A DNA stretch of 64,000 bases, from NCBI GenBank assembly GCA_002633005.1, contig NMRA01000851.1:16093-80092 (forward strand). The letters run 5' to 3'. Below are positions 1 through 64,000 of this stretch, one piece after another; within the stretch, counting starts at the first letter, position 1; each line of letters starts with the position of its first letter. The stretch comes from Phoronis australis. Taxonomy: Eukaryota; Animalia; Phoronida. Both the position numbers and the translations under genes were made by a program. The notes under the pieces were generated by a model, which worked only from the letters and a program-made list of their open reading frames with translations, was not told the DNA's origin and did no database searches.

Positions 1-1073
1 GTCCCATAGCTGCTGGAAGTGATTGGTTTTGTCATGGTATGATGTTGAGGGCTTGCAGATTGAATTGGGGCGCGATGACTTACTATAAGGCGTTTACCTG
101 ATAGCTCCTCTGTATTATAAAATTGTCAATCTGGAAAGCTGGTTGTAAACAGTCGCAAACATAAGGAAACTTGACTGTAGATATATCTAACATCAAACCT
201 CATCATAACGTGTATGCTGACCTATTTTACTAGCGGAGCTCCAGATTTTAAGCCAAAAATATCAGACCCCTTGAACAATTCGAGGTACGAGAAAGTCACG
301 TCGCAGTCACCCAGTCTATTTAAGCCTACCTTTAACTCAAACCCCATCTGCACGACCAGAAGCCGGATTTGTAATTTTGTATGCTAGATGTATTTTACAT
401 TTTTTCCGTCTCACATATATAACTTGCATTTCGCTCAAATCCAACGTGGATCTGAATTTACTCAACGATGAAAATGATTCAAGAGGACATGCTTGTCATG
501 ATAGTATGCACTAATAAATGGTACAATCGCCCACTGTCAGTGCCAATTCATTTATCTTGCCCTTCTAATTAATTGCATAATTGCAACAGAAAACGTTCCA
601 CCGACATGGGCGTGGTTTATTAGGAATGGTGGGCTCACGTTGGTTTTTGATATTAATGAACGTCACCAATGCGACGTTTGACCAGGCAAGTCTTTACGGT
701 GGACTATTAAGAGATTTTCAGCAAATTACTGCATGTTGAAATGTCCCATTAATTCGTAATGTGATCGTATTTTTCAGTAAAGCTTAAGCAAGATGAAAAA
801 ACAACGAAATAATTTGGCTTTCAATGTAAATGTTCAAGGTAAAATATAAAGAACTTTGTTAAAATTTCGCAAATTGTATATTTCACGTTTCCATGTAATA
901 AAATAACCATATAGAGGATCACCGACTGACATCCAAGCCTGTTTTATTCATGGTGGGTTTACCGAGTAACCGAATGTAGCTAATGAGCCTAGTGAGTGTT
1001 TAAGAGTTCACTGCAAGTTGAAACTGCAAATAGCGGAGTAAAAGGCAAAAAAATCGTCAAATCTTCGAGTGAA

Positions 1074-1203
1074 TAGGTGTTTTTGAAGTGAGTTGTTTCC
1101 CTGCAGTTCTAATTCTGCAGACATATTACTTAGTGGACTAGGTGTTTATGAAGTGACTTGTTTCCTTGCAGTTGTATTTCTGCAGACATATTACTTAGTG
1201 GAA
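1074..1203. repeat. Two-copy tandem repeat, ~65-bp unit
   Basis: taggtgtt(t/a)tgaagtga..ttgtttcc.tgcagtt.ta.ttctgcagacatattacttagtgga starts at 1074 and again at 1139. Confidence 0.85.
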
Positions 1204-1372
1204 TCGTCATGCCAACGCTTGGGGATGAATGTTTGGTGTGCAGTTTCAGTATTATGTGTGGAAAACGAAATACATGACTGAGTTTCAACCTGCTCGGTTA
1301 CACTGCAGATTCAGTGCTGGGTTATTGGCTACTATTTCCCAGAAAGTACCAAATCAGCAATTTTGCGAACAC

Positions 1373-4300
1373 TTTTTTTTCAGATTAAGTATTTTTATTT
1401 TCTCTAGCATGGGCATTTACAATTTACACGACACAATAAACAATACAGTATACAAGTACATTAGTTGCAACAAATTATCGTCAAGTATCACAATTTGGTA
1501 TACAGAACAGAAATACAGATATGTAAGAAAAAAAATCAAGCCATTCTCACCCTTAACATTACACGTTACACGCAACCGCCCCCCAACTTACTCTTAGTAG
1601 GATGTTGTCAGGCAAAAGTTATGGTTAACCAGTTTCTCCAGGTTGCATGGTATTCATCTAAATTACCATTATTTAATAAAATCCTTCTTTGAATATAAAA
1701 TTCTCTTTCTATTATCTTAAGGAACTGACAGAAACTGGGGATTATTTTTTTACACCTGGATAGGTAAATAAAGTGTTTTAATTGCAAAAGTATCCAATTT
1801 AAAACTTTATTTTCATTACCTATGGGCATTCCAAAAAGCATTGTTTTTTGTCAATAACCATATTTATACCTTTTACCAACAACACCCAAATGCGTAATTC
1901 TCCTATCAATGTTTTTATATTATTGCATTCGAAAAAGATGTGATCCACAGTTTCACTTTGTGAATGACAGAAAGTACATACATCAGAGTCCACCAGGTTA
2001 ATTTTTCTAAGAAAAGAGTTGGTTACAAGTATTCTATGTAATAGTTTAAACTGCAGTGTACATAACTTCAAATCATAAGTAGTTTTAAAAGACATTGAAT
2101 ATAATTTTTTCCAGTCATCACTTCGTAAGGTATAACCTTCTTTTTGAAATTTTTTTTTGGGCAATACGCAAAATGTTGTTGTGGCAGACACTTTCATATA
2201 TCATTTTACATATTGATGTGCAGTTTAAAAAATTACGGATATTAAAAGGTATTATTGGTCCATATATCTTAATTAACTGCATTTGTAATGGTGTTCTCCT
2301 CAGAAACGACCTAATAGACTCAATCAGAGAACAATATTCAAAAAAGTTTGTAGATATGTTCGAGATCTTTTTGAATTCAGTAAATGAGTAAAAACTGTTA
2401 TTTTCATCAAGTAGGTCATTAATAAAAAGAACACCACCACTTGCATACTTGCTAAAGAAGATAGATTTTCTGTCTATTAGTATTTCATCGTTATGCCATA
2501 GACTTGTTGAGAATAAATCGTTCGCATCTTTATGGGGCTGTTTACTAATGAAAAAAGACCAGTTACTTAGAACTTCGTTCCAAAAAGGATTGATTACTTC
2601 AGTATGGTATTTAATAAAAACATTTCCAAAATTTTTAATATTTGACTTTGCAATCCCTGTTTCAAGTTCAAACATTTCACCCATTTTGATTCAGAATTAA
2701 GTAATCTCTTTATCCATGAATTTTTTATACCCTTGTTAAATAGAATAATATTTAACATTTTAACTCCCCCTTCCTCATAAGTTTTGATTAACACATCTCT
2801 CTTCACTCTCTCAACTTTGTTATTCCAAATAAACTTAAAAATGCTTGCATTCAATTCATTCATAATAATGTCTGATGGAGTAGGCAGGGTTGTCATAATG
2901 TGAATAATTTTTGGCACCATCAAGGTCTTCACCACCGTAACTTTCCCAAAAAAGGAGATTTTTCTTCTAGACCAAATTTTGATAAGATTATTGATTTCAT
3001 CAATCNNNNNNNNNNNNNNNNNNNNNNNNNNNNNNNNNNNNNNNNNNNNNNNNNNNNNNNNNNNNNNNNNNNNNNNNNNNNNNNNNNNNNNNNNNNNNNN
3101 NNNNNNNNNNNNNNNNNNNNNNNNNNNNNNNNNNNNNNNNNNNNNNNNNNNNNNNNNNNNNNNNNNNNNNNNNNNNNNNNNNNNNNNNNNNNNNNNNNNN
3201 NNNNNNNNNNNNNNNNNNNNNNNNNNNNNNNNNNNNNNNNNNNNNNNNNNNNNNNNNNNNNNNNNNNNNNNNNNNNNNNNNNNNNNNNNNNNNNNNNNNN
3301 NNNNNNNNNNNNNNNNNNNNNNNNNNNNNNNNNNNNNNNNNNNNNNNNNNNNNNNNNNNNNNNNNNNNNNNNNNNNNNNNNNNNNNNNNNNNNNNNNNNN
3401 NNNNNNNNNNNNNNNNNNNNNNNNNNNNNNNNNNNNNNNNNNNNNNNNNNNNNNNNNNNNNNNNNNNNNNNNNNNNNNNNNNNNNNNNNNNNNNNNNNNN
3501 NNNNNNNNNNNNNNNNNNNNNNNNNNNNNNNNNNNNNNNNNNNNNNNNNNNNNNNNNNNNNNNNNNNNNNNNNNNNNNNNNNNNNNNNNNNNNNNNNNNN
3601 NNNNNNNNNNNNNNNNNNNNNNNNNNNNNNNNNNNNNNNNNNNNNNNNNNNNNNNNNNNNNNNNNNNNNNNNNNNNNNNNNNNNNNNNNNNNNNNNNNNN
3701 NNNNNNNNNNNNNNNNNNNNNNNNNNNNNNNNNNNNNNNNNNNNNNNNNNNNNNNNNNNNNNNNNNNNNNNNNNNNNNNNNNNNNNNNNNNNNNNNNNNN
3801 NNNNNNNNNNNNNNNNNNNNNNNNNNNNNNNNNNNNNNNNNNNNNNNNNNNNNNNNNNNNNNNNNNNNNNNNNNNNNNNNNNNNNNNNNNNNNNNNNNNN
3901 NNNNNNNNNNNNNNNNNNNNNNNNNNNNNNNNNNNNNNNNNNNNNNNNNNNNNNCATTAACAGCACATCCAAAAATAGTTGATCATTTATAACAAACTGA
4001 ATCACACTGTTCGAAATATTTTGAAGTTTGTCTAAATGGTATACCGGGACGGCATATTGCTTTTTAACATCAGTTATTGTATCTTGAACGATGTCTACAT
4101 ATTCCCTGTCATTCAAAAGTGAATTTTTAAATTTCCAGAGTCCTTTACCTCTAATAATTTCTCTAAATTTTAGGCTTAACAAGACCCCAGAATGATCTGA
4201 TCTATAACTTGGAGCTATTAATAGAATTTTTTCGAAAGAATGCATCAAAGTTTTGGAAACCAAAAAAAGTCAAGCCTAGCCTGCTTAATTGGATTTTTTC

Positions 4301-4791
4301 TTCGCCAAGTGAATCCTCTCTTTGACGGAAAAAGTTCTCGAAAGGGACCACAGACATCAAACGTATTAATTATTCCCTTAAGAAATTTTGTAGCGTTTGG
4401 ATTATTGCAAGATCTATAATTGCAAGTATCCAGTTCTTGACTGAGAAATAAATTAAAATCTCCACATACATGTAAAATAAACTTATCGGCATTCATTTCT
4501 TCAATTATTGAAAATATATTACTATAAAAATTCGGATTATCAGTATTTGGACCGTACAAATTTACAAGGATGATCCTCTCTCCATCCATAATTAGTTCTA
4601 TAATAACATAATTTCCCGTAGGATCCTTTCTCACACTTTGAACAGTGAACTCAAAGTTATTATTAAATAGAATAGCTACTCCTCTTGAATTAGTCTTGTA
4701 AGAGCTGAAATGACAAGTATAACCCCACTGAGATTCAATGTACGGCTCCAAATCACAAGCAAAGTGAGTGTCTTGTAGACAATATATGCTA
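1373..4791 (-). mobile_element. 5'-truncated L1/Tx1-clade LINE (ORF2: APE endonuclease, RT core in the gap, C-terminal Zn finger), frameshifted
   Basis: APE motifs IYCLQDTHF, SRGVAILF, NLYGPN, CGDFN, ARLDFF, SDHS. Post-RT motifs KFIWNNK..KRDVL..EEGG and CTFC..ETVDHIFFEC. AATAAA plus poly-A at 1373-1400. TSD aattttgcgaac(a/t)ctt at 1359-1374 and 4792-4807. Confidence 0.93.
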
Positions 4792-5164
4792 AATTTTGCG
4801 AACTCTTAATCATAGACTGTGACAATTAATGTCGATAGTTCGTAGTAACTGCACAAGCCAGAAAGACACTAATTAAGCAACATGTTATATCATCTAAAAT
4901 TACCTGGAATAGAATTTTCGTCCATTATATGGCTATTATTATTAGAAAAGCACGCAGAAAAACGAACACGTGAAAATCACACGGCAATATAGCATACGGC
5001 AATTCACTAATTAATCGAAACTATGTTTTTGTTACACTTGACATTACAAATCTTGTTTAAATTGGCTTGATGTGTAAAAATTATATAAAATAAGGAATGA
5101 AAACGTTACTCATCTTGCAAGAAACCTTCATGTCGTGATGTACAAGTTTTTTTGGAAGATTTTC

Positions 5165-6310
5165 TACTTACTTACTTGTAAACACCGGTTTCGTTGCTGC
5201 TGACCGTCGCTCGTCTTCAGCTGGTTAGGAATCGTCATTGGTCGTTTTGACCCTGATCCAGTACAACTTATAAAACCCGGGCACCTGAGGTGGATTCGCA
5301 CCTCAGATCTTGCAATGGTCGTGTTGCAAAGATGCTTCTTCTCTGCAGGCAGGTGTAAGCTAAACCTGCTTCCATTGCTGCTGAAACAGCACTTTCCTTG
5401 AAGTCACAGTAAGTCCCAAAATATTCGCCAACCTCCAAAGGGATCCTGTGACACTTCCACCCATTTTCTGTACAGCCATGTATCATAACTTGATACTTCA
5501 GTGTCTTCCTCTCGTTAGCTTCATTGACCTGTGTTTCCAATGGCACTATTATGGCCAATTCCTTTAGGCTTTGCGACCATAAGACTATATTAGGCCCCAT
5601 TGCTGTCACTGCTATGCGTCTTGGGAAAACTGCTCGACTTCCCAGAACTACTGTACAATCATCTTCATGTCACTCGACTTGTGGAATAAAACCTGGTGGT
5701 GATTTTCTCTTTCACTGCTCTGCTCTCCTATCATATCCAGGATATATGACAGGGCTTTCAGCACTTGGTTATGCCACCACGTGTACTTTCCCTCTGCTAT
5801 TGCTGCTTTACACGCTGATAGTATGAGCTGTAGAGTACCCTCTTTCCCCCACCTATCACATCTGTCGTCTTTAGCTTTCCACCACAGACTCAAGTTCTTC
5901 GGCGTGGGAAGTTGATCGTACACTGCTCTAAGCATAAACCTGTGTTTCTGACTTTGTGATGACAACTGATCCTATGAAGTGACCTTGCTTCTCAAACAGC
6001 CATCCTACGTCGTCCATTCGCCCTGCTTCATTAAGCCCACCGCTATTACACCTCTCTTCTCTTCCCGAGCATTGCGTATCTACTGAAGCACCATATGTCT
6101 TCGTTCCTTCCCTTTTGTTGTCTTCCATCAGATCTCTTAGTTGGTATGAATCCTAGCCCCTGTCTACCCACGCACACTGTTCCGACTATATCCTTGTGCC
6201 GCGATCTGCTCTCTGCCTCCTCCACAGCCGCTGCTGCTTCCCACTTTGTACCTGCCATGATTCCTACTCTGGCACTTCTCATCAAGCTGTCCTTAATGAA
6301 TTTCATGAGA
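5165..6310 (-). mobile_element. Degraded 3' fragment of a HERO-clade non-LTR retrotransposon (Zn knuckle + restriction-like endonuclease)
   Basis: GTKWEAAAAVEEAESR..HKDIVG.V..GRQGLG; RFMLRAVYDQLPTPKNL..W; ILSAC..YTWWHNQVL; PNIVLWS..VPLE..EANERK..KY..PLEVG. Short (GTAA)n tail at 5165-5180. Confidence 0.85.
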
Positions 6311-8862
6311 TTGGAATATTTTTCTTAACGTTTGAAAGCTGACCAAAAAGTACACGCTCTCTTGCTCATCAAGTCCGACTATGATACAGTCCCAAAATGC
6401 ATTCCTGTTGGGAATGGCTCGATGACCTCGGGTAGGTTAAAGGTTGCTGAATGCAAAACAGTGATGGCTGAGTTCAAAAGCACACCATAGTCCAAATCGG
6501 CTGAAAGTAGCCCCATTTCTAAAGCACGTTATCGATTTATTTTTTTACGCCCAAGTCTGACTGAATCTACTTCTGGCTAGGTTTTCATTTACACGTTTGT
6601 ACATTTCTAACGGAAAATGTTCAATTCGTGTCTTATTGTTCTGTGGGTGAAAGCCGTTCGGCTCAAAGATCGACGTATGGTCAACATGAACCCCAACATT
6701 TTGCTTAAAACCTTTCAATGCTCAGAGACTGTACGTAGGATTTATGTATACTAAGTGTTAAGCACAATGTGTCTCAGGGTGATTATTTACTAAATGGCGA
6801 CGGTGTATTCACAGTTTACTAAGTGACTGAGTAGTGCAAGCGCAATTACATGTAATTAAACGCTACCTGTTTTTGGTGGGAAGAAAACGTAGGCTGCTGC
6901 ATTCCTCTGAAAATCTTCATCAGGACTTCTTATTTACTGATCCAACAATTCCCCAAAATTTCTTACCCAGGCTTCTTTGGAATTCTGGGCCAACTGCACT
7001 CTTGGGCCCAAACTACAGTGCATTTTGTTGGAGCTGATGGCCATGTGTACGTTGACTTACTGAAATGACTTTACCTACATGTACTTCTTAACTTACATTA
7101 ATCCTATGTCTTAATAAACACACGGTTATTTACAATAATTCTAATTTCAAGGTATTTCACTGACTCGATGATTTTTTCAAATTAAACATAAAGAATGGGA
7201 AGATTAACTTTCTAATGCTAAATTTTGATATCTTTTGAACCTGAAGCACATTTTTGTTACTGTAACATGAATCGGCACGTGCAATTAAGTATGAGTGAAA
7301 ACTCACGTCCACCTTGCATTGCGAAATCTCCATTATTTGCAGTATAACGCATGTACATGTAGACAATCCTAAACGAGTCTCAGGTTGGTGACATGGCATA
7401 GCCTATTAGAAATTTCGTAAAAATCCCGAGGCTTGTAGAGGGATGTGACAAAATTTTAAAAGGCTTTGACCATGTCATAAATCTGAGACAAGTGTACGAT
7501 TTGTTTTCTCAGATGAATCGTAAAAACGATCTTTTTTGTTGAAAAACTCGACGGGTCTAAAACTTTCAACCACCCGAAGCAAATTTTGTAAAAACACGCC
7601 TGCGGAATGTAAAGTAATTCAGTTACTTTTTGTTTATAGGTTTATTTTAAGCTTAGCAAATGTTAATTGCGTTCAGCTTTCGTAGCAAACATTCAAGATG
7701 AAAGCAAATATATAATCTTAGAAGTTTTTATATTAAAACTTAAAAAATGTCTATAAACAATAGTCACCAAGGCTTCCGCGCGCGTGATCACTGAATTGAC
7801 CTTGAGACAGCCTAGCTCGACAGTCTCGACGCGTTTCTTGAGTTGGAGTCCGTCTCCGTTTGAATGAACGTGGATATGGAATTCGCCGCCGAAAGTGGTT
7901 CCGTTTAAGTAGTTGTTTGCTTGTCCTTCCGACTGGGAGTACGTAGATTAGCGGCATCCGGTTTGTCAATCATAACCTTGTCACCTTAGAATCCCAGCAT
8001 TGTTTGACGATGATTTGCGCGCGTTTGATTGTTCTAGTGTTTTGCAGACAATAAAATGAAAGGCACATGGATTTCTACTTTGCACTATTTTGTGATTTGC
8101 CCATGAAATATCAAAACATTACGTACTCGGTGTTATTAACCAGTCGTGTCGTAACAAATTCCAGGTCATGTGAGAAAATCTAATGAAATGTACATTATTT
8201 TAAATACGTTTGTAAGTGCACGGTAAAATATGACGTTATCAACGTTTTAAAGCGCAATTATAAAAACTACTTTAGATTAATGATCGAGTTCTAAATGTGT
8301 TACAAAACTAATTGATCATATGATGTGGACCAAAAAGTTTTCGGTAATGGGATTTCGTTTTGGTTTGAAGTTGACTTTTTCATAAAAATCGTGAGAATCC
8401 TACAACTTCCTGTATTTTATTAGCTTGCAAGTGTAAAATTTGGAAACAATTCCAAAATCAGTTAGCAAAATTGTGCATAAAAATTGCATCTTCACGTTTG
8501 GGATCAATCCATACAGATAACCTGTACTAAGTTCTGAAGTGTTCCAAATTTGATTTTTTTTTCTACAAATTTTGATTAAAATGTTAACATTGAAACGATC
8601 GTGTTATTGAAAGGTCGGATATTATTCTAACTGAAACACACGAAAACGAAAGAGAAAATGAAGACATCAGGTTATTCGTTCACAGCATTATATTATGGTG
8701 CGAATGTCTATGAAGCACGTGAGCCCACGTCACAGCAATTTACTGAATTAAAATGTGCTCGAGTCCGCCTTTTCTAATTGGTCATTGTAAGTTTTACTCA
8801 GCTTTTGAGCATCTTATGTTAATGTAGCACACCGACTGACAGCGGATGAAGTTCTTATTTAG

Positions 8863-9044
8863 TTATTTTCTTGAGCTCTTCTCTAATACAACTGCAGTCG
8901 ACTTTATCTCATCCGCAACATACCCGGCGCCCTCAAGCTTGCGACGAACGACTATAGCCGCTATGGCGAAAAGAACGATGAGGGCTAAAGCAACCACGAA
9001 TCCAATGGCAATGTGTGTTGAAGACGAGACGCCTATACTTATTT
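8863..9044 (-). CDS. Terminal coding exon of mosaic receptor: transmembrane helix and short cytoplasmic tail
   Basis: Acceptor ttgcag, phase 1. Translates ISIGVSSSTH-IAIGFVVALALIVLFAIAAIVV-RRKLEGAGYVADEIKSTAVVLEKSSRK-stop: a hydrophobic helix followed by a basic stop-transfer motif. Confidence 0.85.
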
Positions 9045-9947
9045 CTGCAAGGTTATGCAGTAAGCTTAGATATAATTAGGCAGCTCTTTCAAAAGTTGCA
9101 AAACAGTTCCTTGAACGTTTGGATACTGTGATACCACCAATTATCGGCATTATGGAATGATGTACATGTAACAGCGTGTACAGCCCAGGTGGTTCGCTCT
9201 TTATCAGTGGCAGGAGGAGAAGCAGAGTGATAGGATCAAGTACATGTACATGTAGCATAGCGTTACACATTAATTATCAGAACGACGTAACACTAGAGCA
9301 TTCCGATGATTGGTTGGAGTCTCACGATAACACATTCCAATTGGCCAATGTTGAGATACATGCACGTGTAATGCATAGGTGCAGATAGGCCAGGGCTGCG
9401 GCTAATTTGCACGGTCAAGATATTAAAATCTAGGGGTAAGCCAGGCTTGGAGACAGTTTTTAGTTACGTGTTGCATATAGGCTTAGCGAAAGTGGATTAT
9501 TTGTACATGTAATTGTCAACATGTTGAGAATGAGAAAATACCACTTGCTTTTCTGCCGCTATGCTCTTCCTCAAGAAGGTGGCACCGTGTTACAGTTTAC
9601 ATTTGTGTCCTGCTGGTTAGCGACTGAGGAATTGCCTGCGATCTCAGGTAACCAAGCCAGTTTTGCAAAAAAACTTGTTACTTGATGGTACTTTTAGACC
9701 ACATTTTAGAATCTGGAGGAAGTTTGCCTTCAGAATATAATCATGGCTTACTTCAAGCATCGGCAAGGAAGTGGGGGTGGGGGTGAAAAGTACCAATTTT
9801 GTGACTTTTTGCTCATTTTTTCTTTGCCTACTTTACTTTTCACTAGGAGTAAAAGGGTCAAAAATACAACACACGATAACTTCTTTGTCCTCATTTGTCA
9901 GGTTTTGAATGTGGAAAGAGTCAAAACAAGTCATTATTTGCATAAGG

Positions 9948-11636
9948 TTTTCGAAAGAATGAAGAAAAAGTGACAAATCCAACGGTGCATGTTTTGCTAG
10001 GCGAAACCTAGTGAGAACTGTTTATTCTTGTTTTGGCTTGCTATTGCCGCTCACAACACGTCAGACACAATAGTCGTTTTTTACACATCCATGATTTCAA
10101 GGTAAGAAAACAATTCTCACTTTCCGACTTATTTCTGCACCATATGTAGGGTGCTACGACACAGAAATAACGCAAATAGGATCTTTTATAATAGACAAAA
10201 CTGAAACAAAACGTGTTTTAACTGTCATTTTATTTTAAAACTTTACTTTGAATTGTAATTATAGAAGAAAATGAAAAAACCTCCGAGAAACACGATGTCG
10301 CACAAGCAGTTGCAATCAGTATCCCTGCTGCACACCCAAAAGGACAGGAGCATTGATTTGTACATGTACATGTACTGACAAACCTCAAAGAAAGACAACT
10401 GCGTTCGTTAACTGATGAAACTCATGCACGAGTTTTGTTTCTACGTACAGTTGGTGCTTCAATAATGTCTTCACGTAACCATGTAAAATCACGAGAGAAT
10501 ATTAGACACATTTGGACGTAAGTACTCAATTACTTGTTCCAAATAACCAACAATCGAACCGCCCGAACAACTTTTTAACGGTCAAAACTATTGTCGATTT
10601 TGAATTTCGAATAATTATTATAAACAGCTTATTATTTAAAATGACTTATTCTTATTAAAATGACGTAAGCAAAAAATTGAATTTCGTACCTCAAAAGCGA
10701 GGACCCCTATATTAATATAGGGGGCCTCGCTGAACGGAGGCCGGAGAGCGGGGCCTCCTATATTAATATAGGCGACCCCGCCGAAAGGAGGCCGGAGAGC
10801 GGGGCCCCCTATATTAATATAGGGGNNNNNNNNNNNNNNNNNNNNNNNNNNNNNNNNNNNNNNNNNNNNNNNNNNNNNNNNNNNNNNNNNNNNNNNNNNN
10901 NNNNNNNNNNNNNNNNNNNNNNNNNNNNNNNNNNNNNNNNNNNNNNNNNNNNNNNNNNNNNNNNNTTTCGAAAGAATGAAGAAAAAGTGACAAATCCAAC
11001 GGTGCATGTTTTGCTAGGCGAAACCTAGTGAGAACTGTTTATTCTTGTTTTGGCTTGCTATTGCCGCTCACAACACGACAGACACAATAGTCGTTTTTTA
11101 CACATCCATGATTTCACGGTAAGAAAACAATTCTCACTTTCCGACTTATTTCTGCACCATATGTAGGGTGCTACGACACAGAAATAACGCAAATAGGATC
11201 TTTTATAATAGACAAAACTGAAACAAAACGTGTTTTAACTGCCGTTTTATTTTAAAACTTTACTTTGAATTGTAATTATAGAAGAAAATGAAAAAAACTC
11301 TGAGAAACACGATGTCGCACAAGCAGTTGCAATCAGTATCCCTGCTGCACACCCAAAAGGACTGGAGCATTGATTTGTACATGTACATGTACTGACAAAC
11401 CTCAAAGAAAGACAACTGCGTTCGTTAACTGATGAAACTCATGCACGAGTTTTGTTTCTACGTACAGTTGGTGCTTCAATAATGTCTTCACGTAACCATG
11501 TAAAATCAAGAGAGAATATTAGACACATTTGGACGTAAGTACTCAATTACTTGTTCCAAATAACCAACGATCGAACCGCCCGAACAACTTTTTAACGGTC
11601 AAAACTATTGTCGATTTTGAATTTCGAATAATTATA
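9948..11636 (+). repeat. Near-identical ~670-bp direct duplication (9948-10618 and 10966-11636) flanking an N gap
   Basis: The two segments differ by only a few substitutions, and the second starts immediately after the gap. Confidence 0.9.
10697..10825. repeat. GC-rich minisatellite (~51-bp unit) with palindromic core CCTATATTAATATAGG
   Basis: About 2.5 units are visible before the gap. Each has the palindrome inside GC-rich inverted arms, followed by ggaggccggaga. Confidence 0.85.
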
Positions 11637-12221
11637 GCGCTTTACCCAAAAATGGCAAACTAATTCTTGCCTACCTCAGTCAAACGCAAAAAATACATGT
11701 GCACTGATGCGTCCTCAAACTTGTTTGAAAACGAAAACCAATGAATTCCATAATCAAAATCGCAAACCCTTGAAAATGCACTGCAGCATACATGTAGATT
11801 CCTTAAAACACTACATTTACACTACACTTGTTCATGTATGAACTGGTGAAAACACAACTTAACGATCGTACACGTAATGCCAGATACTGGTGAGGACGGA
11901 AGCGACTTGAAAACGCAAAAATACATGCCCTGTTGGTCATATCAACGTACATGTATTTGTGTCACAGGAAAAACTTTTGAAAACGACACGATTGGGGTGC
12001 ACGGTCTACCTTTTAAAAACGCAACCAGACGTTGTTTAAAGGTAACAGACCACCCTACTACCAGTAGTTCACGACTGGTCGCCAACTCGTTTCGGACCGT
12101 TCGACCAATGAATCGTGACCTGTACTGTAAATCAAGACTAAGCATAGATTAGTTCCAACGTCGTACCTTTTTAACAATGATCACGCTATAACGGATGATT
12201 GTCAGACTGTTACATACTTAC

Positions 12222-12293
12222 CGATGGATGTCCCGTTTGGCAAGTTCGCGTCAGCTGAATACCACTCATCGACAGTATCATTTTCGCTGTAGT
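12222..12293 (-). CDS. Stalk exon of mosaic receptor
   Basis: tttcag acceptor, gtaagt donor, 72 nt, phase 1-1. YSENDTVDEWYSADANLPNGTSI, with two N-glycosylation sequons. Confidence 0.75.
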
Positions 12294-12506
12294 CTGAAAG
12301 AAATAAAAAACAGATTAGCACTGGACTACTGTACCTGTCTACATTGACCAAATCGAATATAATAAAAATGCCAAAATTAAAAACACATGTTATAGTTATA
12401 ATAAGGTCAGCTTTAAATAACTAAGCATTTCAAAAACGTCACCTGGCTACGGATCAGTTCAATATTAATCGGCCACACACCGTCTGGTTGTCTTAGCTGT
12501 TGCGAC

Positions 12507-12557
12507 CAAACGATGCGTCAGAATCCAGCGAGATGTTGACGACTACTTCTCGTTCTC
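12507..12557 (-). CDS. Candidate stalk exon with weak donor (or alternative stop-containing exon)
   Basis: Strong acceptor attttcattgctag, phase 1. EREVVVNISLDSDASF, then a weak in-phase donor gtcgca. Read-through gives GRNS-stop. Confidence 0.45.
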
Positions 12558-12630
12558 CTAGCAATGAAAATATAACTACGTACAGAGCAAACGCAGTCCT
12601 TGGAACTGGATCGGTTTTCCCAGCACTCAC

Positions 12631-12699
12631 CATTAACAACGACTTTCGCGTTTTGTCTGGTGTTGTCCTTGAGTGTTAATTCCTCCAAAGCCTCAGGGT
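12631..12699 (-). CDS. Stalk exon of mosaic receptor
   Basis: ttcttattcag acceptor, gtgagt donor, 69 nt, phase 1-1. PEALEELTLKDNTRQNAKVVVN. Confidence 0.72.
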
Positions 12700-13319
12700 C
12701 TGAATAAGAAGAACGTGTACTAACATCTCAGTACAACGCTAGGAGTTCAAATCGAGTACCAGTTGACAAGAATCTGTATGGGTCTGGTTATATACTGTAC
12801 AGTTGCACCTTGCAGTGAAAGAGCACATAGGTGCGTGAGCTATTCCAAACTATAAGTTCCTTCAAGGCGCTCACTTTTGGAGGAAAAACATTCATCGCAC
12901 CGAATTAGTGGGAGGTCATACATATCAAGGAGGACAATGGACAAGTAATCGTCTTCCCCAGATCATAAGCACTCCGTTTAGTTTAGTTCAAGGATTTCAT
13001 GTTTTGCTCACATGTACTTAGTGTCCTGTTGGTGTTGGATTTTAGTGATTTTATAACCTCCAGAGGAGTAAGTCATCGAGATCCGATATGGATCTTGTAA
13101 TTGCTTGGGAATTGATTGATGTAGATGTACACCTTATCCCATACTAGAGTTCACCGAACCGGGTGATAACTTTTAAATCCGGTTTTAAGAAAATACCCGC
13201 GCAAGTCACTTTGTGAACATTTTGATGAACTATATAAATAATATTCATTGAAAGAAAATAATTTATTCATCATTTGTTAGGTCTTATTGGCAGATTTCAA
13301 TGTGTGTACTATTCTTCTG

Positions 13320-14190
13320 TGCCCGGTTGCATGAAACAGTACCTAATTAGGGACTTAACCAAGTTCCCAAACTACGTAGTTAAGTCCGTATAAGGATTTT
13401 GTTTAAGGACTGTTGCATAAAAAGGTCCCACACTCGGTCCTTATTGGGAATGCCCTATATCCGAAGTAGGTTCCCAAAGCCGTGGCTAAGGTCGCTTAAT
13501 ATGGCATAATTATTGTCAACGAGAGAATACCTGCCGCATTTACGTCCTGTGTTCCACCATTTGAATGATTGTTTGAATAAAGTGCACACTCAGTGTGCAT
13601 TATCTGAGAATTCCAGTTTTCAACTGCTGTTGAGAGAGCGGACGATGTATTGTGGCCGCCCACGCGAATGCAAATTAAAAACCAGTAAGGCGAACTGGTG
13701 AGAATACCATAATCTCCGGTAGGAGTCGCCGCACTTCCCAACGCGCTGTTAAATTCGTCTGCCCTGCGTAATAAGTGAGACGTGGGGTAAGTCGTGGCAC
13801 TATAGTAATCGATAAATTCAGTTTACGATGGAAGTACTACATGTACTTCAGTGGGTGAGATCACGCATTTCCTGTTCGACAACTCTAGCTTCTTTCCAAC
13901 GTTTCTAACTATCATGAATATCCCAACCCTTGAACATCTAAATCTTGTTTAGCTCACTGCCGCTAAACGTCGCGATCGGATTTGTTATGTCACGAAAAAT
14001 TCTTTTTTCAACAATATGAGCTTGATCGGCCATTTTATTGCTAGGAACTCAACTTAGAAACTTACTTTAGGTAACCCCAAAAGTTGAGTCTCTATTTAAT
14101 GCCTAAACTAACTGGGAACTTTTCATGCAACAGTCCCTAAAGACCAAAGGACATTCCTAACATTTTGGTACTGTCTCTTGCAACCGGGCA
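13320..14190. mobile_element. Non-autonomous PIF/Harbinger-type DNA transposon
   Basis: TIR tgcccggttgcatgaaacagtacc / ggtactgtctcttgcaaccgggca, with CTG/CAG (CWG) flanks. Confidence 0.8.
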
Positions 14191-15896
14191 CAGATCTTTT
14201 CCTGAGCATACGATCTCATTTTGTCTGAAACGGACTATATAACCGCAAAGTAACGCTGTTCTTGAGAACAACTCTATGGCTTGCGAGAGTTGACGGCAGC
14301 CAGTAGGTTACATGCAATGGCATAAATGAGATAGCTTTGTACTTACATGTACCAACCTGTTCCCGTTTATCAGTCGCTGTAATGCAAGCATACAAATTAA
14401 ATTCTCCAACGTGAGACGAGAAGCGCTTCGATCCGTTAGAACATATCGTACCTCCAGTTAGTTTAGTGTATGCCGTAAGCACGTGATAACCCGTTACTTC
14501 GCCGAGGTTCTTTATCTCTCCGTTTAATTACCTAATGCTTGACCATGGATTTGGTTTGACAACGAATGGTCCTCATTCAAGGTCAAGTATTGGCAGATCA
14601 TAACAATCAACACGCGCCTTACTTGATGGCAAAATTGGGAACCGGGCCAGGCTTCTAGCACATCTACATGTATACCTGACAATTGGCACACATCACACAT
14701 GTGCTACTGTATAATGTATTCTCCGCGGTACCATTGGTGTGCAATATGCTTACACATTGAAAGAAGCTCCCATGTTGCAAGCTATTCAATCTCCTGTTTC
14801 ATGTAGCAAACCGAAGTCACTTACAGTGTAGTTCTACGGGTTTTTGAACAGCAGGTCATCAATTGAAAGCAGGTGAATGTTTTACTATGAGACTGACTTT
14901 TTTAGTAATAATGTAATCATAACCAAAAACTTATAGACCCCCTTCATTTTAGGCTAGGCCCGCGCATGAGACAAAATTCTGGTTATTTATGAGCCCTNNN
15001 NNNNNNNNNNNNNNNNNNNNNNNNNNNNNNNNNNNNNNNNNNNNNNNNNNNNNNNNNNNNNNNNNNNNNNNNNNNNNNNNNNNNNNNNNNNNNNNNNNNN
15101 NNNNNNNNNNNNNTTCATAGTTCTTTGATGGATATCCATGGACTTCATTTCAAGTCATCTATTTATTAGCTGACTCTGCTTTCCTTTTACAGATTGATTC
15201 AATTCAATCTGTGGCTCATATACGCCATCTTTGCTGTTTTTAGTGTTTTTTGTGGTACCCGCCTTTCTTTTACCCAATCCGCTCTAATCGTATGTGTGTT
15301 CCTACGGGAGTGAGGACTTGGTGATGATTTTCAGATGTTTCCGGCTACTGTGTTACATCATACATGTAGTTTGAGTTTCGTTTCTCGCATAAATCATTTA
15401 CAGGAACTTCGTTAAATTTGGCAAGTCTTCTAATGAAAATGACAACATAATATGGCGACTTTTGAATGGATCCAACTACCATTCTCTGTGGATGTATTAT
15501 TTCTCCCAACGTCCTATTCATCTTCAAATTTCATTGACATGTTTCGCAGCAGCGGTCTAAAGTTTGCTGAAATTGGCGTTGTAGTTCCACATCAAGTCAT
15601 ATCCCCGAAACGTCCGATATTATCGTGCAATTACTCTTACATGTCCTTATAATACCGACCGAAATCGGTGTATATTTCTGATACGCTCGCTTCTCTACTA
15701 TAATTCTTTCGTTTCTTATTGAATCGGAGTGATTACATGTAACTGTTTTGACCCCCAGATGCTGCCATCATCCTCTCACTTTGCTTGCGAAGTCAGGGCT
15801 GCACATCCCGTTTTATTTGATACAAAACTGGCATACCACAAACTTAACCTGAATTCATAAATAATTGCCTGACTTCCCATGTTCTCTGCGGCCTGT

Positions 15897-17394
15897 AATT
15901 AGTCAGATAACGAGTAGCCGTGTCGCACCCAATTTCTGCGTACATGTACCAAAGCGGCCCAGGCTAGAAAACAGTCATTCTCACATCACGTCTATTCGCG
16001 CTCCGGGGAAAACAGTACATGTACAATAACCCTTGAGGAGTGCTCTTTTGGGGAATACCCTGCCCTCGTAGCGTGTTTTAATGATTCTGAAACGCGTGTC
16101 GATTGACGTCATATGTGGTTTACGTACATGTACATGTAGTTGCTAATTAGAATTTACACATTACCAAAGAAGGCCGATTATAGAGTGGTTAACTTAAGCG
16201 GTGAGATTGTCGTTGTCGTAAGTAGTTCTTCTGCGGCTGTAATAATTGAAAGGGATGAATAGGTTGAGGTCTTACCCATACACCTGACGATGCCAGTGAA
16301 ATGTGAAATAGCTAGGATGCAAGAATATTTAAACGGCGACTGAACCCTATTTTGATGAATTAATCGAATCCTGGCTCAATCACCTGCTGATACGACATTG
16401 GCGTCAGTCTTGAGCGGCAAAAGCAGAAATCAGCCACAAACTCGTACTCCCTCTGTCAAAGATTGAATATTATGATTCTTGGTGGGTGATCACTGAGTTG
16501 CCGGGTAAATCCTATGAAGCTCAAATCACGCTTAATTATTCGTGCAAAAGTCTTTGAAAAGAATTTTCACAATGTCCTCCAAACATAGGCGGCGCACCGT
16601 GCACATAGTCGGCGCACCATACAGTAAGTGGCCGGAAGTTTTAGCCCCGCCCTTTTTTCAATGCTGCACCGCCCATGCCAAAGTTTTGAAGATTTTTGGG
16701 GTTTAACCGTGCTTCAGTGAACTGTTTATATGAATCACTTGGAATATTTCTAATTAGGCAGATCACGAGTAGCCGCATCGCACCCCATTTCTGCGTACCA
16801 AAGCAGCCCAGGCTAGGACCCAGTCCTTGATCAAACCACGTCTGTGTGTGCTCTTGGAAAACAGTACAATAACCCTTGAAGGGTGCTCTTTTGGGCTAAC
16901 CCTGCTCTCGTAGCATGTTTTAATGATTCTGGACCGCGTGTCGATTGGCGTCAAATGTGGTTTAAGTAGCTGCTCATTAGAATTTACAGAGAAGGCTGAT
17001 TACATTTACAGCACCATGTGTTTGTGGTTAACTTACACGGTGAGATTGTCCTTGTAAGTAGTTCTTCTGTAGCTGTAAATAAAGGGATGAATACATGTAG
17101 ATTGAGGTGATAGTTTTGCCGGTAAACCTCACGACAGGAGAGAAATGTGAAATAGCTAGAATGCAAGAGTATTTAAACGGATACTGAACCCCGTTTAGAA
17201 GTCTTTGGGAAGAGTTTTTAAAATGTCCTCCAAACATGGGCTGCGCACCGTGCACATGGGCGGCGCACAATATGACGCCAAGAGCTTTAGCCCCTCCCTT
17301 ATTACAGTGCAGCGCCGCCCATGCTTTGAAGCTTTTCTGGGGTTTGTTGTACTTCAGTGAACTGTATAGATAAGTCGATTGGAACATTTGCTAA
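15897..17394 (+). repeat. Head-to-tail diverged tandem duplication (15897-16753 and 16752-17394)
   Basis: Both copies start aattag.cagat.acgagtagccg and end ggaa.att..ctaa. The first copy has an extra ~200 bp at about 16350-16548. Confidence 0.85.
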
Positions 17395-18354
17395 CATGCC
17401 AGAGCAGATTTGGAATCATTTTAAGCATCTCGTACCTCCCGTAGTTGTGAGTACAGGTAACCAGATTCAGAATTATCAAGACATTTCACGTTAGACTACG
17501 CCCTGACAGCTAGATTACCTAAAATTAAGACGACACGGCAGAAAAAAACGAGCACATATCAAGTATTAAATGGGGGTTGACGTAACCTCGGCAGTCATTG
17601 TTTAGATTTTCCACAAAGAAAAACAATGCCGTGATGTTAACTATTTTAAATTATGTCAATATCATTGCGAGCCAACTTTTTTCAACAGCCGTGCGCTTGA
17701 AGCAAAAACAATAGACACTGGTCTGCCCTATTTCACCAGTATGCTAGTCATACAGTTTGAATGCAAGCCAGCAACGTTAACGAAAGTCAGTAACAATTGA
17801 AAAACGCACTCCGAAACGACACAAAAATAACTTTACATATTTCTTAAACTTATTCCAATTAAGCACCGATTTGCCAGGAAACAGACAAAAGACCATATCC
17901 GCATTATACTTCTGCATCAATTTTGCCGGTTTGTTTTCGTAAAAACGCCGGCGTAAAACTTTTCCCGAGGAAAATTGAATGATTCATGCGTGTCCCCTTC
18001 CCTTAGCAGACACCCCATGAACCAGTAAGAATATCACCAAGCATTGCCCTGTTTTCGGTTAGAGATTTGTCAGATATCTGCAAAGAAAATGATCTTTTCA
18101 TATTGACGCTCTCTACTGTAGTGACAGCACGAATTTCATATCGGATTGGTCTCGACTCAGATTTGGGGGACAGGAATTCAATTACTACTCAGTGGTCCAT
18201 TAAACCATTCACACCATGGTCATGCATGAGTGAATCCGTTTACCAAAAATGTTGGTATGATATTTTAATTATTCCTTCTTCAATCTGTGTATTTTTAATC
18301 AAGAAATATATGCAAAATTCCAAAAAAAATCATTGTGACGTGATCAGTGAGCCT

Positions 18355-18608
18355 GGGACCTGCTTCAAGAAACTGACTTAATTTTGTTTTTGATTTCAGT
18401 TTAAGATTTTTCTTAACTTTCAAACACTGAAACGTCCACATTCGGTAAGAAAGTCAAAATTAAGACAAAACTTATGCCAAACACATGAGTAAAACTTATG
18501 ATTTCTTTCTTGAATTGGCTTTGAGACAAATAAATCTTTTATTCCAAATTTTACACAATAATAAGAAATGTCTTAGCTACAGGTAAGTCTGTTTTGTCGG
18601 AACGGGCC
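18355..18608. mobile_element. Harbinger-like MITE (~250 bp)
   Basis: Termini gggacctg.ttc.aagaaactgacttaa ... taagtctgttttgtcggaacgggcc. An inverted homolog lies at 30464-30711. Confidence 0.7.
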
Positions 18609-19506
18609 TAAGGTCTCTATCATTGTGTAATTCTACACCAGTCGTAATGTTCTAAAAAACTGAGTCTTATGAAAGTTGTACATACATGTATGAGCAGATT
18701 ATGCAGTAATAGCAATCGAACAGACAATATTTCAATGTTTACATTTCATGAAGTCACAAGCACAGGTTCGTTCGTCAGACACGGATACATAGACGGCGTC
18801 ACGGTGTAGCAAACGATCAGTTCAAGGGGTGCGCCGTGCCAGTCATCCCATTTTGAAGAATTTTCGTTCGATCCGTGGCAGAATCGGGAGATTTTGGGAT
18901 TGTTTATCCAAAGATTACATGTAAATGCACTCGATGGGGAAAAACGATTGTGCTGTGCCATTGCTGGGGACGAGCATGAGCCTCAATATCGTATTGTGAC
19001 TTAAATAACGAACGTCAGTCTATTCTTATTCAAATGCGTGTTATACACAGATACGTCAAACTCCATTCGTAGAAAAGGTAATGTAGATGCCTCCCAAATA
19101 GTTTGAAATCGCGACCGCAACCGACACAGAGGCTTGAGCTTGACACAGGAACGAAATAGTGAATCGATCGATCTCAACAGTACAAAACTTTCACAAAAAC
19201 AATATTTTGGAACATAAAAGACAGAAATGAGTATCGTTATCCATTAAAATCCATTTAACATCATTATAATTAAATATGATTGTTCCTGACAATCCCACTC
19301 GAAATTCGAAGAAATAAAATCAGTGTCGGCTATTCGCGACTGGGCTTTGACAGGCTAAAAACTTCGGTTAGATCTACATTCGAAGACACCCATTATCCAA
19401 CACTTAAGTGGTTAGAAAATTAAATATTGATTCAATAAATATGCTTTAATCTCTACTCTGAAATCAGAACTGTCTGCAGACAGAGTAGGCTCCAACTAGG
19501 TGTCAC

Positions 19507-19645
19507 TCGCAGAAGATGCTGCTGCGGGAGTGTCGAGTTCGTACGGCATCAAACACGCAGTCTGCCAATAATGCGAGATCTAACTTCGTACTGCCTGCTT
19601 TTTCTTTGACCTCAGTGACCCATTTAACCCCATCTCCACACTGAC
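19507..19645 (-). CDS. Candidate exon of uncertain status (QCGDG...LLADCVFDAVRT...IFC)
   Basis: ttttgtag acceptor in phase 1, open frame, gtgaca donor. The donor is phase 2 and I found no matching phase-2 downstream exon. Confidence 0.3.
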
Positions 19646-21262
19646 CTACAAAATCACCTCTATCCACCGCTGTATATACTGTATACGTGTTCAACGTCTT
19701 TCACGTGGGGGAAACCAAAAATCTCAAATTTTTCTTTAAAATTCAAAATTCCTTAACTATTTCCCAAAATAAGTGCTTGCTTAGTTAGACTTTGGGTTAT
19801 AAATTTACTATAAGCTGTGCAAATCTACTAAAAGTGGACAGGTCCTTTGTGGGAACGCTTTAACATGAAAGCAGAGGATTAAATGGCACTTGTCAGTCGC
19901 TCCCCAGATTAGTACATGTATAAGTTCACAGTGGGAAATGTATGAAGCATGACGTCCTTGTTCATCCATCGATAGTTCAAAAGGTTTGTGTTTGCTGGAA
20001 GTCTTTGGTACATCCCACCGCGAAAGAGTTAACATTTCCTGTATGATAACAGCAAAAAGTCTAAAACGCCGTTTATACCACTACGCTGGACCGCCCGCAT
20101 TGCACGGGATCTCTAGGCAGCTCTGAACGCCTGTCCAACATAAACCCGATTGCCGTCTGGCGGAGTCACGAATTTCAGTATGGCACGTCTATTTCGAGTC
20201 AGCTATTATATGATATCCCTATTCCAAACAGAATGAAACCAACCAATGAACCGCACACCTATATTTGCATCCATTACATGGTGAAGAAGAGGAATATCCC
20301 TTCATTTCTATCCGTAAATTCAATTTCATTGTTAAAAGCAAACCAATGACAATATTTTTTTCATTCCAATGTCTTATAGAAACGATGCCCACATGGACGC
20401 ATTAGAATAAAATATCAAATAGCTAATATGAAAGTGTATTTAATTGTCTTGTCTTTCCCAAAGTTACATGTACAGCTGAACCGCATTCAGAATTATCAAG
20501 GCGATCCGGGTCAAACTGCGTCCACACAACAAGATAACCCAAAAACGAACACGGCTGAAATGAAAATCGATGGATAGTGCCCTCTGCAGAGGTCGGCCCA
20601 CAAAGTTTATTTATACAATAACATGTGACCAATGGCTGGCTTCATAAGATTCTGACGTCATTAGGTTGACTGAAATCGGGTCATTTTAAACTAATCTACC
20701 ACCGTTCGGTGAAATGCCTCAAGATCGAGACTGCTTTGGCCAATACCGGAAGTTCGCCCGATATGGAGTAGAATAGGCTTAATGTGGAGCTGTTGAATTT
20801 CCATTAGAAAATGACTGTCATCACTGTAAACTGTCCGAGCACACATTCCACTGATATTTGTATTTAAGTAACTTATTAAATGTAGGAGTCCCATGCCAAG
20901 TCAAATTCTACAAGGAATACTTTTGAGCATGTTCGTACTTTGATTATTACGCTTTATCTGCCAACAGTTCTGACTGTTAAGTCGACACGATTAGTCAGAA
21001 GTTTAACCAGGGTTAACAGATAATGAATTTAGCTTCGCTCAGTCGAAGAAACTCCACGTTACGGTAAAAGCCTGAAGCAGTTGAATTTTAAAAATCAAAA
21101 TACAGAGCAAGCTTTACCGCTATCAAAATCGTTTAGTAAAATTGGAGAAACTGTAATGAAGCCAATGAAAGATCATTTTACTACCATTATAACATGCAAG
21201 AAAAATAACGTTGTTTTGGATGTTTTTGTGTATATGTTCAATGTTTTGGAAAATTCACTCAC

Positions 21263-21463
21263 TTGGCCACACTTCGACTTCACACAACGTCAAATTTGCG
21301 TTCCGCGGATTCTGGGATTCGATTCGCACAGTTTTGCCAGTCAAAACGTTTGTGCAGGGGGTTTCTACAACACGTCCCTTTGGCACGCCAAGGCTGCTAA
21401 AGCAGAGATTTTTTGTACCATCATCCCGTAACACGTATGCATTAATGGGAGGCACCGCTACAT
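21263..21463 (-). CDS. F-type lectin (FTP/F5-8C-like) domain 2, C-terminal half exon
   Basis: 201 nt, phase 1-1, tttaag/gtgagt. ...NLCF...TPCTNVLTGKTVRIE...LTLCEVEVW. Confidence 0.9.
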
Positions 21464-21629
21464 CTTAAAGTAAAATATAACATACATGTATAACACCGTT
21501 AGCGATGCATCGTATTCTGGCTATTGCAAACAACAGTGAACTGTTGAGATCACGTCAGTGGCACGGGATTTGCAATCACACACATTTTGGTAAAGGCGAC
21601 GAAAATGGTTGACACTGGTCTGCTAGGGT

Positions 21630-21706
21630 GCGGTCGGCAGAAGTATGGGGGGAGGCGGTCGGCAGAAGTATGGGGGGAGGCGGTCGGCAGAAGTATGGGG
21701 GGAGGC
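21630..21706 (+). repeat. G-rich 25-bp tandem repeat x3
   Basis: gcggtcggcagaagtatggggggag at 21630, 21655 and 21680. Confidence 0.95.
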
Positions 21707-22130
21707 CATATCAAAAAACACCTGTGAGCTTCCACTACACCTTAATTGTCAAGACAATTGCATTGCAAGCGAAGTTTAAAAAGCTTTCTTGTAATCAGCG
21801 GTGTTCCATTGCGTGGTGGGTAATTACTAGGAAAACCTGATAAGAAAAATACAAAGACATATTGTGGCTTTAAAAGCCCGAATAGTCCTTTTGCGAATTT
21901 CTAACAATAACGTAAAATTCTGTAAGACTAAGGTGTGTCGCTTCTGAAAACAAATCAGTTGTCCTTGCCAGTTGACCCGGCGGAACAGGTGAATATACCC
22001 ACTGGCAAACACGAAAAAACATGTGCGCTCTCTATTTCACCAAACCAAGCCATACCTCGACCGGGGAAGATACCCATTACAATATATTAAACAAACAAGT
22101 GCTCTCTATTTCACGAAATCTAAACCATAC

Positions 22131-22334
22131 CTCGACTGGACGAGATAGTTAGACTAGCTATTTTATATTCGCCCTCCAAATCCACTTCCCACCAAGTCTC
22201 GTTTATGCTCATTGCGTGCGCGCAAGAAAGGAACATCTCAACATGGTCTCGGCTGCCGTCTACGGCCAGTTTGGATTCTGGTGAAGTGTCGCCTGAAGAC
22301 TGTCTTGTCGGTTTCCCTTGTGATATAGGTTTCG
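22131..22334 (-). CDS. F-type lectin domain 2, N-terminal half exon
   Basis: 204 nt, phase 1-1, tttttgcag/gtatgg. ISQGKPTRQSS...LAVDG...CAH...WWEVDLEGEYKIASLTI. Confidence 0.92.
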
Positions 22335-22807
22335 CTGCAAAAAACACAAGATCAAAATCATTAGTTTAAGCTCAGGAGTAGAAATTGGCGGGCAGTTCAC
22401 AATTCCCAACTGGGTTTTATGATGCACTGATTCAACTACATGTAATATTTAGCAAAAACTCGTCTAAACGATACTGCCATCAGTAATGCAGCAACACGAA
22501 ACTACTCTTTTTCACCCGATTATGTATTCTTCGTGAATTCGTACCACTGAGGATTTCTCCTCAGTTGCTACCCTCGAAATTCTTGTTTCATTTTGGCACC
22601 ACCATAACCAAACTATTGAGAATGTCCCGTTTTCTATTTTTCCGCTGCTTCAGTTATCATTCTATTCCAACATGTTTGCATCCAGCTTCATGAAACAGTT
22701 CTAGTATAGAGAATGAACCTGTACTATGCAACTTGAATACACATGTAACTGCTAAAGCATGAAAACCTCACAACTCAACATATTCTCGCCAGCCTTCATG
22801 TACTTAC

Positions 22808-23086
22808 GTGTACATCGAGGAATGTTGCAATAGTCCCAACGCCTCTGGCCGGATTCAGGCCCATAGAGGTAGCACCAGGGGCCACCAATGCTGCGATCGG
22901 CATTCCGGCAAAAATTGTAGTCTAGTTCTCTTAAATATACGTCTCTGGTGAAAGAACCTAACCCCGATAGTTTGTTCGGTGCCCAGTGCCACGGCTGACA
23001 CAAGTGATCGTTTTTAGATACGGATACTTTTCCTCTGAAGGCAGTTCCAAGGTCATCCTCTTTGCATGACTTGTTGGGAGATAAAT
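22808..23086 (-). CDS. Kringle domain exon
   Basis: 279 nt, phase 1-1, gtaagt donor. C..GTAFRGKVSVS..CQPW..NFCRNAD..GPWCY..WDYCNIPRC. The acceptor (cggtag) is less certain. Confidence 0.92.
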
Positions 23087-23583
23087 CTACCGAGGCAGGC
23101 GCATTATAATGCTGAGTGAACTACACTTAATAGAGTCATCATGCTGTAGCTCTGACAAGAGGAAGTCGGTAGATAAGATAATCCATTTCCTGCACTCCCT
23201 GTTGCCAATGTGCACCAATTCGTGTGGAAATACCTACGTCGTTTATGCAGTTGAAATACTGCATTTTCAGTTGGTTATCAAATCAAACGTATGGAGAATT
23301 GCGAATTAATTTAATTCTTTCTAATGATAATCATTAGTTTCCTCTCAGTTAAACAATATACATGTGTGTATGCAATTTTACTCTAATCACAGCAACACCA
23401 ACGGCGTCGTTCATTTAACACCGGTTGGGTATTTCTTCCAGGTTGTGAGGTAGTTAAGTTTCTATCAGAAAAGAAATGCGACATGTAACGTGACAAAGAA
23501 ATATATCACGATATCATCATGCAGGCTACTCCAAAATACCCACGTGTTTGACAGTAGTCTGGAAATCGGTCGGTACCACTCAC

Positions 23584-23736
23584 CTTGGCAGATCTTAGAT
23601 GCCTGCTTCTTCCACGGGTGACAACTTTGACCTTTCAGACTGCCCTCTTTGCAATCCCGAGTTCTTGAACGGGTATGGGTCTCCTTGTCACACGGGCCCC
23701 AGGGCGTCCATTGCCCAAACTGTACTTCATATGTGT
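23584..23736 (-). CDS. Thrombospondin type-1 repeat exon
   Basis: 153 nt, phase 1-1, atttcag/gtgagt. FGQWTPWGPCD...RSRTRDC...C...C. Confidence 0.9.
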
Positions 23737-24854
23737 CTGAAATCATGAAAACGTGGACCCAGAAACTGCGCTAACACACACACTGAGTCCGCTAAACTTC
23801 CCATGGTTCTCACAGGTTATCGACTGCAAGTACCATCTCCGCCTTTTGGAAGTTGAAAATCGCGCGAAAATTCACGTTATCTTTCCTCTCAAATAAGTGG
23901 CAAAGGTATTGTTTTTTATTAGTGAAGCTGAATCTTATGAATATTTGGGTTTATATGGGTTCACAAACTGTACATGTATGTACATGTATGTGTGACCACG
24001 TTTATTTATTGCGTTGATTAAAATGAAGGGGGACACTTAAATGTTTGCACAGATTTCCAAAAGGGCTCTCAACAACATATAATTATAAGTAAAATATAAT
24101 ATAGTCAGGTAGTCAGGGAAAAATGAATACGGATAGCAAAGCAACAATTAAAAGAGGTTGAGAATGTAGAGAATAAATAACTGACGAGGGGTTGAAGAAA
24201 TTACTTAAGAGACATGAAATTCAACAAAGATGTGACGCTAAATATTGAGCGTATTAACACCTGAAAGGCCCCATGTTGTGATATTGCAAAACCACTTTTG
24301 GATACACCTTTCAAGAATTTTGGAAATTGCAGGGAAGTCCGATATTGCTTTACAATTCTCGAAGTGTCTTGAAAACACGAATAACGAACGCATTTTCTAT
24401 CCCACGGGAAACTATGTCGCAATCTCATCGCAGTGATGTCGGTATATAGGCGTAAACATTGTTCACTTCTTTTTCTCCCTTATAATAAAGATCTTGGTAA
24501 GCATTTATCGGTAACGGGCTGATTATTGACTAAGTAACGATATTCGTGCAGTCTGTATTGTTATATATAACAAAGACGCTCGTGGCATACATGTAGATCT
24601 CATAAGTTAAACACGATTATATAACCACAAGCTACTTTTTGGCTTCGACATTTAGTCTACTGTCAAGTAGGCAACAGTATTCATGGTTATGGTTTCGGGT
24701 TGTAGACAGATTCCGGACTTTTAGCCTTTGCATGATTTCATGAAACAGATTTAGTTGTACTAGAATGACATTTAGCTAAAAGAAAAATGCTGCAGCCTCT
24801 TCGAGAAACAAATCCCCGGACCCTATGTTCGGGTTGCTTCACGTATTGACTCAC

Positions 24855-25043
24855 CGTCTGTACACTCGGGTGGGTCACAAAATTCGTAAGTGCTGGAAGT
24901 AGGGTTAGGGTCCACATAGCACCACAGCCGGTTTTGTGTATCGGGAGAATTATGGCAGTCACTGTTGTCGCGGCATTTCTTACCCGTCCGTGTTACTTTA
25001 AGTTTCTCCGAGTGTGCGTAGTTATTACTCCGATCGTAGCAGC
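24855..25043 (-). CDS. Shortened kringle-like domain exon
   Basis: 189 nt, phase 1-1, ttgtaag/gtgagt. CYDRSNNYAHSEKLKVTRTGKKCRDNSDCHNSPDTQNRLWCYVDPNPTSSTYEFCDPPEC. This frame is absent from the ORF track. Confidence 0.85.
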
Positions 25044-25497
25044 CTTACAAGAATTATACGTTATAGGTGGCATGCGTATAATTGACTAAAGTTTCAATTA
25101 GCAGTTGTGAACTTGGGTATTTCACATTATTGAGATCTCAAAATCAATATACTCACCCCCCGTGAAAATCAAACTTCGTTTACCATTTATCGTATGCACA
25201 GATATCAAATGCCGATAAAACCACTTTGCTGTAGTGAAGCAATTACATATTATGGAACATGTCATCTTGTAAAATGTTGGAACTAAATGTACGACGATTT
25301 GAAGTATGGTATTCGCAAGCCAAAAGAAAGATGATTAAACTACAGGTGCTTGAATTTGTAACAACCCTGAACCCTAAAGCTCTCTTTTCAAGAGACTGGA
25401 GGAGATACGGGAACGCATCAAAATGAAATACGAGTTTAAGTAACGATTTAAATCATTACTGGAGGATTCACTTTGTCTTTTTAAACACAATACTCAC

Positions 25498-25704
25498 CGA
25501 TAGGCTCGAAATAAACAGCTACCTCACAAAGCGATAAGTTGTCTTCCGTCGTCGAGACCTTCAATGTGTTGCCATACGTATCTTTTTTACACTTAATTAC
25601 CGTGCCTTTGTTTACTGGAAGTTCGCCTTCCCAATGGAAACATTCCGTTTGTATATCGTCTTCTGTGTACACTAACAGCTTGATGTTGCTCAGTGGTCTC
25701 CGGA
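25498..25704 (-). CDS. F-type lectin domain 1, C-terminal half exon
   Basis: 207 nt, phase 1-1, ccttgtag/gtgagt. RRPLSNIKLLVY..ECFHW..IKC..YGNTLKV..LSLCEVAVY. Confidence 0.9.
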
Positions 25705-25756
25705 CTACAAGGTGAAGATAAATATGAAATACACAAACGCAGAGGGAGAGAGAACA

Positions 25757-25763
<7 letters not shown>

Positions 25764-25790
<27 letters not shown>
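25764..25790 (+). repeat. (GA)n microsatellite
   Basis: Direct reading. Confidence 0.95.
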
Positions 25791-25795
<5 letters not shown>

Positions 25796-25994
25796 AGGGA
25801 GGGAGGGTGAGGAAGGGTGGAGTTATACATGGAATATTATAAAGATGGGGCAAGGGCTAGAGAGACAAATTTCATCGAACAGAGTTCATTGATCATCCGT
25901 GTGACATTTTTGGGCTTGCACAAAGGTCAGCGATGAATCGGCCAGGAGAGTTAAACTTCGAACTGAGTGTCGACTGCAAAGCATCAATTCAAAT

Positions 25995-28900
25995 GGGGCT
26001 ATTCGGAAAATCTGCAATAACTAGAGGGCATGCTTGTACTAGTGGTGATAGATTAACAGCCTCGACTTCGCGAGCCCTTTAAATACATGGTGAAATGGCT
26101 TGCAGCCGTGCAACTGAATCTGAGATTGCGTAAAAAGGGTGCTTCTAAGAGAGGAAGTAAGCACGACCTCATACAAAGGTAAGGTTTGTGATTATTTTAA
26201 CAATTATTCCATGATTATTCTACCGATGCCTGTTAACTGAGGCACTCGCCGATGTCGACTTCGCGGCAGTCAGTCGCCAGCCATTGTCTGGTTAATCTTT
26301 GTATGTTGTGACATGTGATACGATACTTGATGTAGCAATCGGGATCTTTTCGTAGATCAAAGCATTATTATTGTTTGTAATGATTTCTTAAAGTTTATCA
26401 GTGACAGTTACACATCAATCAATGCTGAATGTTTATGCTGTCAACTCGATACAGGCTAATGAGTTAAGATTACAATCCAATCCCAATGGCAAAGGGTACG
26501 TGAGTGATAAATATCCATTGCATTAGACTATTTGTTTACTCCCTATCATCTTCTTCTGGAAATCTATTACACGTTGAAATGGAAATCTATCACGTCAGTT
26601 TTCACGTAACCTTTGGTTTTTAGGTTTGAAGGCTTCTACCGTGCAGAGGAGATATGCATCGCTTCTGCGCCGTCCCTGAATGGACAAAAATTGTTTTTTA
26701 GCATTTGACTGCAGCTAACCAACAAGATCTTCCCATCCAGTGCAGATCTGTTGTCAAAGCCTACATGTACTTTCAATATTGGAGACAACGAACAAAGCCT
26801 TTGAAAAAGAACAGCTATTTTTAAAGTCATTTTGTTAAATTACTTATTCAGGCCCCAAGGGGGGATTGGCATAGGGGGTTGTAATATTTGGTACAACGTG
26901 TGGAAATAACAGGTAATACATGTTCGGGAAAAGAGCATGGTGTGGTAATTCTTAACCTTCATGAAGTCCCTTCAAGTTGATTTCATGAAACTCTTTTGCT
27001 ACTTGTATCAATTGTAAAACCACGGAAATATATTACATTTTCTGAATTCACAGTGACTGAATAGTCTTAACTCATGCCTTGAAAGTCGTTATGAATTCAA
27101 AGGACTGCCATTTTTGTGAAATATCATTTTTGATGGTGCCTTAAGATTTGTAATTACTCTTAAACAACAGAAAGATTATCCATGACCCAAGTCTTTATAT
27201 CGTCTATTAAGAGAAAAACGATTCCCTCAACCTTAGGCTAGAAGTATGCTTGACAGACCCATGAACCTGTAATCTGAGTTTAAAATTGCTGAAAGTATCA
27301 AAATTAAAAAGGCTTGAAAATGGGTAACAAAGGTTTGAAGTTGTCTCAAAAACTTGTATATTTTACAGACAAGTGATGCGTTTAAAGAATTGTTATGGCT
27401 AGGGATAAAAAATAAAGACACAGTTTTATGCAATACTCATTATATACACCCTTGGTTTCTGAAAATAGCAATTATTTACTTTTATGTAAAACTGTAGACC
27501 AATCACCATATATTTTTGAAAAACAGGGATAACATTTTGATCCAATCTGGAGTACTTAATTATTCATATTTCAATATTTGTTCCAGGATCAGTGACATTT
27601 TAAGGCCACTTCAAACTGTATCATAGACAAGCTTTGTTACTCCGTTCTCTTCCCACAGCACTTCCACAAACCAGCAGTGCTGCATGGCACAATATGCTAG
27701 TCAGTGGCCCTGGAGAAATGTGAATCGCAGTACTAAGTTACCATAAGACAATGTTCCAGTGGAGTGTCTGTGTATCCAGACGAACTATATCTGACTGCTA
27801 CACAAATAAGCCTTGTTGGTGAGGATGCCCTTTCATAGACAATGAGTCATGTGTGGAAAATAGCTTATTTCCTTTCCTTGAAGAAACATGAGAGACTGAA
27901 GCTAAAGAAGACCTAGTCACACTCTGGTCTAGTTCAGAGTCTGATTTTGGGCTCAAAACGATTCAACTGATATGCTGCTGTGTTTACCTTCAATGGTCTA
28001 ATTGTGGATGTTATTGAGGCTTAATGAGGTTATATGAAAGAAAGCCACGTGTTGAAACTGGATCTTTTTTACAAGCACTTCTATAGGCCATTTAAACTAG
28101 AACCCAGTCAAATGAAAGCCAAAAGCTGAGTGACATTAAATTTTCCTTTCAGAAGAAAGGCTTTATACTATCGGTAAAAACTTTTCAATTTGGTACAGAT
28201 TATGGGGAAATGACATTCAGTGACTGCATCAATTGTCTTATTGTATGTTTTCATTTGTAGCTAGAGTAGCTGGATAAGAATTTGCTATGCACAAAATTCG
28301 AGAATAAACAATTATCAGTATATTTAAGAACGAATGGCAAACTGAAAAAGCACAGAAAGAAACAACATTGCGAGGGAGTCCATAATCAGGCATATCAGGT
28401 ACTGAATTTCTGAAATACGCTCAATTTTCTCAGGTTATTGCTGAAGGATTGCTTTTCACTTTCTCCAACGGTGAAATAGATGGTCAGGCGGTTGGTTTCA
28501 GTTGTTTTTTCTTGCCTGTAACAGAATAGAAATATAAGCAAATTGTAAAAGAAAAGACAAGACAAAACTACTTTTGTAAGGCAGAACATACTTGACCTTT
28601 CATCTTCATGCTTATGTGTAGAAACTAATAACCTTTGTACCCAAGTCTTATTTAATATCTGAATTAAAATAAGTGAAACAGGCTAAAAGTGATTTAACAT
28701 TGTGTATTTTTCATGACACTTAAAATGTGCTTCTGATCTCAACAAGTAAAATTCATTCTAGGTGTCAATTTTTTTCCAATGCAATGTTACGACAGTTACT
28801 GAATTAAGGCTTATTCATGTTAATTCGATAACTGAGCTGGTGGTCCTGGGGGTGGGGTCCACGATAAAATAAGGAAACTCACTCATCTAGAGAATTTTAT

Positions 28901-29297
28901 TGGAAACAGCATAGTTTTGAAGAGAAACTGCTGTGAAAAAGTCACTCTTGACTTCTGTGCATCACGTACTATACACCTCTTATCTTGGGAGCACTCCCAC
29001 CCAGGACAATATGAATATGTGCTGCTAGCCTATCCGGAATCAGGTGAGTTTCCAAAAAGAAACACTTAGTTCGACTCTATAAACCTGTTATTCAGTGGAG
29101 TAACTGGTGGGGATAACATCACCGAACGATGTTGATAGAAACTGATTGCTAAAAACTTACCAAGTAATGTTGTGTAGTCTCCGAATGGAAAAATTCCATC
29201 ATTTACCAGTTGTTTACATGCAGACAGCCACGCATGCGCAATTCAATCACCACTAGTACAGCAGCGACACCGCGAGCAGAATTCTCCGAATAGCCCC
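25995..29297. mobile_element. 3.3-kb TIR DNA transposon, copy 1 (PIF/Harbinger-ISL2EU-like, decayed)
   Basis: Termini ggggctattcggaaaatctgc / gcagaattctccgaatagcccc, flanked by AT on both sides. Homologous along its length to 36031-40171. Confidence 0.8.
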
Positions 29298-30463
29298 ATT
29301 GGCATTGCGTTTGGCTGCGTTGATTAAGGTGTTTCAAGGTTCTGGTTTAAAATCTCACGTTATCTCGAGGGGTTTGTGGACAAGTCTATGACTTCACTCA
29401 ATTATCTAGAAGTGCACTGTACATAGTGCAAGGCTTATCCCTTGGAAAGGGACAGAGGACTCCACTTCCCCCCGTATAATCCAGCATTCTTAACGAGCGA
29501 AAGGTAGAAATGTCCGCCAACAACCAACCACGTCTCTAAGTAAGTGATCATTTTATATACTACTATGAAACGGACCTTGGATTCACAGGTATTCCTTCAG
29601 GTTAACGGGTCTCAGAAGTCGAAGAGCAGAGCGTCATTTTCATCCTTTAATTTGCAGCCTAATAAACTATAAACTCATGTTTAAGATAATGTACACACAG
29701 TACGCTTGTACATCCAAGATCAACACTTTGGTCAACTTCGCAATATCACATCGCATAAGTAATATATGATCCATGAGAATCTTTCAGATACCCTACCTTA
29801 TAAATTGTTCTCTAGAACGCTGTTTTAAAAGATTGCACTTTTCAATAAAGACCTACTGTATCTGTACACAGGACTGGCATGATTTGTCTAAGCAGGTTGA
29901 AATTAGTCAAAATCACGACAATATTTTAAAAATTGCAATAGCGTTTCTGAAACAGTACGTTGATTAGTCTTGGGTCAGGAAGTTAGTTATGTACTTGACC
30001 GTGTTAGTTTGCTAGGAATGTAACGTTCGATCTGTTTGTATTTTAAGTATCGTTACGTGAGCATCTTATTGTTATACTGGTTTACTGAAAACACTGACAT
30101 TTTACCCAAAATCTGCTGGCAAAAAATCGTGCTTTTGCTATAGTTTGTACAAACTTTTCGATATACTGTAATCCTGCATAACATTGATCTCGCTGGCACA
30201 TGAATATCCCAATTAATCTTTACATAATCATCCATTTTTGAAGTTGCATGACTTTCCTTTGGGAAGGGGCCGTTTATCAAGACCAACGCAAATTAAATTT
30301 TTAGTCTTTTTGTAATATCTAAAACGAACCAATTTAAAACTGCTCTCCACATCGCAGGTTATAACTATGTGCAAATAACAGAGAAAAAAAATTTGGGTGT
30401 AATAACAGCCACCATTGTTTAAGAAACTAATGCTAACTATTACTTTTCCACTTCATTAGCTAA

Positions 30464-30711
30464 GGGACCCGTTCCAACAAAACTGACTTAGCTAAGACAA
30501 ATCTTAAATTTTAGTAAATTTTAAAATAAAAGTTAAGTTCATTTCAAAACCAATTCAAGAAAGAGATCTTAAGTTGACTTAAGTGTTTAACAGAAGTTTT
30601 GTCTTAATTTTGTCAAACTTACCGAATGTGGAAGTTTCAAAGTTTAGAAGTTAAGACAATTCTTAAACTTAAGTCAAAAATGAACTTAAGTCAGTTTCTT
30701 GGAACAGGCCC
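30464..30711. mobile_element. Harbinger-like MITE, inverted homolog of 18355-18608
   Basis: gggacccgttccaacaaaactgactta ... taagtcagtttcttggaacaggccc. Shares the internal cttaccgaatgtgga motif in the opposite orientation. Confidence 0.7.
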
Positions 30712-30859
30712 CAGATCTACATCAATACAAAGGGCGTGCTGAATAGGCCAACGGAATCAGAGCGGTGACCATTGTAAGCTAGAAATTTTCAACATGAAAA
30801 AACATACGACCTCCAGGAGCCTTCCGACAACTACAGGGATAGAATTGGGAATTTCTCAT

Positions 30860-31740
30860 CTTGTTATCATAATCAACCTCAGTGGTGTGATTTAAAGTTG
30901 TAGGATCAGGAAAATGCTTATCCAATATGACTCTGGGGAATTCACTAGATGAAGTAGTGCATGTCCATCAACGCGTAGGATTGTCTCCAAATGAACAGTC
31001 TGATCTTCCCTCAGGACCTGAACAAGATAGACTTGACCATTCCTGCCACGAGCTCCGATTTGTGACACAGACTGTCAATTCATTTCACTATCTGCACGTA
31101 AGGCAATCCTATGAGATTTCCTTGTAATCCGGAAGAGAAGTGAGCTCTTTGGTCCATGAAATCTGGCGATTAGTTTTTCTCCTGAGACTTATTACTCTTG
31201 TATTGTGAGCAACATTACGGACTCTAGTCAACGAATCTGGGACAGTATCACATAGCTTGTGAACTGATTTCAGCACGTGTGCGGAAATCCTGTCAATCAT
31301 TTTTAATGATTTTGCTATACACAGTGTATAGGGTACGGCGAACATGTAAATTAACACCTTGAATCCAATATACCCGTAACATAAAAAGATACATGTAGGA
31401 CTGTGAATCTACTATCCAACACCTAACCGCATCAACTGCAAGTATATTCACTAAATTCAGGTTAAAGATCTCGTGGCGATTCATAAAAACAAAAGCACTT
31501 TCATTTTGTCTGTTGCAAATGGTCAGTTTATTAGCGACATTTATTTTTTACACGGATACATCTCTACAATTGGAAACAGAACTATTGATCACCTCATGGA
31601 GAACAATGGCATCACACCTTATCATTAAAGGACTCTGACATTTACTGCATAGTTGTGGAACACTGTATCAATTGGAGGTTCTTCAACTGGTTCCTTGTCA
31701 TATCTGCTGATATACAGAAACTTCGTGCTCATTAACGCCA
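30860..31740 (-). mobile_element. Highly degraded LINE (CR1/L2-like) ORF2 3' remnant
   Basis: Broken frames resembling post-RT LINE sequence (...VRNVAHNTR..., CSFGDNPT then HYFI in a shifted frame), with many stops. Confidence 0.4.
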
Positions 31741-33997
31741 AAAAGGTCGCACACTACAGTGGCAGCAGTGATAATTTAGATATCAAACCAGCTGCTATTG
31801 GCCTCAAGATGCTATCCAGTCGCTCGTAATATGGTTTTGTATAACGAGAAACGTTAAAAGGGAACTGTATTTTATTCTGAATAAATTTTGGATATTTTTT
31901 CTATGAACTGTTGATTAATTTCACAAATAATTCAACAACAAAGAGCAAACTTATATTCTCTGACCAAGCTCAAAAAATTACAGGCTTGTAGCGCTGCTTC
32001 TTGTGACGTATTTGGCGGGGGAAAAGTCACTGTCCTGTGTTAGCGTGCAGTCAAGTGGCGTTTTTCATATTGTCAGAATAAGAAATTTTAGAGTGAAATG
32101 TCGGGTCACCAGGGATACCTGATTGAGTCGAGGCAACACAAAGTGATACCCAGTCGTCGTCATCGCCAGACGAAAATTTGCCGGACGGGTGCAACCAGTC
32201 CGTGTCAACAATTTACACTGGTTTGACTGTGCCGTGGGCAGTGTGGACTCTAGCCAGTCAGTCAGCCAGCTGCCTGCCAAAACTCAGCTCTGTAAACTTG
32301 AAGACTTGGTTAGTTACCGACTATAGCTGTATGACTATCGTACCACTGTGTGTTGAGCTTCGTTAACCCCGAAATTTCAGACAGCCGTTGACAAATCAGG
32401 TACAGTTGACTTTTGCTCGTCACCTTGTCACAAAATTAAGGCTACTTCAACATATAAAGGCAACGGACCGGCGGGGGCGCATGCAAAATCTGGTATAAAC
32501 GGACACTCACATTGTTCGCTGCAGCCGCTTAAGTTGAAAACAATCAAATAAACGTCATTTGGTAGCATATTTTGCCGCCATTTGTAACAAAGAAGTGGTT
32601 TGTCCGTTTCAGAAACATGGTGCACTCGACATTTCCTAAAAATTTGAGACGTCTTTCGGGACATGATGACAGCTTCCCAGCACCAAAGTTGTTCTAAATT
32701 TCGGTTTGCTGGCATAAAAATACTAAAAACATGTAACGAAATGAAACAAGTTCCGATAATTTATTGTAACATACATGTATACGTGTACATGCACGCAACT
32801 TAGGTACCGGCAGCGACGATAAAAGAATCGGGGGAAAAGAAACTGGTAAAGGTCAGGTGACTTAATCGCAAAAGCAGACTTGAGAGAACACATCACAACT
32901 TTAGCAGCAGCCGATGAACGATCGCTTTTCCAACACCGGTAAATACTGAAGTTAGTTTACTCTAGGAACCTGTTTTCTAGCATTACTCAAGGGTGAGATT
33001 ACATGTAGTTTGAATGACATTAATTTTGAGTAAGGTTTGGGCCAAGTCTTGGGTAATCCGGCGATGGTATGCGATGACCATCCCTTTAGAAGGCACCTTT
33101 TCGAAAAGTGTGAGCAACCGGGTGCCATAATAAAAGGTATAGCGAACCTTTTACAACACTGCAGCAAGCAACAAAAATAAGGACGATTGATACATTGATA
33201 AATTACGATGTAAAGTCTTCAAAATATGACATAAGCAATGAATGTGTAAAGCAGCCGATACCCAGCCATTCACGTAACTGACACATCAGCCAATCAGCGA
33301 TCGCTTTCAGGATTTAACCATGAATACGAATCGGCTTTTGTTTGACACGCAAGTCAGGCAAATGTGAGTTTTATTTGTATGTTAGAACCGATTAACTGCA
33401 ACATCATTTTGACTACAGTCCCCTTTAAAGCACCGTGTTCCCCTTACAGTAACGCTGTTGGATCAGAGACACAAAACATGTCTCTTTATTTGCATACTTC
33501 TTTTGTTGCAGGAGGACAATACCCTACAAAAATAACAATCCAGTTGAAGAAGGCACAGCGCCAAAAGTTTTATGATATTTGTCGCCAAGCAATCAGCTAT
33601 TGAAACCTGGGCAGGTAATTTGATGTCATTTGCGCGCATTACACGGTTTGGCCAAGAGTACCAAAAAACAGCAGAGGTCAGGTCAATAGGTTCTTCAGGA
33701 AGGAAGTTTTAAAGTCCGACTATCTCCTTTTAAATTATACAGGCTTTTCCATAAGTTGCCTTTCACATTAGACCAGTGTTGAAGGTGGGTAGCAGTGGCA
33801 CGCAGTACATCACCCTATAAAAAGTGGGTACCACACTCGTGGTACATACTGGGCTTCCCATATGCCAATGATGGCAATGTGTCGGGCTTCGTAACCAGTA
33901 ACCGTCGAACGATTAATGACGGGATTTAAGCCCAAGTAATCAAAACCTGTTTGAACCATTTGGCTTAATAACATTGGGATGTATCTGCAGGAATTGA

Positions 33998-35596
33998 AGG
34001 AGAATACCATCCGATTGAATTAGTTTTTTTTACCTTCTATATCCACATCGCCTCTTACACGGTCGACCTCATCTTGCCGAGAGGTGTTGCGTAACCTGTG
34101 AGGAAAGTGAGAAACGACGCAGTGACGTCAGTGTTTCGTCTGCTCAGTGACTACCACTATATTGCGGTGTATCGTTCCCGCTTGTCGGAATTATGAAGCA
34201 ACCAAGAGAGCCCGGAATGCTTAGGAAGTGGCTCGCAGTAGTGAAGAATGAAAGGTACACTGTTAATAGCAAGTATGAAGCCGTGAATCATCTCCGTGTC
34301 TGTGGCCGGCATTTCTTCGACAGTGATTTCTATGACGAATTCCGGCTTACCAAAGAAGTATCCATACGTTCCATTGCCTGTGCATGTTCACGGCGCCTCT
34401 CTAATATTTCTTGATCATTGTACATCGGTTCGAACTGATAGCCTGTGAAACCTAAGGACCCGACCCGATGAGCTCTCGACTAAGTCAGGACTGGCGCCGG
34501 ACGAGTTGCCAAGTAGATATTTATTATTCTGCGTTCCGTTTCAAAATGAATTATTCTCATCCTAACCAATGCTTACATAAAACTGAAACAAAATTTGTCT
34601 CAATAGATAAAATTACAATGCCTTTGCGGTGTTCGTGAGCTCCAATGTTGAGAAACCAGCAATGAACAAACCACTTCGTTATCGTTTTTTGATGCCGGCA
34701 GCAAAGGTAGTCCGTTTAAGCGCGTGCTTATTCAGTGTTTGCTAACAGAAAGCTGTTTTGGAACAATTACTCGATTTTGTATGCTATGGTCACATGTTAG
34801 GGGAATTTTTATTTAGAAATACAAATACAGTATTCAACTCATTGTTTCTGCACAACCTTTGCTCTGACGGTCTGTGGAAGGGGAAACCGTTTTCGCCGCC
34901 CCCGAAAAGTAAGTAGATTTTCAGTTTCGTGGCTAATTCACATAAATAATTACGTGCAAATTATTTCTTTGGATCATTTCAAATGAGAATATGTTTATAC
35001 ATGTAGTCTTTTCGTGACTGCAGGTTTTGTTTCCAACTCAAGGTGGTTTATGTTCGTGCCAGTCTCGGCGTTCGCGACGGGCCTGATCGAGTTCCGAGCC
35101 ATCGGTCAGGATAACAAGCGATTTGCGTGTTCAGAACTCAAAAAATCGCAACTCTAAACAACACAGATCTAGGTTCTCCTATCTGTATTTCACGGAAAAA
35201 TACTTTGAATTTATCTCCGAACATACCTCAAACTTCTGCTACGGACCTTGGTAAAATGGCATGCAGATCTTTGTAGGCTACGGTGTGTCCAAAGACCAAT
35301 AAATCCGTAACAGCGAAATAAAACAACACGTTTGTATAAGAACTCGGTGTACTTTTAAGGGATTTACATCGAAATTTGATGCTTTATTGGTGATAAACGA
35401 TGATTTCAAGCGGTAAGCTGACACCAATAACCAGTGTTGTGAACTCCTGAACAGACTGCGTGTGAAACCAATTGGAAAATTTCAACACCTCGTCTGCCGT
35501 CAGGTGTCAGGTGACGCAACCGAACGTGCCGTTGTCGAGTAGAACTACTCGATCTAAATTGATACAAAATAGGTTGTTTTTTGGTGGCATTCTCCT
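33998..35596 (+). mobile_element. Kolobok-like non-autonomous DNA transposon with THAP remnant
   Basis: ttga|aggagaataccatcc ... ggtggcattctcct|ttaa (TTAA-like TSD, AGG/CCT ends). THAP pieces CIVPACRN and PREP..RKWL..RVCGRHF at ~34165-34360. Confidence 0.75.
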
Positions 35597-35650
35597 TTAA
35601 GTGACGGGCGGTGGGCTGCAGACTGGGTATGTAGGTAGTTCGTGCTCTCA

Positions 35651-35986
35651 TCATGTAGCATCCTTATGATATCGGAAAAAAGAGTTCAGGTGCCTGTACT
35701 GTACACAATGCAGATCGCTGGTTCGTGTCTTTGCGAGTCGGTCTACATTTTCGTTGCTGTTAATACCTACATGGACCCTCACCCAGTGTTCATTGACGTT
35801 TGTTACAACTGCAAGTTTGTTAATCTCATTAGCGCAAGCATTAGACAAGACACTTGGTTTCTGCAGGGGTTTTACTGCAACTTTGGTAATTGAAAACATG
35901 GTAATGGACCGGTTGACCACCTTTTCATTGTACTCGCGTGACATAAACAATGATACTTCCAAGCAGCTCAAAACAAGCAATCGCAT
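35651..35986 (-). mobile_element. RNase H fragment of a non-LTR retrotransposon (I/Nimb/Ingi/LOA-like)
   Basis: HWVRVHVGINSNENVDRLAK matches the RNase H motif W-V-x-x-H-x-G-I-x-G-N-E-x-x-D-x-L-A-K. Confidence 0.7.
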
Positions 35987-36030
35987 CTATTTATATGTTA
36001 CAAAGCATAATTAATACATGACTGCATAAT

Positions 36031-39000
36031 GGGGCTCTTCGGAAAATCTACAATAACTATAGGGTGCGCGTGTACTAGTGGTGATAGATTAATAGCCTCG
36101 ATTTCGCGAGCCCTTTAAATACATGGTGAAATGGCTTACAGCCGTTCCAACTGAATCTGAGATTGCGTAAAAAAGGGGCTTCTACATGTATGAGAGGAAG
36201 TAAGCACGACCTTATACAAAGGTAAGGTTTGTGATTATTTTANAAATGCTTACAGCCGGACAAAATGTTGTGATATCCTAGATCCGCCACTGCAATCAAT
36301 GCTGATTGTTTATGCTGTCAGCTCGATACAGGTTAATGAGTTAAGATTACAATCCAAGCCCAATGATAAAGCGCGGTACATGACAAATATCCATTGCGTT
36401 AGACTATTTGTTTACTCACTATCATATGTCTTCTGGAAATCTATTACACGATGAAATGGAAATCTATCACGTCTGTTTTCACGTAACCTTTGGTTTTTAG
36501 GTTTGCGGGCTTGTACCGTGCAGAGGAGACATACATCGCTTCTGTACCATCCCTGAATGGACAAAAATTGGTTTTTAGCATTTGACTGCAGCTAACCAGC
36601 AAGATCTTCCCATCCAGTGCAGATATTTTGTCAAAGCCTACAGTACAGCCAGTGAATTATTAGACTCTCTCCGGTGTCTCTCCGGTCTAGCCACCCGTGA
36701 CCGTAACCGGAGACAGACCGGAGAGTGAGACGTGAATCAACCGTGACAGCTGGAATGAGCCTAACCCGGATTTTACCGTGAGTTAGGCGTGAACAAAGCG
36801 CGAGCCAGCCGTGAGCCAGGCGTGAGTTTACCTACATCGCAGATGAAAAAGTAATTTATCAAAATTATATCAGAAACTAGCAGTTATGTGTGTGTTCTCA
36901 TACACTTTTGCTCATGTGAGGTTTATTTTTTTGAAATCGTCACGTTCAGCAAAAGACCAAAATTTTCTTCTCAAATCTTAAGTCACTTCAGGAAACAGAC
37001 CTGTGGACTATACTTTTCACTTATATATAATTATTTGTTTTTATATAAACTAATAAAGAATCTTAACACGCGTGTACATGGCGAACTTATTCAATTGCCT
37101 CCACGATATAAAGGAGCATAGCATGTCAATTCTCAGCACATTGATACCAAGTTCCGGCTTCAAGCGGAGAAAACTGATCGTGCCCATGCATTTGACCAGT
37201 CAAACAGATCACTGCTATTATTATTTTAGTGAAGAAGTACCCCGGAGATACTGTGAACTCAGTCGAAACGCATGTACTACGTGGATGGGGTTACAAATAC
37301 ACTGTAATTTAACTGCACTACGGATTGAGGACTTTTTAGTCAAAACATTTGCTTGCAGGAAGGGATGGGTATGTCAGAGTGGCGGCCTATTGAATTTTTG
37401 TGTACCCCAGTGCGGTGAAAAAATTTACGAAGTGACACAATACTTCAAAAGATGCATAGGCTATTTTTAGGGCAAATTAACTATACCAACACGTGACAAG
37501 TTTATAGGAGTCCACAGCCATGTAAAGACGACTCTGGACACAGGGTTGCGTATATTCGTATTTACTAATCGTGGTTATTGTACATGTATGTCGTTGATGG
37601 GACTGGCTCTTAAGTCGTAAATAGAAAATGTACATGTAACCGTAACACAAGATGAGCTGCAGGAAGACGTTTGTATGAACAACACGTGGAATTACAAAGT
37701 GTAACCCAAGTGTAATAGGTGAATGCTTGCAAAGATACTATATAATATACTATAATGTCTTTGCAACTTGTCCGAAACGACAGGCAATCAAGACGTTACA
37801 GGTATTTTTATTGATTAGACCGGTGCCCTACCATGGTTACCACAGGTACCGAAGGCGTGAAGAAAGCCTGAGGAAAGCGTGAACTAAACCAGAGGCAAGC
37901 GTGAGGACTACCCGGAGATTGGGCGTGAGGTGACCGTGACTGATTTCTGTCACGCCTGCGTTCCGGCTCGGCTCCGCTCTGGCCAGGCGTGAGGTAGTCC
38001 GGACGAAGTCTAAAAATTCAGTGGCTGTACTGTACTTTCAATATTGGAGGCAACGAACAATACCTTTGAAAAGGAACAGCTATTTTTAAAGAAAGGTATG
38101 TAAGTCATTTTGTTAATTTACTTATTCAGGTCCTTAGCGGGGGATTGGCATGTGGGGTTGAGGTTGTAATATTTGGTACAACTGCATGTGTGGAAATAAC
38201 AGGTAATACATGTTTGGGGCAAAGAGCATGGTGAGGCAATTCTTAACCTTCATGAAGTCCCTTCAAGTTGATATCTTGAAACTGTTTTGCTACTTGTATC
38301 AGTTGTAAACCAATGAAAATATATTTACATTTTCTGAATTCACAGTGATTGAATAGTCTTAACTCATGCTTTGAAATGTTGCAAGTCGTTATACATTCAA
38401 ATGTCTGAAATTTTTATGAAAATTGCATTTTTGATGATGCTTTACGATTTGTAATTACTCTTAAACAACAAAAAGATTAGTCATTTTTAAATTACCCAAG
38501 TCTTCATATCTTCTATTAGGAGAAAAATTAAAAGTCTGAGAAACGGTCCCCTCAACCTTAGACTAGAAGTATTCTTGACAGACCCATGAACCTGTAATCG
38601 GAGTTTGAAATTGCTGAAAGTATCAAATTTAAAAAGGCTTCAAGTGATATGCTGCTGTGTTTACCTCCAAGTGTCTAATTGTGGATGTTATTGAGGCTGA
38701 ATGAGGTTACATCAAAAAAGACACATATCGAAATTGGAACTTCTTTACAAGCGCTTCTATAGGCCATTGAAACTAGATCCCAGTGAAATGAAAGCCAAAA
38801 ACTGAGTGACATTAAATTTTCCTTTCAGAGGAAAGGCTTTATACTATTGGTAAAAAATTTCAATTTGGTACACATTGTGGGGAAATGACATTCAGTGACT
38901 TCATCGATTGTCTTATTGTATGTTTTCAGTTGTAGCTAGCTGGCTAAGAATCTGCTATGCACAAGATTCGAGAATAAAGAATAATCAGTGTACTTAAAAA

Positions 39001-40171
39001 CAAATGGCAAACTGAAACAGCACAGAAAGAAACAACATTGCAACGGAGTCTATAATCAGGCATATCAAGTGCTAATTTCTGAATTACGTTCAATTCTCTC
39101 AGGTTATTGCTGAAGGATTGCTTTTCACTTTTTCCAAAGGTAAAATAGGTGGCCGGGCGGTTGGTTTCAGTTGTTTTCTCTCACCTGTAACAGAATAGTC
39201 GGAGAAATATTAGCATATTGTAAAGGAAAAGACAAGACAAAACTACTTTTGTAAGGCAGAACATACTGGACGTTTCATCTTCATGTTTATGTGTAGAAAC
39301 TAATAACCTTTTTACCCAAGTCTCATTTAACATCTGGATTAAAATATGTGAAATAGACTAAAAGTGATTTAACAATGTGTATTTTTCATGACACTTAAAA
39401 TGTGCTTCTGCTCTCAACAAGTAAAATTCATTCTAGGTGTCATTTTTTCCAACGCAATGTTACGACATTTACTGAATTAAGGCTTATTCATGTTAATTCG
39501 ATAACTGAGCTGGTGGTCCTGGGGGTGGGGTCCGCGATAAAATAAGGAAACTCACTCATCTAGAGAATTTTAATGGAAACAGCATAGTTCTGAAGAGAAA
39601 CTGCTGTGAAAAAGTCACTCTTGACTCCTGTGCATCACGTACCATACACCTCCTATTTTGGGAACACTCCCACCCAGGACAATATGAATATGTGCTGCTA
39701 GACTACCCGGCATCGGGTGAGTTCCCTAATAGAAACACTTAGTTGCACTCAATAAATATGTTATTCAGTGGAGTAACTGGTGGGGATAACATCACCGAAC
39801 GATGTTGATAGAAACTTGATTGCTAAAAACTTACCAAGTAAAGTTGTGTACATGTAGTCTCCGAATGGAACTGCATACAGTAGTCATAGAGCAAACACGG
39901 GGCTTCAGCATCCACACACTTTTTGTCAGTTACTTGACTCTTTTGACCGCAATTGTCCACGGATATAGTAACTTTAGGTCTTTTGGGAATTTTGGTCACC
40001 TGTCGAAGACTTGCACCAAAGAAAATAGAAGTAATAAGGCTAAGGGCGACGACGTATTTTGATAAGAATTCATCTTTTATCAGTTGTTTACATGCAGACA
40101 GCCATGCATGCGCAATTTAATCACAACTAGTACAGCAGCGACACCGCGAGGAGAATTCTCCAAATAGCCCC
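36031..40171. mobile_element. TIR DNA transposon, copy 2 of 25995-29297, with nested insertions and an internal deletion
   Basis: Same ggggct..cggaaaatc / gaattctcc.aatagcccc termini and AT flanks. Lacks ~27320-27965 of copy 1. Carries inserts at 36641-38032 and ~39870-40065. Confidence 0.8.
36641..38032. mobile_element. Nested non-autonomous TA-TSD element (Tc1/mariner-type ends CAGTA...TACTG)
   Basis: 26-bp TIR cagtacagccagtgaattattagact / agtctaaaaattcagtggctgtactg. TA at 36639-40 and 38033-34. Subterminal (c/g)cgtga repeats. Absent from copy 1. Confidence 0.88.
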
Positions 40172-40214
40172 ATTTAGCAAAATGATTCTTGCAAATCTAC
40201 AGCAAAACACTCAC

Positions 40215-40513
40215 TTGGGTGGTCAGCCGCAAACGCTACTTCATAATGTTCGTCCCTGCAGTTACGCTGTCGTTTGAACTTCACCCTGTCCCTGTACAAT
40301 TTATGGACACAATAGCATGTTTTGTCTCCTCTGTGGAAAACAGCGTACAGCCGTTTATAACCTGCTCCAACTTTGCATTCCAGGGCGCATTCGGCGAGTG
40401 TCGATGTTCCAGGTCGCTTTTTCCATCTCTGGCCAGGTAACGTTAACGTGTAACAACCTAAAGCTGCCAATTTATTACTCGATATAGAGTGAAACTCACT
40501 GTCAGTAACGGAC
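40215..40513 (-). CDS. WSC-like domain exon, connection to the gene unclear
   Basis: Open frame LGCY..TLAECALEC..YA..TCYC..NC..YEV, with a gtgagt phase-1 donor. The acceptor is either gtgcag (40513, phase 2) or ggcag (40463, phase 1). Confidence 0.65.
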
Positions 40514-42079
40514 CTGCACACAGCAGAGGGTCATGTTTCATAGACTATACTTTCTATGGACTATAGACAAACTAACTCGCTGAAAACAAACAAACTCGCA
40601 GTCGTTTTCAAGATCTGAAAACAAACCATTTACCTTGTTTACGAATCGCTTCTAAGGCCAGTTCCAAATAATTTATCAAAGAAGTTGTGCATGTAGGGAT
40701 TGTTATAACACCCTATCGACCCCAAACTCCACGATCCCCTCGGCCCACGGCGAGCAACACCCTCGATCATGTGTTAACCAGCTCGACACAATCTGAACAT
40801 AGAACGCGCGCTGACTTGCAGGGCTAACGAGTCTGACCGTGAGCTCGGCCGGCTTTCCTTGCTTTTTTGCAATTAAGAGAGTAGACGCGACAAGTTTGAA
40901 AGCCAAAAAACATTACGCCCGCTCCCAATCCGCTATTTCAGATCATCTGATTACACAACTTTCTGTTTTAACCACTAGACTTGAGCCACAGCAGATTCGC
41001 GGTTAGGTACAGTACATGGAAGTCTGACTACATGTACATGTATAGAGTCACTTAACAACGTAATATGATAGTGAAATGTGTAAAAAGCGCAGATACATGT
41101 ACAATTCATTGCCGGAGGTCGTCGGTGTAGGAGGTTGTGGCTCTTGGGCTTATCGGTCGAGGGGGTCGTGGGTAGAGGGGTTTTGAGAACTATCTTACAC
41201 ATAGGGACATATATCGTTTTGTTTAACAGTTCTGACAATGGATAACGGAAGATCAGGTGCCCAGGGTAAATAAAATCATTTTATTAGTTCTGTTGTTGTT
41301 ATCGGGTCAAAATCTTTCCATGAAAACATACCCGGTAACCAAAAACATGTGGCCTGTGATAATTAAGACAGGAGTAACTGAAATGTAAGCCTGATGTTGT
41401 GTTGTCCGCTACATTGTCAGATCTCCGAAAACACATTCAAAGTAATCGCGAAGAGGGTTAAAAGGCCAAAATTATTGTTTTTGTGAGAAACGATAAGAGT
41501 TAGATTATCTAAATAACAATCAAAACCACTTTAATAGTGCCTGCACGGAAGAATCAGGCACAATGCAATAATCTGGAAACATCACTTGTCGCGAAGTTTG
41601 AAATTGGTATCTCACGGGTTGCCCAAGCTCCAAACAATTGAAAATTTGTTCAGGACTCTATTAAAGAATAAAGAAAACTAGCAATTCGCTTCAACTGTGT
41701 CGCCAGTTATGATCAGATAATTCATGTTCCAGTTTTAATAAAAGACTTTAAAGAGTTACCACCATGGCCCTGTGTCTAAAAGAACTTTTGTTACCGTGTG
41801 ACTTTTAATTACATGTATGTCGCTAAGCTAGTTACTTAATCTATGTTCAGTTGAGAGTAGAGATTTATTCCGCAGGTACATGTATGAACGTAACGGAATA
41901 AAGGCTGTGGACAATGAAAAGTGTTTTGCGTTTAACCAATTCGTGTTACTAAACAAACCAAATGTGTTTTGATATAATCGGGGTTGTACGTAATGGGTGG
42001 AAGATCGTCTCCGCCGTTGTTTTTACCCGTGCGGAACTTAGGAGTTGTGAGGGAAGTCTGTGGAGAGCCACCTTTTTCA

Positions 42080-42345
42080 GACATGAAAAGGTGCCTTTGT
42101 GGAGGAAGACTGAGAACGCCTCTGTGTTCGAATTGACGTGAAAGTTGCACAGGAATGGCATCGGTTTGTGCGCCGTACGAGATTGTGGAATGACAATGTG
42201 GAACAAACGATTCAAGTCGGTCGGTAGCCACACTTTGTTCGGCATATTTCAGTCGAGGACTTGTGTTTCGACCAAACACAAAAGAGGCCTTACAATGAAG
42301 GACAAACTGCTTCCAAGTGATGCCAGGCAATCTACCCCGTCCCAG
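42080..42345 (+). mobile_element. Degraded THAP domain (DNA transposon remnant)
   Basis: Frameshifted pieces MKRCLCGG, EWHRFVRRTRLW, LCSAYF and KLLPSDA, in THAP order. Confidence 0.45.
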
Positions 42346-44952
42346 ATCGAGTGCTGTAACACGTACATGTACATGTAGGCTTATTCAGTGTGTTTAGACG
42401 GTGCTAATTCCATCAAGCCAACATTTAATACGACTGACCCAGGTTTAATGTGTCCTCAATCAGTGATTATTCAGTGAGAATATTGACCAACCCTTGGTTC
42501 AGTTGGTTGTGGCTCAGATACATGTATGCCTGCTGCATTCTCGTGCAAGTGGGCCTCTCGTTCATGTGGCCTCAAAGCATACGAAAGTTGGCCAGGAATT
42601 CGAATTCATTGTCTGATTCTTCTAGATATACTGTAGTACTTGAGTGTGATGGCCGCATTCACCAGGGGATTTACATCAAACTGTTACCAAACATTGATTG
42701 ACAAAAAACTTAAGGATTACCGGATATATCGTGCCGGTAAAAATATTTAATTGCATATGTTATGTCTAGTTAATGTGGACTGTTCATTGGTCAGTTGCAT
42801 AAGTCAATAAATGAAAACCGACCTCCTATTTTATAAAGACCTGGGTATTCATCAACTAAGTCGTTCGCAGAATATTCAAACAACATTACCCAATTAGATT
42901 CATCATTGTTTTTAAACAGTTTGAACCCCAGAGCTGTCCTATGATAGGGGGTGGTGAGGGCAGGCCTGTAAACCGAACTCCTCCCCCTGCCGAAAGGATC
43001 CAACCCCAGCCCGGCTATCCGCTGCCGTAAGGTGTAGTTCAACAACAACAAAGATGTTTTCGTTTTGTATACATAACTTCCCTGCACTTCCCGTTGTTCA
43101 AAACCAGACTTTAAGCCGCATTTTCCTGCAGAAAACTCCAACATGTCAAAAGCTGCTAGTTTACAGTATTCTTAAACAAGTAGGAATAGGCCTATCAACA
43201 AATCTTTGGCAAATAAAAACAGACTTCTCATGTTGACAGGGAATTAGTATGGAGGCCGACCTTGCAAGCTTCATACTAGCAAAAGACTCGACGGAAGAAT
43301 TGTCTAACGCTAGAATTCTGGAAAAGGATACTGAAGTGGTTTTAGACAGAAAGGTGAACGTACACTTTAAGGAAAATGGGAACAACCCCATGGCAAAAGA
43401 TCAAGCGATTATCGATGCTTTCTCCATTGTAATGCATGGAGTGGTGACTCTGAAAGATTGGCAGAAGATAACGGTTATCCAGAAAAGTATACCTGTAACG
43501 ATACTTTTACATGCGCAGCATTGGAAAATGAAGAACGTCATCTATAATTCGGCTTTAGTTCAAAGTGAAATTTGGGACAACATGTCTAACAAACCGACAT
43601 TGTAAAGGAAATAAAATATGTTATTGCTGCTGAAGTTAGGTCCAACAAGGAAGAACTATCCCATACCCTTGCTCAAACAAGTAGTAAATGCCAACGACGT
43701 CCGACAAAAATACATAGCAGTAGCGTTCAGAGTTTTCTTACAACTCACTTTCTATTCAAATGCCTGCATCCTAGTTCTAGGAAAAGTAAAAAAAATGAAA
43801 CATATTTAATTTAACTGCAAATCAGTCACAATTTCAAAAACGTTATATATATGTATTCATTGGATGGCCCCTCATGTGAATGGCCCGGGCCGTCGTCCCG
43901 TCACCCCCTGTCCTTCCGCAATCTACTGGTTGCAAGTAATAATCTTTCGCGGAATACAGCGGACAAGCTTGTAGTTGAATGCATTAGGAACTCCCTTGGT
44001 GTCGACGTTGCCAACTGCCCAGGCCAAAGATATTTATAAATCTGAATCAAATGCACGTGTAATGTAAGTGATGAACAGAATGGCGTTCAGGCACTCCTGC
44101 ACGCTTATGTTTAAAGAATACGAATCTGTAGACCCTCTTCTCATGTGCGCCTTACTCGTTGTGCTGGGGCAAGCCACGAAGCATACATCTTCATGGGAGC
44201 AGGTTTGAGTGGAGTCTCACTGAAACTGACGCGTGCTGCGTTTCCCACTTTCCCTTATGTATTGATAACTTAATGAGACTTTGCCTGCACAAGGTTGCTT
44301 CCGAAAAAGTACAGGGTCAACGTCAATTTTTCGAAATGTCATCAAGAGGTCTACTGTTTTAGAAACGCGTGCCACCTTTGCGTAACCCTGACTACTGGAC
44401 TGCATTTCTCCAAGTCAAGTGGGTATTTTGCTCTTTCATTTATTGCTTCTATTTAATCCGACTTCTTGATATAATTTTGGATGAAAAAACGAAAGAAACA
44501 AGACAATTCGTTATTTAGTATTTTCTCGGCTATCTTCCTAGTAGAAAGAACATAACCTTGTCTTGAAACATTACGCTCTATTTACCGGAGAAACAAATTA
44601 AACGGTGCACAGAAAATTAGCCATATCAGACAAAATTTCTCAAAAACAAAATGCAGGGAACGTGTGAAACAGATTTTCTCTAGTTGGGGTCGTTTCATAA
44701 TCTGAAGCCCAGCTCATGCACCCCGTATAGCTCACGTGGTTTTGAAATCAAACACATGGTAGCATTGTGTTTTGACAAGAAAAGTTTCCAAATGCGGAAT
44801 TCAGACTGACGATTTTGGTTTTGTATCCAGCGCAAGGTTAACTTTCAGACAATTTACCTAATTCAAGTATGTTTATTGACTAACGAGCAATTTTAGTTAT
44901 TTTGTTGTGAAAAACACGACTAGGGGATCGCCTGCATTCCACCGTACATTAA

Positions 44953-45735
44953 AGGAGAGGCAACATTTTCCACATGATTTAGCAAAAATAAGGTTCATTC
45001 ATTATCCCAGACATAAGTTTCACGTAATTACAGTTTTTCACAACTAATTTTATAATTCGTCCTCTATTCCGGAAGGACCTCGCTAAAAAGCAAGACTTCG
45101 CGAGATTAAGTGAGATATTGCCGTGTATTTTAAATGAAAACACGTGACTTTGACTAGGTTTTAGCTACTGTATGTCCTAGCGTAGGTCCTAGCGTCTACT
45201 GAACGCACGCAACGCCTGCTAGACACCGAATGAAGAGGACAGTTTGTCGTGCAATGAACAGATCGGTGAGCCAAACATTGATAAATTTATTGAGGACTTC
45301 TCTAAAGTATTGGAGCTATTTAGAAGGTCCCAGGTGGGTAGCGAGGGAGTCACACAGCGGAATGTAAGCAGTTTGTGTGCTCAGGTAATCATCCAGTGGG
45401 GGAGTATTGCGGGACACTAGGGCAAGTGGGACAGTTGTTCCTCTATCTGTGAGACGACAATGAGTACATCCCAGCACGCAGCAACTGTGTGGCAAGTTGA
45501 CTGACTTGTAAACAAAATGAAACGACGACCGAACTTATCACAACCGGCAGCTCTCACAATTGGTCTTCATGAAAAGAAATTGGCGCGAAATTCTTGCCTC
45601 CCTAATCGCCACTTCCGGAGTAGCAAACGAGTAATTGTATCAATGACAAAACGCTGTAATTACCTGAAAAATATGTCTGGGATAATCAACGAACCTTATT
45701 TTGGTAAAATGTCATTTAAACTGTTGCCTTCGCCT
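44953..45735. mobile_element. Kolobok-like non-autonomous element related to 58848-60103
   Basis: ttaa|aggagaggcaac ... gttgccttcgcct|ttaa with ~130-bp imperfect TIRs. The internal segment is homologous to ~59640-60103. Confidence 0.82.
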
Positions 45736-47145
45736 TTAAGTGACAGTGGCTATATTTAGTTGGTGGCCACGGGCGGTGCAGGCTACGATTCAAACAAATA
45801 TTCACACCAACTGATACCCAAAAAAACTCTTTCAGAAATTTTATGTGTGTATTCTGAGGCACGTTTGTCACTCTGTACACATACGCTTGATCGTTGCATA
45901 TATTCTTTGCGCCAAAATCCCGGGCTTCACGAAACAAGGTTAAAAGATCTTTGAAATAAAGAACTTGCCACATAATTTATATCATTTTGTTGCGTACCCT
46001 GAGTAATCTACAAGTACGATACAAAGATTCAGCACTTATTTAAATGTTTCTAAAATTGGGGTCATCATTCATCAGATTTAGTCCCCAAAATATAAGAAGG
46101 TCAATTTTACTCAAACCATGATTTTCCAAACCTAACGAACATTTGAATTATTAATCATTCCTTATGTAAAAAATAGTGAAACGAAATGTTCCCAAAAGTT
46201 GCCATTTCATGCAGTCACTATTAAGGCTATGCAGGGTCATGGAAAATGTTCACTTGGAACATTATATCTCAAAAGCGGCTGAACAATTTTATGCAAAATT
46301 ATTCTAGACACTGCTAGGCATTGTACGTTCTGTTCTTACATGTACATGAGGGGTGTCAAAATTCTTTTATGATTTTAATTAAAAAATCTTGCACTGCATT
46401 AAACGTAAACGAAACGATAATTTAGAAAAAAATATCGTGCTACTGAGTCTGTTATTTTGCTGTCAGTGTAACTTTCCTTTTTCGCAATATTATGCAAAAA
46501 GTCACGATTGCCTGACCATATTGATGACAGTTTGGTAAAGACTCGGCAATCAAACTCAATCAGTGCCAAGATTTTTCCTCAGACGGTTGAGCGACCCGAA
46601 TCTTACTCACTACGTCAGGAAGGATCAGCCTTCGGTCTGGCACCAACAGTCGATGTTTTGAGACCGATTACTCAGGGTAGTACATTTATCATATGCTCAA
46701 ATTCGTTGATGCTCTCCAATGCTAAATCTTAAATTTGCGCTTCACAGGCGCACGCGACTACATGTAAGTTGTTTTCGCATTCGTATTTAAAGGAAATTTA
46801 AATACGTTTCAGCAAATTCAAATGAAAGAAAAAGCCTTACTGTGAGAAAAGTTACAATAATATGAAGAGTGGAAGTCACGAAGTTGGTACTTAGCGTTTT
46901 GCTAGTAAACTGCTTTGTTTTGAAACTTGGTACCCCAGATGTTCATTTTGAGTTACTGAATTAGGCACAGCACCATGATCCAGAGAGAAATTTCTTAACC
47001 TAAAACAGCTGTTTTGACCTCAAGAGAAAACTTGACTTGAGTCTTTCTAATTTCAGAAACCATATACTGTACCTTTTGCTGAGTTGAAATCAACACTTTT
47101 GTAGTTATTTGGCTGAATACCGGGTTTGGTTGTTTATATACTCAC

Positions 47146-47406
47146 GTTTGGGAGAAGTATCCGGTGTAAGTATTTGAACGCTGTGGACCGTGAAGGGATA
47201 ATCATGGAAGAGGACTTTCCACCACAACGGTTCCTTGCTTTCTTCGCTTAGGCGGAAATGGTTCAAACAGTAGTACCCATACCTTTCGTCTCGGTCGTTA
47301 GGCCAAACACCGTCATTGGCTACCATAACGTTTTTTCTTCCAAAGTGATTTTTTTCGTCTTCTTTGTGGGACGACATACTTGATTTCTTGTACACCGCCA
47401 TGTTAC
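47146..47406 (-). CDS. F-type lectin domain 1, N-terminal half exon
   Basis: 261 nt, phase 1-1, ttttgctcag/gtgagt. NMAVYKKSSMSS...ANDG...CLNH...PLWWKV...VHSVQI. Confidence 0.87.
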
Positions 47407-47646
47407 CTGAGCAAAACAGGTTACATTTCAATAGCTTTCGTAGGGAATAACGTTTGGTTGAGATGGATTAACGTAAATAAAGTGTCTCAGTCTACCTGCT
47501 CCTTGACAAGACGAGCTGTGATATTTGCCCATAGAAAAGAATGACTGTTCTGATCAACATTTGACAGCATGCTATGTCTGTGACGCAATTTCTTCCATTT
47601 CTGGGATAATTGCTGATATCAGGACGAATTCTTAATCACCAGGTAG

Positions 47647-47691
47647 TGTGTGTGTATGTGTGTGTGTGTCTGTGTGTGTGTGTGTCTGTGT
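47647..47691 (+). repeat. (TG)n microsatellite
   Basis: Direct reading. Confidence 0.95.
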
Positions 47692-47797
47692 TGGTGTGGA
47701 CTTAATACATGTAGGTAAGCGTAGCATACCATGTAGGGGTAGCATTTCTACAGAGTGACCTGCCACCGCACATGCATTTACGAAGACAGTACGTCAC

Positions 47798-48058
47798 CTT
47801 TATAATATTTAGCAAGCATGACGTACGAAAAGCCAAGACCTCCACAATTTTCCTCCCAGTTCCCACTACATTTGCTTATACAAGGACCGTCGTCGTTTAG
47901 CTTGTTCGAAGTGGAAACAGCGTAGCCACATGTGCACATGCTTCCAAAAGAGACAGCAGCCCATCGCCAAAAATTTTCCGTGCAGAGTGCTCTGCATTCG
48001 GACATCGTACTGACGTCACGCATTCTATCCGACAAACTACCTGTGTAGCAGCCTTCGT
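47798..48058 (-). CDS. WSC domain exon
   Basis: 261 nt, phase 1-1, atttcag/gtgacg. EGCY..TMSECRALC..AAV..GSMCTCG..C..KCSGN..ENCGG, with eight cysteines. Confidence 0.92.
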
Positions 48059-48228
48059 CTGAAATGAATGCCAGTTAAGAATATTACGCGAACGTATTCT
48101 ATTACAAAGCTGAAGCAAGCAATCAATACCACCCTTTAGGACCCAGGACAGCCGCAGTTGGGTACTTCAGAGTAGATCGCAAAAGAGAAAGGAGAGGGAG
48201 AAAAGGGGATGTAGAAGGGGGGAAATGG

Positions 48229-48272
48229 GGAGAGAGAGAGAGAGAGGGAGAGAGAGAGAGAGAGAGAGTAAG
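48229..48272 (+). repeat. (AG)n microsatellite abutting a gap
   Basis: Direct reading. Confidence 0.9.
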
Positions 48273-50737
48273 NNNNNNNNNNNNNNNNNNNNNNNNNNNN
48301 NNNNNNNNNNNNNNNNNNNNNNNNNNNNNNNNNNNNNNNNNNNNNNNNNNNNNNNNNNNNNNNNNNNNNNNNNNNNNNNNNNNNNNNNNNNNNNNNNNNN
48401 NNNNNNNNNNNNNNNNNNNNNNNNNNNNNNNNNNNNNNNNNNNNNNNNNNNNNNNNNNNNNNNNNNNNNNNNNNNNNNNNNNNNNNNNNNNNNNNNNNNN
48501 NNNNNNNNNNNNNNNNNNNNNNNNGGTCTGATGTCATTTGCGGTTCACCAGACGTGCACAGGCCTCATGGTTGGGCCCATTGCACAAAACACCTGAGCAA
48601 AAGCACGAGACCTCAATTATGGCTCCTCGTGAGGGAGGGAGAAAAAGAGAGAGAAATAGAAAGAGAGGGATTGGGAGCAGAGAGGGAGAGAGTGGGGGGA
48701 AAGGGAAGGAGAGAAGGAAAGGGCTGTTGGGCTCAGAACACGCAGTCATTATTTCGAGATTTCGAGTTCGGGTTTTAGCAAAAATGTTTAAACCCCGGTC
48801 CTCGGTAAAATTGAATCAATACAGTAGAACCAATGGATGTTTGGTTTAAGGCAAAGGCCTACGCAGTGTGACATAGAGTCGCATGTGAAATGATAGTTTC
48901 TAGTCATCTTCTCAAGTAAACGTGACCCAACTACATGTACATTGTATCATCAAAATACAAATAAAACCTTATTTAGTGATGCAAGGCCAAGACTATTCTA
49001 AAAACCGTGTTTCAAGGAACGACTCGTTTACGGTTTTATGAATTGGCAACAGGTGGCGAAAACGTAGCTTCTACGCTACCAATGTCAAAATGGATTTGAT
49101 TTCTGCTTAAGGTAAGATCGAAGACAAAAATCAGGAAACAATATTTCAGAATTTCCGTTTTCCGTCTTAATTCAAACCGAATTCCAGTCTGAACATTGAC
49201 AAATTTTGGTCATGAAAATTTCAATAGGTATTACCAGAGAAAATCTGCAAACTTTCAAGGTAGCATGTCAAAACTTTTTAACTTTTGTCCCTATAAATTC
49301 CCTCAGTGACCAAAATCTTGAAGAAAAGCTCAAAATTGTTTCAGTATGAGTTTTACCCACATCCACCCACTCACACAATACATACAATTCACATCAAATT
49401 TCATAGCAACTTTCCTACGCTGATGGTGAGATACATGTGTGCAGAGGTGAGATTAAAGCTCATTTGTACCGGGGTAGGATTTTGAAGGTGTAAGCTACAG
49501 ACAGGACGATTTTCAGAACATCGGCCCTGATTTATGCGATATCACGCCGTAGCCTTTATTAAGTTGTTCCATTTTGTTGTTTGTACCACCAGTTTTCCAA
49601 ATAAACCAGCTTTGATTCCTAAGGAAGCATTGAAATATCATAATCTCGGGTCAACGACCCATCTTTCTACACATAAGTACAACGTGAATTATTTCTAGTA
49701 TCCTCAAACGTAATTTTGTCAGGTGACAACGCATAACTGATGCAGAAAGTAAATAGAGGTTAATTCACCTATGCTGAAACAGAATAGCGTGATGGAAAGC
49801 GCAGTCTTGTTTGCGGGCGAAACCTTACAATTGGTGTTAAAAGCTTTTACCATTCTGAAATAATACAAACTCGGGATTACGAATATACTGCTAGTAATAA
49901 ATAAGGGTACTAACGCATAACTCAGCAATAAGATTGGCACAAGGTTTTTGCAGTAAAATTGAGACGAACCCATGATTTACATTTGTCATGTCTCAAGTTG
50001 TCACTTTCATCGCCGTGCTCCGTGACTACCAGTCCACCAGTTCGACATGGGCAATAGCAGAAAGTCAGCCAGAGGATGTTTGTCAGTATTCAATGTTTTT
50101 AAAGAACGCTGTCAAACTATTGCCACGAAGATGCCCCAATTCACGATTTATGTTTCTTGTTTTCGTTTTTGTGGGTCGTCTTGTAAATGGCCTACGTGAA
50201 TTACATGTATCTAAAAATAAACAAATCGCCGATCTCCAGAATGAATTTGGCTAATTTGGAGGACCCTTTCCCCAATACTTTTGCGTTAAGTCATTATGCT
50301 CGGTCGTCTGGACACGAAGTTTTCACGAGTCATGAGGAACAACTTGATCGACTACATGTTAAGTTTTTGTTAGGCGAAGTGTTGAACACATGGTCTATTT
50401 GCAAAGCGAATATCTACTTGAAATTAAAAACGAACAACAAGAATCTAATCAAAATGTGTCGATGGTTATGTCGTTGTCAAATGACAGGAGCCTGGACGGC
50501 CGTTTCCCTAATTTAATGCACACGCAAACACTAGCTTGACCGATGAAAACGGAACGAGGGTTGGTTCTCTTATCGTTTTGAATATGCTGGTCAGTTTTTA
50601 CAAAAAAAAAATCGACTCAAAATGTCTTATTAGGTTGTTTTTTAACACGAAAGAGTGCATACGAATATTTTTGGTGACTGGCGACGACAGTCTTCATATG
50701 CTATGAGTGAAACTTCGAAAGAAAAAATCGAGGCCGT

Positions 50738-51663
50738 GTGACAGCATGCTAATTCAGTGTTCGCTGACAGAAAGCTGTTGTGAATCAATTACTCGATTTC
50801 AGTGTTATGGTCACACGTTAGGGGAATCTTTATTTAGAAATACGAATTCAGTATTCAAATCATTGTTATTGTACAACCTTTGCCCTGACGGTCTGTGGAA
50901 GGGGAACCCGTCTTCGCCGCGGCCACGGACAAGTAAGTAATTTTTCAGTTTCGTCGCTAACTCACCTCAATAATTACGTGAACATTATTTCTTTTGCTCA
51001 CTATTATAGTCTTTTCGTGACTGGAGGTTTTGTTTCCACATAAGCTGGTTTCTGTTCGTGCCAGTCCCGGCGGCCACGATGGGCCTGATCGAGCTCCGAG
51101 CCTCCGGCCGGGATAACGAGTCAGTTTGGCCGCGGTGACGGGGGACCTGATCGGGTTCCGAGCGACTGGCCGGTATAACAAGCGTTTTGTGTGTTTAGAA
51201 CTCAAAAAATCACAATTATAAACAACACAAATCTGGGTTCTCCTGTCTGTATTTCACGGAAGAATACTTCGAATTTATCTCCGAACAGACCCCAAACTCC
51301 TGGCGTGCTACGGACCTTGGTAAATTGGCCTGCCGAACTGTGTAGGCTACGGTGTGTCCAAATACCAGTAAATCCGTAACAGCGAAATAAAACAACACGT
51401 TTTTATAAGAACTCGTTGTATTTTTAAGGGACTTAAAATCGAAGTTTGATGATTTATTGGTGTTAAACGATAGGCTGACACCACTAACCCGTGTTGTGAA
51501 CTGCTGAACAGACTGCGTGTGAAATCAATTACGTCATTGAAAAGTTTCAACACCTCCGTCTGCCGTCAGGTGTCAGGTAACGCAACCGAACCTGCCGTTA
51601 TCGAGTAGAACTACTCGATTTAAATTGATACAAAATACGTTGTTTTTTGGGTGTCATTCTCTT
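50738..51663 (+). mobile_element. Right part of a second copy of the 33998-35596 Kolobok-like element
   Basis: Homologous to ~34720-35596 and ends gtgtcattctctt|ttaa. Has an internal ~75-bp tandem duplication at 51080-51180. The left end was not found. Confidence 0.75.
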
Positions 51664-53928
51664 TTAACTAAAATGAAAAGTAATGCCTTATGCACGACTT
51701 GACTGGTTCCTGTAGTTGTAGAAGTTGTAGGCATAACACTGCTACTCCCTGATTTCCTGACTGGCGCCGTAGATCTCTCGATGTTTTCCACCATTTTTGT
51801 CATGTGTAACACTCTCAAATATGGCGTCATATTGCCAGAACGAGCAACATGTATGTGAGTCCCGCGCGCCCGGTCTATAGTATTATGATGTCTATGGAAA
51901 TTGCTGGGTACTCTTAGGATGATTAGGATTGATTGTCCAGGATCCTGACGGACCTTATTCTATACAATGTAACAGAATCAAATAAGTATCAGTTTGAAAA
52001 TACTTTTCTTGTGAGTCTCACCTTCAAAGAAAATGTTTAAGTCAGCAAAACTATTACTTTCCATTTACACGCCCCCTTTTTCCGAATAAACGTCAGGGCG
52101 TTTATTACGTGTTTCTAAAACGCTTGAAAAACTCGAGTCTATGGGCTCATCTGCAGAAAATCCCGGTACACACATGACATATATTAGAAAGACACAATTC
52201 AATTGGATCTCCACTTAACTATGAAAAAATTTTAGGGTAATGTTGTTTATGACCGTCATCTCAGCTATTAAAATAAGTCTGATTTAACCTTACTCAGCTA
52301 AAATGTCTCAGTGTTTTCGGAAAATCGTTCTTTGAACTTAGACTAAATCACCTTTTGTCCACCGCATTTTACTGCACTCAATAAGAGAAAGGTAAAAACG
52401 TCGTAAAAACTGTCTTCGAAGGATGCAGCTAGACCAGTAACAATTGTATCCACATTGTTTCAGCCACGGCTTCTATATTGTGAATTAAGTGATCCATGAA
52501 ATTAGATTATACACCCTGCTGGAAACTACATCTCAATGAATACATCAAAGGTTGGGGAATTGTTGACAAAATCGCAATTATATGACAAATTTTGAAAATT
52601 CAAGAACCCACTTAGTGTAATTTTACCCATCATTTCTGATGTTACAGTCTAGATTCCAGCGGTTTTAATGACACAATGAAAATGGAAAATAAAGCCCAAA
52701 TGCTTTCAAGCCATTTTGGATATGCTGAGGTAAGAAACAGTAATTACCCTAAATACGAGATCTACTGAAGTTAAACCCTCTGCTTGTAGCTATCCCTCTA
52801 TTGCGAAAGGGTGTGGATAAAACTGGTCCAGTTGACCACGTGACATTGGTTAAATGTACAAGACGTTTACAGCATGAACAATAGTAATGAGGAAAAGGGA
52901 AGCCCTTAATACTGTTACTTGCTTGAAATGCAATTATTTGTAAAGACCAAATGGTTTTAACACCTCTTGAAAATACTCACACAGTGCATCAACTTCAGCT
53001 AATGACACTTCCATTTTCGAGTCAATTTTCTCATAATCAACGCTTTTTCTTTTCAAAAACTGAACCGTCAATCAAAATCTGGCACCGTGACCACCTATAT
53101 AATGTTGCAATATCACAAACAAATGATAAACTCTAATCGTGCAAATGCATCTACCAACAATTCTAGGATTTGCAGATTGTACATGTACCAAAAGCCTGTT
53201 TTAGTCACGTTAAATAAAACCGATCCTGCTAAGTACACGATATGAAACACTATAAAAAAAACAATTATGTAGGCCTATTGGTCAATTCCGAAGCAACATG
53301 ATATATTCATTATTCTGCAACAAATTTAATTAAGTAAATAACGCAAGATAACCAAGCTTTCTAGTACTGCCACAGCTAATAGCAGAGATAGTCGTCCAAC
53401 TAACAGAAAGAACTAAAGTTCATAGTCAAATGACGCCTTTGTCCTTTCTAGTACTCAAGCAATGGAAGGAAACAGCATGAAACTGTACATGTATGCCAGA
53501 CCTACAGTGTATACTCAAATACGTATGATTCAAAGAAAGTGTTCAGCTACAACGTTTCGCGATCCGTTCTCCACCATTGGCTGTACTTGTTTGACTTCGC
53601 CGGTTCCACAGGATCAACAGCGTAAGTTAGCTAATCGGTGTCCGGTGGAGACTTGCTACTTACGCATCGCCGCTGTGTACGTGGGACTTCTCCAAGGAGT
53701 AACAATTGCTTTTTCGTCTGCGCATATGAGATTTCTAAACAGACGCTTATTTGAGGGGAGGACATTATCTGTCCACTCCGTCAATGTGGCTTCACATCAG
53801 GGTCCAACAAATCATTTGATCTTCAAACAACGAATGATGCATACAAGGTTCTAGTGTTCTTAGTTAATTCCGTTTAAATTGCTCGAAATAATCAACGTGA
53901 TATAATAGTCATGATATAGAATACTTAC

Positions 53929-54003
53929 AATCGGTTTTCCCAGAGGCGCCGGAGACGATTTTACAGGTCATGGAGAAGATCCCTGCAAATAACCACCAAT
54001 GTG
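53929..54003 (-). CDS. Probable signal-peptide exon of mosaic receptor
   Basis: tttttatatttcag acceptor, gtaagt donor, 75 nt, phase 1-1. HWWLFAGIFSMTCKIVSGASGKTD. Splicing to 48058 gives TD-Y-EGCY, the usual WSC start. Confidence 0.6.
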
Positions 54004-54058
54004 CTGAAATATAAAAAACGTAGCAATACAACAGGGACACTCGAATCTCTGTATATAC

Positions 54059-54089
54059 CCACAAAGCCATTATCATCCGCCAGGCACAT
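54059..54089 (-). CDS. Possible first coding exon (MCLADDNGFV)
   Basis: ATG with a phase-1 gtatat donor and a 55-nt intron. Weak support. Confidence 0.25.
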
Positions 54090-57000
54090 TCGGTGCCTCT
54101 TTTCTTACCACTGGAGTTTTATATGTCATTTGTTTTTGTCTGATAGTTTACAAATTTTTTTCTCGGTTGTATTACTCGGTTCGTCCTTCTTGCAAGTGAA
54201 GCATCACTGCTGTGGGCTGCACCCCCGACGTGAGAAACTTTGATACACTGGACAAATACCAATGTACGCGTGATCTGAAATTTATTGTATTACCAACACC
54301 AATGAGAGGCACGAAAATGCGATTTCCAAAACAAGGGGACGGGCTTTTTTATCTCCGAGACAAAGGAAAGTTTTATCGCATTGTAATCTGGGACGGCTCT
54401 ACATGTATCTGCTTTCATTCCGTTGACTTCGACAGGACTCATCCAAACTCAATTATACTTGCAAAAACACCTTGGCAAAATCATTTGGTTGTTTTGTCGA
54501 TTTTTTGTCGAACTATTGTAGTAATTAACGCGTTATTGCGCCTTCCCGATAATTATTAATTTACGTCATAGTATTGCGCTGTAAGTTGTCACGCTTTCAA
54601 CAAAGTGGAGGTATTTATCTTTTTGAGGTGATTGAGCCAAAATTAAGTCGGACTCTAGTCTTAAGTAAAAATATATTTAGTTGCACTTTTGGGTAAAAAA
54701 CATCGTCAAATTAAGGCATCGAGTAGTTTATTTTTAAAAACTGTAGTCTCATTAAGTTTAAGTGATTTTAGCCGGTGCTGCCATGCATCTTTTACTGTTC
54801 TTGTTGAAAAGAGTTACATGATGCAGTATTTGAGATTAAAGTTCATGCTTATATTCTTTGTTGGATGGTACATTCCGCAGTCGCCTAAACCTACCTCTGA
54901 CCAAGGCAACAGCTGCACGACCAGAACCTGGTTTCGTCATTCTGTACCCTAAATCCGCTCTCGGTAGTTACCATTTATTTTCGGCTATAAGGCGTCGTGA
55001 AAATCTTTCAATCACTTTAAAGAGGTGGTGGACCTGAAAACACAAAAGTTTTTCACTGTACGTAAAATGCATGTCTGTATTGGGTTATTCTTGTGAATAT
55101 AGCATGTTCTAATACGGGTAGAATCTCCGATGGTTAGTGCCAGTTCGTTTACTTCATCCTGGGTTTTAATTATTCAAATATATGTTTGTGAAAATTTTCG
55201 AAACCAGGACACCTGTCCTCCCGAGACATCAAAATGGTAAACCTCCGAGAGATATGGGTATGGTTTATGAGAATGGAATGACGTTTTTCTTCGGTTGACG
55301 TCACCAATCTGAAGTGTAGCCAGTCAGTGGTCTACATTGGAATATTTAGAAATTACCAGCACATTATTGCATGATTTGGAACCATTTCGCAGCAATTTCA
55401 CATTAATAGTGTAACAAGATATTGTTTTATTCAGTAAAACTTAGTCAAAATGGAGTGTGCACTTGAGACAATACAACACTAGCCACGTTGTGACCAAATT
55501 TCTCTTGACATGTGGTCTTTAAAGACTGTGTTGTTAAAAAGTTTCTCGCAAAGCACCAATCTATAAAAAGAATTCCTTGCAGGATGTGGGCGTCATTAAG
55601 CATGTGTATCTATGTAGTAGGTAAGGCATGACAGCCAATAAACTAACCATTTTAACAGTGTTGGAAATCCGTGCAATCGTAGAATTAGGTGATACATGTT
55701 ACGCTGGAAGTGTACATTAGATATTAACCTGAGCACTTTGAGACCGTGTAAACACATTTGTTTTAAGAAATAATGCAGCAAGTACATGTGTATAATAGCT
55801 TGGAAATCAATCCCTTGTATAGAACTCGAAGATTCGAATATTTACTCTTCGTTTGCCACTCCGCTATTTGCATTCTTAATTTACATATACCGGTGAACTC
55901 GTGAACTGAAGGATTCACTGGGCTCATTGGCTGGCTTTCGGGTCACTGCATAACGTTATTAGGTTTAAAGGAAGGAGTAGAATTTGGCAGAGGATTTGAT
56001 CTGTTGTTACTAGAGGAAGGTAAAAAGAAGCGAAATATAAGCTGTAAGACCTTTTACGGTTTGCTAACCATGTCAAGGAATTTGATTTGGTTAGGACTAA
56101 TCCTTCCTTTTGTACATGTCCGTTCTACCAATCGATTGCCTTCAGCTCTCTTAAAGAACTGACTATTGGCTAAGGTACATGTAATTGGAGGAAACTGTCT
56201 ACAAGTAAATGAGTGAATTGAAGATTCAGCTTAAGAGTTCAGTGGTAGGTGAATGAGAGGATGATGACAAGCGAATAGAGAAACGTCGAATGTTTGAGGC
56301 TACATCGGATCTAATTTGCGTACACATGTATTTGCAGCATTACTTTTGCAGTAACATTTCTTCACGACCGTAATTTTGGCGTGTTTGCGCTGATATTCGA
56401 TGTTTGACATGTATGACACTATATCATACACGTAAAATGCACAGTTTTTCAAACATATTTTCATTCAGGGTTGGTTTTCCGAATAACCGAATGCCAGCTA
56501 AAAAAATATGTTACAGTGGTTCACCGCATAGCGAAAATCTAAAGCAAAAAGTCGAATATTTTTTGAAGTGATTGATTTCCTTGCATTTGTCATTTCTGAA
56601 GCAGGAAGTACTTAGCGCAGTCGTAATTCCAACGCTTGCGAGTGTTTTTTTTATGTGCAAAGCCATTGCGATATGCACAACTCGAAGTACATGTACTACT
56701 GACTTGTAACCCACGGCGTGACGATCGGTCTATCCTTACTGACTACCCTCCCAGATGGTGAATGCACCTAATCGGCACAATTTTCAAGTCTCAATAGTAG
56801 ACTGAAGGAGTAATGTAGATTGTTCGTCGCAACTCCCTGGGAGACTGTAATCGAACGACACTCCATAACAGCTAAATGTTACCTGGAATGGAATTTCTGT
56901 CCATCATTCGGCTTCCAGCACAGAAGCACGCAGAAACCACGATCACGTGAAAACCATGCGACAATGTATCACACGGCAGTTCACAAAGCAAAACATCGTT

Positions 57001-58269
57001 TAGGGAACACTTACCATGGTAACACTTGTTTGCCTGCAATGACATTCTGACAAATAAAGTTGAACTTGCCATCCTTTGACCTTTTCACATACAGTACTAA
57101 CTGCGGCACCTTCAAGTGACTTTGTCGCTTTTATGCCACAAAAACCCAATTAGGGAGTATTTTTGTATGTGTTATTGTTTTTGATCCTCTTAGTTATTGG
57201 TAAGAGTTGTTGTAAAACAACAAAATCCGTTAGGTTTTGTGTTTGTTAGAAGTCGCTGTGTTCCATGTATTCGCTGAAATCAAAGCTACTGGCTACCAAC
57301 TAGGTACGCTTGCCAGTCAGCTGAGATACTGTGTATCTTTTTTTTTTTAGTAGAGGCATTTATTAACTCAACCAACCAGTATATAGTTGTGCGACAATAT
57401 GACATCTAGTTTAGTGTATATCAAACAAATTACGAAAATTATCGGACCCTATTGAAAGCTACGTGTAGTCAGGCAAAAAAGACCACCTTGCCTGGAATCT
57501 CTCAAGATCCAATTTATCATAGTAAATAATTTTTCCCAGATTGTAGTAATAACATACCTCACGTAAAAATGACTGAACATTGGGATAGTGTGTATCTTAA
57601 TTGTTTATATGTCGAAAGCAATTGTCAAGAATCTAATATTTCAACAGATTGAGCCGGCTTAACTGACTCTACACTGTGGAAGGAGTGCTGCATTTAATGG
57701 AATACATTTACATCTTTCTGAAAATATAAATGGTTAACCCATGAAATAAAAACATGTACATGTACATTGTTGATCACCACATTTCTTCACAAACGTGATA
57801 TTTCACAGAGATAGCCTCTTTACCACAAATACATTTTTCTAAGTAACCAAATTCGCAGACTCTTACCCTTTTTCTATTCAAAAAAAAACTTTTTTGACTG
57901 AATTTTTTCTAAAATCTATTATTCCGATAACACTGTTTTCAAAATATTACCCCTTAAGCATTCCAAAAAGATATTATTTTTGACAGCCAAATTCTCGGGC
58001 TGAAATACCTTAGAAAGTCTCAAACACGCTTCTGTAGCTAATGCAGTAAATAATTAGATTCCACGAGCTGTGCGCGAAAAAATCATGTTTTGTGGAAAAT
58101 GCGGCGATCTCCGTGAGGGTTGGCGTTGTAAGGCAAGTTATCGTTATTTTGCAATGTACTTAAAACATCAAATCCGTCACGATTCTGTCGAAATGTGTGG
58201 CCTCCGGTTTCTTGGTGCCAAGTCTTTTACATGTAGGAGAAAAACTGTAACTATTAGAATAGATTTTAA

Positions 58270-58535
58270 ACACTTCCGTTTCTGAAACTTGTGAAAAACT
58301 TCATATTAACAACAATTTTTGAAACAAAAACAAGTTTTCAAAATGTAAGCTTTTAAAACTTAATGTTTTGAAAAAGTTCAAGAAACTTAAGTACTGTATT
58401 TGGAAAAAATAAGTATTTGGGAACAAATTTGTGGAAAAAACGTAAGTTTTAATAACTTAAGTTATAAAAACTAAAAAATTTAGACTTTATGCTTTTAAAA
58501 AAAGTTAAGAGATGAAACCCTAAGTTTCTTCAAAA
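58270..58535. repeat. AT-rich repeat built from aaacttaagtt-like palindromes (related block at ~61475-61725)
   Basis: Recurrent aacttaag/ttttaaaa motifs. ataacttaagtt.taaaa occurs at 58452 and 61483. Confidence 0.5.
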
Positions 58536-58847
58536 ATCATGTTCATATCCTAAAATGAAAAAAATCTTGCCTCTCCAGTACTTGTTTTATGCGCACGAGG
58601 CAATACACAAAATACACTCGGCCTATTCCTAAGCATCACTGTGTCAGTAATACATGTACACCCGTACGTTTTTGCGTTGCCAGGCCTCTCCTAAAGTGCA
58701 AAAATTTGATGCATATTACGTTTTTGTTACAATTTTCGTCGAATGTAGAATACATGCGAGACATATACCATTGATACACTTTACGAAAACGACGCCATAT
58801 TTCTTGAATTTGCATGGCACACGGAGTAAAACAATTAACACACTTAA

Positions 58848-60103
58848 AGGCGAAGGCAACCTTTTGTCATGTCACTTTTAGCAAAAATAAGGTTCGTTGG
58901 TTATCCCAGACACATTTTTCATTTAATTTCAGCTTTTCGTAATTTGATTAATTTTTCGTCCTGTACTCCGGAAGTGACGTTTTGGGAGGCAAGAGTTTTG
59001 CGCCAATTTTTTTCATTATAGTCTGACTGTGAGAGTTTTCGAGTCAGTCATTGTTCTACCTCGGTTGTGATCAGTTCGGTCGTCGTTTGCTTTTGTTTAC
59101 AAGTCAATCAACTTGCCACGCTGTTTCTGCGTGCCGGGTGTTCTCATTATCGGCTCACGACTTCGCGTTACTTGGCTAGCTCGTTCATGTGAAGAACGCA
59201 GCGCTACCCGTCCACGCAACGTCGTACAAAGCTGTGGAGGGTTACCGAGTGTGTGACAAACATTTTCGGCAGTCAGATTATGACAGAGATATGTACGCTG
59301 AATTGAGGAAGGTCCCTGCAAAACAACGCCTGAAGAAGAGTACCATACCGTCGCTGTTGATTCCCAGGCAGTGCCCCAAGAAGTACGTTCTTGAAGGGAG
59401 AAGCCTCGCGAGCTGTGGCCACTATATACAGTGACTGAAGGCACGTCACCTACTGTCACCCGTGCCTTCGAACGTACCCCATTTCGTGCAATTCCAGGAA
59501 CTAGCAGTGATTCGCCCTCTGTTGTTGTCTCTAGCTCCGGCAGAGCCTGTAAGCAGCCCTCGTGCGATGTTGAGCAGTGGGAGTGAATATACTACAGTAG
59601 GCCCAGTTCGACACCCAGTGAAGAGATCTGCGAGCCTAAGTTTGATAAGTTTATTGTGGCCTTGTATTGGAGCAGTTTGGAAGGTGCCAGGTGTGTGACA
59701 CGGCGGGATGTAAGCAGTTTGGGTGCTCAGATCACACTCCAGTGGGAGTGTGTCGCGGGAGACTCGGGCAAGTGGAACAGTTCTTCCTCAGTACGTGAAA
59801 CGATAATGAGTACACCCCAGTACGCAGCAACAGCGTGGCATGTTGACTGACTCGTACGCAAAAGCAAGTGACTACCGAACTTATCACAATCGAGGTAAAA
59901 CAATGATTGAGTCGACTGGTCTCACAGTCTGACTATATGAAAAGAAATTGGCGTGAAATTCTTGCCTCCCAAAACGTCACTTCCGGAGTAGACGACAAGT
60001 ATCTAATTAAATTACGAAAAGCAGTAAATAAGTGAAAAAAAGTCTGGGATAATCAACGAACCTTATTTTTGCTAAAAATGCCATGAAAAAGGTTGCCTTC
60101 GCC
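58848..60103 (+). mobile_element. Internally deleted Kolobok-like transposon with THAP and transposase fragments
   Basis: ttaa|aggcgaaggcaacc ... ggttgccttcgcc. THAP: PRCFCVPG..RVCDKHF..YDRD..RLKKSTIPSL. Transposase-like GAQITLQWECVAGDSGKWNSS. About 300-bp imperfect inverted ends. Confidence 0.82.
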
Positions 60104-63100
60104 GGATTTTTTAAATGAAATTCTGTCAAATATGCCAGTTCGACTTGATAGACTTGTCCTTATGTGCTCCCCATTCTTTTTTTTCAACATGGATATGTGA
60201 CTTATAGACAAAAAAACGTACCCAGTGCAGTTTCAAATTCAGACAAAATGACTTTCAAGGATCAGATAACAAGTTTGGTTTTGGTAAAGTGTTGCTGTAA
60301 TCTTTTGTTGACGATCAGAGGTCCTAAACAAATTGTGTACCGGTATTAGGGTAAACATACTTCAGTCGGTAAGCAAAGCAGAAACAATGCCATCGTATTT
60401 TGTCTCATATTTATCGCATTTCCTCGGGAAAAAGCATCACAACAATTTTTTCTGAATTGTTATTTACTGACCTTGAATGTTTGCCTTTTAGTATTGATCG
60501 CTGTGTCAAAAATATTAAACACTGGGGTGCCCGGAGGCGATGTAAACGCACAAAGTTTGACTATCAGTGGTGATTGAAAATTACATCAGCCTGCAGGGAC
60601 ATTACAATGTGAACGCAAAATTACCATGAATTTTGACCAATTTGAAGATTTTTTACTGAACAGAGGGGCATAGTCCCTTGGGTGACTCCTTTCCATTGTC
60701 AGATGTTTTCACAATAAAGCTTTTAAGCTGTTAAAACAATTAGCTACCCCATCAGCCATTTAGATGAAGTACTCATACCAGTCATAATATATGTACATTT
60801 TTGTAATAAGCAACAAAAAACAGTGTGGTAATTCTGTCTGCTTTTTTAAACACTACATGCTATTTACTTCGTGGCTTTGTAGGCTAATTACGGTTACCAG
60901 GAGCCCACTACTGGTGGTTGAGGCAACAGAAACCAGGCAGCTAGGACGCACTGCAGTTCCAGTCTCGTCTACAAGCCTCAAGACGTCGCTGATCGGTTTA
61001 AACATTTGAGGCTTGGTTATGGGAAAACCTTCAGCGCAATTATTGCCCGATGCCATGACGTCATTACAATAAAGGCACATTTTTATTATTTTCACACGCG
61101 TTGTCGCTGCCAATCATGAACCACAAGGCACTGCATTGGTTGTTGGCGTACTTGTTTTAATTTCTTTTCATAAATGATAGTATACATATTAATCATTTTT
61201 CGAATCAAAACAGCTCACTTTTGCAACAACTTAGACAAAAATTTGCTGCAATTCAAAAGGCAAAGTTGTTATAACTTCATGTTACTCGTCATACTCTGGC
61301 GACTTCCGTAAAATCCTATAGCCAAGCCTCAAATGGCTGAACCGATCGGCTCCATCTTTATGCTTGGGAAAGAGGCTGAGTGCATAATTTGTGTAGCTTC
61401 TTGCGCAAACAACTACTGAAGAAGTAACATTTTTCTCAGTTTGGGTGATGAACATGTTTTTAAGGAACAAATCTAAGGTTTGATAACTTAAGTTCTAAAA
61501 CTTTTAAGCTTTTAAAAGTTTTTAAAACTTAAGTCGCGAAAACTTAATTTTGTGCCAAAAACTTGTTTTTCAAAAATTTAAGTTCAAGTAACTGAAGTGT
61601 TTGAAAATTGAAAGATTCTGAACTCAATTTTTCAAGAAATTAACCTTTGAACACTGAAGTTTTCCAAGAGCAATAAGTTTCAATAACACAAGTATCCAGA
61701 AAACACAATTTTCACAAAATTAAAAAAGTGGAGTACAGTAACAAATTTAATGATTTTCATACATCCTTTTACAAATATAGAGTTCTATTAACATGTGATT
61801 AACTTTACATTCAGGTCGCAAGGCTTTGTTTAATTTGCGGATCCATGAGATGGGCGTTATCGCCTATGGGACACTTCCATTGTTTTCGTTGTTGCGTCAT
61901 TGTTAGACATAACAATACAGGTTGCGTGGATATCGTACCTTGGGTGCACACCAGCCCGCTACCGATGAATTATTACAAGAAGGAAAAACAACACGAGGAA
62001 TGGATACGCCTATCTATCTCTGTCTATTCGACGAGATTGCGAGATACTTTCTCTTGGGGGTTGAAACTTTCCTCAGCGTAAATGAAATGTGTAGGTGGTG
62101 CTGAACACTTGAGTCCACCCAAGACTTGACTGGCTGTGTCGAATGAGTGAATTTGAATACTGCGTGGCTATTTCGCGAGTCACCTATTCGACGGGTGCAG
62201 ATTAATCTTTTAATTCCTGTGTGATATGAACTACACTAAATTATGCACTTTCATTACATAAACTGCAAACCCTGTTTGGGTTTAGGTGTTCTTTACCGAC
62301 TAAGAAGTGTGTTGCGTTATAGTTCTGAACAAACCTAAAAACACCAAAAGACAATGGCTTACAGAAATAATCCTAAAATTCTTCGACATCTTTGCGACGA
62401 ACTTGGAACGTAGCTTCCGCTGGGGTGCTATTCTTTAGAGGGGGTTCCGTTTACGTTGTTCCCACGGAAAATCAAAGTTTGATTTTGTGATTTGTAGCAC
62501 CTAAAGACCAAAGTACAGAATATTCAAATTAAAAATCAACAATAAATTAAAACTGTCGAAATCTCTTCAAGTGCTTAACACCATCACTTACCTTTTTGAC
62601 AAGTGACCAGAAAGTCAGTATCATTAAACCTGCCTGCATACATGCACATGCATATCACGATCATGAATTCGTTATGGTAAAAGGAGAGAGAAGACAAAAG
62701 CGGCTTCGATTGAAAGTTTCTGAGCTCCACGGAGAAAAGAGCAGCTTATGAACCTCCTTAGCGCTAGAGTGTCTTGTTCAGAAGCATGCGAATTTCGTGT
62801 ACAATTATGCGGTGTAACCGTGAGAAAGTGAAGTGACACAGCGTGTTCAAATACTGTCACAATCATTCCTTAATATCGAGGTTTCGCAAAGCGACGTTAA
62901 CGTGAATTGTGCGCGTTTCGATTCACGTTATAGTAAAAAAATGAGTTTCGCAAAAGCTATGGCGTAATTGTATACACCGGTGACCTAAAGTCGTGAATAT
63001 AAGCATAATAAGTGCCGATTGTCGTACTACCCAATGTCCGTTAGCAACTGCTCATGTGATGTCATGGACATATGTAAGCCTTCACAAATATACGTGTTTT

Positions 63101-63347
63101 GACAATCTTAATCCTTGTTTGTCTCCGTAAGCAGAGTTTTGAAACGGTCGCTGATATCGGCGGCCATTTTGAATGAGGCCCTAAAGTCGTGACCGTTTCG
63201 GTTAGACGGAAATACACGAAGTAAGACCTCACAAGTCAACAACAGTGCGTACAGTTACTCTAGATGACATAAAAATGCATTGCATTGTTTATTAATTCAG
63301 TTTCAATTGAAATAAATTNTACGAGCCTCTTCCGCTTTGATTTGTGA

Positions 63348-63770
63348 TCAGTTACTTGACGTCGCCACCGAATTGGTAACATCTTGTAACAATTCCGAAG
63401 TATGTTGAAGCTTGGAGATGACTGACCTCCCCTTTCTTATAATAATTTCAGCATTGGCCTCGTGCTCTTTGAGTCGCTCCTGGCTAAGGGCTGTGTTTTG
63501 ACTCACGAGATAGTCCACGAACTCCAAAGAGTACTCGTCAAACAAATTCAACTTTTCCTCCAGGTCCCGCTGTATGGACAGGATAGAGGAGACCACATTG
63601 GGGCAGGTAGCGCTGCTTAAAATGTTTTGATCAATTTCTGCAATTAATTTGTCAAGTGTCTTAGAGCGGCGGTCGACTTCTTGTGTGAAGAGACCTTCAC
63701 CCTTCTCAGTGAGTGTTCGTAGACGTCCAGTAGACTCAACTGGCTCGTTGGATTGTTCAGACTTAGCCAT
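63348..63770 (-). mobile_element. N-terminal fragment of a BEL/Pao-like LTR retrotransposon gag ORF, truncated
   Basis: 140-aa helical ORF with the RLRTLTEKG motif that I recall from invertebrate BEL/Pao gag starts. A TGGTG PBS-like site at ~63850 and AATAAA lie upstream. It ends near an ambiguous base at 63319. Confidence 0.5.
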
Positions 63771-64000
63771 GTATTAGTGTTGGTTGGAACATCGTTTCTG
63801 TGTCGGAAATTTTTTCACTGTCCTGTCCCGTAGGGGCAGGGGTGTCACCAATTACAACAATTCCAGAAGTGAATTATTTATTGTAAGCTGTATGGTGAAA
63901 ACTGAAAGAAAACAATGAACAGTGTCAGTATGCTATACCATTTACAAGGCATAAAACCGCGCGAAAGAGGAAGATAAAACAAACCCCGCACAAGACAAAG

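Follow-up and report, generated by a model that had tools for sequence, protein, structure and literature searches.

Inherited six-base insertions at TA in Phoronis australis as putative excision footprints of Tc1/mariner-type elements

The octamer TACATGTA occurs 63 times in a 64,000-nucleotide stretch of the Phoronis australis genome (hereafter the window), and these words represent CATGTA added to a bare TA. With a probability that we place at roughly 0.83, they are putative excision footprints of Tc1/mariner-type elements with CA...TG ends, inherited and not somatic. If so, transposon exit would be a major source of small inherited insertions. Once a cut-and-paste element has been excised, its earlier presence at a site normally goes unrecorded. 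With a fixed eight-letter scar, past jumps could instead be counted, mapped and dated. Such scars would also show how germ-line breaks are repaired in animals that lack genetic tools, and mutation models would gain an insertion process that is sequence-specific. Table 1 presents an overview of the features on which the argument is built.

Table 1. Scar loci, host repeat copies and the resident terminal inverted repeat (TIR) element in the window
Feature	Position	Strand	Remarks
TA(CATGTA)n loci	4467..58658		57 loci; 10361 and 11378 are a single event copied within a 98.7% duplicate
Scar in LINE endonuclease frame	4467..4474	-	LINE ORF 4248-4805, minus; in-frame His-Val immediately before CGDFN
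Four loci: 15941, 16016, 16125 (double), 17092	15941..17099		Local duplicate pair, 14% divergence; each missing from partner
TACAGGTA	18578..18585		+6 at TA relative to copy at 30491; direction not polarised
Host repeat copy 1	25985..29307		Element of 3.3 kb, itself bounded by inverted ends; read depth indicates several hundred copies
Scar in copy 1	26762..26769		Reads GCC-TA-CATG-TA-CTTTC; homologous TA of copy 2 filled by TIR element
Host repeat copy 2	36028..40174		91-92% identity to copy 1; scars 36183 and 39849, TACAGTA 39876, nested TIR element
Scar	36183..36190		Bare TA in host repeat copy 1 (26146)
Left TA of target-site duplication	36639..36640		1394 bases (TIR element and one TA) skipped in 452 reads
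TIR element	36641..38032		1392 bp, non-coding; ends CAGTACAGCC / GGCTGTACTG (CAG...CTG)
Right TA of target-site duplication	38033..38034		From repeat-copy alignment and reads
Scar	39849..39856		Missing from copy 1 (29175); 6 contigs of other copies read TA-GTCTCC
TACAGTA	39876..39882		Gain of +5 at TA when compared with other copies of the family; seen as loose ends at 29190, 1 contig in one set and 3 in another

Abundance and distribution of the octamer

The whole-window count of 63 falls into 51 single and six doubled loci, with the octamers at positions from 4467 to 58651. Under Markov models of order 0-3 the expectation is 1.4-3.7, an enrichment of 17-45-fold that bears out the original prediction of about 50 octamers against roughly 2 expected, and the word ranks first among the N-free 8-mers of the window. 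Its density is about one per kb, and about 1.3% of the TA sites in the window bear a scar. The other 15 words of the form TA-NN-palindrome-TA occur only 0-4 times each, so that the excess is specific to the CA/TG core.

The window has 39% GC and five N gaps, and the scars within it are unevenly spread: none lies in positions 1-4400 (3451 called bases) or 59000-64000 (5000 bases), and ten octamers lie in 8000-12000. A direct duplicate of 670 bp (9949-10618 and 10966-11635, 98.7% identical) flanks an N gap and carries the same doubled scar in both halves; two haplotypes may have been assembled side by side here. A 51-bp tandem repeat at 10696-10825, built on the palindrome TATATTAATATA with GC-rich arms, ends at an N gap. 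Contigs built independently from reads, from runs that are possibly the window's own sample, cover four stretches that hold many sites (15200-16964, 21698-25538, 41012-42006 and 42154-42507) with no gaps. Since these contigs were built separately, the octamers are not an artefact of the window's assembly.

With regard to genes, no scar was found in the 3030 bp of nine ORFs with certain or possible host-gene exons, an absence that is not significant (p=0.06). The original prediction that gene exons are free of the word holds for these nine ORFs at that level, but the scar at 4467 lies in frame within a LINE ORF. Exon-like ORFs on the minus strand between 22120 and 48074, with kringle, F5/8 type C, WSC and thrombospondin-like features, probably belong to one secreted multidomain gene, for which a homology search with the kringle exon returned no full-length homologue. 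Most scars would fall in the introns or upstream of this putative gene. The one-mismatch neighbours of TACATGTA are in excess (62 against 39), but one of 13 control words matched that ratio, and no age is therefore claimed.

Insertion at TA dinucleotides

Repeats within the window permit scarred and unscarred copies to be compared. Of 25 self-matches, 14 were aligned, the omissions being the 98.7% duplicate and the tandem, palindromic and redundant inverted matches. At 7-25% divergence, these 14 pairs comprise 5116 aligned bases with 609 substitutions and 89 indels, and they contain eight scar loci, none of which is common to both copies. Seven of the 89 indels are scar-type, or about one scar-type gain per 90 substitutions between repeat copies here; one of the seven (26762) sets a scar against a filled copy cut at its TA. 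Clean gains of six or twelve bases over a bare TA are found at 15941, 16016, 16125 (+12), 17092, 36183 and 39849. These are six of the seven pairs put forward in the original prediction; in the seventh (34998 against 51007) the partner reads TA-GTCTTTT, which is compatible, but a larger indel adjoins and the gain is not clean. At 18578, TACAGGTA may be a decayed or variant scar.

Data from outside the window polarise three sites as gains, namely 26762, 39849 and 4467. At 26762, the six bases are missing in 2179 of 2743 reads, nearly all of which come from other copies of the repeat family. A net gain at TA relative to the pre-insertion state, as expected of a footprint, was found. Between individuals, no polymorphism was seen among the 12 of 86 and 12 of 29 indel rows listed, the second individual being covered at about 3-4-fold depth. 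None of the outcomes named beforehand as contrary to the original prediction occurred: the word is enriched, the three sites polarise as insertions and not as deletions, and a pre-existing unit is rare at the sites of gain.

The same alignments bear on whether the word could have arisen by substitution. Two deaminations of TACGCGTA, by methyl-CpG decay, would yield exactly TACATGTA as a matter of sequence logic. Decay predicts substitutions and not +6 indels, and it is refuted by the length differences; TACGCGTA has zero occurrences, while its one-step intermediates number 5 against 2.2. We give this route next to no weight.

The gain at 4467 is located in a degenerate LINE (1608-4805, minus strand) with endonuclease and zf-RVT domains, which is split by an N gap. 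Among 119 scorable homologues of 120, the span from YGP to GDFN is 33 amino acids in 104, 34 in 12, 32 in three and 35 in none, as against 35 in the window. One LINE match bears a Crassostrea name. Depending on frame, the six-base insert encodes YM, TC or HV, and it is stop-free in all frames.

Taken as a transcription-factor site, TACATGTA could have arisen by point mutation and been kept by selection, as has been argued for the same word in Phytophthora. Binding factors do exist, with PsMyb37 binding TACATGTA (PMC11134190) and the word being cited as the preferred Irx site (PMC3520976). Here, by contrast, all six base pairs come in as a single insertion, the sites include transposon interiors and the coding frame of a LINE, and none of the eight loci is conserved between diverged repeat copies. 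Selection for binding is a very unlikely origin, although some scars may have been put to use as binding sites later.

A TA in three states

The closest tie between a scar and an element comes from a high-copy repeat, two copies of which lie 10 kb apart in the window. One TA of this repeat is found empty (452 reads), scarred (26762) and filled by the TIR element of copy 2. In a second individual, the 452 reads join 36638 to 38033, and since they skip the element together with one TA, both the empty site and the TA duplication are shown. The features expected of a Tc1/mariner element, a TA target-site duplication and terminal inverted repeats starting with CA, are both present, and 20 of the 22 terminal bases are complementary. 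The CA/TG bases added in the scar match the terminal bases of this resident CAG...CTG element. The original interpretation of the words as excision footprints is supported, and its best support, which the original prediction did not include, is that a CAG...CTG element fills the very TA homologous to scar 26762. By read depth the element has about 15-100 copies; 13 of its 14 plus-strand CGTGA words are clustered near its ends, and it is itself scarred at 37581 and 37631. Two metagenome matches were considered as relatives, but their likeness is limited to the 20-base end motif and they were treated as chance.

Under a target matrix built from the other scars, the three-state TA ranks 13th of 240 TAs in the host, and the chance of a coincidence is about 0.4-1.2%. 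Near-private letters common to the scarred and filled host copies number only 1 of 14 and 1 of 7. A sister relationship of the two copies is unsupported by these letters, although both copies are without a segment that 1086 reads of the family carry, and scar 26762 need not descend from the 36641-38032 insertion. The three states fit a brief common history that ended in excision, and they fit equally two separate hits at one favoured TA; either reading links the scar to an element of the CA...TG kind that targets TA. Among the 15 of 184 joints listed, none at the filled site was of footprint type, so the scarred state is either rare in the host family or hidden.

Other copies of the host repeat carry TACATGTA elsewhere (joints 36642-38041 and 38802), in one case at a TA about six bases from the three-state site. 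A segment starting with CAGTAG, found nowhere in the window, joins at 38919 (about 28244 in copy 1) in 1086 host-family reads, and both host copies are without it. This loose end was rejected as a second TA-flanked element, being preceded by TGT and not TA.

Only one standing TA-CA...TG-TA element is found in the window against 57 scar loci. The imbalance would be expected if an element, or a domesticated transposase complex, joined its CA ends to TA and was removed at once, so that scars outnumber lasting elements; the near-uniform product also suits such a process, and an equal flank bias would be expected from it. The resident element, with its duplicated TA at a scar-homologous site, shows that ordinary insertion occurs, and the ratio would be the same if large insertions were lost over time while small scars stayed. 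Immediate removal is an improbable alternative to excision of inserted elements, though the two would look alike in the window. Among 224 stop-free ORFs of at least 62 amino acids in the window, no Pfam transposase match was found, a screen that shorter broken remnants would escape; the matches were confined to LINE, RNase H, THAP and host-gene domains and weak sub-threshold ones.

Further repeats are present around these copies. Related inverted-repeat elements with TTAA-AGG ends lie at 58841-60103, 44949-45742 and 34151-34411, the first two being scar-free, with THAP-domain fragments at 59180 and 34151; these elements may be Kolobok-like. Small unclassified elements bounded by inverted repeats are found at 13316-14194, 55768-56345 and 60960-61378. 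Two minus-strand ORFs, 35654-35986 with a weak RNase H match and 63351-63773 with 141 coiled-coil-like amino acids and no Pfam match, are probable retroelement remnants.

Target preference and doubled scars

Collapsing the scars to TA and removing the duplicate rebuilds 56 empty sites, which were examined at eight offsets. The flanks show a symmetric bias, with A at -3 in 28 of 56 and T at +3 in 26 of 56, against a background of 0.31 (p=2e-4). The bias persists when ATG-flanked sites are left out (22 of 49 at each position, p=0.002). In addition, both sides are poor in T at -1 and in C at -3, and G at -1 is enriched, mainly upstream. For Tc1 the published target motif is CAYATATRTG, and for Sleeping Beauty it is RCAYATATRTGY (PMC2577343); the scar sites agree with them at -3 and +3 but differ at -1, where G and not A is favoured, making the match partial.

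When scored with the same matrix, the CATG-TA half-site of a scar is 2.5 times better than the average TA target. Five doubles are observed once the duplicate is removed, against 1.5 expected at random and 3.7 with the half-site boost. The original prediction that repeat hits build (CATGTA)n agrees with the six doubled loci and with this fit.

Doubled loci could also be taken as a sign that replication slippage or fold-back template switching makes TACATGTA from local sequence. Flanks of TG-TA or TA-CA are found at 18 of 56 sites against 15.7% expected, which is about twofold (p=0.002) and beyond what the matrix explains, and a flanking CATG is found at 3 of 56 empty sites against 55 of 4247 TAs. 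The excess of TG-TA and TA-CA flanks leaves room for a minor local-copying route. As a general route, local copying fares poorly: at 38 of the 56 sites the TA is not preceded by TG and not followed by CA, a prior CATG unit is available at only the three sites, and 17092, 36183, 26762, 15941 and 4467 have no adjoining CA or TG to copy. Fold-back moreover predicts all of the TA-NN palindromes, of which only the CA/TG form is abundant, and the doubles fit the half-site boost. Slippage and fold-back are refuted as a general route and quite unlikely to be the source of the word, while they may act on a minority of sites.

A minor class of scar is suggested by TACAGTA/TACTGTA, which occurs 28 times against 11.8 expected and ranks second of 2772 words tested, although it was named beforehand; two of the 28 are the TIR element's own ends. 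The class has no clear -3A bias (20 of 52) and probably comes from 3-nt cuts. The gain at 39876 fits a 3-nt footprint of the Sleeping Beauty type. The one-sided forms TACATA/TATGTA are not enriched in the window (38 against 42 expected). A single stereotyped outcome, as originally proposed, is slightly overstated in light of this second class.

Proposed mechanism and scale

In the mechanism that we favor, excision of inserted elements, an element would insert at TA and duplicate it, and the transposase would later release it by cuts placed two bases in from either end, so that each flank keeps a 3'-CA overhang. End-joining would retain both non-complementary overhangs and fill them in to give TA-CA-TG-TA. 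Fill-in across unpaired overhangs suits polymerase mu or lambda. Were excision to take place in germ-line or stem cells, the 6-bp scar, in-frame and stop-free, would be nearly neutral and could persist. Its CATG-TA half-site, as a roughly 2.5-fold better target, would then attract repeat hits and give rise to doubles. In this scheme we infer the transposase, the repair route and the genome-wide scale of scarring.

If the window is typical of a genome of about 500 Mb, a size estimated from run sizes and depth, extrapolation gives 4-5 x 10^5 scars. A bolder and rather doubtful generalization is that germ-line exit of Tc1/mariner elements, sealed by fill-in end-joining of the worm-soma type, is a leading small-insertion process across marine invertebrates. 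It would leave hundreds of thousands of identical palindromes per genome, prime repeat hits, insert YM, TC or HV into proteins and offer TACATGTA-binding factors ready sites, among them perhaps the effector-promoter motif of Phytophthora.

Comparison with known systems

The sequence taCATGta is named as a Tc1 footprint in PMC3520976, as the original prediction stated of TA-CA-TG-TA, and in C. elegans it is credited to Eide and Anderson 1988 (as cited in PMC3520976 and PMC13148408). The C. elegans scar consists of the same eight letters, in which the doubled TA encloses two bases from each of the CA...TG ends. Tc1 excision leaves non-complementary 2-nt 3' overhangs (PMC4490562); among somatic Tc1 footprints the +4 scar accounts for 78%, and NHEJ is required for empty sites to form in the soma (PMC13148408). 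Germ cells instead mend the break through HR or polymerase theta, and the products vary (PMC13148408, PMC4490562). The +4 scar is thus typical of the soma in C. elegans, whereas here it is inherited, near-uniform and present at about 1.3% of the window's TA sites. An inherited uniform scar would imply soma-like end-joining in the gamete-forming lineage, where the C. elegans germ line repairs otherwise.

While the taCATGta scar itself is already known from C. elegans, its density in inherited animal DNA was not found reported. Searches of a largely open-access literature listed no report of genome-wide TACATGTA footprints in animals. The window adds the three-state site, the read-based polarity, the target signature and the in-frame protein insertion.

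Sleeping Beauty offers a second comparison. Its canonical footprints are TACAGTA/TACTGTA, within a definition of footprints that allows 2-4 terminal bases (PMC6943129), and it shares with the window the letters of the minor class and the -3A/+3T target bias. Sleeping Beauty keeps three bases of one end, whereas the dominant scar here keeps two of both ends.

The third comparison is with Phytophthora, where TACATGTA is known as motif-1 or AM-20 and is very abundant, one listed example being doubled (PMC3520976, PMC11134190). The word is read there as a transcription-factor site, and a footprint origin is dismissed because of its abundance (PMC3520976). The present case would caution that motif searches which turn up many copies of TACATGTA can be picking up a product of mutation where no regulatory signal exists. 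In Phytophthora abundance was taken as evidence against a footprint, whereas here abundance accompanies insertion at TA.

Follow-up and report, generated by a model that had tools for sequence, protein, structure and literature searches.

Organization and expression of the gene

The window, i.e. the whole stretch of 64,000 nucleotides of Phoronis australis DNA that was analyzed, contains a gene of 15 minus-strand exons, which extends from about 54076 to 8863 and has an open frame of 846 aa. All 14 introns are in phase 1, and the internal exons, flanked by AG/GT ends, are all multiples of 3 in length. The modules are thus carried by symmetric phase 1-1 exons, as in class 1-1 exon-shuffled mosaics, and the exon-shuffling signature noticed in the first-pass annotation holds throughout the gene. 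The exons are reported below in transcript order, with the evidence for each; FTLD indicates an F-type lectin domain.

53929..54076, minus: putative first exon, coding for 49 aa, perhaps including a signal peptide; in-frame phase-1 donor with a weak score (1.7)
47798..48058, minus: WSC domain exon, 8 Cys; Pfam WSC E=6.3e-11, 42.8 bits
47146..47406, minus: N-terminal half of FTLD1 (FTLD1a), 1 Cys; Atlas fucolectin/PF22633 half-domain clusters (0.94-0.95), RNA depth
40215..40463, minus: nested PAN/WSC-like exon, 249 nt, 6 Cys, net charge +9; RNA joint and loose ends
25498..25704, minus: C-terminal half of FTLD1 (FTLD1b), 3 Cys; BLASTP to FTLD2b E=4e-6, predicted assembly with FTLD1a, RNA joint to the next exon
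24855..25043, minus: shortened kringle-like exon (mini-kringle), 6 Cys in 60 residues; Pfam Kringle E=0.021, RNA joints
23584..23736, minus: TSP1/PTN-MK-like exon, 4 Cys; PTN_MK_C E=9e-4 and TSP_1 E=0.19, both below cut-off, RNA joints
22808..23086, minus: kringle exon; Pfam E=1e-14, PDB plasminogen, HGF and prothrombin kringles, RNA joints
22131..22334, minus: N-terminal half of FTLD2 (FTLD2a); PDB FBP32 E=7e-10, eel lectin 1k12 E=1.7e-5, RNA joints
21263..21463, minus: C-terminal half of FTLD2 (FTLD2b); PDB FBP32 E=0.063, RNA joints
17037..17072, minus: 36-nt stalk micro-exon, Ser/Thr-rich; joints with 107/97 reads in X1 and 66/52 in X2
14347..14376, minus: 30-nt stalk micro-exon; joints with 97/89 reads in X1 and 52/58 in X2
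12631..12699, minus: stalk exon L1; RNA joints
12222..12293, minus: stalk exon L2, acidic, with 2 N-glycosylation sequons; RNA joints
8863..9044, minus: transmembrane (TM) helix and cytoplasmic tail; loose ends before 12222 matching the exon start (80+50 reads), hydropathy

Stranded RNA reads from three samples (X1, X2 and X3), chosen by their species label, were used to evaluate the span from FTLD1a to the TM exon. All 12 junctions of this span, of the 14 in the gene, have RNA support: split-read joints cover 10 of them, and at the other 2 loose ends match the neighboring exon, the exon 1-WSC and WSC-FTLD1a junctions further 5' being predicted. The exons of the span hence do not belong to separate genes. 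They form one expressed gene, as had been proposed, and the split-gene reading was rejected for this region. Expression differs by sample, being on in X1 and X2 and off in X3: the depth over the FTLD1a exon is about 30 per bin in the former and 0-0.06 in the latter. Micro-exon 17072-17037 is sometimes skipped (2 reads in X1, 5 in X2). The RNA also reveals nine coding differences, five of which alter the residue, with three of these five falling in the stalk.

Two other possible exons of phase 1-1, 43125-42823 and 32708-32511, were discarded, as they have no Pfam match and their depth is near-zero or unstranded and repeat-like. No joint involves them among the 15 of 74 RNA joints listed, and the direct links from FTLD1a to the nested exon and from this to FTLD1b leave no space for either in the major form.

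At the 5' end, the ATG at 54089, where the gene had been made to start, is out of frame with the ATG at 54076, whose frame would splice to the WSC exon. Alternatively, only 54003-53929 may be exonic, preceded by a short upstream first exon; the internal acceptor at 54003 scores 3.8. No 19-residue hydropathy window of the first exon exceeds 1.4. Of the type I membrane topology originally suggested, the single TM helix is clear (Kyte-Doolittle peak 3.18), while the signal peptide is putative. The tail, in which neither a catalytic nor a recognizable signaling domain was found, has 27 aa with one tyrosine if the last exon is used in full; use of an alternative donor at 8923 (score 4.7) and acceptor at 8630 (score 5.1) could shrink it to 8 aa, with no tyrosine.

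Domain order and module assignments

Because splicing places the 249-nt exon 40463-40215 within FTLD1, between its halves, the domain order is WSC-FTLD[PAN/WSC insert]-miniKR-TSP-KR-FTLD-stalk-TM. The nested exon and both stalk micro-exons (17072-17037 and 14376-14347) were missing from the order given in the first-pass annotation. Of the modules that it named, two pass the Pfam cut-off and two others fall below it. The N-terminal WSC domain (PF01822) has 8 Cys and scores 42.8 bits, against a cut-off of 27.8, and the full kringle (PF00051) reaches 55 bits, against 34.3. The mini-kringle scores 15.5 bits, below the same Kringle cut-off of 34.3; it keeps six cysteines and matches the full kringle in pairwise comparison (E=4e-5), while its structural model is of low confidence (pLDDT 59), with weak matches to kringle and FN2 folds. 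The exon described as a TSP1 repeat (PF00090, for which a Trp/Arg ladder and six cysteines are expected) contains four cysteines and scores 12.4 bits against 21.6. PTN_MK_C is a closer match (E=9e-4), which likewise falls short of the cut-off, and "TSP1-like" is used here as a label only. The F-type jelly-roll is identified in FTLD2 by its match to solved F-type lectins (FBP32, E=7e-10), as the earlier annotation had it, and more weakly in FTLD1, by Atlas matches, alignment to FTLD2 and predicted assembly.

As had been remarked, this order corresponds to no named family. It was not found in the literature searched, a set without Bishnoi et al. 2015, which is the main survey of FTLD partners and possibly relevant to novelty. 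Two F-type lectin reviews contain no main-text occurrence of WSC or kringle and, in the parts consulted, describe no domain nested in a FTLD; in the consulted portion of PMC12297450, neither PAN nor apple, WSC or kringle domains are mentioned. Among longer proteins, word searches gave no homologue for FTLD1a (0 of 2 candidates), the nested exon (0 of 21) or the kringle (0 of 9 at E<=1e-8), blanks which weigh little because the queries were single exons. A phmmer search of FTLD1a against 1.84 billion representatives detected no homologue, its only match being a repetitive protein, rejected as due to chance. Plasmids and phages, searched by tblastn with FTLD2a as query in order to gather F-type lectin sequences, gave no match.

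A split F-type lectin domain and its nested exon

FTLD1a by itself has no Pfam or PDB match, and its Atlas recognition value (2048) is under the 2300 mark. Aligned locally to FTLD2a, it obtains a non-significant score, as high as that of 165 of 1000 shuffles. When the two FTLD1 halves are joined in silico and compared to FTLD2, a z of 6.5 is obtained, and none of 1000 shuffles scores as high. An ESMFold2 complex of the halves gives an ipSAE of 0.62, against 0.01 for the best of 3 controls, with runs sharing at least 93% of the contacts and a partner pLDDT of at least 73. Among solved complexes, 51 of 78 attain the mark used, as do 2 of 108 mismatched pairs; the two halves of one domain can also attain it by resembling solved lectins. 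The two halves are thus predicted to form one jelly-roll; the complex was folded without the insert and therefore does not imply closure of the halves around it.

The cysteines are divided in both FTLDs into one in the first half and three in the second, at aligned positions, and FTLD1 keeps all four structural cysteines along with the core strands. The arrangement fits the two clamp disulfides of eel agglutinin (Cys50-Cys146 and Cys108-Cys124), one of which joins the halves (PMC5712786, consulted in part); equivalent bonds would be expected here. The cation motif h2DGx is canonical in FTLD2 (AVDGS) and variant in FTLD1 (ANDGV).

The nested exon belongs to the major transcript, across introns of 6.7 kb and 14.5 kb. 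Its joint to FTLD1a (47146-40463) is covered by 44+9 reads in X1 and 57+15 in X2, and 68+68 reads have loose ends at FTLD1b that correspond to the 3' end of the nested exon. No direct FTLD1a-FTLD1b skip was found among the 12 of 37 loose ends listed, where a few such reads may be hidden in a mixed cluster of 17 reads in X2. The first-pass annotation did not include this exon, which is the most unusual feature of the gene.

The encoded module has 6 Cys, an even number, rather than the 8 of a WSC domain (PF01822), and scores 15.8 bits (E=0.017) against a cut-off of 27.8. Its model (pLDDT 64) consists of a strand, a helix and four strands, and Foldseek returns weak matches to PAN, apple and Wsc1 structures (probability 0.97, E between 0.075 and 0.3), headed by the HGF N/PAN domain, a Sarcocystis apple lectin, plasminogen PAN and yeast Wsc1. 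Atlas matches of 0.84-0.88 (PAN 0.85, WSC 0.84) are of lead level only. These data weakly support a PAN/apple/WSC-type fold. The net charge of the insert is +9, compared to values between -6 and +3 in the other exons; charge alone does not make a heparin site.

The position of the exon coincides with the FTLD1 loop which, in canonical FTLDs, bears the fucose-binding arginines. The fucose motif, H-X(24-26)-R-X-D-X4-R/K (His52, Arg79 and Arg86; PMC5712786), is absent from the FTLDs of this gene: even when the pattern is relaxed, it is matched neither by FTLD2 nor by FTLD1, with or without the insert. According to the ungapped offset of the 1k12 alignment, FTLD2 keeps His52 and Asp81, positions 79 and 86 being occupied by Ser and Pro, respectively. 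Two arginines located just past the insert in FTLD1 could partly restore a basic pocket. The vicinal Cys82-Cys83 pair, which contacts the sugar, has no counterpart, since neither FTLD contains adjacent cysteines; the pair is missing from some active FTLDs too (PMC5712786). In the same review, of which parts were consulted, replacements of this kind are taken to suggest that sugar recognition is lost or altered. Among the F-type lectin mosaics (eel agglutinin AAA, MsaFBP32, Drosophila furrowed/CG9095 and oyster bindin), loss of the triad is shared with CG9095 and some bindins (PMC5712786). The proposal of glycan recognition through the F-type lectin domains is accordingly weakened, the motif failing in both and the loop of FTLD1 holding a whole module. 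By the same offset, the internal intron of FTLD2 falls at the Asp81 codon, in CDR4, whereas that of MsaFBP32 is placed near Glu123-Cys124 in the consulted part of its description.

Interpretation and alternative readings

The reading that we tentatively favor, with slightly less than even confidence, is that this expressed, exon-shuffled gene encodes a predicted single-pass cell-surface protein, a lineage-specific and non-catalytic adhesion or tethering receptor, exposing a basic PAN/WSC-like module in the former fucose loop of a FTLD predicted to fold around it. Since the fucose motif is absent and the insert sits at the loop of the motif, such a receptor is likelier than a classical fucose sensor. 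A symmetric exon would have entered the phase-1 intron bisecting the FTLD, which may have turned into a pedestal displaying the insert at the former sugar site. The N-domain of HGF is a high-affinity heparan-sulfate site (PMC9348577, consulted in part); by analogy, the +9 insert might bind acidic glycans or matrix proteins by avidity, together with the WSC, TSP1-like and kringle modules. As in HGF and plasminogen, a PAN-type module and kringles would be present in one chain, and the strongly basic insert has the HGF N-domain as its top Foldseek match. The present protein differs from those in having the module within the loop of a lectin domain, in its predicted membrane anchor and in the lack of a protease-like domain; the match between the folds is also weak (E=0.075). 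Because the tail has 8-27 residues, any signal would have to go through a partner.

A glycan pattern-recognition receptor of the immune system, as suggested in the first-pass annotation, whose FTLDs and WSC domain would bind microbial sugars with non-canonical specificity, is unlikely. The presence of two FTLD folds, the retention in them of His52 and of the cation motif (in variant form in FTLD1), a canonical WSC domain, the sample-dependent expression and the FTLD expansions linked to immunity in molluscs, hemichordates and amphioxus (PMC5712786) would agree with it, but the motif replacements in both FTLDs, of the kind which that review associates with lost or changed recognition, the filling of the FTLD1 binding loop and a tail with no recognizable signaling domain argue against it. 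It is quite unlikely that the insertion simply broke FTLD1, leaving its halves as a decaying or purely structural spacer in a young mosaic under weak constraint. The high divergence of FTLD1a, the homologues not found by word searches and phmmer and the five residue changes among nine coding differences are compatible with decay, but FTLD1 retains its structural cysteines and core strands, pairing of its halves is predicted, the major transcript includes the insert across two long introns, and three of the five changes fall in the stalk.

Kremen1 and Kremen2 have the architecture kringle-WSC-CUB-TM. A co-receptor of this type, in which kringle and WSC would bind a secreted protein ligand and so change how a partner receptor is trafficked or how active it is, is very unlikely here: the first-pass comparison holds for the joint presence of kringle and WSC, here in a predicted single-pass protein with a short, non-catalytic tail, and for nothing else. 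No CUB match was found among the scanned exons, WSC and kringle lie apart and in a different order, two FTLDs, a TSP1-like module and a mini-kringle are added, and PDB searches gave no sequence link to Kremen at the thresholds used. The lowest probability is assigned to a gamete or allorecognition surface protein akin to the oyster bindin F-lectins or their egg receptors. The bindin FTLDs are also bisected by an intron, a recombining one, and some isoforms are devoid of the fucose triad (PMC5712786); sample-specific expression would fit as well. However, samples X1-X3 carry no tissue labels, the coding variants are only nine and do not cluster at the FTLD pockets, and variation in repeat number was not seen.

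We take ECOD 390.1.1 to be PAN-like and 10.32 to be galactose-binding-like. In the part of the event table of PMC13114784 that was covered (35,481 of 48,551 events), none of the 19 rows for 390.1.1 has a 10.32 host. Insertions are reported in 20% of multidomain proteins (PMC13114784), and domains are known to be gained through a symmetric exon in mid-gene, although this minor route accounts for less than 10% of events (PMC2926785; both sources consulted in part). The present case resembles the gain of a symmetric exon within an ancestral intron, the exon being phase 1-1 and in mid-gene, and differs from the usual one in that the intron lies inside the ligand loop of a domain, which results in a nested domain. 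Exon shuffling usually sets modules end to end, while here the RNA places one module inside another, at the ligand loop of the host; the ligand residues of the host being lost alongside the insertion, the gene offers a direct and testable case of a grafted domain replacing a binding site.

The composite FTLD[PAN/WSC] might moreover represent an undescribed invertebrate module, a proposal to which we give a little under an even chance: the phase-1 loop intron would act as a socket, the symmetric exon plugged into it would replace the sugar site, and the three-exon unit would be shuffled en bloc into unrelated receptors, the present kringle/TSP1/WSC mosaic being one of them. Should the nested unit recur across invertebrate receptors, it would constitute a new building block of recognition proteins. 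FTLDs of this kind are missed by Pfam because their halves, 83 residues apart, score below the cut-off, and family surveys may therefore undercount FTLDs.

Gene model and transcript support

The modules listed by the first-pass annotation (WSC-FTP-minikringle-TSP1-kringle-FTP-TM) were found again on the minus strand of the window, animal-type DNA of 39% G+C with repeats and six N gaps, by reading the sequence and by scanning it for phase 1-1 exons. After RNA-based additions, the gene model comprises 15 exons and 2541 coding bases over a span of 45.2 kb, and defines a single open frame of 846 residues. The in-frame exons and phase-1 introns described earlier were confirmed, all 14 introns being of phase 1 and every internal exon divisible by three; the exon set itself stood in part, and was extended from RNA. 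The three added exons are readily overlooked, because the frame remains open without them (741 residues). The exons cited by position, where a and b indicate the N- and C-terminal halves of an F-type lectin domain (FTLD), are:

48058-47798, minus strand, WSC exon (WSC1)
47406-47146, minus strand, FTLD1a
40463-40215, minus strand, exon nested within FTLD1, added from RNA
25704-25498, minus strand, FTLD1b
17072-17037, minus strand, stalk micro-exon, added from RNA
14376-14347, minus strand, stalk micro-exon, added from RNA
12699-12631, minus strand, stalk exon L1
12293-12222, minus strand, stalk exon L2

Over the stretch 30000-47450, RNA evidence came from four data sets matched by species label (X1-X4), three of raw reads and one of contigs; over 12150-25750 it came from X1 and X2 only. 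The joint 47146->40463, which has canonical ends and connects FTLD1a to the nested exon, is covered by 44 reads in X1 and 57 in X2, with a further 9 and 15 reads, respectively, from an allele whose first base differs. It is absent from X3 and X4; depth in the FTLD1a bin is 0-0.06 in X3 vs 32.6 and 29.5 in X1 and X2. Within 12150-25750, nine consecutive joints, with 35-107 reads apiece and the strandedness expected for a minus-strand gene, link FTLD1b, mini-kringle, TSP1-like exon, kringle, FTLD2a, FTLD2b, two micro-exons and two stalk exons. At the acceptor of FTLD1b, loose ends (68 reads each in X1 and X2) place with one mismatch at 40217-40246, the end of the nested exon, and those past the last stalk exon (80 reads in X1, 50 in X2) match exactly 9015-9044, where the TM exon begins. 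Since joints and loose ends match neighbouring exons, 12 of the 14 junctions are supported, exon 1-WSC1 and WSC1-FTLD1a lying outside the coverage. Just 2 of 10,589 (X1) and 2 of 9,564 (X2) reads cross the ends of 30000-47450, which fits splicing at 47406 and does not name the partner exon.

In X2, 17 other loose-end reads at the FTLD1b acceptor (agreement 0.66) match a repeat-derived stretch, 36420-36449 on the minus strand, which ends in a GT donor at 36420, as for a cryptic exon within the large intron. At position 24905, in the mini-kringle, all reads (104/104 and 70/70) disagree with the assembly, replacing Asn with Thr, either by assembly error or as a fixed difference. Three of five residue-changing RNA variants fall in the short stalk exons 17072-17037 and 12293-12222.

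A single TM helix spans approximately residues 800-819 of the protein. Reading through the last exon gives a tail of 27 residues with one tyrosine, equal to the figure first reported. A candidate splice predicted from donor 8923 (score 4.7; 12 RNA-supported donors range from 3.2 to 7.8) to acceptor 8630 (score 5.1) would leave 8 residues without the tyrosine. At the other end, the ATG at 54076 would open a candidate 49-residue first exon, whose donor is weak and which lacks a strong hydrophobic window; a putative internal acceptor at 54003 would allow alternative first exons. A minor donor at 12443, seen in 9/97 and 8/84 of the reads that enter exon 12293, is consistent with an extension of L1, 12699-12443 on the minus strand, with a stop ahead of the TM helix, possibly a secreted isoform or a decay target.

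Module identity and the nested exon

Twenty-three translated stretches were scanned against Pfam, and the curated cut-off was passed by two, WSC1 (42.8 bits) and the full kringle (55 bits). Below it were the mini-kringle (E=0.021), the TSP1-like exon (PTN_MK_C, E=9e-4; TSP_1, E=0.19) and FTLD2a (PF22633, E=1.7e-5). FTLD2a matches solved F-type lectins in PDB, and FTLD2b weakly matches FBP32. FTLD1 is more divergent than FTLD2: neither half found a meaningful match among PDB sequences, and local alignment of FTLD1a to FTLD2a was not significant (165 of 1000 shuffles as high). FTLD1b aligns to FTLD2b with E=4e-6, and in a shuffle test of that pair 0 of 1000 shuffles scored as high; the FTLD1 halves fused in silico align globally to FTLD2 with z=6.5. 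In the Atlas, FTLD1a lies closest to clusters of fucolectin-type half-domains (0.94-0.95), its recognition value being below the mark. Folded as two chains, FTLD1a and FTLD1b score 0.62, and three controls reached 0.01 at best, with at least 93% contact agreement between the runs for the halves and partner pLDDT of at least 73. Of 78 solved complexes, 51 attained the mark for such scores, as did 2 of 108 mismatched pairs; likeness to solved lectins can carry a split domain past it.

The product of the nested exon is 83 residues long, contains six cysteines and has a net charge of +9, against at most +3 for any other exon. It matches Pfam WSC below cut-off (E=0.017), and its single-sequence model (pLDDT 64) has weak Foldseek matches, with E=0.075 at best, to the N-terminal PAN domain of HGF, the PAN domain of plasminogen, an apple-domain lectin and yeast Wsc1. 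Because these matches are weak, and the Atlas values (PAN 0.85, WSC 0.84) are of lead level only, it was named PAN/WSC-like rather than a WSC member.

In eel agglutinin the CDR4 loop bears the fucose-binding Arg79 and Arg86 (numbering of PMC5712786). By ungapped offset, FTLD2 Cys37 and His39 align with Cys50 and His52 of that lectin, and the FTLD2 intron falls at the codon for Asp81, in CDR4; by alignment, no more than a few residues separate that point from the FTLD1 intron housing the nested exon. The cysteines of each FTLD are divided between the halves, one in the first and three in the second, so that the clamp disulfide joining the halves must span the insert, if FTLD1 folds.

Novelty and possible function

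The gene is an exon-shuffled mosaic, probably for a receptor and as such of a known kind, and stands out for an RNA-supported domain nested inside the former binding loop of a lectin. Searches with single exons as queries found no homologues. In the literature, no combination of WSC and F-type lectin domains was found in invertebrates, a search with the FTLD survey of Bishnoi 2015 outside its scope and no claim of absence from print; fucolectin, WSC domain and kringle were each mentioned once in one paper, and the present architecture did not come up. We take groups 390.1.1 and 10.32 of a published table of domain insertion events to be PAN-like and galactose-binding-like, respectively. In the portion of that table covering 35,481 of 48,551 events, 0 of 19 rows of group 390.1.1 have a 10.32 host (PMC13114784); the same source describes domain insertion as generally common, and PMC2926785 counts exon insertion into introns, in a minor share, among the known ways in which domains are gained. 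WSC and kringle have zero occurrences in the main texts of two FTL reviews (PMC5712786, PMC12221842).

The relaxed form of the published fucose motif matches neither FTLD2 nor FTLD1, with or without the insert, and, of the cation motif, FTLD2 has the canonical form and FTLD1 a variant. According to a review, departures of such kind suggest altered or lost sugar recognition (PMC5712786). The original interpretation, a receptor for glycan recognition, adhesion or immunity, was borne out in part: its glycan recognition cannot depend on canonical fucose binding, because the motif is unmatched in both FTLDs, and might instead be mediated by the WSC domain or by a pocket that has changed.

A non-catalytic adhesion or tethering receptor is tentatively ranked as the most likely reading. 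A symmetric exon would have been inserted into the intron bisecting FTLD1, whose fucose residues were lost, before or after the insertion, and which may now display a basic module; FTLD2 has lost the triad and carries no insert. Since the N-domain of HGF is the high-affinity site for heparan sulfate (PMC9348577), the insert may by analogy bind acidic glycans or matrix, and the remaining modules would contribute avidity. A non-canonical glycan immune receptor, which might use the same WSC domain or changed pocket, is unlikely. FTLD1 as a broken or spacer domain is to be weighed with its divergence on one side and the two-chain folding of its halves on the other, and seems improbable. Behind it come a co-receptor of Kremen-like kind, to which a low probability is given with WSC and kringle both present, and, as the most doubtful, a gamete or allorecognition protein.

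Other features of the window

A direct duplication of 670 bp with 98.7% identity (9949-10618 and 10966-11635), on either side of the N gap 10826-10965, is likely an assembly artefact. Fragments of a LINE-like element occupy 4805-1611 on the minus strand (a match to the endonuclease family Exo_endo_phos, E=1.4e-4, then ORF pieces spanning an N gap). The dispersed repeat families attract many unstranded RNA reads originating elsewhere in the genome. The two open frames listed below are probably mobile-element remnants.

Dispersed repeats (74-91% identity across families) and additional open frames
27955-29190 and 38632-39870, dispersed repeat pair
34709-35600 and 50731-51667, dispersed repeat pair
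44949-45742 and 58841-60103, dispersed repeat pair
63773-63351, minus strand, open frame of 141 residues, no meaningful Pfam match
59591-59100, minus strand, open frame of 164 residues, no meaningful Pfam match, overlapping a dispersed repeat

The palindrome TACATGTA, typical of several marine invertebrate genomes, occurs 57 times in the whole window.

Follow-up and report, generated by a model that had tools for sequence, protein, structure and literature searches.

A single TA dinucleotide of a host transposon family occurs in three states: empty in other copies of the family, filled by a 1392-bp element in one copy (copy 2), and scarred by the motif TACATGTA in a neighbouring copy (copy 1). 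The scar in copy 1 is probably the footprint of an excised, TA-duplicating element with CA...TG ends. We tentatively propose, with a confidence that stops short of even, that the element inserted early, that the filled copy was duplicated locally, and that the element later left copy 1. Positions refer to the window, the whole 64,000-nucleotide stretch of Phoronis australis DNA analysed here.

25995..29297, host copy 1, a 3.3-kb non-autonomous DNA transposon with GGGGC...GCCCC ends, ISL2EU-like
26762..26769, TACATGTA scar in copy 1 (TA + CA + TG + TA), a gain of 6 bp over the empty site, probable excision footprint
36031..40171, host copy 2, oriented as copy 1, containing the nested element and two further scars
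36183..36190, second scar, in copy 2, where copy 1 has a plain TA
36639..36640, left TA target copy flanking the insert, at the empty-site joint
36641..38032, nested non-autonomous element with CAGTA...TACTG ends, 1392 bp, Tc1/pogo-like, multi-copy family
36641..36666, plus strand, left terminal inverted repeat, 26 nt, 24/26 match
37581..37638, two TACATGTA words inside the nested element (starts 37581 and 37631)
38007..38032, minus strand, right terminal inverted repeat, 26 nt, 24/26 match
38033..38034, right TA target copy flanking the insert
39849..39856, third scar, in copy 2, where copy 1 has a plain TA

One TA site in three states

Copy 2 reads gcc TA (36639-40), the 1392-bp insert (36641-38032), TA (38033-34) and ctttcaatattgg, and copy 1 reads gcc TA (26762-63), CATG, TA (26768-69) and the same ctttcaatattgg. 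A first-pass annotation had reported a filled site and a footprint at the same position in two host copies, which our analysis confirms (36639-38034 and 26762-26769); the copy 1 string that it quoted ends at 26782, one base past the 26781 it gave. Its observation that the four extra bases are the first two and last two bases of the element also holds: the scar contains CA and TG between duplicated TAs.

In reads from other family copies the site is a plain TA (285 reads, 150 starts), so that the filled and scarred states in the window are both derived. The joint in these reads runs from 36638 to 38033 and removes exactly 1392 + 2 bases. The reads of empty copies thus identify a single TA as the ancestral state, and a host consensus already carrying TACATGTA, which the first-pass annotation had named first among the conditions that would refute it, is rejected. 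The scar join does not figure in the best-supported 15 of the 126 joints, and a scarred subfamily is accordingly not visible there.

The coincidence of a scar and an insert at one TA has a low probability, yet not a negligible one. It amounts to 0.4% if each of the 240 TA sites is equally likely, to 1.2% when sites are weighted by flank preferences derived from 55 other scars, and to 0.7-1.9% by the scar rate within host copies, or 0.4-2% overall. By the learned flank preference, which favours A at -3 and G at -1, the site ranks 14th of 240 TAs and carries 2.8 times the average weight.

The nested element

From its ends and target site, the insert is probably a non-autonomous element of the Tc1/mariner-pogo type. 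A TA target site duplication is present on both sides, and the terminal inverted repeats begin CAG(TA); pogo_NA listings also have CAGTA starts. This repeat pair is the best TA-CA...TG-TA pair of the window, with 22/24 matches. The runner-up (19/24) is the insert's own inner TA, and the remaining pairs reach at most 17 and are otherwise unsupported. An inner boundary at 36646-38027 was rejected because its 19/24 match is weaker and because of the exact length removed at the empty-site joint. A contig from another copy matches as far as 38035 and continues from there into other sequence. The element is a dispersed, multi-copy one, with depths over the insert ranging from 32 to 273 in 1177 million letters, and the reads over it mostly differ from the copy 2 insert.

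A Pfam search found no coding remnant in the nested element. Pfam matched no transposase in 35 ORFs and 19 read-through frames, and PHROGs gave no match. An autonomous partner with the insert's ends was not found in metagenome contigs. Two matches there, L001 and L002, were rejected as chance, since they share 18-19 bases alone and one lies within a bacterial gene.

Two host copies of one family

Copies 1 and 2 of the host inserted separately and belong to one family; their flanks are unrelated. AT flanks copy 1 at 25993-94 and 29298-99, within A-AT...AT-T, and copy 2 at 36029-30 and 40172-73. Both copies thus show, on both sides, the AT duplication in A|AT|T that is typical of ISL2EU elements, and the inverted ends start with GG as in that group. 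A segmental duplication or a pair of haplotypes was rejected, given the unrelated flanks and the separate AT duplication of each copy. Copy 2 contains a one-base assembly gap at 36243. The six frames of copy 1 gave no Pfam match, and neither a THAP-HTH-DDE transposase nor a YqaJ ORF was matched in the host by Pfam or PHROGs; a stop-riddled frame at 27590-27910 in copy 1 may resemble YqaJ.

Copies 1 and 2 are no nearer to each other than typical family members. They diverge by 8.2% (205/2492 aligned bases), the modal distance within the family. Of 18 scored sites, 16 have copy 1 matching the family majority and copy 2 departing from it, and the remaining two adjoin indels. None of the 16 unambiguous sites shows a clear derived substitution shared by both copies, which excludes at 95% a shared branch longer than about 17% of copy 2's divergence (31% counting the two doubtful sites). 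The earlier suggestion that these are sister copies descending from a filled template is not shown by these comparisons. The insert and the host look equally old, as an insertion preceding the host duplication requires: in the 24 longest of 6833 contig pieces, the insert differs from contigs of other copies at 11.0% of 672 bases and the host at 11.1% of 3449 bases. By chance, 0.5-4% of host copies would have a neighbour within 11 kb, an argument from proximity that is weakened by three other same-family pairs lying 12-16 kb apart within the window.

TACATGTA scars across the window

The motif occurs 63 times in the window, against 1.4-1.9 expected under Markov orders 0-2 and 11 under order 4. 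Scars occupy 57 of 4290 TAs in the window and 3 of 443 in the host copies. In diverged repeat pairs, 7 of 8 TACATGTA sites represent an insertion at a TA, and none is common to both paralogues. Among 49 clean short indels, eight are six bases long, of which four are exact CATGTA rotations and one more is a one-letter variant; the sole 12-bp indel is a double scar. Stacked scars were observed at 6 places. The window likely bears about one excision scar per kb.

A single intact CA...TG element accompanies these 57 scar sites. The CAGTA family numbers about 0.07 copies per Mb, whereas the window has scars at about 900 per Mb. This gives about 10^4 scars per family copy, a rough ratio that combines Hi-C depth, an 85% likeness cut-off and the density of a single window. 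The family is much too scarce to stand as the evident sole source of the scars, and the scar does not name an element family since it keeps CA and TG alone. The motif had been described as directly linked to excision of a CAGTA element. The Tc1-type fit and the insertions of TACATGTA at TAs elsewhere uphold the excision part of that claim; the tie to the CAGTA family is not shown, because CA and TG are also the ends that yield the Tc1 footprint and the family is too rare. A single pair does not identify the family behind the scars, and the first-pass interpretation is, as a whole, partly supported.

Proposed mechanism and history of the site

A Tc1/pogo-type transposase, provided in trans, would cut two bases inside each end of the element, and end-joining would leave the two-base CA and TG overhangs in place between the two TA copies, for a net gain of 6 bp. 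The element would have entered one host copy early, amid the expansion of the host family. The filled copy may then have been duplicated about 10 kb away through local transposition, before it had accrued mutations of its own, and the element would later have been excised from copy 1 and retained in copy 2. This history is the weakest step of the explanation. A shared history is favoured by the small chance of coincidence, by the rarity of random neighbours within 11 kb and by the similar ages of insert and host. It is disfavoured by the 0/16 shared derived substitutions, by a published case of repeated insertion at one TA (PMC1925063), by the lack of an autonomous partner in metagenome contigs and Pfam searches, and by the high rank of the site in flank preference. 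We tentatively place early local duplication of the filled copy narrowly ahead of independent hits.

Independent hits remain a serious, if less probable, explanation. Each copy would have been struck at the same mildly preferred TA: a CA...TG element of the CAGTA or another family came and went in copy 1, leaving its footprint, and another stayed in copy 2. The ordinary distance between the copies, the commonness of scars, the raised weight of the site and the Stowaway precedent (PMC1925063) all agree with this, and the stacked scars would be sites struck again. The case was also selected from a very large scan, in which a coincidence of 1-2% will surface. For this one pair, however, the chance is 0.4-2%, and it would be a further coincidence that the copies lie close together and another that insert and host are of similar age.

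It is improbable that the scar formed without a lasting insertion, through an aborted or immediately reversed integration or through repair writing CATG between TAs, the filled copy being incidental. The great excess of scars over family copies and intact elements would fit such an origin, as would the striking uniformity of the scar, given that excision is mostly imprecise both in natural events in rice and in the germline of C. elegans (PMC4423477, PMC4490562). Against it, the added bases are the terminal bases of the element and are not copied from adjoining DNA, what results is the footprint known for Tc1, scars could come from many families, and filled copies vanish over time.

Less probable still is that gene conversion or gap repair moved the insertion, or a filled tract, from one of the neighbours to the other before excision in copy 1. 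The copies lie near each other in matching orientation, and homologous repair of excision breaks is known (PMC2874221), but mismatches around the site (15/209 bases) and overall (194/2443) reveal no tract of raised identity; recent conversion is thus rejected, and only an old event would fit. Finally, a local hop of the element from copy 1 into the identical target in copy 2 is very unlikely: local hopping is described for Tc1/mariner elements (same source) and identical flanks would confer the same preference with no need of host kinship, but the preference is weak, and TA sites within 10 kb number in the hundreds.

Significance

As a rule, excision leaves nothing behind that can be dated. 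With a uniform scar present about once per kb, such events become countable, and nested sites in a high-copy host let every TA be assigned to the empty, filled or scarred state on a tree. Speculatively, and with low confidence, the germline of this animal may run a near one-way cycle of insertion and excision, in which, for every copy retained, removal or failed fixation of CA...TG elements happens thousands of times and repair leaves nearly always the same scar. If so, the change of TA to TACATGTA would rank as a major class of mutation, accounting for roughly a tenth of short indels that separate repeat copies here, and the empty, filled and scarred site would tie that class to a CAGTA family with a findable, testable transposase. 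For an over-represented palindrome that motif searches take as a binding site, the scars also offer an origin unrelated to regulation. A footprint origin was dismissed in Phytophthora owing to abundance (PMC3520976). Among the papers listed by our search, none dealt with fields of TACATGTA scars in invertebrate genomes; genome-paper supplements may bear on this.

Comparison with known systems

The excision mechanism itself is textbook, and the site is a useful natural example of it. Tc1 leaves 2-nt 3' overhangs (PMC4490562), yields a +4 scar in 78% of somatic events (PMC13148408) and has a footprint given as taCATGta (PMC3520976). The scar is thus like the Caenorhabditis elegans footprint in these three sources in its TA target, the two bases kept per end and the +4 outcome; the worm footprint is a somatic product described as rare in the genome, whereas the scar here is heritable and occurs about once per kb. 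The Sleeping Beauty footprints TACAGTA/TACTGTA (PMC6943129) also consist of end-joined terminal bases between two TAs, but keep three bases of one end instead of two of each.

The host resembles ISL2EU transposons (PMC4482050) in its AT duplication within A|AT|T, GG-starting ends and animal host, and differs in being about 3.3 kb long and decayed, with no transposase or YqaJ domain detected. The insert shares with the pogo-like MITEs pogo_NA (PMC3845634) a TA target, CAGTA-starting inverted ends and the absence of coding capacity; its ends diverge after base 5, and it is larger, carries repeated subterminal CGTGA words and has no parent element found.

A further parallel is Stowaway in intron 4 of the Triticeae beta-amylase gene (PMC1925063), where filled, footprint and empty states likewise occur at one TA for a non-autonomous Tc1/mariner-type element. 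That case involves orthologous sites across grass species, with varied footprints, and independent re-insertion was concluded. Here, in contrast, the states are found in paralogous copies within one animal genome, and the scar is uniform.

A TA site in three states

Two copies of one host transposon family lie in the window, the second of which carries a nested element.

25995-29297: host copy 1, decayed DNA transposon, same orientation as copy 2
36031-40171: host copy 2, decayed DNA transposon, same orientation as copy 1
36641-38032: insert, non-autonomous CAGTA...TACTG-ended element within copy 2

The inverted ends of each host copy start with GG, and each copy has its own AT duplication in the context A-AT...AT-T, with unrelated flanks. 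These end features are shared with ISL2EU, as described in PMC4482050. No transposase or YqaJ domain of the host was detected with Pfam and PHROGs, and it is therefore named ISL2EU-like only. A stop-riddled frame (27590-27910, +), which presumably resembles a YqaJ nuclease, lies within a 648-bp segment absent from copy 2 and has no Pfam or PHROGs match. Abundance is roughly 0.2-1.9 copies per Mb for the host and 0.03-0.23 for the insert (read depth from Hi-C reads, 85% cut-off).

The insert occupies the 1392 bp between two TAs of copy 2, and 24 of the 26 nt of its inverted ends are identical. At 26762-26769, copy 1 reads TACATGTA between the same flanks, and the four extra bases of this scar are the first two and last two of the insert. 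Both strings are present as the first-pass annotation described them. Reads from four of the five sequencing runs of one organism (at most two samples) were aligned to copy 2; the window itself may derive from the contig runs among them. The joint with most read support drops 1394 bases, equal to the insert together with one TA; 285 raw reads (150 starts) carry it, as do contigs of each of the three contig runs. Thus, the empty TA is the state of the host family, and both window states are derived. No scar-matching joint was among the best 15 of 126, so that no more than a minority of copies carry the scar.

The same alignments contain a host deletion subfamily missing the region of the site (36529-38282; 37 reads, contig depth 2844). 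At 38919 in copy 2, 624 raw reads depart from the host with a loose end beginning CAGTAG, which resembles a pogo-type end but has no preceding TA. Another nested element, or a segment missing from both window copies, may be present there in a large host subfamily.

The scar as a probable excision footprint

Excision of Tc1 leaves 2-nt 3' overhangs that are not complementary (PMC4490562), and end-joining produces Tc1/mariner footprints, which repeat terminal bases (PMC6943129). The typical somatic Tc1 footprint is a +4 scar (PMC13148408), written taCATGta (PMC3520976). The scar here is the same product, and TACATGTA is likely an excision footprint, as the first-pass annotation had proposed. The transposase of the insert's element would then cut in the Tc1 manner. 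The CA and TG of the scar fit this element, but they name no family, and the direct link once drawn between motif and element is unproven.

The insert shares its TA target and CAGTA ends with pogo-like MITEs (PMC3845634). No coding remnant was found in the insert, and a search for its partner element gave chance matches only. Clusters of the word (C/G)CGTGA near both ends (36695-36825 and 37855-37992), whose words mostly lie on one strand shared by the two clusters, are possible transposase binding sites.

Distribution of the motif in the window

The window contains 63 occurrences of TACATGTA, spread over 57 sites, against 1.4-1.9 expected under Markov orders 0-2; the runner-up TA-NNNN-TA word is present 8 times. 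Eight of the sites lie where the members of a diverged repeat pair align, excluding a 99%-identical duplicate with scars in common. Seven of these are insertions at a TA, and none of the eight is common to both members.

36183: insertion at TA, host copy 2
39849: insertion at TA, host copy 2
26762: insertion at TA, host copy 1, judged against reads
15941, 16016, 16125/16131 (double), 17092: insertions at TA, tandem duplicate
34998: eighth site, ambiguous, adjoins a gap

In the tandem duplicate (15896-17394, about 15% diverged), all four aligned sites are 6- or 12-base insertions at TA. Counted blind, cleanly flanked short indels number 49, the flank filter having excluded 17092. Four of the eight six-base indels among them are exact CATGTA rotations, one further is a one-letter variant, and one 12-base indel is a double scar. 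Scars show a mild flank preference for A at -3 (p 0.0003) and G at -1 (p 0.002).

Stacked scars (TACATGTACATGTA) occur at six places (9241, 10361, 11378, 16125, 41029 and 42364; two in one 99% duplicate), and from this stacking existing scars appear to get hit again. TACAGTA and TACTGTA together number 28 in the whole window against about 11 expected, two being the insert's ends; the excess possibly reflects 3-base footprints of another family. At 4467, an in-frame TACATGTA in a LINE endonuclease remnant (ORF 4245-4805, -) immediately precedes what we take to be the GDFN motif of the endonuclease, and likely added two codons to the frame.

The window is eukaryotic and animal by content, with a Kringle exon (Pfam, E 2.4e-14) and LINE remnants. 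Exon-like frames adjoin host copy 1 (22752-25822, -); they include the Kringle domain and match thrombospondin-1 weakly, and none of the three such frames contains a scar. A 670-bp duplicate spanning an N gap (9949-11635, 98.7% identity) is probably an assembly overlap.

Relationship of the two host copies

The best 40 of 1940 difference rows between reads and copy 2 include 25 in the host region. Six fall in a deletion of copy 1 and one is a minor variant, leaving 18 scored sites where copy 2 disagrees with at least 85% of reads. Copy 1 sides with the reads at 16 of the 18, the other two adjoining indels, and the earlier claim that the copies are sisters from a filled template is unproven. 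The two copies are 8.2% divergent, and for 52% of reads the likeness to copy 2 is 90-95%. Judged from these sequences, there is no long branch common to the two copies, given that copy 1 follows the reads and that 8.2% is within their usual range. A parent and daughter from early in a burst are compatible with the data, since almost nothing in common is expected then too; the insertion must in that case be old. At least 85% of reads differ at 12 of 15 insert rows, among the best rows of the difference listing, and contig pieces differ by 11.0% in the insert and 11.1% in the host (24 longest of 6833). On these figures, insert and host appear equally old.

We tentatively favor shared descent, in which a filled host copy was duplicated early and the insert later excised from copy 1. 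It would account for both a scar at this very TA (chance probability 0.4-2%) and the closeness of the copies, a random same-family neighbor within 11 kb being expected for 0.5-4% of host copies. It requires insertion within a short interval, and the argument from proximity is weakened by three other same-family repeat pairs 12-16 kb apart in the window.

44949-45742 and 58841-60103: same-family pair, long inverted ends beside TTAA
34709-35600 and 50731-51667: same-family pair
18353-18606 and 30468-30714: same-family pair

That each copy was struck independently at the same TA is somewhat unlikely: it requires a 1-2% coincidence, although a large scan will turn these up, and there is a precedent in Stowaway elements, which moved repeatedly in and out of one TA (PMC1925063). 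A scar made without lasting insertion is improbable, even with one intact CA...TG element in the window against 57 scar sites. Old gene conversion between the copies is more doubtful still, with no conversion tract at the site, and a local hop of the element from copy 1 to copy 2 is the least probable history.

Scar excess and known systems

Scars number about 900 per Mb in the window against about 0.07 insert-family copies per Mb, a rough, depth-based ratio of 10^4 to 1. Either many families contributed over a long time, or excision far outpaces fixation; a single copy pair is insufficient to decide the source. A limited literature search found no report of dense TACATGTA scars in invertebrate genomes. 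The Tc1-type footprint and the three-state site comparison are already published, and the site is, overall, a real and well-formed instance of a known process. Natural excisions in other systems are mostly imprecise (PMC4423477, PMC4490562), whereas the scar described here is uniform.
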